From Mustelus asterias (Eukaryota), in contig NC_135804.1 of assembly GCF_964213995.1 (NCBI RefSeq), positions 44,206,001 through 44,270,000 of the forward strand: a stretch of 64,000 nt of DNA, in the 5' to 3' direction. The first letter of the stretch is position 1; each line of letters starts with the position of its first letter. Below, piece after piece: positions 1 through 64,000 of the stretch. The notes beneath the pieces were generated by a model. That model saw nothing but the letters and a program-made list of their open reading frames with translations. It searched no databases and was not told where the DNA came from. The position numbers and the translations under genes were made by a program.

Positions 1-3000
1 ACACATCCAGGCGATCATTGCGCTTTGGTTTGGTTTGTTTTGCTATCAAAACGTGAGGAACTTTTATTTTAAGAAAGAGAAAATTAATACCAGAAGGAGT
101 CTAGCACTTTCACTGTGCAGTTGGTAGAGTGTAAGAACTGGCTGGAATAATAAGGCTAAAACTAAAGTGCCATCCTTTAACCTAATTACATCCAATCAGT
201 GTCGTGTTTTATGCAAAGCAATCATCTGGTGAACTTTGCTAATGAGTTCGATTTTATGCCAAATTTAGTCCTCATTACTATCGCAAAAAAGCACAGCCGT
301 GCTATATATGAGGCAGAGAGAAGTGAATGCATGCTGACATCCATACAAGATAACCTCGCCTCGACTTTTCTCACCCCACCCCCACAAGTTGTGTTCGTTT
401 ACCATGTAAATTCGCTTAAGTCTCCGGTGTTGGCCGCAAGCTTTTCTTAAGACATTTTTTTTTGCGCTGTTCATATTTCCCCCCCACCTTCAATGCTACG
501 ATACTGGAACCCATTCAGTTAAAAGTATTGACTTGAACTTTTCCCAGATTCGCAGGTAGGTGTCACACTTGTTCCGAACAGAAAATCACCGTACTTTCAA
601 CTAAGTGCCAAAAAGGCATTTTTAAACCATTTTTTTTAAAAAATCGAATCAGATAGCACTCCCTGCAACAGTAACCCTCCGATTCACAAACCAGGGACGA
701 TCAAATTAACGTGATACTTTACAATACGGAAGTAAATCACCCTCCTATTATTTGATGCGAATAATTTCACTCCCCATGTCCTGAAAATGTCGCCCTACCT
801 CCAAGTCTGATGCGACGAAAACCAGAAATTATTTTTTTTTGTGTGAAATATTGTCTGTGTATCGAGTTTGCTGGAAGGAGATAGAAATATTTGAATTGTA
901 TTTTTGTAAGAACTATACCAAGAGCTTTTACTAATTTATGCGGCTGTTTTTTTTGCAAAACAATGGAATCGGAAATGTTTGTAAATAAAATCTCAGCCTG
1001 ATTTTTCCAAATGCAACGTGATGCCTCTTGTTTATGTTTCTGTAGAATGGATTCAGCCCGACTATCCTAATTTAAAAGATCAACAGATTGAGAAATTAAA
1101 TATTAATGACAGAGTCCTCTAAATCTTTCGCTGCAGTAAAAGGGAAAACGAAAAAAGAGCTCATTTATAGTGGCAATTAAATTGAAGATGTCAGCCTCCT
1201 TTCCCTCAATTGAATTTAATCAGCGAGCCCATTAAATATTGTATAAAAGCCCCACATTTCGACCTAATCTACGGGTAATTTAAAGTTAGCTGGGTGGAGA
1301 GGAACTGGTTTAAATTTTGTACTTGACACGTATATATTTTGTTAATGTAAAATTACTCATGCTATTTGTATTTCCAGCGGTCTTTCACCACAGATAATAC
1401 AGGAAACTCTTGGGCTGTCAGACTAAAATCGAACGCCGGCACGTGTGTTTCATACATTTAGTGAATTTTCCAACCAACTGCAATGATAACTTACCACAAT
1501 GTGAATGTTTTCACAATTAAAACCTGAATAAAATACACATTTTTAAAAATAAAAAAGCATGGTTTCATTGGATAGGATCTGAATGTGCCGTCTGCATGTC
1601 ATTAGAACCCATCATACATTTAGACTGTTACTTGTCATAAACGTACGATTAATTCGGAACCTAAATATTACTCAGGTGCACCGCAACCCTCGCTATTCAA
1701 AAATAAAAACCGCCCACATAACTGGTCTGTACACACAGCGAATTGGACAGGATGCTTTTCCAAAATGAAACATTTTTTTGCGATATTATTTACCAGCTAC
1801 CCGCAAAACGACTCCGTGATTATACCTCCCTTGAACAATCTTTATTCAATGTATAAAAGGAAGTACATTTGAAAAGACATTCGAGAAAAGCGGCTTCATT
1901 TGCCAATTCTCTCTAAAATGCAAAATCTCCAGTAGGAGTGTTTTTTTAAAAGTAAAAATGGGTTGCCATTATTCTTATTTAATTTCATCTTTCTTAATAT
2001 TTCAGTAAATTGTCGGAAAGTGTCTCAGGAGGCGAGTATAAATACCCCTTGTAACGATACTAACATGTTCAGAGTCTCCCGAACATTCAAATCAGAACTT
2101 CTATTTTTATCTGGTGCTAAAGTGTTAGCTGCACTGGCGTGATTGCAATATATCATCAGGCAGCACCATAATTATTAGTTTCCCCTCGCCTCCTTCCCCA
2201 TCTGGCCTTCTTCGGTGTATTCTATAGCAGACAAAAATAACCTGCAGCTTAAAGTTATGATCAGTTTCAAACAAGGAATTAGTAGTAAATTACTTTATTT
2301 CGTGGAATCTATGCAAATTAGTAGTGTGACTATGGTGTCTATTTTAGGAATTAAATTAATCTTTACTTAATTTTAAAGGATTAGTGACTTACAGGCGGTA
2401 TTAGTCTTAAGCTGATTTTTATATTTTTTCATAAAGAAATGATCTTTTATAAGTTGCTGAAGTGCATTAGCACAGATTTACAAATACTATTTCCAATGTT
2501 CTACACGCAGTCAGAATATCTCAGGACCAGCCGTAGTTAGTTACCTTGTGGTTTCCGACTAAATGATACGAGTTTTAGGGGTTGGTGGCCAGCGCGGAAT
2601 AGGCTGTGGTATAATCACCCACGAATCTTCCTCCAGGGCAGCCTTTATATATTAAAGAGGATTGATAGCCGAATATATTAATATTTCGCTATATTATTAC
2701 TGCAGCCCAGATCCCTCATGTCACCCAGATCTCTTATTTCATCCAGCAGTGAATATAATTAATGGCATAACTGGTGTCCTGAGTTCAGTAAACTTTTTGT
2801 TTCTAACTGTTCAGAATATTTATTATTTGGCCAGTCTTCTGCAGACCCTGCACAGTACACGCGCAGGAACATGCATGCGTGCTGGGTCTGATTCAGCATT
2901 CAAATTTCCACGCATACGAGTGCGTACAGATGCACATGCATGCATATACACACAGGTGTATGTGTGCATGCGTCTACCTGTTCCTGCACAAGAACTATGG

Positions 3001-6000
3001 CCAATACGCACCGGCATTCTATCTGCTTCCTCAGATCAAAATGAAAGGGGTTGTGTGTCGACCTGTATAATTACCATAATTTTTTAACTTATTAAACACA
3101 CGTTTGCTGCACCTAAAACAATGCAATTTCGTCGTTTATACACTCTTGCTCCTCTCCCGCTCCCCCCCCCCCCCCCCCCAGCCAAAAAAGACTCGATTCC
3201 TTTCTTACAAACGGGGCAAGCGAATGTTAAAGAAATGTCCGTGACTGCTGCAACTTTCAACTGCCTCATATACTTTCGGGAGTGCTGACACCGATATCTA
3301 TGTTTATTACAATTATCTAAAGGTACTTCCTCCGTGTTGCTTAAACATCGGTATGGATCTTCAGGCAATTTCGGCTCAATACAACAGATAAGATAACAAC
3401 GAGGATAACACTTAGGTCTCACCTCCGCAAACTTGGAATTTCTGTTTGAGAAGTGAAAATTGAGACATAAGAGTGCGCCTCAGTATGCAGGGAAACGTGC
3501 ACGGTTTTGAACAGGGCCTGTTTTATTAGCAACAAGATGATGTATGTAAAAATGCAGACAAGCACATGTTTATAAAAGAGAACCAGGCTGTCAGTGTGAC
3601 ATTTTCAATCAGTTAATGTGGAAAGACAAGAGAATGAACGTCAATATACTTGTAATTAAAGTATCAGTAAGGTATGAGAAAGATGGGTACAATTAAGCCA
3701 AGCAGTGTCTGTATTTATGCAAAAACGGACTGAAAACACAAGCAAAACAGTGAATATCGCCCCATCGCTGGAGAATCAGATTTCAGGTGGCCAAGAGCAA
3801 AGCGGTAAGCGAGGGACTACTGGAGATACAGACAATGACATGACACTGGAACTTCTAGAACTAAACTGCCCCCCCCCCCATCCCTCCCTCCCCACCCCGC
3901 CCCCACCGTAATGGTTCCCTTCCGTCCAAAATCTCTTTAAGAATTCAGTATTCCTTCCACACGCCGCACTCTGTCCTCAGTTTGCCCCCATTGACCAGTA
4001 AGAGGTGAAAAGTCTGTGTCCTCTTCCCAGCCGAGAATTCCTGGCATTCCACCCTTTACATGGTGAAAAAAAAAATCTGTGGAGTAACAACAAGCAGACA
4101 GCAACTGCTTTCAGTCCCAGCCATGCAGAGAGGGGGAGAGAGAAAAGGGAAAAGAAACATCAAGTATTAGTGTTCCTTCCTTCGCGCCTGACAGGTAATA
4201 GTGTCAAAGAGTCCGGATGGCCGCCACTTCCAGTTGGTTCCGCGGAATCCTGGGTTTCCTAAACCAACTCGGCTATAGCTGGAAGTAATGAGCCAATGAC
4301 GCTTCTTGTGCAGTATAATTCCAGCAACATTGTTAATGAAACAAAGGGGCAGTTTATTTTAAATCATCATGGGGGGAGGACGGGGGGGGGGGGGGAGGAC
4401 GGGGGGGGGGGCACTAATGGGTGTTCTAGGTCTTTGAGATAGTAACCTACAACTTTGATTAGCACATCCCTACACACTTGGTTTTCCAGGCTATGCTTCA
4501 TTTTAAAAAAAAGATGAATCCTTTCGGAAGCATATCATCATAGTGATAATCACAAATCTTCTTCAAAACTTGAAACTCTTGATCTCGAAGTGTGTTTAGC
4601 TAACCATGCGGCCCAGCTCCATGAAAGAGAATGAGCAAGTTCGATCAATACATTCTCGATGGTCTTACGCGATATTTCATATAGTTCTGGCTTTTGCAAA
4701 AAGAATAAAATTGATATTCGAGGCAGTTCTACCTATTGTCAAGGGATTCCTGCTTTACTGTTCGTGTGCATAATAAGTACAGAACCCAATTATAAACGCT
4801 ATCGGAAAATGAAGGGGCAGCACTGCTAAATTGGCATTATTTTGCAAGCAGTCTTACACTAAATATAAAATTACAGCCCGACTTCGCACGCGAAAACACC
4901 TTTGTTATTTTGTTGTCACAACTGGACATAAAGTGCAATTGCAAGTGGTTATCCAAACTTGGTACAAGAAGTTCCGTTCTTGTGAAGCTGTTTCTTATTT
5001 GACCATGCCCCCCTCCTTCAACCCTGTTAAAAGTTAGTTGCCTATTTAATCTACCGCCGCCGTCTCCAAATAAACTTCAGTATCCGGACAAGGTGGGAGC
5101 CGATAGCTCTTGTACGCTTTTGTCTGCGTCAGGGAGCAAAAGGTGCCGTTTGCACACTACATAAATAATCATTTGGAGAAAAACCTAAAAAAAATGGCCT
5201 ACAAATCGAGTCCATCTGGAGCTGATCGAGATGATCAAAGGCCCTGGTTTGCTTGGGCTAAAATGTTAGTCTGTCTGTGTCCTGCGAGCATATTTAGGAA
5301 ACTTGTTTCTGTACCAAGAGAGAGGGGGGAAAGAACTCCACTGATCCCAACCCTTGACATGAACCCAACAGGGAGACCGCTTTAAGAAAGCATTCAAAAT
5401 ACATTTGCAGAAAAGGATGGGATGGCGAACGAGACTTTTTTTAAAAACAAATGCCAACTTTGTTTGAAGTACTGGCTGGCGCCGCGGATGGGAAAACTGT
5501 GCCGGCTCCTAATGAATTGCAAGCCTCTCTGCATTGCGTATGTCAGTATAGTCCTGTTAGTGTGGTAATGAATGGATGGTCATCACTAACGTAAGTAAAT
5601 CAAATTACATAGTGTAGACTTAATAACTTCAACTGTTTTCCTAATTGCTTTAAAATGCCTTGTACAGTGTATACAATGAGCTCTGCGCCATTCGGAGACC
5701 CCAGGCTTCTTGGAAAAACCAATGGATTTTATTATTGAAAAATTATAACTAATTTTATGTGCGTTATATATTGGTCTCTCCGGTCCAATTGAGAATTATG
5801 TGCACTGCAAAAAAGAAATACTGGTGGATAATTAGTGGGGCACTATTATTTTATTGCAAATTATTTATCCCGAAATAAAAACTAACAAACAATATATCTG
5901 GTTTGAAAACTTTCATGTTAAAACATGTAATTAAAATCTGTTGACATTTGCGAAGGTGATGAAACCCATGGTTTAAGCGTCAATTTTTCAGTGGAAGGAG

Positions 6001-8600
6001 GCAGTTTTACCTTTTTTACAGTAAGTGGTTTGGCGGAGAACTATATATTTGGCTGCTTGAATAGTCAATATGTTGTGAACGGTAAGTGGTTGTTTGTGTA
6101 TACACCCGCTTGCTGTTACATTGATAAATAATCTGAAGTGACATTCTTAACCTTGCCCTTTTTTTAAGGATGAAAGGCTAACCCAAGTTTAACAGATCAT
6201 AAGGGCCGTAGAGCACATTATGGCGCTACAGTACACTTTCTAATGGTTATATGGGCGAGTGTTAAGGCGTGTCGACCACACATGTATAACATGCATCTGT
6301 GCAAGGCTGCCTTACAAGTCAAGCGACTGCAGAGGGGCTTAACTGCACCGCAAGGATATTTTATCGGCTTAAACGGTCACAGCGTTACACGAGCAAACGG
6401 GGCACATGGTCTAAGTGCACGGGAGGAAATCGATGGGCTGAATGCCCTTCTCTTAGCTCCATGCATGGATTTTTGAAACTTTTTGAACGTGATTGTCCCA
6501 TTCTCCCCGCTGCCTGAAATGCCCGGGCTGGACCTGTTGGAAGACTGGGCTGAATCAGCAAGCCTCAACTCTCCAAGGATCAGGAGTGAATTGGCTAAGC
6601 TTTTTAAAATAAATCTTCACTGTTTGAGTAATATTCCAAAATTACATACCAAACTTCTGATTTTATCTGGACTTGGTGTCTTTCAGCAGTCCCTTCTGCC
6701 TTAGCCAGTCTTTGTAGTTTTTTTTTGCTGTCGTCGCTCGCTCTTGTTCTCGCCTGTACTCTAAGAAGAAATGTAAATAGATTCCAGATTAAAAAGAAAT
6801 AAAACAGCCCGTCAATTCATTATGTAATAGGAATCTATTGACAAACGAGGTGATACGCTGTTAATTATTGCTATTATCCAGATGTACAAGTCAAGTTCTG
6901 CTATAGCAGCTTGCACAAACAAACCACTAGAGGCACTGACAAGAACCAGTCTGCCACTTCAGAACAACATCAAATTCAGTTAAAAAGTGTAAAGGGAATC
7001 CTATTATTTGACCTGGTTAGATTATTAGTAAGGACATCTGCGACTGGCAGCTTACCAAGAATTGCCAGAAACATATCCGGCTGCCCCCACCCCCTACCAA
7101 AGAAGAAAACAATATTATGTTAATTCCCAGCAGCCGCCTTTTCCCTCCCCTTCGATTCTGAAGGGGGGAAAATGGGCAGCAATAGAGAGAAAACAGAAGC
7201 GATTGCAAAGCAAATGACTGTTTCTGAAGTTACCTTTTGTGCGCGTCTGTAGGCAATCCTGTGGCATTTTCCTCACAAAAAGGGATTATAATACGCCACC
7301 GGCGTGGGATCAGGAGAGTTGGACTGGAGTACACTTTCAGTGAAATCGCAGAGGGGATAAGGGTCTTGCTTTATTTAATCATCAAATCCCGGGAATGAAG
7401 CTCTTAATTAATTATGGGCGCTAAAAATTCAGCCCAGCTGTTTCTGGAGCTTGGCGCGGGCTCGAGTGGAGAAAGACAAACTCTGGGCTGAGAACTGCGA
7501 GAGCACATTCAGCATAAATCACTTCCTAATGATAGTCCTTGGTGAAAATGAACCTGCTAATGACGGATAGTTTATTGTCCCGTACATTTCTATACCCTGT
7601 ACTGTACAACACTCTCTTCAGCCGAGTTGTTACCTATTAACGATTTTGCACTTCTAAATGTTAAAAGCCTTTTAAATATTTATGTTGAAACTGTAAACTG
7701 ACCTAGATATGGATTGTCACGATATGATTTACAACTGTATACAAACTTATCGAAAGTGGGGGAAAAAAAGAGCTACATCAGACAAGGTTAGCGAAGAAAC
7801 AGTCCGCATCTATTAAGGAAGGAGGTTTGAACACCAACGAGAAAGTAACGAAAAAACAAATTGGCTTGCCCCCTGTTTCTCCAGTTCGTACAGAAGTCTC
7901 TGGGGGAAAACGCGTGCTTGTGATTCTTGCAGCTGTTTGATAACACTCTGCACAGTCCTCAGACTGCTGATCCAGTTAGGTCCTATCAATGGACAGTGCA
8001 TTCTAAAATTTGAAAAATTCCCCACCCCATGTAACGTTGTTCCTCGTTCTTTTTAATACACGTACATTTGTGGTGTGTATGTGTATATAACTTATTAGCT
8101 CGACACAGTATAGCAAATATTGATATGCTTACAGATGCAGCAAGCGTATACACAACTGAAAGCCGGGAAATGCATTGCACACAGGGCTTCCTTGGCATGT
8201 GGCTGCATTTCTAGATTAGTTGCATTTCGCGGTTTTACGTCGAAGCGAACTGGTTTCGGTTTCGCACAGAGGCCTAGAGTCATTTAGGCGTGAAATTTCC
8301 TCAACTGCGGTTACACATGCGGCACCAATTGGGTAAAATAAAACCTGATCATAAAATGACCCCACCTGAGTGAATCGTAAGTTTACAAACTTTGCAAAGA
8401 AAAAATAAACTCACTCCTATTTTTTTGTTGATATTAAAAATGAACTGGCATTCAGATAATGAGCTGAACCGTGCACATGGTAAACACGCACATCTGTGTT
8501 GTTTGGCAGGACAGAACTCTGCTATTCTCCATACAGCCTTCACCTGGGATAATGGGTTAAATAATACTGAATTGGTTACAATGCACCTTTATATTTTAAT
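1..8600. promoter_or_regulatory. TE-depleted, CpG-retaining domain (probable non-methylated regulatory/promoter region of an unidentified gene)
   Basis: CpGs are frequent despite the AT-rich background (e.g. ttcgcgcc ~4182, gcgccgcgga ~5478, ggcgcgggctcga ~7453), whereas sequence beyond ~10 kb is CpG-poor. No full SINE, LINE or MITE occurs here. CCAAT+TGACG at ~4293-4301 and many TAAT/ATTA clusters. Confidence 0.6.
4371..4411 (+). repeat. Tandemly duplicated G-tract (Gn-AGGAC)x2, G-quadruplex-capable
   Basis: ggggggaggac-G14-aggac-G11 read directly. Confidence 0.8.
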
Positions 8601-8654
8601 TAAAATGGTTCTAATAATGTAAAACGTTGCAACTTGAAAAACGGCTGGGCTTCC

Positions 8655-9112
8655 TTATTATATCTCTGTAACATCCTGAGTTACCGGGTTAATTCACCCA
8701 TCACCTGCTGTGCTGTGGCTACCAGTATGTTAACACGTAAATTTTAAAATTCCCATCCTTAATTTCAAATACCTCCATGATCTCACTCCTTTGCTATCTC
8801 CTCTCCAGTCCTACAAGCCTGCAAGATCTCTGTGCTCTACTAATGCTGACCACTTGCTCAGCCCAGATTTTCACCACACCACCATTGCCAACCATAACTT
8901 CAGCTGCTTGAGTCTTTAATTCAGGATTCCCCATCTTAAACCTCCCCACCCACCTTCCTGTCTTCCTTTAACCTTAAACCTTGCTTCTTAAATCTACCTC
9001 TTTGATCAATACTGTGCCACCTGTTCTCACATCTCTTTATGTATATGCTCCAGTGAAAGCACCTTGGGATGCTTTACCACATTCAAGATGTTATACATAA
9101 GCAGGTTGTTGT
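8655..9112 (+). mobile_element. L2-clade LINE, decayed 3' end
   Basis: Typical L2 3' region (ttttaaaattcccatcct...ctccagtcctacaa...gtgaaagcaccttgggatg...gttgttgt). The tail resembles the DeuSINE tails in this window. Confidence 0.6.
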
Positions 9113-9247
9113 AAAGTTGTGCAGATATAATATAACAGGTTGTCATGAATATTGTTACACAGGAGCCGAATCATACCTTCTATGATGGAGTTGACCTTAA
9201 GTTCTGCTAATTTCAGTTGAATATGGGTCAAATGGAGTAGAAACCTA

Positions 9248-9383
9248 GGTCGGAATTCTTCAGCCATTCATGCCCCACTACCACTGCCAGTGAGAACAGA
9301 GAATTTTGCACTCGGCTACATCTTCATTCACAGCAGCGGGACTGGAGAATTCCAGCCATGGGTGAGGTCGAAGAGTTCTGGCC
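9248..9383. mobile_element. ~135-bp PIF/Harbinger-like MITE, family M1
   Basis: TIRs ggtcggaattctt / aagagttctggcc. Internal sequence shared with 19682, 52558 and 59180. Confidence 0.7.
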
Positions 9384-9397
9384 TTTTTCTTTCCATT

Positions 9398-9830
9398 GTA
9401 GAATCATAGAATCCTAAAGTGCAGAAGGAGGCCATTTGGCCCATCAAGCCTGCACTGACAACAATTCCACCCAGGCCCTATCCCCGTAACTCTATGTATT
9501 TACTCTGCTAATTCCCCTGACACTGAGGGTGGAATTTTGCAGGCATGTTCACCCAAGTTTCATACGATCCTGCCCGAGGCCAATGGAGAATGCCGTTCCC
9601 CGAGCCTCACCTGCCCCCGGCATGCCGGTAAAAGTCCAGCCTCAGGATCAGTTTAGCATAGCCAATCCACCTAACCTGCACATCTTTGGATTGTGGGAGG
9701 AAACTGGAGCACTCGGGGGAAACACATGCAGACAGGAGGAGAATGTGCAAACTCCACCCAGGCCGGAATTGAAACCGGGTCCCTGGCACTGTGAAGCAGC
9801 TGTCCTAACCACTGTGCCATCGTGCCACCC
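9398..9830 (-). mobile_element. HE1-type tRNA-derived V-SINE, interrupted by a MITE
   Basis: Minus-strand box A (TGGCACAGTGG), box B (GGTTTCAATTCC), V-domain and CR1-type tail (ctatgattcta). Confidence 0.9.
9527..9641. mobile_element. PIF/Harbinger-like MITE, family M2, nested in HE1
   Basis: TIRs gggtggaatttt / aaaagtccagcc. Flanks tga/tca sit where uninterrupted HE1 copies have a single taa. Confidence 0.7.
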
Positions 9831-12800
9831 TTAGATGTGCCTTTGGACAATATTCAACAACTGCCTAACTTCGGCTGCATCAACCTTTTACCAGTTGCTG
9901 CTCTGCCAGTGAATTTATGCCTCAAGAATAGTAAAACAACATGTGAAAACAATAACAGCAAACTTTCAAAAGAATTTATGGCACAAAATTAACTTTTTGC
10001 TGGTAATTGTTAACTACAAAACTACATGCAACAATCCAGTTCATTTTAATTTCTATTATGAAGTTACTATAGGCAATATGTTTGGATGAATGGAAAGAAA
10101 CCAATGAGCAAACTGTCATTCAGCAGCATTTTATATGAACTGATCTGAACCTATCAAATCATTAGGGAGGAGAGAGAGAGCAATAAAGAAACAGCAATGA
10201 GAATGGCAAAAATTATCAGCAGACGGCTCCTGAAAAAAGCAACAAAAAAGATTCATAAAAATGCACTGGGAGAGATGGAAAACTTTGAGGAGGAGAGAAA
10301 CAAGCAAAGAGATGGATAGATGTATAGATTCAGCAAGACAGAGAACAGGAAGAAGGAGCGGCAAATTGAGATCAATGAGAGGAGAGAAGGATGAAAACAT
10401 TCCAATAGCGAGTTGGTTGTGATAAAGATGCAGACTGTGAAGGAAAGAAAATTACATGCAGGAACCAGGAGCTAAGTCTGATAAGGCAAGAACAAGTGAA
10501 TAAGTTGTGCGTCGCTGCAGGTCTACTAATTTCCTTCATCTATCTCTCACTCTATTATGAGGCTGCATCTTAATTTATCTTGGGAGAGAGATAGTTTAGC
10601 TGTACATGAATCTGAAAGGGTCAATTTTTGTGAGGGAGCAGTGAGCAAACATTGTAAATAGTGTCAACGATAGTATATGAGTCCCATAAACTATCAACCA
10701 ATGTGCCTGGCGACTATACATGTAGTATAAATACACAAACTAGATTCCTTCTATAAAGCTGTTTAGGGAGCTCCATAAAACGTGTCACATTGCAAAGGGG
10801 ATATCATTGAAAGGCCGTTGTACATAGTTGGTTAGGGAATGGAACCATAAGTAACATTTACTGTCCCAGAGGGCAGGCTACAGTTATAGTAGAAATTAGT
10901 GCTTACATGTGCATATGTGTGTGTTGCTAACCTCACAATGCCAAACTGTTCAAGTATTCCCTGTATATGTGTATGTCCAGTATATAGTAAGTGTGTACCT
11001 GTGCACACTTCTACAGTGCCCAAAATGATTTGATAGAAGATGTCTGCTGTTTAAGTAAAAGATCATATTTGATTGAGGTGCTTTTGTAATTACCTAGCTT
11101 ACTCGTAGTCTCCTAACAGCTGTTTCTTGGTACTATTTTAGAGGTTTTAGAGATAAAAGTCACAATTTTTATTTAATGGTAAAACGGTACAATTTGCCCA
11201 GACATCCCTTTTCCTAAAAGAAATAGGCTTTTATTCGTTGAAACCAAACCAGACACTTTGCTTAAGCTTGATGGATGCAAATGTAAATGCGCACTTATTT
11301 AATTGGATCAGGTCCCAAGATAAAAGAGATAAACGGCTCCCAGTTTGCCAAGTTATTTTCAGAGGCATGCAGTGATGTGTGTAGCGAAAGTTAATGAAGA
11401 AGCAAAGAGACAAACTGTACTTAAAATACCTTGGGTCTAGACTTGTTGAAAGGAAGCCTAGAGTTTTTTTTTACATGCGGGAGAATTTGAGAGAAGCATT
11501 GACATGCCCTTCAGTGGAACAGGTGGTGGTTTGTGGAGGATATCTGCTAAACATTACTGAAATAACAGGCGACCGTGGAGAGATCAATTTTTCTCTAGAT
11601 GAAGCTCTGGTAATACCTGATGAATTAAAAGCTGCATCAAGTTTCATCAGTGTGCACTTTTTGTTCTTTGGTTGCACTTCAAGCAATCACTTCACCTCAT
11701 AGTGTGCAATCAAGCATCCACTGCAAAAGCAATTATTACAAAAACGCCTATATCACTGTATTTACTTGTTTTATCTCTGTGGTTTACATCCATATGCATG
11801 AGCCATTAACAGACAGTTATTGATACAAACACAGTTTTTGTTGCTAAAGGCCTTCCAAAACAAATTCTCCGGCTGAGTGCCAATGTATGCATGTTGGCTT
11901 GGTGCAAGCTGATTAGTGAGATGATTTACAGCCTAACAGAAAGGATGATACTGTCAAGGCAGCAATTCAAAAAGACAAGATAGCACACCCGCAAGGCTTC
12001 GTTCATGTTAACGTAAACCACCCAACAAATCAAGTCCTACACCACAAATACCTGAAACAGTCAAGCAATCAATTGGCTGCAGATTAAATGCAGTCTCTAT
12101 TACCAGTTTCTCTGGTAATTTGTTACACTGACAATAGTATCTCCTAGCTGTATGAAACCACCCCACCTCACCTGTCCAACTGCGTGAGAATGAAGATATT
12201 TCAGGACCGCAGCAGGGCACCTAATACAACAGTTGCAATATTGCTTCTGTTTTCTACCCTTACAAATGGCAAGACAATAAGTCTGAATGGTGGCCCACAA
12301 AGCACAGGGGTCAAATGCTGCAATTTCAGCTACATACAGTTGTTCCTTTTGTCACCAGACTTTTCCCCCCTGTTCATTAATAATAAAACAAAATCTTTCT
12401 CTTCACTAGCTGTCCTTGATGGAGAAAACCTTACTCTGTAATAAACTTAGGGACTTTGATCTTAGACCATTCACTTAGGTCTTTATTTTAGCTGGAATCA
12501 GTGGCAAAACTATGTGAACTTATTGTTCACACTTGCTGCGCTTCTGGTTTAGAAAGAACTGATTTATTAGCTTGTCAAGGGAAGCATTGTTCAAGAAGGC
12601 AATCAAAAAGCACTTACCTAGCTAAACTAAAATTACTGGCTTTTCACTGGCTAATTTGTATAACTCCCATGGAGCAGCTTGGAAAAGGTTTGATGAGGCA
12701 TAAAATGATGATTAATGAATTTATTGCCCTGGTGCTCATCAAATAGGAGTGTGATTTGTTCTCTTGGTGTAGTGTCAGTTGCATACAGAGAATAGCCAAA

Positions 12801-15186
12801 AACATGACTTTCAGTATCTGAGTGGCAGTTTGATATTGGATTAATCAGGTATCGACAGAATATATCATAATATATGTTTATATGTCTATATTATGTATAA
12901 TATTGCACACACCAGGTGCCCTTGTGTTTTACGCTTCATTTGTAAATTTTGGATTCTCCATTGATATCCTCATTCACCTCTCCTCATTTTCAGCCTTTCC
13001 AAGCATTTATGCCACCTGCATCCATTCTTGGCTCCACAGCCAAACTTCACAACGGCTTCTACTCCTGAATTCATTGTCCACTTCCTTGCTGCTCACTGAT
13101 TTTCTTTTCAGCACTTTTGTCCTTGCTCTGGCATTTCAAGTCCTTTCCAGCCTGTGTCATAACCCCTTCCCCCATTGATTGAAGATGTTTGTGGCCTGTC
13201 TGAACCTTCTCTGTTCAAATCCACTTATCTTAGACCCCTCTCTCTTTAAGTCACTTTAAAGTCTCCTTTTAAATCTCTCCATTCATTTTGCTGGTTGGGT
13301 GAGATTAGGACCCAGCAAAAGCCAAAAGAAAAACACAAGATGTTGCAGCATCCCCTGGGCATGGGCAATAACTGCAATGAGACTCCTGCTAAAGTATAGC
13401 AAGGGAATGATTTAAAACAGAAGCAAGGACAATGCCTAATAGAAAGAAAGATAATGAAAATAGACAAAATCTGGAAAAGTTTTAAATAAAGATTTTTGAG
13501 AAGACACTAACTGAAGGAGAATAAATAAAAGTAAAAATGTAGGATTGAGAGAAAAAAATGAAAATTTTTAAATAGAAGTAGAATAAAGAAAGTGCCTGGA
13601 AAATAAAGTCCGAGAAACAAATATATTTTTAAAATGGAAGCTTGTCTGCTATCATTGGCCTGAGTAGTAAATGTGATATCTGAGCTAATGGCAAATGATG
13701 GCATTGGTCTATTCATACAGGTTAAAAACTCAGTTCAACGGTTCTAATATGATCTCTTTCTAATTCTTTCTGACCCATGTGACCTGTTAAATTTTTAGAT
13801 GTAACAGAGGCAACATTAGGGGGCTGGTGAGACAAAGGATGATTTGATAGGAGGTTAAATGAGAAATGTGAGGAAAGGTGCTGCAGGGAGATATCTGCTC
13901 AGTTTTCGGCCCCCAGCCACTTTGACTATTGAAGTGGTTAAATGAAGTAATAGGATAAGGTGCAAGACAAACTGACACAAAAGTCTTTAGGTTTAAAATA
14001 GAAAAGGCACAACTAAGCGATAAATTAAATATTGACTAAAGTGACAACGGATGACATGTCAGATGCATCAAGATGAAGAAATTCTGATTATTTTTGCAAG
14101 CACTGCTGTTTACTTGCAATAGGCAAAATGAACTTAAATAAGTATGTTTCAATTTCATAGCATTTAGAACTTAGTGTGATAAGCACTGTCCAGTATCTTG
14201 ATATAATGATATAACAAATGTGCTATGATGTGGAGTCATATTTGTTTCAGACAATAAACTAAATACCAATTTCACTTCTTATCCATTATGATATAATGTT
14301 ATTTCTAGTCCAATCATGTAATTTATTCACAGCAGCCTGGCATTCATTAAGTCTGCCATGATACCCTTCCCAGCAAAACATGGAAAAATAATACATGGTC
14401 AGAAATAACTCCCTCATTGTAATACAGAAAATAACATATACTGTAATGTGTTCCAGTATTTCTGATGAAGTAACAAACTGCTCAAACTCTGCTCTTACTG
14501 TTCAAGTCATTATGATAACTTTTTAGTTTGGGTGTGACCTTCAACACACTAAGGGTACATTTATATTCCATCTGTAGAACTCAGATCCATTCACCCCTAA
14601 GTACTCTTCAATCACATCAGCTCCGCCAGAATGTGATCTCTGCTTGTGGGGATTCCTTTGATAGTGATGCCATCATGTCACAATGTTCATGGTGCAAACA
14701 TCTCAGTTAAGTTTAAAAAAATAAAGTTATTTGGTGATTAATCCTCAGGAGGGATGGACTATTTGGAATTCTTTCTAATTTAATTCTTCCCTCCTCCCAC
14801 CCCATAGTTCTGCTAAACTCAAATGCTGTAACCTCAATCACAGTGGAGTCTGGGAACTGCAGTTCAGGTTTGAAACAGTCATGTATTGGGAATTGAGAGG
14901 CAGATTTGGAGATCAAGTCAATTTGCCAGAAACTCTGTTTATACGCATTCTTGAGTGTCTCTGCGAAGCACTTCAAAGCAACACTAAGGATATTGTGTAA
15001 ATATGCACTTCTGCTGCACTTCTACTGTAACAGTTACAAAGTTATTGCTTGAATAAAGTGAGAAACAACAGTTTTTTCTAGCATGAAGGATTTGTACATA
15101 CTATTTTTTGACATCTTATGTCATTTGTCAAAAGGGATACTGTTCCTTCAGTTTTCAGAAATTACAAATGTTTCTCTGACTTATAA

Positions 15187-15510
15187 CAGAATCAGAAAAT
15201 TCCTACAGTGCTGAAGGAGGCCATTTGGCCCATTGAGCCTGCATCGACAACAATTCCACCCAGGTCCTATCCCTGTAACCCCACGTATTTATCGTGCTAA
15301 TTTCCCTGACACTTAGGCTCAATTTAGCATGACCAATCAACCTAATTTGCACGTCTTTGGAGTGTGGGAGGAAACCGGAGCACCCTGAGGAAGCCCACGT
15401 AGACACAGGGAGAATGTGCAAATTCCACACAGATAGTCACCTGAGGCCGGAATTGAACCCAGATACCTCGTGCTGTGAGGCAGCAGTGCTAACCACTGTG
15501 CCACGCTGCC
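15187..15510 (-). mobile_element. HE1 SINE
   Basis: Full head, V-domain and tail, homologous to the other copies. Confidence 0.9.
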
Positions 15511-17359
15511 AGCTTAGCATAAATAGCATTATTTTAAAGTTTTAAAAAGTGCTTTTTTTGTGATGCAAAAATGTATCAGTTGTATGGCATGAAAGATTTG
15601 AGTGGCATGCATTAGTGCAGCCTACCTGACCAGTGTTACTGTGGCCACTTGCAGTGTTTGTGCTCCTCATCTGGCCTTCAAAGCCCAGGAAACGCCATTC
15701 TATTTGTACTTAATTTTTAATTTTTGGGTTTGTCCTGTTTGAATCTTATGGACAAGGAAATTTGGTAAGAATATTTTTTAGTAATTTCACCCACTGCTAA
15801 ATTTGAAATTTGAACATCCAGTGCTGTTGGTGTCAGCAGCTTGGAGATACGCAAAATAATAGTAACATTAGTGTTTATATATGGCCCCCGAGTGCTATGG
15901 CATGGACCAATGCTGCTAGCTGCATGGACCATATATATGTTTTTAATTTGGCCACCCATGGAACTGCCAAGGATAAGAATCTATTGAGATTGGTCCCTAG
16001 TTCTTCCACAAGAGCAATGCTCCACTTATCTTATGACACCACTGTGTAGGTTGGGCTACTGTCATTGGCAGCGTAATAATGTAAAGGAGCCACTTAACAG
16101 CTCACAATGGTGACAACTGTGAGAAGTGCATTAGGACGGTGCTCCTCTGATATTGGGATTAAGGGCCATTTTATTATAGAATATAGAGCGCCATGCTTTA
16201 CTAGATTAGGGAGTGGCAGATACTGGTTATAAATGCAAAACATTTTTTAAAATGGCATTATTGACATCTTTCATCTAATTAAGACAAATCTACCCCCATA
16301 TATACACACACACAAAACAGAAGCACCTATTACATTTAGGATAATTCTTTTCGGAAGCAATACAGACAAGTTCATTTACTAAATGATTCTGTAAATTTTA
16401 AATGATTTTACAGTCTGTTCATTAAAAGGTCATATGTTTCTGGTAGTGCTATTATCACAGAAAGCAAGAGTTATAGGAGAAGCTCATAAAAATGCTTGTG
16501 CATTATCAGTTAACAGAGCTATCACTGCAACTGCCAGAAATGTTTTGACATTCAGAAGAAGAAGACATTTTTGCTATTACTGTGGTAATATTTCAGAACA
16601 TCAGCAGCTTCAGTGTGTGGCAGGGAGCAGGGTTTGATTGATTTCCAGTAAATACAGTTTATGTCAATATAAGTAAAGAGATGGTATTAATAATAAGCAT
16701 AATGTTAGACAGCAATAGTTTGCAGACATAATTGCTTTAATGTGGGCAATTAAGACTAAGTGCATGTGGTTTTAGTGACTGCCCTACATTCCTTTGGATG
16801 ATTACAGTGATCAATGCATTTGATTTGTAAGTAGCTTCATATTGATCAAACAGTAGAACATTCAACCTTGAAGAAGTCATTTGCTATGACACGAAATGCA
16901 GTATCCTTTTATGCTATCAGGTTATGTTTATTTTTATGCTGATTAGCTCTTTATTGATAGCGGCAAAATTTTCTTCCCAGAATGCATTGCATATGGATAT
17001 TATTTTATAATGTTATCTATTAAAGTTCACATAAATGAATTGCTTTTATATTTTAATGTAAGCAGAAAATAGGTTAAAAGGTAAGATGGCAGAGAAGCAG
17101 TGGCAGACATTTAAGAAGATATTTCATAACTCTCAACAACGATCTATTCTACTGAGGAAGAATGCTGACAAAAAAGATGAACCAATCCTGGCTAATGAAG
17201 GAAGTTAAGGATGGTATCAAATTAAAAGGAAAGGTATATGATGTTGCAAAGATTAAAGGTAGGAGAAGGTTAGGAAAAAAGTTAGAAATTAGAAACGGAT
17301 GTCTAAAAACAAAAAGAGGAGAAATGATAATATGAGAGTAAACTGGCAAGGGATTTTTA

Positions 17360-17622
17360 CAGTAAGAAGTTTAACAACACCAGGTTAAAGTCCAACAGGT
17401 TTATTTGGAATGCGTTCCATTCCAACCATTATTCATGTAAATTGAGTCTGTGTCTTTATATGCCCTGTTTGTGAACAGAATTCCCACTCACCTGAAGAAG
17501 GGGCTTGGAGCTCCGAAAGCTTGCGTGGCTTTTGCTACCAAATAAACCTGTTGGACTTTAACCTGGTGTTGTTAAACTTCTTACTGTGTTTACCCCAGTC
17601 CAGCGCTGGCATCTCCACATCA
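17360..17622 (+). mobile_element. Non-autonomous Penelope-like (pLTR-derived) insertion A: partial inverted arm plus tail
   Basis: ~50-bp inverted arms (17359-17408 vs 17538-17587), 35-nt tail ending atctccacatca, direct repeat caagggattttta at 17347-17359 and 17621-17633. Confidence 0.8.
17489..17525 (+). ncRNA. Minimal type-I hammerhead ribozyme motif
   Basis: cac-CTGAAGA-a-GGGGC-ttgga-GCTCC-GAAA-gc-TT-gcg. Core CUGANGA/GAAA/UH is present and stem I has one mismatch. Confidence 0.65.
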
Positions 17623-17639
17623 AGGGATTTTTAAACAGA

Positions 17640-19071
17640 GGCCTAGAATTTCGCTCCACAAACTCAGTCCAGGAGAAAGTATCCTGGATGTTCCCAAAGT
17701 CCAGATATGTGCAGGTTAGGTGGATTGACCTTGCTAAATTGTCCCTTAGTGTCTCAAGTTGTGTAGGTTAGGAGGATTAGCAGGGTAAATACATGGGTTA
17801 CAGGGATAGGCCCGTAGGTGTGGAGGTGGGGGAATCTGTTGATAGAAATTAGGCCCGCTACCTTTGGAAATAGTGCGGAGTTAGCCACAGGTTCTGCTGG
17901 GTGCTGAGGTGGGCTGTGCAAAATGCTGGCTTTGGTGCTCCAAGACTTGTAAGAAAAAGAATAAAACAAAAACAGCCCTCATCCCTCACACTGCCTTAAC
18001 CCCCAAACTCTCCCCATGCTAGCTAATGCCACCCTATGCCCTTCAACACCCCCCAAGGCCCCCATACACACTATGCCAACTTATGCCCCTCTACCACCAA
18101 CCAGGGCCTCACATACCCTTCATCCTAACCTACACCCACACCCACCCTTTGCCCACACACTGTCTATGCAAACTCACCCAGTATCCACCTGAGGCCAACC
18201 TCAGGATCTAATCTGAGATGAAATAAAATAAAGTTATAATTATCAATTGATGACTTTACTATTGTAAAAAATGATAAAAACTCAGTTCCTTACATTTGAA
18301 TTTCTTCATCTAATTAATAATTTTAAAAAACAAACATTTCCTTCAAGTACTTAATCCCTTATAAAAACAAGCATTTGTATTCACATTCCCATATCAAAGA
18401 ATTTATAAGCATTTGGATTTGTCAATCAAACCGTGAACTGACAGGGACCCCAGTATGATAATGATAGGTTGTGAAATCATTCATACATCATAAATCCTAT
18501 AATAATAACACATAGGCTTTTGTCAACAGAGTGAAATAGCAAACAATGTTTTTTTTAAAACTATAGACTTGAAAAAATATTAAAGGTCTGATTTAAATGC
18601 CTTGACAGTTTGACAGTTCCAATAGGCTTTAAATATCTCAAAAGTTCAATGGGTTAATCCACTTTTTATGCGTATTCATGTCTACCTTTAACAATCTCAA
18701 AGGGCACTTGACCTCTCCCAAAGAGCACTTACCCCTTCCAAAATGTGTCCCTGGAAGGGTTCCTTGCTTCTGCAAAATTCTATGCTATCTCTCTGAAGAA
18801 CTTTGGTAAGTTTTTCCTGAAAAGTGTAGAACCCACAAGTCATGTATTAGACATCCCACTTGTAAAAATTGGATCGGTTTGAAGGCAGATTCATATTTAC
18901 ATATGCAGCTGCCTCCATAACACATAGATACTCAAATTACAACCCGCCTTCATTTTCACCTCAGTGAAAATGGTGGATGTCGGATTTCGGGTTCGGGATT
19001 TCCAGAATCTGAGTTTCAGTGCCATTTTGGCTCAGCTTGAGACCCTTTCTGTCCCTGTGGAAATTCAGGCC
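17640..19071. mobile_element. ~1.4-kb non-autonomous PIF/Harbinger-like element (contains an HE1 fragment at ~17695-17825)
   Basis: TIRs ggcctagaatttc / gaaattcaggcc and 3-bp TSD aga/aga. Internal homology to 25630-26290 and 28200-28546. Confidence 0.65.
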
Positions 19072-19681
19072 AGACTTGAAACATAAAAAAAGCAAGAGAG
19101 TAGCTAATGGTACGGTTGATCCTTTAGAGGATGAGACTGGGGAATTAATAATGCAAAACGAGAAAATGGTAGAGATTTTGAACAAATATATTTATTAGCA
19201 TTTATCCCAGAAAACAAGAAATACATCCTCAAAATAATAGAAAATCAAGGGGCAAAAGAGTGGGAGGAACTTCAAACAATTATTTCTATCAGAGGAAAAG
19301 TACTATGAAAACTAATGGGACTAAAGGCTGATAAGTTCCCTGGGCATGAAGGCCTGTGTCCAAAAGTGGCTGCAGAGATAGCGGATGAATTGGTTGTAAA
19401 GTTTCAAAATTCCCTAGGTTCTAGAAAGGTCTCAGTGGATTGGAAACTGCAAATGTACTGTGTCTATTCAAGAAAGGAAAGAGACAGAAAGCAGGAAACT
19501 ATAGCCCAGTTTCCATCATTGGGAAAATACTGGAAACCATTGCTAAGGAAGCAGTAGCAGGACATACAGAAAATCATAATACAATCAAGCAGAGTCAACA
19601 TATGTGAAATCATGTTTGGCAAATTTATGAGAGCCTTTGAGGGTTTAGCAAGCAGGGTGGAGAGAGGAACTGGTATACATA

Positions 19682-19813
19682 GGTCGGAATTCTCTGATGT
19701 TGTGTGTCGCACCATCGCTGCCAGCGAGAACAGAGAATTTGGCACTCAGCCAAATCTCAATTCACAGCAGTGGGACTGGAGAATCCCATGGACAAGGTCA
19801 GAGAATTCTGGCC
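19682..19813. mobile_element. MITE family M1, inserted in the CR1 RT region
   Basis: TIRs ggtcggaattctct / agagaattctggcc. Interrupts the DVVYLDFQKAF-type motif. Confidence 0.75.
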
Positions 19814-21506
19814 AAAGTGTATTTGAATTTCCAAAAGGCATTCAATAATGTGCACATAAATGATTTCTATACAAGATAAGAACTCATGATATATTAGCAT
19901 GTCTAGAGGACTGGCTGACTAACAGACAGAGAGTTGGGATAAATGGGTCATTTTTGTGTTGCCAAACTAACCAGCGGGGTGCCACATGAATCAGTGCTGG
20001 AGCCTCAACTATTCATAATGTATGGGCTTGGATGAAGGAGCAGAGTGTACTTTAGGCAGATTTGCTGATTATTCAAAAATAAAGTGCAGAAACAAGTTGT
20101 GAAGTGGACATAAAGAGATAGAGATGGATTAAGTGAGTCAGGAAAAAATTGGCAGATGGAATATAATGTGGGAAAACGTGAGGTTGTCCACTTGGTAGGA
20201 AGAATAGAAGAACAAAATATTATTTAAATGAAAGACTGCAGAATTCAATGGAGGGCTCTGGATATCCTTTAACTGTATATGAATCACAAGAAGTTATTAC
20301 ACAGGTACAGCAAATAATTCAGAAGGCATATGGAATGTTTGCCTTTACTGCAATAGGGATGGTGAATAAAAGTAAGGAACCCTTGTTACAACTGTACAGG
20401 GCACTTCTGAGACTACACCTGGAGTGCTGCATACAGTTGTGGTCTTGTTACTTAAGGAAAGATATACTTGCATTGGAGACAATTCAGATAAGATTCACTA
20501 TGCTGATCCCTATGATGAAGGGTTATCTAATGAGGAAATGTTGAGCAGGTTGGGCCTATACTCATTGGATTTCAGAAGAATGAGAGGTGATCTTATTGAA
20601 ACAAAGAAGATTATGAGGGAGTTGGGGATGCTGAGAGGACATCTCCCCTCAGGTAACCTGGAACTAGTGGGCACAGTTTCAAAATAAGGTGTCTATCAAT
20701 TATGATGGCGATGACAAGGAATTTCTTTCTCAGAGGGTGGTCAATCTTTGGAACTTGCTTTTGGAGAGAGCAGTGGAGGCTGGGCTATTGAATATATTAA
20801 TTGTCAAGTTAGACTGATTTTTGATTTACATTGCAGTTAAGGGTTATGGGGGGCAGGCAGGAAAATTAATTTGATACCTCAATCAGATTGGCCATGATCT
20901 TAGGTAATGTCAGAGCAGGTTTGAGGGGCCGAATGGTCTATTCCTGCCTCTGTCCCAATTTGTTTATATTCTTGTGTCAGATAATGTAGTCTTTCTTTTT
21001 GTAACACATACAATTGATGTAAACATTCAAGATATATATTGAATTTTCCTAAACTTTCCTTGTTTTATATTTCAATGGAAAAATAGTTCATCAACTTAAG
21101 GTTATTGTTAAGTATTCTGGAAACTTACTTTCTGAATATTTATTTCTGGTCTGTTTCTTTTCTAAATTCAATTTTATTTATTACTGTTACTTATCTTGAT
21201 CTCCCTTTTGTCCTTTTAACAGCTTATCTGACCTTTTTCTTCATCTCTTCATCTTTTTTCATGTTCTTGTCCAACCTTTCTTTATTGCTCAATTATCACT
21301 GTTTCTCCATTTCTCTTTCCTCCTGGTTTCATATCTCCTCAAACTCCTGGTGCATTATTTCATCCGTCTCCATCTCTGCTGTTCCTTACCTATGACCCTC
21401 ATCATTTCCTGTGGCTACACTCACAATCTTTTGATTATCATTTTGCTCTTCCAAAGCTCTAACCCTGAAACCTACTCTCTGTTTTATTCTCCACCTTTGT
21501 TTAAGG

Positions 21507-21709
21507 GTTTAAAGTTTATATATTAATGTCACAAGTAGGCTTATATTCACACTGCATTGAAGTGACTGTGTAAATTCCCTAGTTGCCACACTCTAGCACC
21601 TGTTCAGGTGCACTGAGGGAGAATTTAGCATGACTAATGCACCTAACCAGCATGTCTTTCGGACTGTGGGAGGAAACCGAAGCACCCAGAGTAAACCCAC
21701 ACAGACACG
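21507..21709 (-). mobile_element. 5'-truncated HE1-related SINE with an alternative (Rex1-like) tail
   Basis: V-domain followed by the same non-CR1 tail as 60335-60646. Confidence 0.75.
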
Positions 21710-22874
21710 ATGATGTTGATAATGACAAAGACACTTTGACTCGATCTGCACAATATTCTAATTCTGTCCCGTTATATTTTCTCATGCTATCCCTTTGATT
21801 TGGAACCCTTAGGCAAGGCAGCTCACCAACTCAGATGCCAACACTCAGGTTTGTCAGTAAGTTTAAAAATAGGGAGTCATTAAAGCAGGAAAAGACTGTC
21901 TTGCAAAGCAGGCAACTGATCTGTGTGGTGTTAATTGTCACAGTAAAGAAATCAGAGTCCTGGCAGAGTGTCAAGACTCTCTGAAACTAGATGATTCTGT
22001 CTAACGTATTTTGCATTAACATTGAAAGAGTTTCAGCTGGTTCCACCAATATAGCTTCCATTAGCTTTTTTTTAAAGCACTACATCTCAAAATAACTGTA
22101 AAAGCTACTTGAAAACCAAGATATCAAACAGCGAAATTGATTTACCTTGTAGTTCATTATTGTCTTGCTAACTTAAATGAATGCTGGATATAAAATACAG
22201 CATTTGAATGATTAGCAGACAATCAAACTGCATGAAGAAAATGTGTATTAGCTTCTGGTTCTGAAGATTCTAAAAGGGAATTAGAATTATTCTGCATTTT
22301 TTTGAAATGCCACTTCAGTTAATAACTAGAACACAAGTAATTGATTAATTAATGCGTGAGCATATAACTTGAAGCCAGGGAAAGACTTGAAAGAAAATGT
22401 AATTCAAGTACTGTTGTATTTAAACTGATCTCTCACCTGTGACTTGAACAGATATCTGGCTAAGCGATGAACTGAGTGACGAACTTTCGGTATTCCTTCT
22501 GCCAGTGTGTTACTGTTCCAATGAAGAAAGCTCTACATTAAAAAAAAAATTAAAATTTACCAGTCACAACCCAATCCCAATTGGGTTTGAGTAAGAATAG
22601 TGGTTTGACATCCAATAAGAAATGCTGCAAATTCCTACATTTAATGCATGACTTGTGATGCACTCTGAGTACAATAATTTGTCCGAAAACATTAAAAATA
22701 TTAACATCTGATTGATAACCAATCATTAGCCTAAGGCATGAGTCCATATTTTGGGACTACGCATAATTCGCAACCAAATGATAACATAGGAATTGGAAAA
22801 TGTAACAAGTGTTACAACCAGAGGAGTACAAAGGGGAAAACACATTATAGGGGTCAAGTAGATATAGCATAAGT

Positions 22875-23398
22875 GGGCTGTTTCCGGGAACGCACACCGA
22901 GACAAATATCAACTGCTGCTGGAGGGTCATCAACTCGGTGAAGGACGCGCTTTGGTCCGTCCGAAACTTGCTGATCTTCCAGCTGAAAGAATTGTCCTCG
23001 ACCGAGTGTTGCAGACTGGCACATTCCAAGGTCCAGGACTACGTGCTCAGGGACGCGCTCAAGCTTGGGGCAGCCGCCGCCAAGGCACAATGGGGAAAGA
23101 CCACCGTGTAAAGCGTCTCAACCGAGGCAGACCGAGGGCCGGGTAACTGCAGAATACCCTCGGCCTGCGTAACTGTGTGCCAACCTGAAAAATAACGGCA
23201 CACAGTAAACTCTGACGTATGTATATAGTTTTAAGAAGTGAAATGTAACGAAATGTAATGTTTTGTAAATAAGCACTGTGTTGTACTGTAAAAATGATTC
23301 TTTTTTGCACTGTTCATGACTTTTGGATCTGTCATTTTGCTATGTTTTATTGGAGAGTTTTGTTTTGTGAATAAAGTATATTTTTGAAATAAAAAAAA
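22875..23398 (+). mobile_element. Young 5'-truncated Tx1 (L1-group) LINE
   Basis: Open frame 22875-23111 (GLFPGTHTETNINCCWRVINSVKDALWSVRNLLIFQ...AKAQWGKTTV*), 3' UTR, AATAAA at 23370, A-tail, TSD ataagt (22869-22874 / 23399-23404). CpGs intact. Confidence 0.8.
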
Positions 23399-23587
23399 AT
23401 AAGTACAACCCCAAAAGTGAACAGAAACAGCTTAGAAAATGTTCACAAATATCCTCGCTACAGACCTTCAATACATTTAGTAATTTTGTCCTGATTGTTA
23501 TGGGTAATTAATACCAGCCCAGCATTGGCAGTGCAGAGCTATGTTAATAAAATGGCACATGATTCAATAGTAGCATGATTCAAAATT

Positions 23588-23897
23588 GCTGCTTCACAGC
23601 TCCAGAGACCTGGGTTCGATTCCCGGCTTGGGTCACTGTATGGAGTTTGCACATTCTCCTCGTGTCTGCGTGGGTTTCCTCCGGGTGCTCCGGTTTCCTC
23701 CCACAGTCCAAAGATGTGCGGGTTAGGTTGATTGGCCATGCTAAAATTGCCCTTGGTGTCCTGGGATGCGTAGGTTAGAGGGATTAGTGGGTAAATATAT
23801 GGGGGTAGGGCCTGGGAGGGATTGTGGTCGGTGCAGACTCGATGGGCCGAATGGCCTCTTTCTGTGCTGTAGGGATTCTAAGAATTCTAAGATTCTA
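23588..23897 (+). mobile_element. HE1 SINE (box A region lost)
   Basis: Box B GGTTCGATTCC, V-domain, tail (gattctaa)n. Confidence 0.9.
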
Positions 23898-24080
23898 GCT
23901 ATACAGAGCTGTGTCAAGACAGTACAGCTACTGCAGAGATGTTTTAAACCAACCTGAAGCTGATACCAAAGACCAAAGTGGCGAAGATAAAAGTAATGAT
24001 GTTTCTGTCTGTCATAATTTTGATTTTAGAACAGTCGTATTTTTACCCCACAACACAAGTACCATTTCACAAACAACTTA

Positions 24081-24362
24081 GCCCTGGAATTTCAGTCTCA
24101 GGTCGGGAGCTCAGAGTCGGGACATTTTGCTTTGCAAACCTGATCTGGGAGAAAATGGTGTGGAAGCTGGGAATTATGTTTTTTTCTGGGGTGGCGGGAT
24201 TCCCTGGGAGTCAGGCTGGGTGGCCCTGGAATGAGTGTGCCAGGTGTGGAGACGGGTACAGTGGGAGGCTGAGTGGGAGGCCTGTCTCTAAGAACCAGCA
24301 CTGTATCGAAGTTTTACAAAAATACAGAAAAACATAAAACAGCACTCCAGGACACCCCCACA
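24081..24362. mobile_element. Left-end fragment of a Harbinger-like element
   Basis: tta|gccctggaatttc terminus. 24301-24360 matches 25650-25710 and ~17940-17990. Confidence 0.45.
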
Positions 24363-25379
24363 CACAGGTTGGATTTGGATTCTTCACTAAACCATAAAAT
24401 AAGAAAATTCTTTCTGAGGGATATATTGTCAAAAAGGACATCACTAATTTAGAATATAAATGAACAAGGGTTATTGGGCAATAATGATTGACGCTTAACA
24501 TTTCACTCATCGAGGCATGGCACGAGGCAAAGTTCAATGTATGTCCGTCTGCCTTTCCGTTGGATCTCGGGACTTCTGTTGGATCCTCAAACTTGGTCTC
24601 TCGACTCATGGCATTCTGTGAGATTTTAGCTTATTGAACTTAATTCTAATATGTATATAAACCCCTTTGCAGCTTTAAGACTAGTGGATGCATTTTCAAC
24701 CCACAATCCCACAGTCCACTTTAACTGCTAAAGCTTCCAGTCCAACTGCTGAAGCTGCACACTTCACAGCTGCCTGCTGAGTGTTCTCTCTCTGGTGGAG
24801 ACAATTTTCTAACAATGACTATTGATTCTCTCTTAAAGCAATTACTTCAGGCCATATACTGGATCCTAATGCTGATCTCAACCTGTGACAATTACTTTAG
24901 TCACTTCTGGGTCCTTATTGAAACCCCTCAATCAGCAACAAATGCCCATCAACTGGTAATGTCCTTTGCAGATGCTAATCTCTGAAGCAAGTGCCCAGTC
25001 CTAATTCTCTTTGCTGACAAATGCCCCCAGCAAGTGTTCTGTGATAAATGCTATCCATTGGCAAGTGCAGGTAAATTTACAACATTTTGCCCTAGTATGC
25101 GCACCTGAATCAACACAACTAATAACTTCCAACCAAATACTTGTGACACTTGAACAATGGAAGAGCACTTTTAGTTTCCCCACAACAGCCAAGCCAACTT
25201 TTCAGTCTTGTATTCCTCCTAACGACTAAACAGGAGGCCCTGGAACACACGGTGCTCAGACCACCTTCCTGACCATAACTTCAGCTTTTTCTTAACGCTA
25301 TATCACTAACTCTAACCAACTTTAAGACTTCTTTGAAACATATCCAAACATACATGAATGATCCCAATAATACATACAC

Positions 25380-25532
25380 AGAAACATAGAAATTAGAAGC
25401 AGGAATAGGCCATTCAGCCCTATGAACCAGCTCCGCCATTCATTTTGATCATGGATGATCATTGAATTCAATATCCTGATCCCCCTTCCTCCATATCCCT
25501 TGAACCTTTTAGCCCCAAGAGCTATGTCTAAT
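25380..25532 (-). mobile_element. CR1 3'-end fragment
   Basis: agaaacatagaaattagaagcaggaataggccattcagccc... is the reverse complement of a CR1 3' UTR. Confidence 0.7.
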
Positions 25533-26376
25533 TAAGATTTTTATTCACTAAGGCTATGTATAATACAATTTGATAATTTAAGCCTTGTTACTTACACGAA
25601 TGTGTGAATGAGGTGAAGTCTAACATAGCAGTCCCTCGATGCACTGGAACTGTATCAAAGTTTAGAAAAAAGACTGAAAAACATAAGACAGCCCTCCAGC
25701 CCTCAACTCCATACAATCGTCATGCCCTATCTCTACTAACCCACGTCACCACATGCCCGACCCCATAGCACATCATACCATCCATGCCAACCTATGCCCC
25801 CCCACCCTCATGGGTCTTTATAGCACAATGCCATCTTAATGTCAACTTATTTCAACCCATGCTCTTCCACACACCATCATTTGCCTTCACACCTACCATG
25901 CCAACTCATTCAGCCTAGATCATGGGCTGACCTTAGGAGCCATGCTGAGATTAAATGAAATAAAGTTCTAAGTGTCTATTGCAGACTTTATTTTAACAAA
26001 ATTTCATGGATAAAAACCCTTTGACTACACTTCCTTCTTTCAACTTGTTATCTCTTAAAACAACAAACATTTTATTCAATTGCATAATTACTTATAGAAA
26101 CAAATATTGAAATTCATAGTCCCACTTCAAAAAATCCATAACCACTTGATGCTGTCAGCCGAATTGAAATGGTAGGCATCCTTTTGTGATAATGGATAGT
26201 TGTGAAATCAGTCATGCAGCACTAATCCAGTAACATAAACCAAAGACTTATGTCAACAGTGTGAAATAGCAAGCAACCACTCTTTTTAAAGAGAGACAGA
26301 AAGTAGAAAACAATAGGCCAGTTAGCTTATCATCTATAGTAAAATGTTAGAATCTGTTATTAAAGATATTATAACA

Positions 26377-27444
26377 GAGGGTGGTTGTAGAGGGTTGTTT
26401 TTCAAACTGGAAGCCTGTGACCAGTGGTGTGCCTCAGGGATCAGTGCTGGGTCCACTGTTATTTGTCATTTATATTAATGATTTGGATGAGAATATAGGA
26501 GGCATGGTTAGTAAGTTTGCAGATGACACCAAGTTTGGTGGCATAGTGGACAGTGAAGAAAGTTATCTCCAATTGGAACGGGATCTTGATCAATTGGGCC
26601 AGTGGGCTGACGAATGGCAGATGGAGTTTAATTTAGACAAATGCGAGGTGATGCATTTTGGTAGATTGAACCAGGGCAAGACTTTCTCAGTTAATGGTAG
26701 GGCGTTGGGGAGAGTTACAGAACAAAGAGATTGAGGGGTACATGTTCATAGCTCCTTGAAAGTGGAGGCACAGGTGGACAGAGTGGTGAAGAAGGCATTC
26801 GGCATGCTTGATTTCATCGGTCAGAACATTGAATACAGGAGTTGGGACGTCTTGTTGAAGTTGTATAAGACATTGGTAAGGCCACACTTGGAATACTGTG
26901 TGCAATTCTGGTCACCCTACTATAGAAAGGATATTATTAAACTAGAAAGACTGCAGAAAAGATTTACCAGGATGCTACCGGGACTTGATACGATAAGGAG
27001 TTAAAAGGAGAGGCTGAATAGACTGGGACTTTTTTTTCTGAAGCGTAGGAGACTGAGGGGCGATCTTATAGAGGTCTATAAAATAATGAGGGGCAGAGAC
27101 AAAGTAGATAGTCAATATCTTTTCCCAAAGGTAGGGGAGTCTAAAACTAGAGGGCATAGGTTTAAGGTGAGAGGGGAGAGATACAAAAGTGTCCTGAGGG
27201 GCAATTGTTTCACACAGAGGGTGGTGAGTGTCTGGAACAAGCTGCCAGAGGTAGTAGTAGAGGCGGGTACAATTTTATCTTTTAAAAAGCATTTAGATAG
27301 TTACATGGGTACAATGGGTATCGAGGGATATGGACCAAATGCGGGCATTTGGGATTAGCTGAGGTGTTTTTTAAAAAAAATCAGGGCGGCATGGACAAGT
27401 TGGGCTGAAGGGCCTGTTTCCATGCTGTAAACCTCTATGACTCT
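26377..27444 (+). mobile_element. Young 5'-truncated HER1/CR1 LINE (RT C-terminal half, pseudogenised)
   Basis: SGVPQGSVLGPLLF and KFADDTK motifs, one in-frame stop (26732-26734), a frameshift near 26995, 3' UTR and ctatgact tail. Inserted in an older CR1 fragment with TSD tataaca (26370-26376 / 28005-28011). Confidence 0.92.
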
Positions 27445-27996
27445 CATCCTCTGGTCAGGGGGATTGCGCTGCGTGTAAGCGGCCGATCCCTCCTGGCACC
27501 ATCACTGGTTCACTACCAGCCACAGCCATCTCTCCCACTCCCTCACACCTGCAGGGAAGAGTAATCTGTGGCTGGTAGTGTACCAGTGATGGTGCCAGGA
27601 GGGATCGGCCGCATACACGCAGCGGAACCCCCCCCCCCCCCCCCCCCAGGGAATGAGACGTCACACCCCCTCCCCTCCCACCCCCCCAGGGGATGATAAG
27701 TCACACCCCCTTCCCTCCTCCCACCCTACCCTCCTCCCCCCCGACCAGAGGATGAATGGCAGAGAGGCTCTCTCCGCTCTCTGCTTTTTTTTTCACGCCC
27801 GGGCACGTTCTGTCAGATTTTTTTCCGAACTGCGCATGCGCAGTTCGGAGCTCCTACCGTTCCAGCGGTGCTAAGCCCCGCCCACTGGACCGGCGCCGGA
27901 AAAAAGCATATGGGCGCTCTGGAGTGCGACCTCCGGGCTCAGATCTATTTGACGCCCGCACCCGGCACTTAGTCTCTAAATGGTAAAATCGGGCCC
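27445..27996. mobile_element. One-ended Harbinger-like MITE fragment with an internal 59-bp inverted repeat
   Basis: Right end aaatggtaaaatcgggccc is the reverse complement of the terminus at 57604. Arms 27467-27525 / 27566-27624. Confidence 0.7.
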
Positions 27997-29237
27997 TATG
28001 ACTCTATAACATGACATTTAGATAAAGTCAATGCAATCAGGCAGAGTCAACATGGTTTTATGAAAGAGAAATCAGGGGCAGCGGGCCAGGAGACATCAGC
28101 AGAGGCCATTTAGTGGGCTCCCTGCTGGCGCCATGGCCTCTGCGCATCTCTGGGGCCCAGATTTTCAGTGACGTCAGTTCTGCGTCGATTTCTGGGGTAC
28201 CTGACTGACCTCAAAGGTGTTGTGGGATAATATTTAAAGGGATACCTTACCTCTCCAAAAGAGTATCCAGGCTATCCAAAAGAATCCATTCAAGTTCAGA
28301 CCTGCTCCTAGCAGGTCTAATTTGCACACATTAAGTTTCAGAAACCTTACCTACCAAAGTGGCACATGAATGGAGGAAGCTGCTAATTTCTACGAACCGC
28401 TGCATCTGCAAAATAAGTAAGCATGAATCCCGACCAGTCCCCTCGAAATGTTAGGTGCTGTGTTCAGGGCACGTCTTCTCAATTCATGTCCCTTCTGCAG
28501 TTTTCACAATGATAAAGAGGCTCTCTGTCATTGCAAAATTCAGGCCTTAAACTTTATTCTAATTTTAAGAAAATCGAAGACCATCAGAACAATATTTTTC
28601 ATCACTGTCACTGTCTTTTCTAAAAAAAACTCTACAAGCAAAACTAGAATTAGTATAGAGATTTGCTGATCTTGGTCATGACTGAGGACTTCCAGTTCTT
28701 ACTAATACATCTGCTAAGGCTACTTTAACTGATAACAAATGTCATTCTAAATGCATTTAAATATTTGCAGATGTGTTTTTATGCAGCTCATTTAGTCAAT
28801 GCGTAAATAATACTTGGCAGAGAATTAAAAGTAGACACGAACTGGTATATTGCACCTCCCAAATTAACATATGTGTGCACAAATAGAACTAAAGTAGTGC
28901 TATTTCCAGAAAATATATTAAATCTTGTGAGTCCTGGTACACTTGCAGTAACTTACTTCTCCCTGTTCCATATGTTTTTCATTTTAAAAAAATGGATTTG
29001 CTTCAGGATCCCATTGAATCATAAAAATTGAAGAATGTATAGAATGTGTTTTCAGCACAACAGCCTTGTTATTCCATTGGAAAGTTATCAAAGTCCCATC
29101 TATTGCTGCTCTCAGATCTGCTATTCTGAAGCATGGTCTCAGCTTCAGGTTGGTTTACTCTATAGGGGTGTGATAGTCTAATGGTTCTCTTACTAGAATT
29201 ATAATGCATGAATAACCCAGAGAATGTAAATTCAAAT

Positions 29238-29568
29238 CATAGAATCATAGAAACCCTACAGTGCAGAAGGAGGCCATTCGGCCCATCGAGTCTGCACCGA
29301 CCGCAATCCCACCCAGGCCCTACCCCCACATATTTTACCTGCTAATCCCACTAACCTACGCATCTCAGGGACAATTTTTAACCTGGCCAATCAACCTAAC
29401 CCGCACATCTTTGGACTGTGGGAGGAAACCGGAGCACCCGGAGGAAACCCACGCAGACACGAGGAGAATGTGCAAACTCCACACAGACAGTGACCCGAGC
29501 CGGGAATCGAACCCAGGACCCTGGAGCTGTGAAGCAGCAGTGCTAACCACTGTGCTACCGTGCCGCCC
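29238..29568 (-). mobile_element. Young HE1 SINE
   Basis: Intact boxes A/B, CpGs preserved, (ctatgatt)2 tail. Confidence 0.95.
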
Positions 29569-29722
29569 ATGGTAGTTTGAGAACTTGAATTCAGTTTGTT
29601 TATCAAAGAAGCTGAACAAGTAAAAATGACCCCAAAGCCATTGGATTGCCACAAAAACTCAACTCAATAACTAAGAACTTTATGGAAAGAAATCTATTAT
29701 TCTTACCTGGGCTAATCTACAT

Positions 29723-30008
29723 GTAAGAAGTCTCACAACACCAGGTTGAAGTCCAACAAGTTTATTTGGTAGCAAATACCATAAGCTTTCGGAGCTTGCT
29801 GCTCCTTCGTCAGATGGAGTGGTCTCTGTTCTCCAACAGTGCACAGACACAGAAATCAAGTTACAGAATACTAATTAGAATGCAAATCTCTACAGCCAGC
29901 CAGGTCTTAAAAGGTACAGATAATGTGGTTGGAGGGAACATTAAACACAGGTTAAAGAGATGTGTATTGTCTCCAGACAGAACAGCTGGTGAGATTATGC
30001 AAGACCAG
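29723..30008 (-). mobile_element. Penelope-like insertion B (single arm, no tail)
   Basis: Near-identical to 61132-61314. Flanked by gggctaatctacatgtaa (29709-29726) / gggctaatctatatgtaa (30009-30026). Confidence 0.8.
29779..29817 (-). ncRNA. Minimal type-I hammerhead ribozyme, intact core
   Basis: Minus strand CCAT-CTGACGA-a-GGAGC-agcaa-GCTCC-GAAA-gc-TT-ATGG: perfect stem I, perfect stem II, palindromic AAGCTT in place of stem III. Confidence 0.8.
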
Positions 30009-30149
30009 GGGCTAATCTATATGTAACAGTTCCACACTAACTATGGTTGACCCATAGCAGCCCTTGATGCATCCTGCTCAGTGTGATATAGTGAGAGAGG
30101 AATGGCCCTCAACATTGACTTCACAAAGTCTCCTAACTTCAGGCCAAAC

Positions 30150-31085
30150 TTAGGCAAGAAAACGGCTTACCACCAATCTCCTCCTCTCAACTGATGAATC
30201 AGCTGACAAGTCACATTAATCAACACTAGCAGAAAGCATTGAAAGCGGCTGGGACACAGAATATGTTCTGGGTGAGAGACTTAAATGCCATCATCAAGAG
30301 TGGCTTGGTGGTAATGCCATTGACTGAGTTGGCCATTCTGTGCCTGCATGCAGCAAGGCCTGGACAAAATCCAGACAGACTAAGTACCAAGTAACATTTG
30401 CACTATATTAGTGTCTGACAGCAATCATTTACAGTAAGAGAGAAACTAATCGCCTCCCTGTGACAGGCGTTACCAATGGCACGATCCCTATTATGATCTT
30501 ATGGATCACCATTCACCAGAAACTCAACTAGACCAGCCATGTAAATGCCTTGTCCATTTGCACAGGTCTAAGGCTGGATACCCACTCCAAACTACCCTTA
30601 ACCTCTTCACCACCTACAAGGGCACAGGTCTGGAATATGCTAGAATACTTTCCACAAGCTTGGATAGCTACAACTACAACACTGGAAGCTCAGCACCATC
30701 TAGGACAAAGCTGCAAGTTTGCTCGGCACCTCATCCACTAGCCTGAATATCCATTCCCTCTACCATTAATGTACCATGGCTGCAGTGTGTTGGCTGCAGG
30801 GCAGCAATTTCCCAATGATTCTTTAACAGACCTCTTAGAAAAGCAAGGGCAACAGGTGCATGGGAACACCACCACCTCCAAGTACACCTACAAATCACAC
30901 ACCATTATGATGTGGAGATATATTGCCAATTCTTCCTGGATCAAAATCCTGGAACTCTCCACCTAAAGATATTGCGGTCACAGTGGTTCTAGTAAAAAGA
31001 CCAGCACTACTTTGTCAGGCCAACTGGGATGGACAATAAATGCCTGACTTACCAATGACACCCACATCCTCAAAATTAATTAAGC
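30150..31085 (+). mobile_element. Decayed LINE of a second CR1-group family (clade unresolved)
   Basis: Remnants such as TTYKGTGLEY. The 3' end (gggatggacaataaatgc...acccacatcc) is shared with 41670, 44665, 55040 and the 33945 SINE. Confidence 0.6.
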
Positions 31086-32226
31086 ACAAAAAGTCTTTTA
31101 TCTGTGCTGTGAGCAGGGAACCAAACTCAAGCAGACCATGGGATTTGTGACAGGGCTGCGACATTCTAGTGCCAATCCTCCAATTCACTACCCCTTTGAG
31201 TGCTGATTCCTGCTTGGAATACAGGATGGGTAAATTTACATTTATATGAATGCATTGAGCAGACTGAGACTCAGTCTGCTTTTACCAGCAGCACTCTATA
31301 GTGTAAACAATTCTGATTTCTTTATCCTGATGACACTGTGAACCCAGGAAGATGTGGGTCTGTAATTCTGTCATTAGGCTAAGGGTGGGGTGGGGCTGGG
31401 GGTTGCGAGGGAAGGAAATGTAAACATACCTAATGCTTTCTGAATCCAGAGCCGAGCTAATGAAAGTTGGCTCCACTCTAAAACTTGAAGAGCGCAGCAC
31501 AGACCTGCTCGCCTGAAACTGGATCCCAGTTTAAAATTCCCTTTAGATTTCAATTTCTTGCTTTCTTGGCTCTTTTGCAAAGTAAATTAGCCAGATTCCC
31601 TTTAGAAAGAATTCGTAGTTACTATTTAAAGTGAACAATCATCTTTGTAACTCACCTTTCCTTCATTTTATATTCATTAATGCCCATGTGCAGCTGAAAC
31701 TGAGTGTGATATTCAAACTCAATTTAATTACAGTTTTAATTACAATTAAAAGATAGATTATTCCACTCTTGTGGGTTTTAGGTTCCACTTTACTCGACGT
31801 GTCCCAATATTTGTGTGGCAGGTTTGTCAACACTCTCCACTATGTTGTCACTTTCAAACAGTTATCCATATTATTCCCAAATCCCTTTCTATCTTCATCT
31901 TGCAATTTAAAAGAAATATTTTCTCATCTAAATGTATCACTTTACATTTATTTAGATTTAAAATAATTGTCTATTACCCGCTCAGTTTTGCACCCCATTT
32001 GAACGCTGGCACACTTTTGTTATCCCACACAAATCATAAAACAATTATCCATTTTGCTTTTGATGCTCTCCCCTGGATTGTAGATTATGAAAAATATTGT
32101 TCCCTGACTGATCTTTAGAGAGCTGCACCATTCATTTTTGTCAAGACTCAAATGATGCTCTTTCAAAATTGCCTTGGGTTTTCTGTTGATAAGTACCTTT
32201 TTGATCCACTTCACATCTTTCCTCTT

Positions 32227-32557
32227 CATAGAATCATAGAATCCTACAGTGCAGAAGGAGGCCATTCAGCCCATCAAGTCTACACTGACCACAACCCCAC
32301 CCAGGCCCTATCCCCGTCATCCCATATATTTACCCTAGCTGGTCCCCCTGACACTAAGGGGTAATTTAGCATGGCCAATCCACCTAACCTGCACATCTTT
32401 GGACTGTGGGAGGAAACCGGAGCACCCGAAGGAAACCCACGCAGACACAGGTAGAATGTGCAAACTCCACACAGACAGTGACCCAAGCCAGGCATCGAAC
32501 CCAGGTCCCTGGTGCTGTGAGGCAGCAGTGCTAACCACTGTGCCACCGTGCTGTCCC
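32227..32557 (-). mobile_element. HE1 SINE
   Basis: Full-length, boxes A/B, tail. Confidence 0.95.
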
Positions 32558-33014
32558 GTGAACCATCCACGAACCCACAAACTCTTACATATGCTTCAAA
32601 TTTCCTATTAAAATTTTAGATATATAATAATATTTACTCAGGTATCGTCAGTTCTAGGCACAAAGTAAAACAATGACAAAAGTTAAAGGTATATTAAGTT
32701 AAAAAATATAAGTGCAATATTTCTGAACAAGATAACCTCGTGGGATATTTTTCAATTCTGATTTATAATGCAATGTTTTGAGTTATTATTGTAAAACAAT
32801 ATGATGATTAATAGTGGAACACACTGATCTTCTGCTGCTGAAAACCGCATTCACTTCCCACCAGCAAATGGCAATTGAAAATTAAAATTGGGCATACAAT
32901 TTATTATTTTTGTTGGAAAGCAGAAAAACTAAGTGCCTAGTTCTCTGTTAAAACATGACAACATTCTATGATGATTCATTATTTTCTGCTATTATCTCAG
33001 AGATATTGAACCAT

Positions 33015-33270
33015 TAGACCATTGGCCTGAAACATTGGCCGGGATTTTCTGGTCCCACCAGAAATTCCTGCCCAAAATTAATGGACATATGGCTGGCCCG
33101 TGAAATGTTCTGTCTCCACCTGTGATGATTCCTGTCTGGGGTGGGACAAGAAAACCCTAGCCACCAACTTTGTTCCTCTCTCCACAGATGCTGCCTGACC
33201 CGCTGAACATTTCCACATTTTTGTTTTTTATTTATCTCAGATTTCCAGCAGCTGTATTATTTTGATTTTG
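33015..33270 (+). mobile_element. Old Penelope-like relic interrupted by MITE M2 (33037-33162)
   Basis: ggcctGAAAC...aactttgttcctctctccacagatgctgcctgac...agatttccagca. MITE TIRs ggccgggattttc / gaaaaccctagcc. Confidence 0.5.
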
Positions 33271-33384
33271 TACTGAATAATGATGCTATGTTAGTCATCT
33301 GACCACTCATTTGCATCACCTAACCAAAAGTAATGACGCCATGGCGAGTTCTAGGAAAGTATGGCAGTTTGCAAATTGTGTCAC

Positions 33385-33525
33385 TGAAAATAGATGATCT
33401 GGTCACTGTTTGTGGGGAACTGCATTTCTCTGCATTCCGACAGTGACTTCAATTCACAGAAAAGACATGGCTATGAAGTACCTTAGGATGTCTTGACGTT
33501 GTGAACGGCTCCATATGAATGTGGA
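33385..33525 (+). mobile_element. DeuSINE (SacSINE1-like) 3' fragment
   Basis: agatgatctggtcactgtttgtgggga...gtaccttaggatgtcttga, homologous to 42365-42510. Confidence 0.5.
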
Positions 33526-33944
33526 TTCTTGTGTTCTACCCCAGTCTCTGTTTTTCTCCCTTTTTGTCTGTGCTTTTTTGCTTTTTCCTCTCCTTCCCTT
33601 TAATTGGCAATGTTATGTATGTGGTCTGATATTGAGACTAATAATAAACCATGAGGTCAGTGGTAGTAAACTAACTGGAACAGTTTATTAACACATCTTA
33701 ATCTCAGCGCAGTCAGTACAAGACTGCCTAAGTAAACTACACCAAGGGTGGAGCTTGGGTCCTGAATCATCTGACCCCTTCTCTTAAAGGGGCATGCCCC
33801 AACATACATAACAAGGAAGGCATTGCAAGGTATGGAGCCATCAATGACTGCAAGCTGCATTTTGGGAGGAGTTGCAGGGGAAAGTTATCTTTCTTCCACC
33901 ATCTTCCCATCCCTGATCACCCATGCTGCCCCATATTGCCTACC

Positions 33945-34325
33945 TTTTATTATTCATTCATGGGATGTGGGTGTTGCTGACTGGGCCAGCATTTGTTGCC
34001 CATCCCAAGTTGCCCTTGAACTTTGTGGTTTGCTCAGCCATTTCAGAGAACATTGTTTTTTAACGAGTCAATTACGTTGCTGTGGATCTGGAGTCACACA
34101 TAGGCCAGACCAAGTAAAGTGAGCAGATTTCCTTCCCTCAAGGACATTAGTGAACCAGATGGGTTTTTACATCAATTGACAATGGTTTCATGGTCATCAT
34201 TAGACTTTTAATTTCAAATTTTATTTGGATTCAAATTTCACCATCTGCCATGATGGGACTTGAACCTGGGTCCCCAGAGCGTTACCCTGGGTCTCTGGAT
34301 TACTAGTCCATTATGCCACTGCCTC
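33945..34325 (-). mobile_element. tRNA-derived SINE sharing its tail with the second CR1-group LINE
   Basis: Minus-strand box B GGTTCAAGTCC and tail gggatgggcaacaaatgctggcccag...cccacatcccatgaatgaataa. Confidence 0.75.
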
Positions 34326-35269
34326 CCTCTGACTTTCTATTTGTGTCTGCCTCTCTTTCTTACTCTCTTCCCCTCTCCATCTTTGTCTCTTTCTATCTCT
34401 CTATATATAGCCCTCGCTATCTCTCCTCTCCCCTCAGTGTCATATCTGTGTGAAAATAGAATTTCTGTCTCACACGTGTATGCCATCAACACTGACATTT
34501 TGTAACTGTCAGCAAAACACAGATGAGACATTTAGCTGGCCCCTCACTTCATCAGCTGATTTTTTTTTTGAAAACTGAAGCAACATTACACAAAGAGAGT
34601 TGTGCTGGGCTGGAATTATAGTTTGCTGCCCAGGACAAAAACTGGTGCAAATCAACTGAATGGAAAAGAAACTGCTTGATTTTCATTTCTGCAGACTAAT
34701 GTTATCAGTGAAGTTGACACAGATGTAGAGCGGCCCTTGGCTATGTGGCTTATGCTTTTGCCCAATTTCTATAGAAAAATATGTAATGTTGAAAAAAATG
34801 AATTCTAAAGAAAAATGAATGCATTTTCCAAGATTAACATGTTGAACCAGACTCTAGTGGATAATCTTATTTTATGAAAGAGCCTTTGGAGCCCAAATGA
34901 GAATGATGCAGCCTGGTATAAAACATTAATTGAGTTTAAGTTATGGTAGTAGGGGTGTCTAATGTAGTTGATTAAGCCATGAGTGGATAAGCAATACTAC
35001 AAGCATTTCAAATGAGTGTGCTTTTATTGCAAAGAATGTGAAAAGTGTAACATTTGCATATGAATGAATGAATGCAATATTGCCTTCAGCAGCATATCTG
35101 TGATACTCAGTTTATTCAGAGCTCTATTAATAAAGATATGCCTACCCCCTTATTCCTCTTCATAACTGCACCAAGATGATAAATGCCACACTCTTGCAAT
35201 GGAGAACTTCAACAATAAAAGGAATTAAAACTGACAAACCATTTAAACTATTCCCGTTACTGAAAGATA

Positions 35270-36032
35270 GGGTTGGATTTTTCAGGTCCTTTGGAGGAAG
35301 GCTGGGATGGCTGGTATAAATGAGGGGTGAGGAAGCCCAAACCTTTTCTACTACCACTGGATGTTACTAGTGATGGGAGCCACAGCATCGCTGGGTGGCG
35401 AAGGACCACCTCCTGCTCCTCCCGTCATTTAACCAGCATTGGGATCACTGCTAGTATGAGGGGCAACTGCCAGTCTCCCAGAGGAGACCCTCCTTTATAT
35501 TCAGAGGGCCAGAGCAACCATTGGAATGTGGGACCCTGGAATGATCAGCAAAAAAACTTATCTTGTCTTCATGGTGCTCTCTTCTTCTTATTGGAGCTTC
35601 AGCTGTGGCCATCTCGAATGGTGGTGCTGCCAAGGCTGCGTGCGGCTCCTGGGATGACCTAACAGCTCAAGGGAGGGGCTGCCATCCTCAATTGAGGAGA
35701 ACCTCACAATTGCCTGCTGCTAGTATAATGTTGTGATGTGGAGATGCCGGCGTTGGACTGGGGTAAACACAGTAAGAGTTTTAACAACACCAGGTTAAAG
35801 TCCAACAGGTTTATTTGGTAGCAAATGCCATTAGCTTTCGGAGTGCTGCTCCTTCGAGGAGCAGCACTCTGAAAGCTAATGGCATTTGCTACCAAATAAA
35901 CCTGTTGGACTTTAACCTGGTGTTGTTGAAACTCTTACTGAGTAAAATGTTGCCCAGGGTCCCACCATACAGAGTAAGGACCCGCTTTCAGTCACGGCTA
36001 CAGGACCACTTACCTTTTTGGAAAATTCAGCC
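35270..36032. mobile_element. Harbinger-like non-autonomous element hosting Penelope-like insertion C
   Basis: Degenerate TIRs gggttggattttt / gaaaattcagcc. Confidence 0.45.
35734..35940. mobile_element. Penelope-like insertion C: near-perfect 171-bp palindrome plus 36-nt tail
   Basis: Arms 35770-35853 / 35857-35940 with loop tcg. Tail 35734-35769. TSD agtataatgttg (35722-35733) / agtaaaatgttg (35941-35952). Confidence 0.85.
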
Positions 36033-36861
36033 GAAAGAATTTATTTTAGTCTCATTTGGTTTTTGCTCCCAAGGGCCACCATTTTGCAGCTGTGCAGAAT
36101 AGATGCTAACTATGAAATTGGAGGATAGGTTATAACACATGGTTCCAACTAAGTACAGTAAACTTCACTTCAGAACAAACACTGTGATTCTGTTGAAATT
36201 CCGCAAAAGCATTCATGCTGGCATTTCCCTATTCTCCTCCACTTCCTAGTTGTCCATTCATGCCCAAAGTGAAGCATTTTAAACATAAACAGAAATTCCT
36301 GGAAACACTCAGCAAGTCAGGCAGTATCTGTGTTCATCTCCCAGTTTGTGGTTTGTCCTTCCCCCTTCATCTGCTTCAGGCTTATTGCTCTGCATAGTTG
36401 CACAGCATGTGACAGACCAATGATGACCAAAGTATGTTTTGTTGGAGTGTATTGGAACACACCATTGACTCATCAAAGCATCTGGATTGCTCAAGGATAT
36501 CAATGTTGTACGTTCATTGATGGAACTGGAGGGATGTGAGATGTTTGAATGATTAGTGGTGGGAGGAAAACAGTTTTATGAGCTTGAATTTTAATGTTCT
36601 GTGGAAAAGTTTGGTTCAATCGGGTAGGGAAGATTTCCCAACCCAAGTATTGAGGGGGCAATCGAATAGGACAGGTTTAATTCTTCCCACTTTGTTTACT
36701 TGCTATTATTAACATGGTCACTGGTAAACACAAACCTAGGCTGCTCCTCTTGCTGTCCAGAGCCTGTAATGACATGCCCACTTCAACAGTTGCTTTAATA
36801 TTAACTCTTAGTTCTGATGTTTAGCAGCTAACATCATGTGACATATAATATTAAAAACCCA

Positions 36862-38030
36862 GGGGGCGATTCACCGGGGCTGCCAGTCTCAGTCGGGATT
36901 CCTGATGGCCCATTGAATCGGGCATGAGGCTCAAATCAGGATTCTCACTGGGCGTGCCAAACCCTTTGTGAGTCTCCCAGGCCTCTGCATCTGGCATCTC
37001 GTCCAGAGTGGGCAAGAACCTGATTACAACTGATTTAAGTACATTTCAATACAATTAGTGGGCTGCAAGCCTGATTCAATGTCCTCCTGGAATGCTCCCA
37101 ACCCCTCCAATGGGAAGTCACATGGATGCCAATTAGTTCTGGTCCTGATATTTGGGGACCAGGTGCTGTGGACTGCGAGGTGGGGGGGCGGGGGGGGTTG
37201 CAGGAGGTAGGTACTGCCTCCGACTGTGCCCATTGGCTTCTCTGCTACTGCCAGGCTTCAAGGGAACTGGAAGTTGGTGGGGGAGGGGGGCTGAGGTAGG
37301 GATGAAGGGGTTGACCTTGGAGCTCTCCCTTGGGATAGGGCTCTCATGGATGGACTTCTTCCCATTTCCCTGGAAATCGTGGTGATCACTTTTAGAATGG
37401 TGATTTCAGGCATTCTTCAGGTAAAAATCTTTATTATTGTCTGTGTTCTGCAAAACCCTTGAAATGGCCTGATCTCGTTAGAACATCTGAAAGCCTTCAA
37501 AAAGTGCAGCAGCACTCCATTCTACAGTAGGGATCATCCTCAGTTGTTTTCAGAAGCCCCAGATTTTACCAGACTTCTTTGAAGTGCTTTGAGTGACAGG
37601 AGCTATCAGTTTCACTGGGGAGATCCTCTTACTTGCTCTCATCAGCACCTGCTGCTCTGAACTCTCTTAAAACTGCTTTGATTGACAGCTCCAGAGCAGA
37701 TCAAAGAGGGGAATAGCTGAGGTTTGTTTATACAGGGAACTGATGATCCATTAGCTGCTGTAAGCTTTTTGACTGACAGTTCGAGGGCAGATCAAAGAGT
37801 TAACTGTTGATGCAATCAGTTCACTCCCCATTAAGCCTGAAGTGCTTCCTCTTTCACCACACCTGTTCTGTCTAGCCCCATTTTTAAACACTGCAGTTTT
37901 TTTTCCAAGTTTCTGATCCTTCCTAGAAAGCAGTTATGCTTTCAATACCATTCCACCCGCCACCCCCCCCCCGCCCCCCACCCCATTGGACTTTTGTTCC
38001 AGCCTGTTAAAGTGTCTCACTGAGCCCATA
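36862..38030. mobile_element. Harbinger-like non-autonomous element (60706 family), right end lost
   Basis: Starts gggggcgattcacc. Shares aatacaattagtgggctg and cagcagcactccattct...gggatc with 60706-62641. Confidence 0.55.
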
Positions 38031-38084
38031 AATTTCATATTACCACTTTTTTCATATTACTGTTTTTTTTTTAACTCTGTCAAG

Positions 38085-38460
38085 CTTCAAGGTTGAATAG
38101 GCTGGGGTTCCCAGTTCCAGAGGAGGCTGAGGGAAGATTTAATTGAATATATAAAATAATGAAGGGGCCTTGACATAGTGGATATGGAAGGATCTATTGC
38201 TAAAAGCACATGAGTCACTGGGGGCATAGATTAACTGTGACAGGTTGAAGGATTAAAGAAGAGTTGAGGAGAAATTATTTTAACCAGAGAGTGGGGGTGG
38301 TGGAGGTGGAGGGAGAATGCTTCTAAAACATGCAGTGCATCATTATCCATTGGAAGTACCATGGCCTACAGGGCTACTGTCAAGGGCTGAAAAATTAATC
38401 TCTTTCAGCCAGCAGACATCTGATGGGCTGAATGACTGCCTCCTCTACTATTATTTTCTA
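38085..38460 (+). mobile_element. Decayed CR1 3' fragment
   Basis: ggaggctgagggaagatttaattgaa (RRLRGDLIE-like) and a 3' UTR remnant. Confidence 0.6.
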
Positions 38461-39120
38461 TAAATCTAGAGCCAATCTCCTCACTTCACCCAATGATTCC
38501 CGTAGAAAGATCATTCATATTAGTCAAATAAGACAACAAAATAATGTTGCCGCTGACATATGAGATGGGGATGCAAAATCCCGTCCATTTGAACATTAGC
38601 TCAATTGGTCTTTCATTGGCTCTTAGAAATTTAACAAGTCTGACTTTTGTTGTGGCTCCCTTGGATTTGAAATTGACCTTAGAGTAATGACAATGCTACA
38701 CTTAACAAACATGCCAGATCCTTCTGTTTGTCTGTTTGCAGAAAGTGTTCTCAAGTGTCAGCTGGACAGCTGATCGCTGATTCAGGAGCCTCACATGCCT
38801 GGCATGTTTGGCCTGGTGTGATTCACGTGGGGGCATTTTTTTGCATTTCAAAATCATTGAATCCCACCTCAGCAGTGCTGCCAGCGGGAACGGATAGATT
38901 TTCCCGCGAGCGGCAGCACTTAGAATTCATTTCGGGGAATCGTGGTCCCTGTTGCAGTACCACCAAAAGATGTATCAGGTAAAATCTGAACTTTTATAAT
39001 GGTTTAGGTATTAGCACCATTACAATGAGTGTGAGAGAGTTTGGAGGTGTGTTAAATATTAATAATTGGGGAACACATCTCCAAACCACTGCATATACGC
39101 CATTTTCCAACAGTGTTGCA

Positions 39121-39487
39121 GGCAACATGGTGGCACAGTGTTTAGCACGGCTGCCTCACAGCGCCAGGGACCTGGGTTCAATTCCAGTTTTGGGTGACTG
39201 TCTGTATGGAGTTTGCACATTCTCCTTATGTCTGCGTGGGTTTCCTCTGGATGCTCCTGTTTCCTCCCACAGTCCAAAGATGTGCAGGTTAGGTCAATTG
39301 GCCACGCTGAACTGTCCCTTAGTGTCCCAAGATGTGTCGGTTAGGGGGATTGGCGGGGGAAATATGTGGGGTTACAGGGATAGAGCGGGGGTTGGTGGCG
39401 GTGGGCTTGGGCAAGATGCGCTGTCAGAGAGTCGGTGCAGACTTGATGGGCCGAATGGTCTCCTTCTGTGCTGCAGGGATTCTATGG
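39121..39487 (+). mobile_element. HE1 SINE
   Basis: Boxes A/B, V-domain, CR1 tail. Confidence 0.9.
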
Positions 39488-40897
39488 GATAGGCTGTGTA
39501 TGTGTCATGGCTTGGAGAGACATTTCTAAAAATTATTTTTAAAGCAGGCTCCCACAATGTAATTGTAAACCAGATTTAAGTTTGATAGTTGCCAGCCATG
39601 CTGATTCCTCAGGGCTCACGAAATCTGACAGCAAAAAGGTTAGAGCTGCCACCTGGAACAGAATAGGGCATTTTAGGCCGCTGCAGTGGACCAGGAGGAG
39701 GAAGAGTGTTTCCCCTGGCTGATCAAAGAAGACTTTGGTTCACTATTTCAAACCCCTCACCACCTCCCCAGCAAGCCCCGATCTCCCCCTCGAAATTGCT
39801 GGACTCTGATGTCCATCCCACCAGTCACCAATTTCTTCCGATTGCCAGAGACTGCCCCCATTGACCCACTGATCTGACTGGCTGGCAGGCTGGAAGCAGA
39901 AGGAAATGATAATGCAGTCCTGCTTATAATAGGGGCTTTCTCACCTCAAGCTTTCCAATTTTCTTCATTGCCTCCCCTCCAAAACAATACAGGTCTCCCA
40001 TTCTCCCATCTTCACTCCCCAATATATTTAACTCCTTCGCCTCATGAGAAGTTTCTATATCTTTCCCATGTCCCTCTACAAAGACTGAAACAGATGATCT
40101 GGTTATTTGTTTCATTGCTGTTTTTTGGACTTTGCTACGCACAAAGTGGTTACCATGCTTCCTGTTTTCCTGTTGCTTGTTAGATTTCAACAGGTGACTT
40201 TATTGGCTGCAAGGTGTTTTTGGATGTATAAGTTGCTGTGTAAATGTAAGTTCCTTTATGTGTCTACACAGTGGATAGCAGCAGTAAGGTCCTCTGCTGT
40301 GGCAGGAGATAAGGAGCTAATTATTTGCATCATAATGAACTTCAGATCCTTTATTGCTTTATACCCTGTGTATTCCTGCACCACAATCACTATTCGACAC
40401 CTTTATCAGCTTTTTTGTTTACACTCTGATAAGTATGGATCCTTATTTAAGACGTTTTGTTAGAATATTTGAAATTCTGAATACTCCATGCGTCGTCCTG
40501 TCAATTTTATTGTCAAATATATGTTCATTGTACAGCCAACCTATTGGTAATGTACTGCAATGAATCTCAATCAAATCCCTTGAGTTACCAATAGAACATT
40601 TCATACAAAAAGAGGAATAGTTTAGATTCAAGATATGGAATATTTGAATATTAGATTTTAATGAGGATCCATTAACTATCAGATTTTTAAAAAGGCTGTT
40701 AGGTTAGGGATTTACTTACTTATTAATATTTTATTAATGCTACATTATTTATTATTAAATGTGCTTAAATTACCAGCAGTGATTAAGACTTTCTTTGTGT
40801 CTAAAGTGAGGCGATGAAATCACAAGACTAATGTCTCATGTCAAGCAAATATTTTCTCATACGGCAATAAGGGCAAATTTGCCAGTCAGGACATGTG

Positions 40898-41170
40898 TCA
40901 TAGAATATTAGAGCAGTTGCAGCACAGAAGTAGGCCATTCAACCCATCGAGTGTGTGCCAGCTCTCTGTCAGAGCAATCCAGCTAGTCCCACTCCTTAAA
41001 CCTTTCCTTGTCATCCTGCAAATGCTTTCTCTTCCAGGACTTAACGTTTTGAAAGCCTCCACCTCCACCAGCCTTCTAGGCAGTGCATTCCAGATCATAA
41101 CCACTCTCTGCAATTAGAGGTTTTTCCTCAATGCTACCTTTGGTTCTTTTGCCAATCATCTTACATCTGT
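40898..41170 (-). mobile_element. CR1 3' fragment
   Basis: QRVVMIWNALPRRLVEVEAFK plus 3' UTR. Confidence 0.75.
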
Positions 41171-41669
41171 GTAGGACTATGTAGTATCGCTAGAAGCATG
41201 CAATTACTCTCAAGTTCTAGTCTCCTTCCTTCCTTCCTTTTCCCCCATTCTTTTTTCATATTTTTGCCATTTTTGACTTTGATTTACTTTTTAAATCAAA
41301 CCTAACCAGTTTATCAGATCTGATGCCTTTTCCCCTCTAAGAGCACATTTTATTTTATTTTTTTTTATTTCCCCACTCCTGCCTTTTATATCTAGGTTAG
41401 GAAAAATTTACAAAAATCTACAATTTGTTTGAGAACAATCTAACCACAATTTGCGTGGCAAATAAAATCAAAAATCTGAATGTGAACATTTGCATTCACA
41501 AAAGATCAATCTCTGATACATCAAAATGCGTTAAGTCCAGAGTTGACTTATTGGCCTGGATTTTGGCAAAGCGGCAGTGTTTGCCGCTGATCTCAAGGAA
41601 AGCTGCTCACCAAGATCCATTGATCGATATAGTGGACTAAATCATGGGAATTTTAAAAAATTTCACAGG

Positions 41670-42088
41670 ATGAAGACATTGTTGGCTAGACCAACATTAA
41701 TTGCCCCATCCCTAACTGTCCTTGAGAATGAGGTTGCAAGTCGCCTTCTTGAACCTTTGGAGTCCATGTGGCATAAGTATGCCCATAATGCTGGGATCTT
41801 GACCCAGTGACAATGAAGGAACAGTGATATCTTTCCAAATAAGAATGTTGTGTGGCTTGGAGAGGAATTTACAGGTGGTGGTGTTCCCTTGTATTTGCTG
41901 TCCTTGTCCTTCCAGGTGGTAGAGACTGCAGGTTATAGAAGGAGCCTTGGTGAGTTGCTGCAGTGCATCTTGTGGACGATGCACACTGCTGCCACTGCGC
42001 TTCAGTGGCAGGAGTGGATGTTGAGGGTGATTGGTGGAGTGCCAATCAAGCCGGCTGCTTTGTCCTGGATGGTTTTGAACTTCTTGAC
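41670..42088 (-). mobile_element. Second CR1-group LINE family, 3' fragment
   Basis: Homologous to 44665-45185 and 30700-31085. Confidence 0.65.
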
Positions 42089-42104
42089 TTTTACAAATGA
42101 GGAT

Positions 42105-42520
42105 CTGCCATGGATGACTCAGTAATACTTTTGCCTCTGAATCAGAAATTTGTAGGTTTATGTTTCACTCCGGACTTGAGCACAAAAATCAGAATTGGCA
42201 TTCCATTTACGTATTCAGAGATTGTTGGATGTGTCATCTTTTGGATGAGGCCCCGTCTGTTCTTCCAGGTTCACTTGAAAGATCCCACAGGACTATTTTG
42301 AAGAGGAACAGAGGAGTTACTCCTGGTGTGCTGGCCAATAATGTCCCTTAATCAACACCACAGAAACAGATAATCTGGTCATTATCACATTGTTGTTTGT
42401 GGGGGAGCAATGTTGTGTGCAAGTTTGTTGCCTCTTTTCTTACATTACAACATAGATTATACTTCAAAAGTACTTTGTTGACTGTAAAACACTTTGGGGC
42501 ATTCTGTGCCCATGAATAAT
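42105..42520 (+). mobile_element. DeuSINE (SacSINE1/AmnSINE1-related), near full length
   Basis: Degenerate tRNA-like head (gcctctgaatcagaa), Deu domain (aaagatcccacaggactattttgaagagga...ggtgtgctggccaata...ctggtcattatcacattg), L2-type tail. Confidence 0.7.
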
Positions 42521-44664
42521 ATTGTAATTGGAATATAATGTTATATAATATATAATTAATTCAAATTTCAATTAGACTGTTGAATTGCAAGTTTCAAAAA
42601 GGGATATTTTATTTCAAGTAATCTGTAATTAATAACTGCAGTGTTTTACGGCATTTGTAATTTGTTAAGACTTATTTGTTCCATTGAAAGATTCCCAAGT
42701 GCCAAACATTATTCTAATGAGAATCTGGCTTTGATCAATGGATCACCAGAGCTACTCTTCACAGAGGGGCCATGGCCAACGATCTAGATCATCACTCAGC
42801 CCCTGTGGAGAAGCAGCTTCATCTCTACAAACGGCTCCTTCAATGGCTCATCTAAGATAAAAATGTAGCCATGTCGAGAATCTCTGGTATAAATCTATAT
42901 CCTGCTGCAAATCCCATTTAATTTTGTATGTGGGAACCATTTTCTCTCCTCTTCTAACTCAAGTGATTATCCACCAGATTGGTAGTATCCTTTTATCTCA
43001 ATCAGGTTGTATTATACTATTTTATCCACTCTTGATAGTTTTATTTCATCACAGGCAAAAAGATTTTGTTCTTAGCACATGGACCTATATCATTTCCAGT
43101 GTAATAACTGACTGGTGTAATTGTAGAAAATGGCTATGAAATCAGAAACATGCAAAGAAAAACATTAGGTAGGCTGCAATTAAAACTGCCACATTGTAAT
43201 GTCTCAAAGATTTTAATGATAGTGTTAATTACAATGCATTACAATGATTCAGTAAAGTATATAGCACTGGAATACCACTAATTGTAGTTTATTAAATTAA
43301 AAAAGCCTGAAATAATATAATGATGCACAGATGAAAATTAGATTTTCCTTTGTTTAGCAAAAAGAATCATAGTGCCTATAAATTAGATTGTATCTTTAAG
43401 ATCATTTAAAAATGGGGAAAAAAACTATTTAAAACACTGAAAGCATTTTAATCTTTGAACATTATTTTTAACAATTGGAGCCATATAGAGAAGTTCAGGT
43501 ATAAATCTTACCTCCTTTTTTTCTATGTGAAGGAGAAATTGACAAAATAACAATGTATTTTTTCATGTCTAGTATTTAAATGGGATGAATTTGACTTGTG
43601 CTTCATTTGATGAAAAGCAGTACTCTTATCTTCAAACATAAAATGTTACTGATTTCAATCTGAAACAAAATTTAATAAAATACATGGGACAGAAAGAATA
43701 GAAGAAAAAAAACAGGATTTTTTTTCTATGTAGCTATTAAAATGATGTTGAATTTTTTGAACAAGATATGGAATAATTGAATCTCTATTAGAGATGGGAG
43801 TAGGAGGGCTCACAACATCATGCATTTTGATTGATTAAAAATAAATTGATTTTGATTTACCTTTTTAATAGAAAATCTCTGTTGAAGGGACAGAATACCA
43901 ATATATCTGAAGACAGCACAAGTTTCAAGCTTGAATTGACCTTAATATCCTTTCAATACAAGGTGGGTCCTTGTTTACATATATCATAGATGAACAGTGT
44001 TGAAGGAGATAATGTTGGTACTCAATAATACCAATTCCAAAATACCTGATGTATTTTATGCCATGGAACTATGCATCGTGCATACTATCTGTTACTGTAA
44101 AGTTTAGGTGTTGCAACAACATAAGATATTTGATGCAATTAAATATCATAATTCAAAGTGTATTCTCATACTTGTGGTCATATCATCTCCTGGGAGAGGC
44201 TAAAATCCAGATTAACAATGTATTTGGCCAATTCAGAGTAAAATTAAAGGGAATCCCTGTTTGACCCCCTGTAAGAAATCCAAATGAATTCTATGGGATG
44301 ACATTAAATATGAGACACATATCCAACGTTTAGCCTACCTTTTGCATGTAGTTATATCAGCCACAGTAATAAATATGTCCAGCTATTTTTGCATTATTGC
44401 AATGAATCCACATTTGCCACATGAGCTGGTTCCAAGTGTAAAAAACCTTCTGTTTGAAGAAAGGCTTCCTGACAACAAACCTAGATCAATGTTTATTCAA
44501 ATACACATAACCATTTATTTTCCCTAGCTAACCCATTGAATTCAAATTGTTGTCCCATACAGATACAGACACAGTATAGTACTTCATTATTTTAAACAAA
44601 TCAGTTAAAGATTCCAAAAACATACACTGTTCTAATGTAAAATGGCCCAACATTTTAATTTTAA

Positions 44665-45680
44665 TTTATTCATTCATAGGATGTAGGCATTGCTGGCTAG
44701 GACAGCATTTATTGCCCATCCCTTGAGATCGTGGTGTTGAGCTGTCTTTCATGAACTGCTGCAGAGTAAGTGGTGTAGGAATACTCACAGTGCTGTTAGC
44801 AAGGGAGTTCCAGGATTTTAACCCAGTGACAATGAAGGGATGGTCAAGTCAGGATGGTGTATGCCTTGAAGGGTGTTCTCTTGCATCTGCTGCTCCTGTC
44901 CTAGGTGGTAGAAGTTGTGAATTTAGAAGGGGCTGTTAAATGACCTTTGGGAAGTGGCTGCAGTGCATCTTGTAGATGGAACGCATTGCTGCCACTCTGC
45001 ATCACTGGTGGAGGGAGTGGATGTTGAAAGTGGTAAATGGCGTGCCAATCAAGCTGGCTGCTTTGTCATAGATGGTGTCAAGATTCTTGAATGTTGTTGA
45101 AGCTGCACTCATCCAGACATGTGTTGAACATTTCATCACACTCCTGACTTGTGCTTTGTAGATGGTGGACAGACTTTGGGGAGTCAGACATAGTAACATA
45201 TAAAATCCTGATGGGACTGGACAGGCTAGATGCAGGAAGAATGTTCCCAATGTTGGGGAAGTCCAGAACTAGTGTTCACAGTCTAAGAATAAGGGGTAAG
45301 CCATTCAGGACTGAGATGAGGAAGAACTTCTTCACTTAGAGAGTTGAGAACCTATGGAATTCTCTACTATAGAAAGCTGTTGCGGCCAGTTCATTAGATA
45401 TGGTCAAGAGGGAGCTGGACATGGTTCTTGCGGCTAAAGGGATCAAGGGGTATGGAGAGAAAGCAGGAGTGGGATACTGAAAGTGCATGATCACCCATGA
45501 TCATATTCAATAGTGGTGCAGTCTTGAAGGGCCAAATGGCCTGTTCCTGCACCTATTTTCTATGTTTCTAATGGGTGAGTTACCCACTACAGGATTCCTA
45601 GCTTCTAACCTGCTCTTATAACCACAGTATTTATATGGCTGATTCAGTTCAGGTTCAGGTCAATGGTAACATCCAGGAAA
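44665..45680 (-). mobile_element. Second CR1-group LINE fragment interrupted by a + strand CR1 3' end (45189-45570)
   Basis: LTPQSLSTIYKAQVRSVM on the minus strand. The insert encodes YKILMGLDRLDAGRMFPMLGKSRT and ends ttctatgtttcta. Confidence 0.75.
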
Positions 45681-48600
45681 AAAAAGCTTCTAAGCATATT
45701 GTGATAGCTAAGGACTTTTAAACTAGGAATCATCCTAGTGGCTCCCCTTTCAACCTTATCCATAAAATTTATCCAAAACTGAACCAAGTATTTCAGATGC
45801 AGGTCTAACTGATGTCTTGTAAAATGATAGCATAGTTGCATAGTTCTTTTAGCTTCATACTGAATTGTTCATGCAGTTCATTCTAGTGCTCTACTTGCCT
45901 TTGCAGGAGCTTAAAGGCACTGGTCATCCACTTTTGGACACTCATGTATTATGGTGCCTAGGTCCCTTTCCCACTCAACAGACTTTAATTTTGTATCAAG
46001 CATGATCCTTGGTATTAGCTCTGTCTGCATGCACGATACTATATTTATCCATATTAAGCAACATAAGCCAGATGCTAACCCATTTCCTTCCATTACACCT
46101 GAATCAGACTGTAGCATTTTCCTACATCCGAAAAGTGATTATGCTTCAAAAGTACTTAACTGACTGCAAAACACTTTTGGTGGTCTTAAAATAATGATGG
46201 TTGTTTTATAAGGTCCCGAGCAGTAGCACAAATGACTGTGTCATCTACAAACATGCAGCCAGTACATCCAAAACCTTCATCGCGGTCACTGATGTTGATT
46301 GTTAAGATTGTCAAAGTGGTCTTATTACTCAAGCTTTGACTGCAATGAAAGTGGATGTAATATATTTTTTAAATATTGTTTTTATAGGATTTACTTTCCT
46401 TTGTAAAAGATAAAATAAAGATCCATATAAAGCGGAGGAACTACTTTACACTTGCCCACTTCCCTGTTAAAAATTGTGAAAAGAAAAAATAAAGCATGTT
46501 TCGAAGTTTAAAAGGAGAATTGATAGACATGTCAGCTATTCGTTCACTTCAAAGAATTCCACAACCAGTGAACAGAGATCTGCACATGCACTTAAACACA
46601 AATGTATGCCTGTTTATTCCCAATTCGAGAATAGTTCAGATGGGTAATATTGTTACGGTTAGCGTGGATTGATCACAAAATTGTACCAGCGTGAAGCCAG
46701 TAGTTGCAGTATAACGGCATTTGTAACATATACGGTGATACAATATTCTGACTGAATGAGCGCAGCTTAGCTCCACAGTATCAATCTTATGCTGCTTGCC
46801 CTTTTAAATAGAGTCAAGCTCTTGAAAATCGGAGGACTGGAGGTCATAAGAATAATCATAATGTGACAGTTGTGTGTGAAGTCTACTTAACAGTTTCATT
46901 ATTTAAACAAGAATGACGTAATAGGGGCTGACTTTACATGGGAACTGTATGTCCAAGGTGACATTGTTTTCCCATGGCAGGAAGAATAGATGTCAGTGGC
47001 AATCTACACACCCCAAATAAATGAGCACAGGGTGTTCTGAACAGAAGAATAAGATCACGGTATTTCAGTGGAGCTAAAATATAAATGAGGATCATGTTTG
47101 AAAGAACCATTTACTACTGGTGCTTGGCCGCTGGTTAAATATCAAACTGGCACAACGAAAGGTTTGGAACAACCAAAATAATCTCTCAAAGATACTGTAG
47201 AATAATACATTAGTGCCTGCTGGAAAATAATGGCATGATTCTGGCTGGCCGGAAATATTTCAGTGAAGCAGAGTAAGATATATTTATGTACGATGACTAC
47301 ACTTAAGCTCAACTGCAGCATCAATTGCAGCGAAGTACTGCACACATAGTTGTGAAGTAACGCAGATAGGACACAAGTAAAATATTGCACTGCAGCCCAC
47401 ATAATAAGGAAAATATAGTTTTGTGGGTACTCATGGCTTGTCACAGGCAAGTTACGAAATCCAGTTCCTTAACCTTAAATATTCAAAAGGCAGCAGCATT
47501 TTTAGACACATTTAAATGACAATTCTTTGCTCTGCCTTTCTGCACCCGAATAATGTGCTAACCCAGTTATTCTGTGAATAGATCTGCATGACTTCAAACA
47601 AGTCCTTTAGGTTTCCAAAAAACTGATTGTTTGCAGGAAAAAAGTACTAATTGCAAACTGTATTTTTTCTAATGCTTAAGTGCATATATGTAGCCCATAT
47701 AACAGAAAGTACCTTTGGACTGCTAAAGTGTGAACAACCTGGATAATAATTTCATAATAAGGATGCAAGCATTTGACTGGCAAAGTGATGTGCCAAAAAT
47801 AAATGGATATAAAAAATTCATCTGTGCCAGTAACAGGCTGTAATTGGTGCAGTCCCCACAAACTGCCACTAGATGTCTCTGGAATACAATATGAACAATT
47901 TGAACTAATGACACCCAAAGGGTAAAATTCCCCCTTTGATAGTTTTAGCACCAAACTAGATTTCCCAATTAGTAGCCTTAATTGTTTTCGCTGAAATTAT
48001 AGAAAAGGATTTTGACTTCCTAAGTGAGATACATGCTTCAAGGGTTTTGTTTTATATTTTAATTATGGCAGTAAAATCAAAGGAGGGGCTGTTAAGATCA
48101 AATAGCACTGACAATTTATTTTGGCATACAAGGCCTGATCTTGAGAGAATACAACTGTACTTAGGTATTTTTTAAACATCCAGAGAGACATGACTTTATA
48201 TGTCAAATGGAATCCTGTTGCTTGCAATATGATGGAATATATATTAAACGTTTAGATAAACAAATTAGGGAATAATTGCACTTGATATATGTCATTACTT
48301 TAGAATCACAGAATCATGGCATGGTATTGGACAAAGGAAGACCATTTGGCCCATTGTGTATGTACTGGTTCTTTGATAGAACTATCTAATTAATTCCATT
48401 CCCCATCTCTTTCCTCACTGCCCTGAAAATTATTTCCCTTCAAATGTTTAACCAACACTTTACTAAAGGCTGCGATTGAACATGTTTCCAGCATCCTTTC
48501 AGGTGTTACATTCTAGGTCACCATAACTCGCTGGTAAAAATTGTTTCCTTATGTCATCTCTGGTTCTTTTGTGAATCAGTTTAAACTTGTATTCTCTGGT

Positions 48601-49089
48601 TACTGATCTTGCTCCCTGGAAGCAGATTCTCTTTATTTACTCTTATCAAAACCACGGTTTTGATCAGCTCTGTCAGATTGTCTCTTGATCTTCACTATTC
48701 TAAAGAGAACAATGCCAGCTTCTCCAATATCTCCACATAACTGAAGTCCCTCGTCCCTGGTACAATTCCAGTAAATCTCTTGTGCACTCTCTCCAAGGCC
48801 TTGACGTCCTTCCTAAAGTGTAGTGCTTAGAAGTGAACACAAAAGTCTAACCAAGGACTTATTCGGGGTTATCATAACTCCCTTGCTTTCTATGCCTCCA
48901 TTATAAAGTCAAGGATCCTGTGTGCTTTTTCAGCAACCTTCTCAACTAGTCACATTCAAAGAACTGTATATACAAATCCCAGGTCCCCCTGAACCTCCCT
49001 TAACATTTTTATTTCATATTACCTTGCCTCATTTTGCCTATCAAAATGAATTACTGCATACTTGTCTGATTTAAATTTCTTCTTTCCTG

Positions 49090-49871
49090 TGTGATGATAC
49101 TGTGCCTTTAAGGAATTAATTTGTGCCATGTTTCTTGTGCAGGATTTGTTTAGCAGTCAGTTCTATTAACTGGTGCCACTTTTTCTCTAACCGACAATCC
49201 CTGTTGATACTGCAGAAGTATAATTGGTTCTATTTGCTTGAATGTTTGCTTTAATCTGGAGTAATGCAGTTCTGGTATTTTAGTACTTTCTCCTGGGGTT
49301 TTTCAGAGTAGGGCTTGATTAAGTTAATTGACAGGAAAAATCATGTGATTGGGTGGGATTAGGTTTACACAGAGAAATAAGCTCAGTTGCAGCTTGGAAG
49401 TGTTAGAGAGTGTCTCCCTTTCTCTCTCTCTGTTTTTGAAGACTGGGATCTGCCAGGAATAAGTCTCTTTCTCTGGAGGCTGTTGTATGGGAGTCAGAAA
49501 ACATGTATCTTTCTGTATTTGTCCAGAGGTGTCAAAAGGCTGGAAGTGTAGCACCCACATGAGCATATCTGTTTTTGTGCCAACTGATTCTGTAGAAATA
49601 TATATGTCTGTGGGGATATTGCTTAAATTGGAAATATAGTGATAGTTAGCTGTTAAGAATTATACCTTGTCATGTTTAAATATTTCAACTGATAAACGTT
49701 ATGCTAATTCTTTTTGTTATGTCTTTACTGTGATGTTAAATCATTTTTGTGTAAAAAAAGCCTCCTGGTGGGTCAATCAAATCATACTCATCCTAATGCA
49801 AAAATCAAAAAAGATTGTTGTCTAGGCAAACTTCATAATATACCTTGGAGTTTGTGATCCAGTCCCTAACA
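49090..49871. mobile_element. Probable solo LTR
   Basis: TG...CA ends (tgtgatgatactgtgcctttaag ... cagtccctaaca) and a clean interruption of the CR1. TSD imperfect (cctg/tttg). Confidence 0.5.
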
Positions 49872-50849
49872 TTTGTGTCTGCAGATTTCCTGAGTTTATG
49901 TCTCAATGCTTACTACATTCCTGAGTTTCATATCATGCAAACTTACAAATTATATCCTGCATACTCAGGTCCAGATCATTAATGTATATCATAAAAAGCA
50001 GTGGTCTTAATATGGAAGCCTGGGAAACATCATTATATAGTTCCCTTCAGTCTGAAGAATCATTGTTCATCACTCATTGTTCTCTGCTTTCTGACCCTCA
50101 ACCAGTTTTGTCTCCATGCTGCCACTGGTCTTTTAGCCCTATGGGTTTTAAGTTTTTCTGAGAAGTTTAATATCTGGTACCTTGTCAAATTTGTCTTTTG
50201 AATATCAACTGCATTATCCTCATTAATCCTCATTGTTATTTCATCAAAAACTCAATCAAATTATTTAGAAACAAGTTAGATTTTGCCTTTAGAAAAATCC
50301 ACACTGACTTTTAATTATTAGAGCATATTTTTCCAAATGCCAGTTAATATTGTTCCAGATTATTGTCTCTAAACGTTTCTCCATCACCAATGCTAAATTA
50401 TTTAGCTCGCAACTGCAAACTTTATCCTTTTGTAACTTTGTTAAATATTTGCAATCTTCTAGGCCCCATATCCAAAGAGGATTGGAAGATTTTGGCCAAT
50501 GTCTCTATGATTTCCATCCCAAATGTTCGCAGTAAATTACCACGAATCTCATTTGGACCTGGTGACATTTCTACTTTGAAGGCTGTCAATCTGTCATCCT
50601 TTTAAATATGTCCTCTTAATCTATTTTTATCCAATTTAATAGTTCAACAGCCTCCTCCTTTACTAGTAAATTGGCAGTATCCTCTTCTCTAGTCAAAACA
50701 GATGTGAAGCCCTCACATCTGCCTCTGCCTCCACAAGAAGAAGCCCATCTTTTCTTGACTACCCTTTTATGTGCTTAAAATAAACGTTTGAGTTCCCTTT
50801 TATGTTAGCCGCTAATCTATTCTCATGAGCTCTTTTTTTTCTTTTGTTC

Positions 50850-51177
50850 CATAAAATCACAGAATCCCTACACTGCGAAAGGAGGCCATTTGGCCCATCA
50901 AGCTTGCACCGACAACAATCCCAACCAGGCTCTTTCCCGTAACTCCACCTATTTAACCTACTAATCCCCCTGACACTAAGGGGCAATTTAGAATGGCCAA
51001 TCCACCTAACCTGCCCACCTTTGGAGTGTGGGAGGAATCCGGAGCACCCAGAGGAAACCCACACAAACATGGGGAGAACGTGCAAACTCCACCTAGACAG
51101 TCACCCGAGGCTGAAATTGAACCCGGATCCCTGGCACTGTGAGGCAGCAGTGCTAACCACTGTGCCACCATGCCACC
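50850..51177 (-). mobile_element. HE1 SINE
   Basis: Full-length copy. Confidence 0.9.
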
Positions 51178-52557
51178 TTTTTTTGTTTAGAACTCCTTTT
51201 TGTTTCCTGTATTCAGGTTTGTTCTCTACTTTATTAGTAACCATAATATTGTCACATGTCTCCGTTTGCTTAAGTTTTGGATGCTCTTCCTTTCCCCATC
51301 ATGTCAATGTGTTTACTCTGTACCCAAACCATCTCCTCTGGGAAGGCTTCCCATTATTCAATTAATGCTTTGCTTACCAATTTTTAATTTCAATTCATCT
51401 GGACTAGGTCCCTTTTTAACCGGCTGAATTCAGGTCCCCACAGTTAAGTATTTTTACACATCCCTGTCTCATTTCAGTGCCAGACAACCACCCCACCTCC
51501 ATTCCCAATCATGATTAGAAGCTTCCTCTCAACACAATACTGCACCCACCGCTATTTGCTGGTTGCTAAAGGACTTGAGAGATGTTTGGGAAAAAAAGGC
51601 ACCTGTGGGTGACATCTTTGAGCATGGGAAAGCATCTACATGTGTCTGGGCAGAACTAAACCTTGATCCAATGACAGGGAAAACAAGATGATTTGAAGTT
51701 TCCATCTGCTGCAGCCGTCCCCCACTCGAACAACCATTGAGATATTCCAGATGACACATCTTTCTCTGCCTGTTCAGTTCTGCTATTGAGGACTGCAGTA
51801 CTGTTTTATTGTAAAGTATAGCTCCAGTTGAGTATATTCACAGCTATTCTTTTGATAGTGCAAAGGTGCTGCCACCACTCTATACTGTCATGGGAGGGTT
51901 CCATGTCTAGCCATAAAAAGGATCCAAGGATCAAGCCAGCAGAAGGAATTAGGAGACTTCCGTGGGCCAAGGTTTTTTTTGTAGAAGCATCTAAATTGTA
52001 GAGCTTTACTTCAGAAAATACAGACTAACCAAACTGAATTCAATACCAACCTAGTTTGGACTGGATTAATGCATGGATCCCCCAGTTTAATTTCACTTGA
52101 ATCATTTGAGGTCAATTATAATTTCACCTCTCACGTCAATGCAGACGAATTTCAGGTGCACATTGGCTTGTTGGTATAACTCCCATCTGATTCCTAAGAT
52201 CACAGAAGAAGACCAGTCTAAGACTTGCAGGCATGTATATCATACTGGTTTAAGTCTGCTCAACACAAACCATGGACAAATGGAAGGAGAACAAAAATGT
52301 TTTTGTATCAATTGTACTAATGTGCTGAAGTGAAAATTTAAAATATACATGCATAAGATTGATTAAACAATTACACATGTCCCTTTTTAATTTCTTTGTT
52401 GAAAAATGCTCTTTATTTTTGTGTATCATATCACCAGTAGGTTGGAGATCTGTTCTCAAAGCTCCAGCAACACTTAAAAAGTTGTCGCTGAGAGACATGT
52501 CTGAGTGGATTTTTGAGTGCCAGTTCTCCAATTTCCTCTCCTTACTATTGAGAAAGT

Positions 52558-52693
52558 GGGCAGAATTCTCCAACCTCGTCCGCAGCTGGGATTCTCCGGT
52601 CCCACTGCAGTGATCGGAGAATTGGCTGAGCGCCAAACTCTCCATTCTCGCTGGCAGTGGCAGTGGGACGTGAACGGCCAGAGAATTCCAGCC
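52558..52693. mobile_element. MITE family M1
   Basis: TIRs gggcagaattctc / gagaattccagcc. Confidence 0.75.
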
Positions 52694-53184
52694 AATTTCT
52701 GACTTTTGCTGCAGAAATTGGAATCTCATTCAAAGAGGAGTTGTTGTTACAATTTTACTTCCTCCCACGTCATAGAATGGATTATTACGGTGTCATTTTA
52801 AATGTTAAAATAGTCATTAAGGTAATGAGTTTCTGAAACAAAATACAGCTCTGAAGATATAAAGACAGAGTTCTTTTATTTATGTATATATTAGATAATA
52901 TGGCGAGATCATAATTACACTAAACATTAATTTGGACATTGACATGTTTGATTATCAATCAGACGTAAAAAGAGAACTTGAGAAGGTTCTACAAGGGTAA
53001 GAAGTATAAGCCTTTGGATTTGTGACCAAAGAAGACCCATGTCATGCATCATTGACGAAACAAACGTGAAGAGAGTTTGAAGACAAAGAAACAGCAAAGG
53101 AAAGAGCGCTTGCACCCCACGCACAGATTTGCTAGAAAAGCATAAATGTTCTGCCATGGAAAAAATTAAATTTAAGAAACAAAG

Positions 53185-53640
53185 ATGGGTTGTCTTATGA
53201 GGAAAGGTTGGACAGGTCATGCCTGTATCCACGGGACTTCAGAAGAATGAGACGTGATCTTATTGAAATATACAAGATCACCCGGGGACTTGACAGGGTG
53301 GATGCTGAGAGGATGTTTCCCCTTGTGGGAGGCTCTAGAACCAGGGATGCAATTTAAAAACAGGGGGTCTTTCACTTAAGATGGAGATGAGGAGAAATAT
53401 TTTCTCTCACAGGGGCACGAGTCTGTGGAATTCTCTTTGCCAGAGATCGGTGGAGGCTGTATCATTGAATCTTCTTAAGGCAGAGTTAGACGAATTCTTG
53501 GTGAGCAAGGGAATCAAAGGATATTTGGGATATGCAGCCGAAATGGAGTTGAGGCCACAGACAGATCTGCCACGATCTTATCAAATGGCGGTGAAGACTC
53601 GAAGGGCTTATTCCTGCTCCTAATTTGTATGTTCATATGT
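53185..53640 (+). mobile_element. CR1 3' fragment
   Basis: RRMRRDLIEIYKI, EMRRNIFSHRGTSLWNSL and 3' UTR. Confidence 0.8.
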
Positions 53641-54279
53641 TTTTACATCTAGCCATTCTCATTCCGAGTTTCATTGTTTTCTACATATTTTTCAAAGAGA
53701 CAATATCAGTCAATGTTGAAATAAAACACATGCACGCTTTACATATTTTAAGATAGAGAACTGTCCTGCTTTTGTTCTCAATTTTTCAAGACTGCACAAA
53801 TAAAAATTATAAATCATGGCGAATGCAGTTTTAAAAAATGTAGCACTATAATTGTGTTACCTTGAATGTGGGTCCTACCAAAAACGAGAGGCAACATGTT
53901 TTATAACATCAAAAGAAAACCTGACACCTTAAGTATAAGGAGATTAGCAGTTACAATGATCAGTAGCAAATACCAAGAAGCTTAATACATACAGCTGGAA
54001 GGGATAATTATCTGTAAATTGCCACCAGTGCTCTTCAATTTAATGTATAAAGCCTGCCACATCATACAAGTCTAATGTCTCTTAGATTTTCCATTGAGTT
54101 TCCTTTGGAAAAATGAAAAATAATTAATGAGCTAGGCAAAAAAAGGATGTTGCTGTGACATGCTTACGAAATAAGTAGTAAGGTCCACCCACTGGCACTG
54201 AATATACAATAAGCAATTGTACTTGTATAAGTTAAAACAAAGTTCTTAGGATGTGGGTGATTCTGGCAAGGCCAGAATT

Positions 54280-55022
54280 TTTTGATTTGATTTGATTTGA
54301 TTTTTTAAAATTTGATTTATTATTGTCACATGTATTAGCATATAGTGAAAATTATTGTTTTTTGCATGCTATATAGACAAAGCATACCGTTCATAGAGAG
54401 GGAAACGAGAGAGTGCAGAATGTCGTGTTACAATCATAGCTAGGGTGTAGAGAAAGATCAACTCAACACAAGGTGGGTCTATTCAAAAGTCTGACAGCAG
54501 CAGGGAAGAAGCTGTTCATGAGTCGGTTGGTACGTGACCTCAGACTTTTGTATCTTTTTCCCGATGGAAGAAGGTGGAAGAGAGAATGTCTGGGGTGCAC
54601 GGGGTCCTTAATTATGCTGACTGATTTGCTGAGGCAGTGTGAAGTGTAGACAGAGTCAATGGATGGGAGGCTGGTTTGCGTGATGGATTGGGCTACATTC
54701 ATGACCTTTTGTGGTTTCTTGCGGTCTTGGGCACAGCAGGAGCCATACCAAGCTGTGATACAACCAGAAAGAATGCTTTCTATGGTGCATCTGTAAAAGT
54801 TGGTGAGAGTCGTAACTGACATGCCAAATTCCCTTAGTCTTCTGAGAAAGTAGAGGCATTGGTGGACTTTCTTAAGTATAGCATCCACATGGGGGGCCAG
54901 GACAGGTTGTTGGTGATCTGGACACCTAAAAACCTGAAGCTCTTGACCCTTTCTACTTCGTCCCCGTTGATGTAGACAGGGGCATGTTCTCCTTTACGCT
55001 TCCTGAAGTCGATGACAATCTC
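54280..55022 (-). mobile_element. Rex1/Babar-clade LINE, 3' ~740 bp
   Basis: ORF 54463-54888 (LYFLRRLREFGMS...FYRCTIESILSGCITAWYG...PSGKRY...NSFFP) is the C-terminal region typical of Rex1/Babar ORF2. (TCAAA)n tail. Confidence 0.85.
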
Positions 55023-55034
55023 ATTTTATTGCTG

Positions 55035-55370
55035 ATGGTCTATTGTGTGACCTCCATCATCTAGAAGGACAAGGGCAGCAGTAGATGGGAACACCACCAG
55101 CTACAAGTTCGCCTCCAAATCACTTAACTGGAGGGGAACTTGTAGATCGTGGTGTTGCCATGAACTTGAAAATGTATCGTCATTCTTTCATCATCAGTGG
55201 GTCAAAGCCCTGGAAAGCCCCTTCCTAATAGCACTTTGGGAGTACCTTCATTACACAAACACAGTGGTTCAAGGAGGCAGCTCACCACCATCTTCCCTAG
55301 GGCATTTAGGAATGGCAATAAATGCTAGGCTTACCATTGATGTCCATATCCCATGAATGAATTAAAAGAA
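55035..55370 (+). mobile_element. Second CR1-group LINE family, 3' end (with internal foldback)
   Basis: gaaggacaagggcagcag...gcagctcaccaccatcttcc...cccatgaatgaatt. Confidence 0.65.
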
Positions 55371-55479
55371 ATGTGATGTTGCGCCTTGTCCTTGAACAGC
55401 CCAATCTTTGTGCTGAAGGGATCCCACTGGTGCTGGATAGGGAATTCAAGGATCTTGGCTAATTGCATACACCCAAATC

Positions 55480-55613
55480 GGGAGACAGGATTTTCCGGCT
55501 GTGCTCGCCCCAAAACCGGAAAATCCCGCCTGAGGCCAACAGATCTTTGCGTGGTCTGCCTCCCACCTGCCGACTACGAGTCCCATGGTGGGCAGGCTGG
55601 GAAAATTCCCCCC
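55480..55613. mobile_element. MITE family M2
   Basis: ggattttcc ... ggaaaattccccc ends. Core cccgcctgaggccaac shared with 9527. Confidence 0.55.
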
Positions 55614-56390
55614 CGATTGGTGATTGACTCAATGGCGATGGTATTAGTTGTCTTGTCCTTCTTGTTGGTAGAGCTGTGAGGCACTTTCAAAGTAAAATCA
55701 GAGAGTTGCTGTAGTGGATCCTGTAGGTATATACTGTAACCAGATTCCACTAATTGTAGAAAAGTGGCTGCTGAGTCCAACAGGATGGGCAGTGTTTATG
55801 TTTCTGGCGTGTTTTACAACTGCATCTATCCAGGCGAGTGCCCAGCCTTTTCCCTGTTCATTGACCACATGCATTTTGATGATTTGAGTGAAGGATCCTT
55901 TTTGTTACTTTCAAACTGATCGGGATAGGGATGTTTGCATTCACTGCCTGGGTTGCAATCTGCTGGAGTGAATTACCCCTTCTTTATAGAACCCACCTGA
56001 CCTTCATTCCATTGATTTCTGCCAGATGACTAACTCAGCAGCAAAGACAAAAATCCCCCTACCCCTCCACCCCCTTCAGTGTCTCAAATTGCATGACAAG
56101 CAACTTTTGTGCAATTCATTTTTCATAACTTTTAAATTTGTGATCCCCTAAATGTAGCCATGAGTGGGGGGAAAAAAGAATGGTCTTGATAAACTACACA
56201 CTCCACTTTGTCTTACTTCCTTTCAAACAAAGAAGAATGATCATTTCGTGGAACCAGATACAAACTATAATCACTGTTAATTTGGCAATGGTTATACTTG
56301 CTGGCCCAGAGAAGATGGCTTAGGGCAGTATTATAATTTTTAAAGGAGATAGAACGTTGCCTTTGACTATCACTGTATCTCCCCCATCCC

Positions 56391-56464
56391 GTGGTCATGT
56401 GTGGCTTTTGCTACCAAATAAACCTGTTGGACTTTAACCTGATGTTGTTAAACTTCTTACTGTG
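56391..56464 (+). mobile_element. Penelope-like insertion D (74-bp minimal copy, ribozyme absent)
   Basis: gtgtggcttttgctaccaaataaacctgttggactttaacc...cttcttactgtg. TSD tctcccccatccc (56378-56390 / 56465-56477). Confidence 0.8.
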
Positions 56465-57403
56465 TCTCCCCCATCCCCCCAGCTGTACATCAAAACTTTC
56501 CAAAGTATCAACTTTTTGACATGACCCGTTCATGTTGTACAACATTGCAGGCATGCGATGTATGTGTATGAAATGCAGTTTAAAATCTTGTAAATGTGGC
56601 AACTTGATTTTATTGCAGGGCTGACGAATCCTTATAATGAGATAGGCCACCTTAAATTAAATAATGAGGATTTGTGTAATCAGATTGGCATTCCTCTTGA
56701 CTGTTAATTGTAAAAATGTAAAGGAATTTGAAGCCTGATTTGCCTGGCAGGATATTCTTTCAGCTTTTTTTTCAAACTCTTTTCCTTCTTGCCCAACATC
56801 TGGAACATTGAGGGTAGCTCAAGGGTATTTCTACCTTATCTGCGTTCTTGTTAGAGTTTGATGCATTCTTCCCCAACAAACCTTTGATTAGGTAGCAACT
56901 GCTTGCTCTGATCTGTTGGTTGACCTCCCACAAGAGGTTGCTGTCACCAACCGAGATGTCCTTGCCTGTCACTTCACACATTTTAACTTCCCCGACTGGA
57001 TGGTTGAAATATTTATTGCCAAAGTAATTTTGTTTTGGATCCGACTGGAATTGATTAGTGATTGCGTTTTCAAGAGAACACTTGCAGGGAGTGCAGGAAG
57101 CTGAACAAACACCCACTTTCCATTTTCTGTGGCAACACTGTGGGCGGGAATGTGGAGTCTTTCCCGCTGTGGAGGCCAATGGGGAACCACACCGTATCTT
57201 CTGGCCCCGACCGCATTCATTATGCGCCCGGGTGTTTTGCGCCATTTTCCACGGTGGGCAAGACCTGATTGCGCGTAGTCCTCCATCGTATCCGGGTGGC
57301 ATATTGAAAAGTTGCCCAACATCATTTGAAAAACTATTGTTAGGACATCTGCAATATTCTCACCTACTTCCTTATTTGACATGTCCATCTCCTGCTTATT
57401 TTA

Positions 57404-58546
57404 GGTGGCATGGTGGCACAGTGGTTAGCACTGCTGTCTCACTGCGCCTGGCACCCGGGTTCAGTTCCGGCCCCAGGTGACTGTCTGTGTGGAGTTAGCA
57501 TGTTCTTCCCGTGTCTATGTGGATTTCCTCTGGGTGCTCCAGTTTCCTCCCATAATCCAAGGATGTGCGGGTTAGGTTGATTGGCCATGCTAAATTGACC
57601 TTAGGGCCCTATTTTACCATTTTGATTCTAAGTGCTGGGCGGACTTGAAACTGGGAGTGTTTCAGATCCGACTTTTAGACCCGTTCTCAGGCACCTCCAT
57701 ACGCACTCTGCCTGAAAAAATATCAGCAATTCTGAATCGTGCTGCACAAACCTGTGGGCAGGGCTTAGTGCGCCCGAAATCCTGCAGCTCTGATTGGCAC
57801 CTCCAACTGCGCATGCACAGACAAAAAATGATAGAATACGGCTCCCCTGCCACATCACTCCCGGGCCGGATAATGCCTCCCCCTGGGCCCCGCAGACATT
57901 GCCCAACTCCTACAACATTACTGACCCCTAATCTCCCCCCCCCCCGCCTGACCCACCACTGATGTCAGGCAGAGTGGCAGCGGACCCCCCTTCCCCCTCA
58001 CTGATCACAGGCAGAGTGGCAGCGGACACCCCCCTCCCACCCCCCCACCACCACTGATGTCAAGCAGAGAGCCGTCGGGAAGCTCGGCACCTACCTCCTC
58101 ACTAATTGGAGCGCCCGAATCGGACTTCAGTGCAGCATGTCTGTTTCGCGCTGAATCTGGATTGGTGAACACGGTGGTAAAGGGGGAAGTGCCAGTAAGA
58201 TTGGGCGTGCAGCCCATCAAGTCAATTTGAATGCATGCAAATGCATTTAAATGGCCGTCACGCCCGTTTCGGCCATGGTCTCGATCGTGGATATTTTCAG
58301 GCCTTGATAAAGGGGGAACTGGCGCGGAGGCAGGTGCGGATCGTGCTACTCGCCTCACGCCCGACTTTACCAAGTTTTGGTTGAAAACGGGCGCAACTTG
58401 ATGGTAAAATCAGGCCTTTAGTGTCAGGGGGATTAGCAAGGTAAATACGTGGGGTTGTGAAGGTGAGCTTGGGTGGGATTGTTGTCAGTGCTGGCTCGAT
58501 GGGCTGAATGGCCTCCTTCTGCACTGTAGGGATTCTATGATTCTAT
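57404..58546 (+). mobile_element. HE1 SINE split by an 814-bp Harbinger-like element
   Basis: Head at 57404-57603, remainder at 58418-58546. Confidence 0.9.
57604..58417. mobile_element. PIF/Harbinger-like non-autonomous element
   Basis: TIRs gggccctattttaccat / atggtaaaatcaggcct, perfect TTA TSD (57601-57603 / 58418-58420), CpG-rich, internal repeats of caggcagagtggcagcggac. Confidence 0.85.
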
Positions 58547-58719
58547 CATCACTGACTCACTATCGAAGAATGAAGATGGACCTCCTGAAAATGAAGATGG
58601 ATCTGCAGGCAAATCCTGAGGGTGCAAAATGGATCTCCTCGATGGCACTGTATCCGGAAGATCCACCTGTCAATACTCTCCTGCATCCACTGCTATGGTG
58701 TTCTGGGGTCTAGGTTTAC

Positions 58720-59034
58720 CGATGGCCTCTATTATGAACTCCGGAGGTAGCCACTGGCATCCTTCAGGTAAGTCCCCACATCTGCATGGCATGTTGTTCC
58801 CAGTGTGTTTTGCACCCGTATACATTTCCTCTGGGCCAGTGGGGAATCAGGCAAGGGTGAAAGATCCCGGTGGACCTTTACCTGCATCCCTTTACTGGAA
58901 TTCCCGATCTGCCACGGCATGCACTAATGGAAGATACCGCTGGAAATTCACACTGACGTGAAACCGATTTTTGCACTCCAATCAAATTCTCCCGACCCCT
59001 GCCCACCATTGGAGCTGCTGGGAGAATTCCACCC
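58720..59034. mobile_element. Harbinger-like fragment (right end)
   Basis: Ends gggagaattccaccc, the TIR type of the other MITEs. Confidence 0.4.
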
Positions 59035-59179
59035 TGTGCATGAGTAATGTAGTGAATTCTGGGAGTTGAAATCAGAAGTTCACAGTGTCTGTGGCGTTGG
59101 TATGTTAAAAGAGAAATGTGACTTAACTAAAATTTACTGTTAGTTTTTATTTACTGATGGAACGATCTGAAAGAATCTT

Positions 59180-59317
59180 GGCCAGGATTCTCCGAACTCA
59201 TCCGCAGCTGGGATTCTCCAGTCCCGCTGCTGTGAATGGAGATTTGGCTGTGCGCCAAATTCTCCGTTCTCACTGAGAGTGGTGGTGGGAGCGTACGACA
59301 TTGGCGAATTCTGGCCC
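59180..59317. mobile_element. MITE family M1
   Basis: TIRs ggccaggattc / gaattctggcc and shared core. Confidence 0.75.
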
Positions 59318-60334
59318 CTGGTTGAAAGTTTACATTGATAGAAGTTACATAATTTTCAATTAAAATTCTTTCTGTCACATGTACAGGTTTGTTCCTGGTT
59401 TTAACGAAAACCGGAACTCATGTTGAACATGAATCATTTGGGGTCCTGTCACGAATAGTGCAATAAAACTTCTACAGTAAGTCCTCACTTAGAGTTGTCA
59501 TTGCATTCCTGAAAACCGTGATTTTAAGTGAAACAACTTTAAGTGAACCATGGGTGCCCATGGGAATCAACGTTAAAGCCAATGTAAGGTTCCTTCTGAT
59601 ATTATTTGCTTGGAAGCAGCAATGTACAAGTTGAAATACTGTACTGCACATGTGCAGAACCACGCTTTCCGAGCTGAAATAACTTGCAAAGAGAATAAGT
59701 CACTAAATGTAAAAGGAATGCTGTAGAAATAGGAGGGAAAACATTAGAAGCCTACAGGCAAAGGGCAGGGGGGTGGGACTAGTTGAATAGCTATTACAAG
59801 GAGCTGGCATAGGCTTGATAGGCTGAATGGCTTCCTTCTGAGCTATATAATTTGATTATTCTAAGATTAGAAGCCAAGGTGAAGCCTGTAAGTTTGGTCC
59901 TCTGACCCTAGACTCCACTGAAAACCTCTGTAACATTCAGAAACCTTGTCCCCTAAATGCTTTATTCTGCAGCTCATGCAGTCTTACAGTTAAATGCATA
60001 TTTAAAAGAAAATCTTTTGGTAACCTTTCAGTCATGAAACGCTGCATTACATTTTCACATCTCCTTTTATCTCTGCCCATTGTGTTTGGTTGCCCCACTG
60101 ATTTTCTTCCTGAGCATTCTTCATCCTTCGAAGAAAATATTTAATCCTATGTCACAGATGGTTACCCTCACCCTTCAATGACCTTCAGGTAGGTTTCCAG
60201 TATTCTTTGTTCAAATCTCCACAGATTCAGGTCAATAGCATTTCTATTCGCTCACTGATCTGCGATGACTATGTGCAAAGACACGCGATGATGACATGCA
60301 ACTTTATGCTGCCAATGCACGGGAGCAACCTAAC

Positions 60335-60646
60335 GGCGCGGCATGGTGGCAGAGTGGTTAGCACTGCTGCCTCACAGCGCCAGCGATCTGGGTTCAATTC
60401 CTGGCTTGGGTCACTGTCTATGCGGAGTCTGCACGTTCTACCCGTGTCTGCGTGGTTTTCCTCCGGGTGCTCCGGTTTCCTTCCACAGTCCAAAAGACGA
60501 GCTGGTTAGGTGCATTGGCCATGCTAAATTCTCCCTTAGTGTACCCGTACAGGCACCGGAGTGTGATGACTAGGGGATTTTCACAGTAACTTCATTGCAG
60601 TGTTAATGTAAACCTACCTGTGACACTAATAAATAAACTAAAAACT
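60335..60646 (+). mobile_element. HE1-headed SINE with a Rex1-like tail
   Basis: Boxes A/B and V-domain as in HE1, then ...ttttcacag...tacctgtgacactaataaataaact instead of the CR1 tail. Confidence 0.85.
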
Positions 60647-61187
60647 TAAGTGACAACGCAAATCAGAATAACAGGCTTTAAATGACTTTAAAACCAGACA
60701 ACAAAGGAGGGTTTCTCCAGTCATGTCAGATGGCCAGCGGGAATCCTGATGCCCTGCTGAATGGGGCGATGGCCAAATAACCCAGACTGGGCAGATCCCA
60801 AAAATTGTACAAACCCGCTAAATTATAATACAATTAGTGGGCTGGGCAGCTCATTCAGCAGCCTCCTGCCTTGCACCCGCCTCCCCATAGGGAAATGCAC
60901 CGGGCTGATAATGACCCAAGGGGTGTCAAGGAGGTAGGTCCAATAGCCATTCACCTTTCTGCCGTTACCAGGCTGCACAGGTTCCCCCAAGGGTCCTGGG
61001 AGATTGGATGGGCTCGGGCTGGGGGCAAGGGGTTGACCCCATCACTCTCCCCCGGGATGGGGGGTCGTGTGGCTGGACTGCCCTTCCTAGCCCTGATGTG
61101 GAGATGCCGGCGTTGGACTGGGATAAGCACAGTAAGAAGTCTCACAACACCAGGTGAAAGTCCAACAGGTTTATTTGGTAGCAAATA

Positions 61188-61226
61188 CCATAAGCTTTCG
61201 GAGCTTGCTGCTCCTTCGTCAGATGG
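61188..61226 (-). ncRNA. Minimal type-I hammerhead ribozyme, intact core
   Basis: Identical to 29779-29817. Confidence 0.8.
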
Positions 61227-61379
61227 AGTGGTCTCTGTTCTCCAACAGTGCACAGACACAGAAATCAAGTTACAGAATACTAATTAGAATGCAAATCTCT
61301 ACAGCCAGCCAGGTTGTTCTAATTAGTATTCTGTAACTTGATTTCTGTGTCTGTGCACTGTTGGAGAACAGAGACCACT

Positions 61380-61418
61380 CCATCTGACGAAGGAGCAGCA
61401 AGCTCCAAAAGCTTATGG
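61380..61418 (+). ncRNA. Minimal hammerhead motif, core-mutated (GAAA to AAAA at 61407)
   Basis: CCAT-CTGACGA-a-GGAGC-agcaa-GCTCC-AAAA-gc-TT-ATGG. Confidence 0.7.
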
Positions 61419-63367
61419 TATTTGCTACCATATAAACCTGTTGGACTTTAACCTGGTGTTGTGAGACTTCTTCCTAGCCCTGGCAGACTTGAAGATCACC
61501 CCTGGCATGGTGATTTCAAGCAGCGCTCTGTTCAACATCTTCATTCCTGCCTGCCATCTCTGAGAACTTTGAAGTGCCTTGGTTACTTAAATCTCCATGC
61601 CTCTTGGTCACCTGGTAGGCTTTTAAATCACAGCAGCACTCCATTCTGCATCAGGGATCTCTCTCTCTCTCTCTAGCAAGCCGCAGTTATGAACAGACCC
61701 CTTTGAAGTCCTCTGATTGTCAGAAGACAGTCACTTTTACTCGGGGAGAATTCCCATCTCCACAGCTCAGAGTCTTTGAAATACCTTGCAACCATTTCAA
61801 AACCTCTGTTACCATTTAATTCCCGTCGCGTCCTTTTAATTGTCATTTGACTGGCAGCTTAAGGGTTTTACACAGCATGCAGTCAGCTGTGTTTATTTAC
61901 CTTTCCCTTCACGCTTGAATGCATGTCAAGTACCCTCATTGTTCCTAACCATAATGTTTACACAAAAGAGGAACTGAAAAACACTTAGCTCTGAAGTTGT
62001 GACCCGGGGGAAGGTGGCAAGGTCAACACTCTTGTCCCCAGCCCGAGCCCACCTAACCCCAGGACTCTTGGGGGTCCATTCCTTTGCAGCCTGGCAGTGG
62101 GAGAGGGCACATGTGCTCTGGATTTACCCAATGACCCCCCCCCTTCAGGATGTAAGATGCCAGGCCAAGGTGTCGGTGACAGGGGGCAGTGCATTGTTTG
62201 CACTGCCGAGGTGCTGGGCCTGAAGGGGGCCTGAGTGAGGGTGGGGGTCTGAGGGGGGGGGAAGGTGGCATCGAGTCAGGTCACCCTCATGTCTGCATGG
62301 TGTGGGGGGAGGGGGGTGATCCGTTATTTGGGTGGCGGGGGTGGAGGATGCCCATTTTTGATGAGGAGTTGGTGGTTCTCCCCTGGTCAGCAGGGGGGGT
62401 GTCACCATTTCCACCTCTGGGGGTTAGGGGCTTGTCTCTGATGGCGGAGATCGGGGCACCCTTTAAAATGGTTCCCCGAACCCTTAAAAGCCGGACTGGT
62501 TGTTGTGATTTGCAGGATGCATGAATTTGCATCCATCAGATGGGTGAGTCCCACCTGACTGATGCTGCCAGCACCAATGGGAAACACTCCGGTTTTCCTG
62601 CTGTCATGGACACTTAGTCCAGATTCAGGAAAATCACGCCCGTTAAGTGGGATGACTTAAAGTGAGGACTTACTATAATTGTTTTTATATTCAATCTTCT
62701 TGACTCCTCTCTTTTCAGAATTGACTCAACCACAGACTTCCATCTTGCAACTTGTCCAAGTGGTTTTGTTCCAGTGACTGATGAAGAGCTTCAAACCTCT
62801 ACACAGTGTTAAAGTTCTGGCCATTGAATGTGACCCGCAGCAGAAAGATAGGCTAAATTCCATCCCTCCCCCACCCTGCTCCCTACTTTGGATTTTTGAT
62901 GCTGATTTTAGCAACTCTACGAGTCCATAGGTTGAAATTAGTTAAATTAGCACAGATTAGCTATTGAACCAATGCCTTTTCTGGTCTATATAATTTAGTA
63001 CCATACCAAATGTTTTATTTATACACTAAAACCATTTGGGAGGTAGATACAGAGCTAAAGATTCTCAGATCTCACCACGGGTGAAACTAATTTGGTGTTT
63101 GGAAAGACAAAATTCCAATTGGAGATATTCAATATGGAGCCTAATAAGTGACTGAGGGCAGGGGCCTGAAAAAAAACTGAGGCTTTAACAAATAATAAAA
63201 TGTTGTTCTTAAATGTGAGGAGTGAGGGACAGCTACTGAAGTATAATTTCCTTCACTTTTAGCGATGATTTATCCAGATAGGGATATTTTCTCATTGATT
63301 TTTGACATTGAGTTCTTGTTATGAATAAACTATTCCACTTAAAAATACCTTTTTCCTGATAGGGTAG

Positions 63368-63650
63368 AAATGTAAGGAATAAGATTAAGAGTAGGCCATT
63401 TGGCCCTTCAAATCGACTCTGGCATTCGGTGCAGCCGGTGTTAATCTTCAATCTGAACTCCAGCTTCCTGCACTCTCCCCGTATTCCCTGATTCACTTAA
63501 TATCCAAACATCTATCAATCTGTCTCGAATCTATTCAACACCTGAGCACTAGCTGATCTTTCGGGTAGAGAATTCCAAAGATCCACAAGCATTTGAGCGA
63601 ACAAATTTCCTGTTGTTCCTAAATTGCCGACGTCTTATTCTGAGACTCAA
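63368..63650 (-). mobile_element. CR1 3' fragment
   Basis: taagagtaggccatttggcccttc...agagaattccaaagatccac is the reverse complement of a CR1 3' end. Confidence 0.7.
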
Positions 63651-64000
63651 CATTGTGAGTTGACTTTGCCTTCAGTAATTTACAGTATAATTCTTTGAAC
63701 ATTATTAATAATCCATGCCGATAAAGTAAACAAACTCAATTCATAAGTGTACCAACTTACCACAGTAGTATTATTCAGTCAGAATGTGGTGTTCAAATGT
63801 CAGCATTCCAATAAAGTTTGCTACGTTTTCAATTAGTAATGTATCCACAAGTTATTCTACTTCAAACTAAGGAATAAAGATCAATTAGTAACAGAACAAG
63901 GGCAAATTCCTGGTCATAAGATAAATCTACCCTTTCTTCTGCATGTTCTTTTCCATTAATTTGTTTAACCTAAAACTTTGTGCCTCCAATATTTTTCACT

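Follow-up and report, generated by a model that had tools for sequence, protein, structure and literature searches.

Dispersed hammerhead-bearing insertions in the shark Mustelus asterias are 5'-truncated, commonly head-to-head copies of a Penelope-like element

The window analyzed here is a stretch of 64,000 nucleotides of Mustelus asterias DNA (NC_135804.1, positions 44,206,001 to 44,270,000), and all positions are counted from its first letter. A 38-mer matches it eight times at ≤3 mismatches and had no match in 100 shuffles, which supports the original prediction that five insertions share a sequence. The eight matches make up only five insertions because those at 17360, 35734 and 61094 (three of the five) hold two head-to-head copies each. 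All five are duplicated at their targets, as predicted; the 12-19 bp given for them are the longest duplicated stretches, and the duplications anchored on the dyad described below measure 12, 13, 12, 13 and 12 bp. None of the window's five stop-to-stop frames of ≥150 aa overlaps an insertion, in agreement with the claim that they encode no protein.

Insertion 1 lies within a CTG-N16-CAG target, between the copies of a 12-bp duplication (17348..17359 and 17622-17633). Its inverted arm (17360..17408, minus strand) has the short 3' end and ends within the 38-mer. Its sense arm (17415..17621, plus strand) is the 3' part of a pseudo-LTR and has the long end, whose tail finishes beside the element's start codon. 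A minimal type I hammerhead of the CAC/GUG stem I subfamily, with one stem I mismatch, occupies 17486..17528 (plus strand), and its cut is predicted after 17522. Insertion 2 is a single arm with the short end (29725..30011, minus strand), flanked by a 13-bp duplication with one mismatch (29712..29724 and 30012-30024; CTG-N17-CAG). Its 5' end falls some 20 nt downstream of the stop codon that closes the full element's ORF, and its hammerhead (29777..29819, minus strand; predicted cut after 29783 on that strand) is a minimal type I motif of the CCAU/AUGG stem I subfamily. Insertion 3, at a CTG-N16-CAG site with a 12-bp duplication containing one mismatch (35722..35733 and 35941-35952), is a near-symmetric palindrome, its arms reaching 34 and 31 nt upstream of the 38-mer. 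Both arms end within the ribozyme: the left arm (35734..35856, minus strand), which has the long end, breaks off in the hammerhead's 5' box, and the right arm (35857..35940, plus strand) has the short end. Insertion 4 is only 74 bp long and sits between 13-bp duplications (56378..56390 and 56465-56477; CTG-N17-CAG). Its sense arm (56399..56464, plus strand, short end) starts at the predicted hammerhead cut; base 56398 also matches the element. The arm is preceded by an 8-nt filler (56391..56398, minus strand), which agrees at 7 of 8 letters with the reverse complement of the ORF's opening 8 nt. By its letters the filler is probably a minimal long-end arm; its exact form was absent from 291 loci. 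Insertion 5 (12-bp duplication, 61083..61094 and 61470-61481; CTG-N16-CAG) consists of a left arm with the long end (61095..61314, minus strand), carrying an intact hammerhead at 61186-61228 with a predicted cut after 61192, and a right arm with the short end (61317..61469, plus strand), whose hammerhead at 61378-61420 (plus strand) has G12 changed to A.

The complete CUGANGA...GAAA motifs of insertions 1, 2 and 5 confirm the predicted number of three. They have the CUGANGA and GAAA boxes, the UH cut site and the covarying stems I and II of minimal type I hammerheads. Covariation of stem I between subfamilies was also recovered as predicted: of 21 variants, 11 have C-G and the other 10 have U-A. 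Among the variants 95.2% of cells are paired, compared with 30-51% in slid controls, and two pairs are changed on both sides; the variants are related, so these sequence changes represent few events. A search of Rfam gave no match at the gathering threshold. The whole motif is retained in 114 of 170 sampled arms. The motif resembles the minimal hammerheads of Penelope-like elements (PLEs) in its type I topology, its stem I of 3-4 bp, the additional A between positions 9 and 10.1, the G10.1-C11.1 pair, a palindromic 15.2-16.2 without loop 3, and its many variant families (PMC4209133). Its stem II has 5 bp, whereas the Schistosoma hammerheads have 7-8 bp (PMC4209133). PLE hammerheads have been described to cleave as dimers (PMC5785218, as cited in PMC6765202). 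The stem III region of the shark motif carries the palindrome AAGCUU/AAGCUA, and an unconstrained co-fold of two copies favoured other intermolecular pairings.

The element of which the five insertions are 5'-truncated copies is an autonomous PLE with Neptune/Nematis architecture that was recently active. Of the two origins originally proposed, heavily truncated PLEs or a dedicated non-autonomous family, the first is upheld: over 235 nt, 29725-30011 shares 99.6% identity with the pseudo-LTR of a copy whose ORF is intact. A partner with an RT and GIY-YIG ORF, which the original prediction suggested looking for genome-wide, was found, and near-identical copies continue into it. The 38-mer occurs 133,202 times genome-wide. 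Successive 5' ends make up an unbroken staircase that leads into the ORF (locus L020 excluded), with no fixed unit length, and recent activity, also predicted, is supported by 42 places at 98-100% identity. The intact ORF encodes 892 aa with DKG, YIDD (533), CHSNLCKTC (754), VVY...YIG (791) and VVYLIRCKKGCPEAWYIG motifs. It thus combines, in one ORF, an RT followed at the C terminus by a GIY-YIG endonuclease with CCHH, two of whose cysteines lie between the GIY and YIG triplets. These features, with DKG and the CX2-5CxxC linker between RT and EN that defines Neptune/Nematis, are those of EN+ PLEs of this type in PMC8557442. So are the partial tandems that produce pseudo-LTRs, the inverted 5'-truncated copy, the optional 30-40-nt tail at one end (about 37 nt here) and the pseudo-LTR hammerhead. 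Poseidon-clade elements differ in having no linker zinc finger. Pfam called RVT_1 and made no GIY-YIG call on an 832-aa query; the GIY-YIG assignment comes from motifs and homologues, for some of which a Pfam GIY-YIG domain is recorded. The 832-aa ORF piece had no match in a PDB sequence search. Homologous proteins annotated in other sharks are 84-92% identical, and the 120 closest proteins either lack a name or are labelled "uncharacterized".

Along the unit, the start codon is followed by RT, the CX4CxxC linker, GIY-YIG with CCHH and the stop codon. A pseudo-LTR of about 260 nt then carries the minimal hammerhead close to its end, and after it come the 38-mer, the short end site, the 37-nt tail and the next start codon. 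An upstream pseudo-LTR piece was found at 11 of 30 loci with an ORF start. Two further candidates were rejected. A common 5' end near the stop codon in full-length copies, which might have marked a transcription start, was a BLAST artefact, since two of the three copies extend further. A 60-nt insert common to two nearby copies had suggested local hopping; it is the mark of a subfamily of 4,303 copies. The contigs of the runs examined, which are blind to RNA ends, contained no intron-like joint.

A DNA transposon of the MITE type, moved by a DDE transposase, would account for the inverted termini, the dyad target and the nearly fixed duplication length. Yet each arm is a 5'-truncated piece that is continuous with an RT ORF, the ends are unequal, and single-arm copies have duplications as well. 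The original prediction had contrasted linkage to a PLE RT with linkage to a DDE transposase. The physical linkage is to the RT and GIY-YIG ORF, which refutes the DDE reading and leaves it a vanishingly small probability. A dedicated retrozyme-like family, amplified as short units or as re-mobilised palindromes, is a very improbable explanation. Copies are mostly short and non-coding, and two inversion junctions are common to separate insertions with different duplications. Animal non-LTR retrozymes are likewise non-coding, with a type I hammerhead and kinship to PLE pseudo-LTRs, but they consist of one fixed unit of 150-450 bp repeated head to tail (PMC7229834; bioRxiv 10.64898/2026.07.22.740005). 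The shark copies are instead dispersed, variably truncated, head-to-head and continuous with the ORF; their lengths run without a break up to full length, and ORF-bearing long copies occur in every subfamily checked. Head-to-tail repeats were absent from the window, and the sample of 170 arms had three distinct same-strand neighbour pairs, none of them a one-unit repeat. The common inversion junctions occur only 2 and 3 times genome-wide and that of insertion 5 once, so re-mobilised palindromes were rejected as a family. This branch of the original prediction lacks support. A minor derived retrozyme-like family may exist elsewhere in the genome.

The insertion target is a dyad, CTG-N16/17-CAG, that is duplicated as 12-13 bp, and all five window sites fit it. 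At 63 sites with 12-bp duplications, T is found at -4 in 56, G at -3 in 58, C at +3 in 59 and A at +4 in 57. Both half-sites are present at 42% of 132 sites and at 1% of random positions. This differs from the AT-rich or microsatellite targets and variable duplication lengths given for PLEs in the available part of PMC8557442.

The usual insertion consists of two head-to-head arms, one ended at the short site and the other at the long site. The 170 arms include 61 head-to-head pairs, and all 49 pairs with a duplication have one long and one short 3' end. The same holds for 15 of 15 pairs in a second set (3 common to the first). Among 92 sites defined by the dyad, 78 are long plus short, none is long plus long or short plus short, and 14 have no recognisable inverted arm. 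The rule thus holds without exception wherever a site has both a duplication and an inverted arm, whereas a PLE tail is described as "often" at one end (available part of PMC8557442). It is broken in 6 of the 12 pairs without a duplication; these are read as separate or rearranged insertions, some of which were checked. In contigs from a run of another organism, 543 and 550 loose ends fell at the two end sites. Primer-like microhomology exceeds that of all 2,000 shuffles at both the short end (1.41 vs 0.68 nt null, n=78) and the long end (1.35 vs 0.50 nt null, n=72). The lengths of the arms in the 49 pairs are correlated (rho 0.84), and 21 pairs are near-symmetric, against a null mean of 3.5. 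No stable hairpin around the two end sites was supported (z -0.2 to -1.1). The original prediction was silent on the palindromes, the end rule, the dyad and the accumulation of junctions at the cut described below.

These genomic scars make it likely that insertion proceeds by two nicks and priming from both ends, usually on one RNA. Two endonuclease domains, probably those of a protein dimer, would nick opposite strands, each 2 nt 5' of CAG. Each 3' overhang would then pair over 1-3 nt with its own internal start site, usually on the same RNA, and prime reverse transcription. The two cDNAs would halt early and be joined mid-insert by snap-back or end joining; a tiny or lost arm would give a single-arm copy. 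The Anolis carolinensis Poseidon element PAc provides in vitro precedent: its protein, a predicted dimer, cuts and extends both target strands, and two adjacent internal RT start sites bracket the tail (PMC11167929). Against the model, PAc chooses its start sites equally on both strands (PMC11167929). The PAc starts lie 111-118 nt inside the ORF, whereas the long site of the shark element is the start codon; PAc prefers ATT rather than a dyad and is reported to prime without homology, whereas both shark ends have 1-3 nt of microhomology (PMC11167929).

Alternatively, only one end would be primed and the cDNA or RNA would self-prime into a hairpin, with the tail asymmetry arising from endonuclease resolution of the intermediate, as has been suggested for PLE palindromes and tails (PMC3846280; PMC8557442). 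Such folding back predicts the near-symmetric arms and the membership of both arms in one subfamily, as seen, and the commonest cut-site junction is compatible with a snap-back through a 5-nt loop. However, folding back from a long-primed cDNA would not let the short arm outgrow the long one, and the short arm is the longer in 18 of the 49 pairs (the long arm in 19, with no direction bias); a short-primed cDNA could not provide the tail. The excess microhomology at both ends also argues against it. So do 3 of the 24 cut-site junctions that have a partner arm, in which that arm crosses the cut and the two arms lie on opposite sides of it (L224 by eye). One-end priming is therefore rather unlikely. 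Folding back could remain a joining step within priming from both ends.

Genome-wide, 1,267 5' junctions lie at the predicted cut, compared with 273 in a matched control (one subfamily, one control). Among 43 junctions, 24 fall from the cut to +2 and 6 in the 3 nt upstream (p=0.0014); a second subfamily supplied only 13 junctions. The context was examined at 60 of 100 places among the matches listed, and flanks were unrelated at 30 inspected cut-site loci. Where a partner arm is present, it crosses the cut in just 3 of 24. These junctions make it quite likely that a minority of the RNAs is cut by the hammerhead in vivo. A cDNA made on such RNA would terminate at the cut end, yielding inserts like that of 74 bp, while most templates would be uncut or re-ligated and read through by the RT. 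Against cutting, templates mostly cross the site: the whole motif is kept in those 114 of 170 arms, and of 11 copies that have an ORF start and an upstream 38-mer, 10 extend past the cut. Ribozyme activity is dispensable for PAc, most of whose templates are likewise uncut (PMC11167929).

The accumulation between GCUU and GUGUGG could instead come from pausing of the RT at the folded ribozyme, from a hot spot of microhomology or from transcription starting there, a view considered improbable. A single junction type with a 1-nt overlap, a possible hot spot, makes up 26 of the 100 cut-site matches listed (by eye), the main peak is spread over 3 nt, and 8 of the 43 junctions form a second peak at -6, away from the cut. 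In Anolis no RNA reads ending at the cut were seen (PMC11167929). Yet the edge is sharp at the scissile bond, where the upstream base agrees with the element in 23 of 100 listed matches (by eye), about the chance level. Removing the hot-spot class still leaves about 940 against 273, and 30 of 100 control matches themselves resemble products of cut ends (by eye; a restart was seen in 2 of 3 fetched). In blunt palindromes both arms stop at the cut, and restarts begin there. G is not enriched at -1 of the cut-site junctions, where a cap might have left it, and position 17 is U, A or C, never G, in all 114 motifs.

Cleavage in vivo would leave room for a tentative and doubtful extension, in which the transposition intermediate would be a unit RNA, circular after ribozyme cutting and re-ligation, to which a protein dimer is bound. 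The two GIY-YIG domains would read the palindromic target as a homodimeric nuclease does, and the two RT sites would be loaded at the short site and at the long site of a single RNA. Reverse transcription across the old cut into the ORF and beyond unit length would give partial tandems and variable 5' pseudo-LTRs; linear cut RNA would give dead-end inserts of ≤100 nt, and a broken circle symmetric palindromes. Subfamilies differ by small indels exactly at the cut, which fit ligation and do not show it. The circular-RNA model, if true, would explain tail, inverted repeats, pseudo-LTR and hammerhead at once.

The element class, inverted structure, tail and hammerhead are already known, and opposite-strand hammerhead pairs 100-700 bp apart have been noted for PLEs (PMC4209133). 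The dyad target, the long/short end rule and the cut-site accumulation were not found reported as such in the literature searched. The origin of the tail, inverted arms and pseudo-LTRs and hammerhead cutting in vivo have been stated to be open (PMC8557442; PMC4209133; PMC11167929). In vivo evidence for PLE hammerheads was stated to be absent in PMC4209133; the shark family, unlike those elements and PAc (PMC11167929), has a genomic footprint at the cut, and its junctions would constitute such evidence. The high copy number makes the mechanism readable from genomic ends. The family's young copies number over 100,000, and the ORF is intact in at least one, so that questions about PLEs become countable in a genome and testable with one protein and the defined substrate CTG-N16-CAG. 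Dyad targeting combined with priming from two ends would set a retrotransposon apart from the sequential LINE scheme. In L1 twin priming both target ends prime on the RNA, the second at a variable internal site, and the result is an inversion of two non-overlapping parts. The shark element likewise would be primed from both target ends with an inversion as the product, but its primers would lie at fixed sites 37 nt apart, so that the arms overlap and a palindrome forms.

The 38-mer that had been described as common to five insertions in the window (17360, 29723, 35734, 56391 and 61094) is indeed shared by them: it has eight matches at no more than three mismatches, against none in 100 shuffles, and these correspond to the five insertions. 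All five are flanked by target duplications, as the original prediction held. The architecture had been described without palindromes; the insertions at 17360, 35734 and 61094 in fact consist of two arms each, an arm being one copy of the element, arranged head-to-head. The insertion at 56391 contains 8 nt of filler, seven of whose eight letters match the opposite end, and this filler is probably a few bases of that end, that is, a minimal inverted arm. Three complete hammerhead motifs are present, as predicted, and a fourth carries a G12-to-A change. An Rfam search of the window gave no match at the gathering threshold.

The genome-wide search that had been proposed for copies and a reverse transcriptase (RT) partner, made with 29723-30008, yielded many near-identical copies (at least 42 places at 98-100% identity; 40 of 1,067 candidates scored), with an ORF upstream. 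The exact 38-mer has 133,202 copies in the genome (66,486 + 66,716) and the reversed control has none. In alignments to a reference locus, L002, the 3' end is common to 18 of the 19 other loci and the starts are staggered, three loci running off the locus end and the others starting at 160, 275, 859, 930 and so on to 1497 (L020 was left out of this comparison). Upstream of the staggered copies lies one long ORF, whose start codon directly abuts the long, tailed 3' end, one of the element's two alternative 3' ends. Two copies were read end to end, of which one (contig C21) has an intact ORF of 892 aa and the ORF of the other (C19), at 793 aa, carries a frameshift. Motifs in the intact ORF are DKG (297), YIDD (533), CHSNLCKTC (754), VVYLIRCKKGCPEAWYIG (791), MNEH and GEHF; Pfam reported only RVT_1 in an 832-aa piece. 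The nearest proteins, 84-92% identical, are from Heptranchias, Scyliorhinus and Mustelus, followed by turtle and invertebrate proteins at 35-45%, and long ORF-bearing copies also occur in the CAC/GUG subfamily. Because a linker zinc finger plus CCHH is present, features of Neptune/Nematis-type EN+ Penelope-like elements (PLEs) in the available part of PMC8557442, the element is assigned to that type from its motifs under the definitions given there. The window insertions are almost certainly truncated PLE copies.

Some loci show further features of the element. A subfamily seen at L036, L144 and L166-L195 has a 60-nt insert at the ORF end, so that the C-terminus becomes ...MSHYFT; its marker has 4,303 exact copies in the genome. 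The 5' ends of four single-arm copies (L102, L108, L137 and L140) lie within 12 nt of one another, about 482-494 nt upstream of the 38-mer and in the endonuclease coding region, a cluster that could possibly mark an RT stop or an RNA break site. Translations of the flanks of these four loci and of L002, L019, L020 and L039 reveal other RT-coding repeats, and the repeats hosting many PLE copies are presumably CR1/L2-type LINEs. Within the window, a 176-aa open frame at 54463-54993 (minus strand) resembles the C-terminal part of an L2/Rex-type LINE ORF.

The suggestion that the insertions form a retrozyme-like family was not supported. Non-LTR retrozymes are defined as head-to-tail arrays in the available parts of PMC7229834 and bioRxiv 10.64898/2026.07.22.740005, whereas a 170-arm sample, drawn without regard to 5' length (from the 214 kb surrounding the window and from loci at exact 38-mer matches listed from the start of contig C1), contained no repeats of one unit and only three distinct same-strand neighbour pairs. 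In the whole genome, the junction at which the 61094 insertion inverts is found a single time, and the two inversion junctions common to sampled loci have only two and three occurrences. A retrozyme family is therefore very unlikely.

Two pairs of palindromic insertions on C1 have junctions in common. L047:1290-1600 and L048:1440-1760, 1.8 kb apart, differ in target duplication and have the long end on opposite sides; they share a private substitution and an inversion junction found three times in the genome, perhaps because the palindromes underwent gene conversion locally or one was re-copied nearby. L117 and L148, 1.1 Mb apart, have in common an inversion junction with just two occurrences in the genome; their duplications differ, and so do the subfamily variants of their arms. 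This suggests that the centres of palindromes are converted ectopically from one nearby copy to another. At L051:2975-7442, L053, L034/L035 and L185/L186 the head-to-head arms are as long as 1.5-2.4 kb apiece and 99% identical; such long near-perfect palindromes may be fragile sites or sources of dsRNA.

The 3' ends in the 170-arm sample are bimodal, falling about 9-24 nt (short) or 42-60 nt (long) past the 38-mer. Among its 61 head-to-head pairs, every one of the 49 with a target duplication pairs a long end with a short one (split 28 and 21 by side), and the 12 without a duplication comprise six mixed, four short-short and two long-long pairs. A second set, chosen through a marker of one subfamily, was long plus short in 15 of 15, three of which overlap the first set. 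Over all loci examined, 92 sites defined by the target dyad include 78 long-plus-short pairs, none of equal kind and 14 without a recognisable inverted arm; several copies that seem to have a single arm open with a few bases of the opposite end. Contigs from another organism's run have 543 and 550 loose ends at the two end sites. A tail at one end of PLEs is described in PMC3846280, PMC8557442 and PMC2377424, the available parts of which contain no statement of a strict one-long-one-short rule.

Opposite-strand joints from the short to the long site occur in contigs of other organisms (X19, X2; L095:1281-1321), with one loose example, with a 14-nt spacer, among the loci examined (L013). They could arise when an element inserts beside the end of another copy, or when the ends of an intermediate are joined.

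The target was characterized from 132 distinct sites gathered with no motif imposed. Of these, 63 have a duplication of 12 bp, 33 of 13 bp and 20 of 14 bp, and the 63 sites with 12 bp have T at -4 in 56, G at -3 in 58, C at +3 in 59 and A at +4 in 57. CTG and CAG are separated by a spacer of 16 at 43 sites and of 17 at 10, and 42% of sites have both half-sites versus 1% of random positions. All five window sites fit this dyad, with spacers of 16, 17, 16, 17 and 16. Two endonuclease domains would nick such a target symmetrically, 12-13 nt apart.

When the dyad is used to set the duplication boundaries, the initial bases of the target agree with the continuation of the RNA more often than by chance, at short ends (mean 1.41 nt versus 0.68 for the null, n=78) and at long ends (1.35 versus 0.50, n=72), both above all 2,000 shuffles. 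In the 49 pairs with a duplication, the two arms are mostly of the same subfamily and their lengths are correlated (rho 0.84). Near-symmetry is seen in 21 pairs, where the null averages 3.5; the longer arm is long-ended in 19 and short-ended in 18, and in 12 the arms differ by no more than 2 nt (for a few long arms the lengths come from BLAST, with loose centres). Single priming would give both arms if one cDNA folded back on itself, but fold-back of a long-primed cDNA cannot yield a longer short arm, and that of a short-primed cDNA cannot supply the tail. Two priming events on one RNA would account for the longer short arms and for the tail alike, with the arms joined in the middle by snap-back or end joining. 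We consider it fairly probable that the element nicks at the dyad and primes twice, at a fixed short and a fixed long site. The Anolis PLE protein (PMC11167929, available part) similarly cuts and extends both strands, has two adjacent start sites and is predicted to dimerize, though the strands showed no difference in start-site use.

A complete hammerhead motif occurs in 114 of the 170 arms, in 65 variants. Across 21 of these, mostly recurrent ones, the catalytic boxes are invariant and 95.2% of 189 cells in stems I and II are paired, versus 30-51% when slid. The covariation noted in stem I between subfamilies appears at pair 2.1-1.1, which is C-G in 11 variants and U-A in the other 10; in eight variants the outer pair of stem I does not form. 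The stem changes amount to few events because the variants are related. Minimal PLE hammerheads, in the available part of PMC4209133, likewise have an extra A after position 9, a G10.1-C11.1 pair and a loop-less palindromic stem III. When two copies of the shark motif were co-folded without constraints, the dimeric hammerhead was not the structure chosen. By its sequence, the element's pseudo-LTR contains a minimal hammerhead with a predicted cut site. At L027:2167-2207, L131 and similar arms, small subfamily indels lie exactly at the cut: GUGUGG, GUGG and a form without the 7 nt before the 38-mer.

The 74-bp insertion and several sampled arms start at the predicted cut. Genome-wide, patterns forcing three mismatches upstream found 1,267 5' junctions of the GUGUGG subfamily at the cut, versus 273 with the same design 3-4 nt upstream. 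The junction edge is placed at the bond because the next upstream base matches the element in 23 of the first 100 matches listed (by eye), about chance. RT pausing or a hot spot is a rival explanation of this peak, favoured by the 26 of these 100 that share a single junction with a 1-nt overlap (by eye); nine appear by eye to be the middle of a blunt palindrome. Among the control matches listed, 20 resemble restarts from the cut end, and in 10 the opposite arm terminates at the cut. With a broader pattern there were 1,211 matches, and 60 among the 100 matches listed were examined: in 43 GUGUGG copies, 24 junctions fall from the cut to +2 versus six in the 3 nt upstream (p=0.0014), the others, counted relative to the 38-mer, being two at -8/-7, eight at -6 and three at -5. 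In a subfamily cutting at -9, seven of 13 junctions lie at -10 to -8. Flanks are unrelated in thirty cut-site loci, and the inverted partner arm passes the cut in only three of the 24 loci having one (L224 re-classed by eye). By rough estimate there are some 3,000 cut-end arms, a few percent. Of 11 ORF-start copies with an upstream 38-mer, 10 continue past the 5' cut, in some cases into the end of the preceding ORF. Because these copies cross the cut and 114 of 170 arms keep the whole motif, a general role for the cut is disfavoured and most templates would be uncut or re-ligated; from the junctions at the cut it is quite likely that the ribozyme cuts a minority of templates in vivo.

A circular unit RNA was proposed as template in PMC4209133 and restated in PMC6765202 (available parts). 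We regard it as doubtful that this is the productive template here; the long copies are accounted for just as well by read-through RNA from tandem masters. The element class, inverted structure, tail and hammerhead are already known. The literature searched, which included few subscription papers (with PMC6155905, PMC8782182 and PMC12910113 represented in part), contained no description of a PLE target that is palindromic, of a strict rule of one long and one short end, or of genomic junctions at a PLE ribozyme cut. The shark family offers a countable, testable system for the PLE mechanism.

Joints that lead back to the position of the ribozyme cut from within the ORF start (L095:1409, ORF +92) recur in two other organisms (X19 and X2), and at L217 an ORF-start piece is joined to a cut end. 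RT may have switched template between the two ends of a cut RNA, or there may be a third 3' end site.
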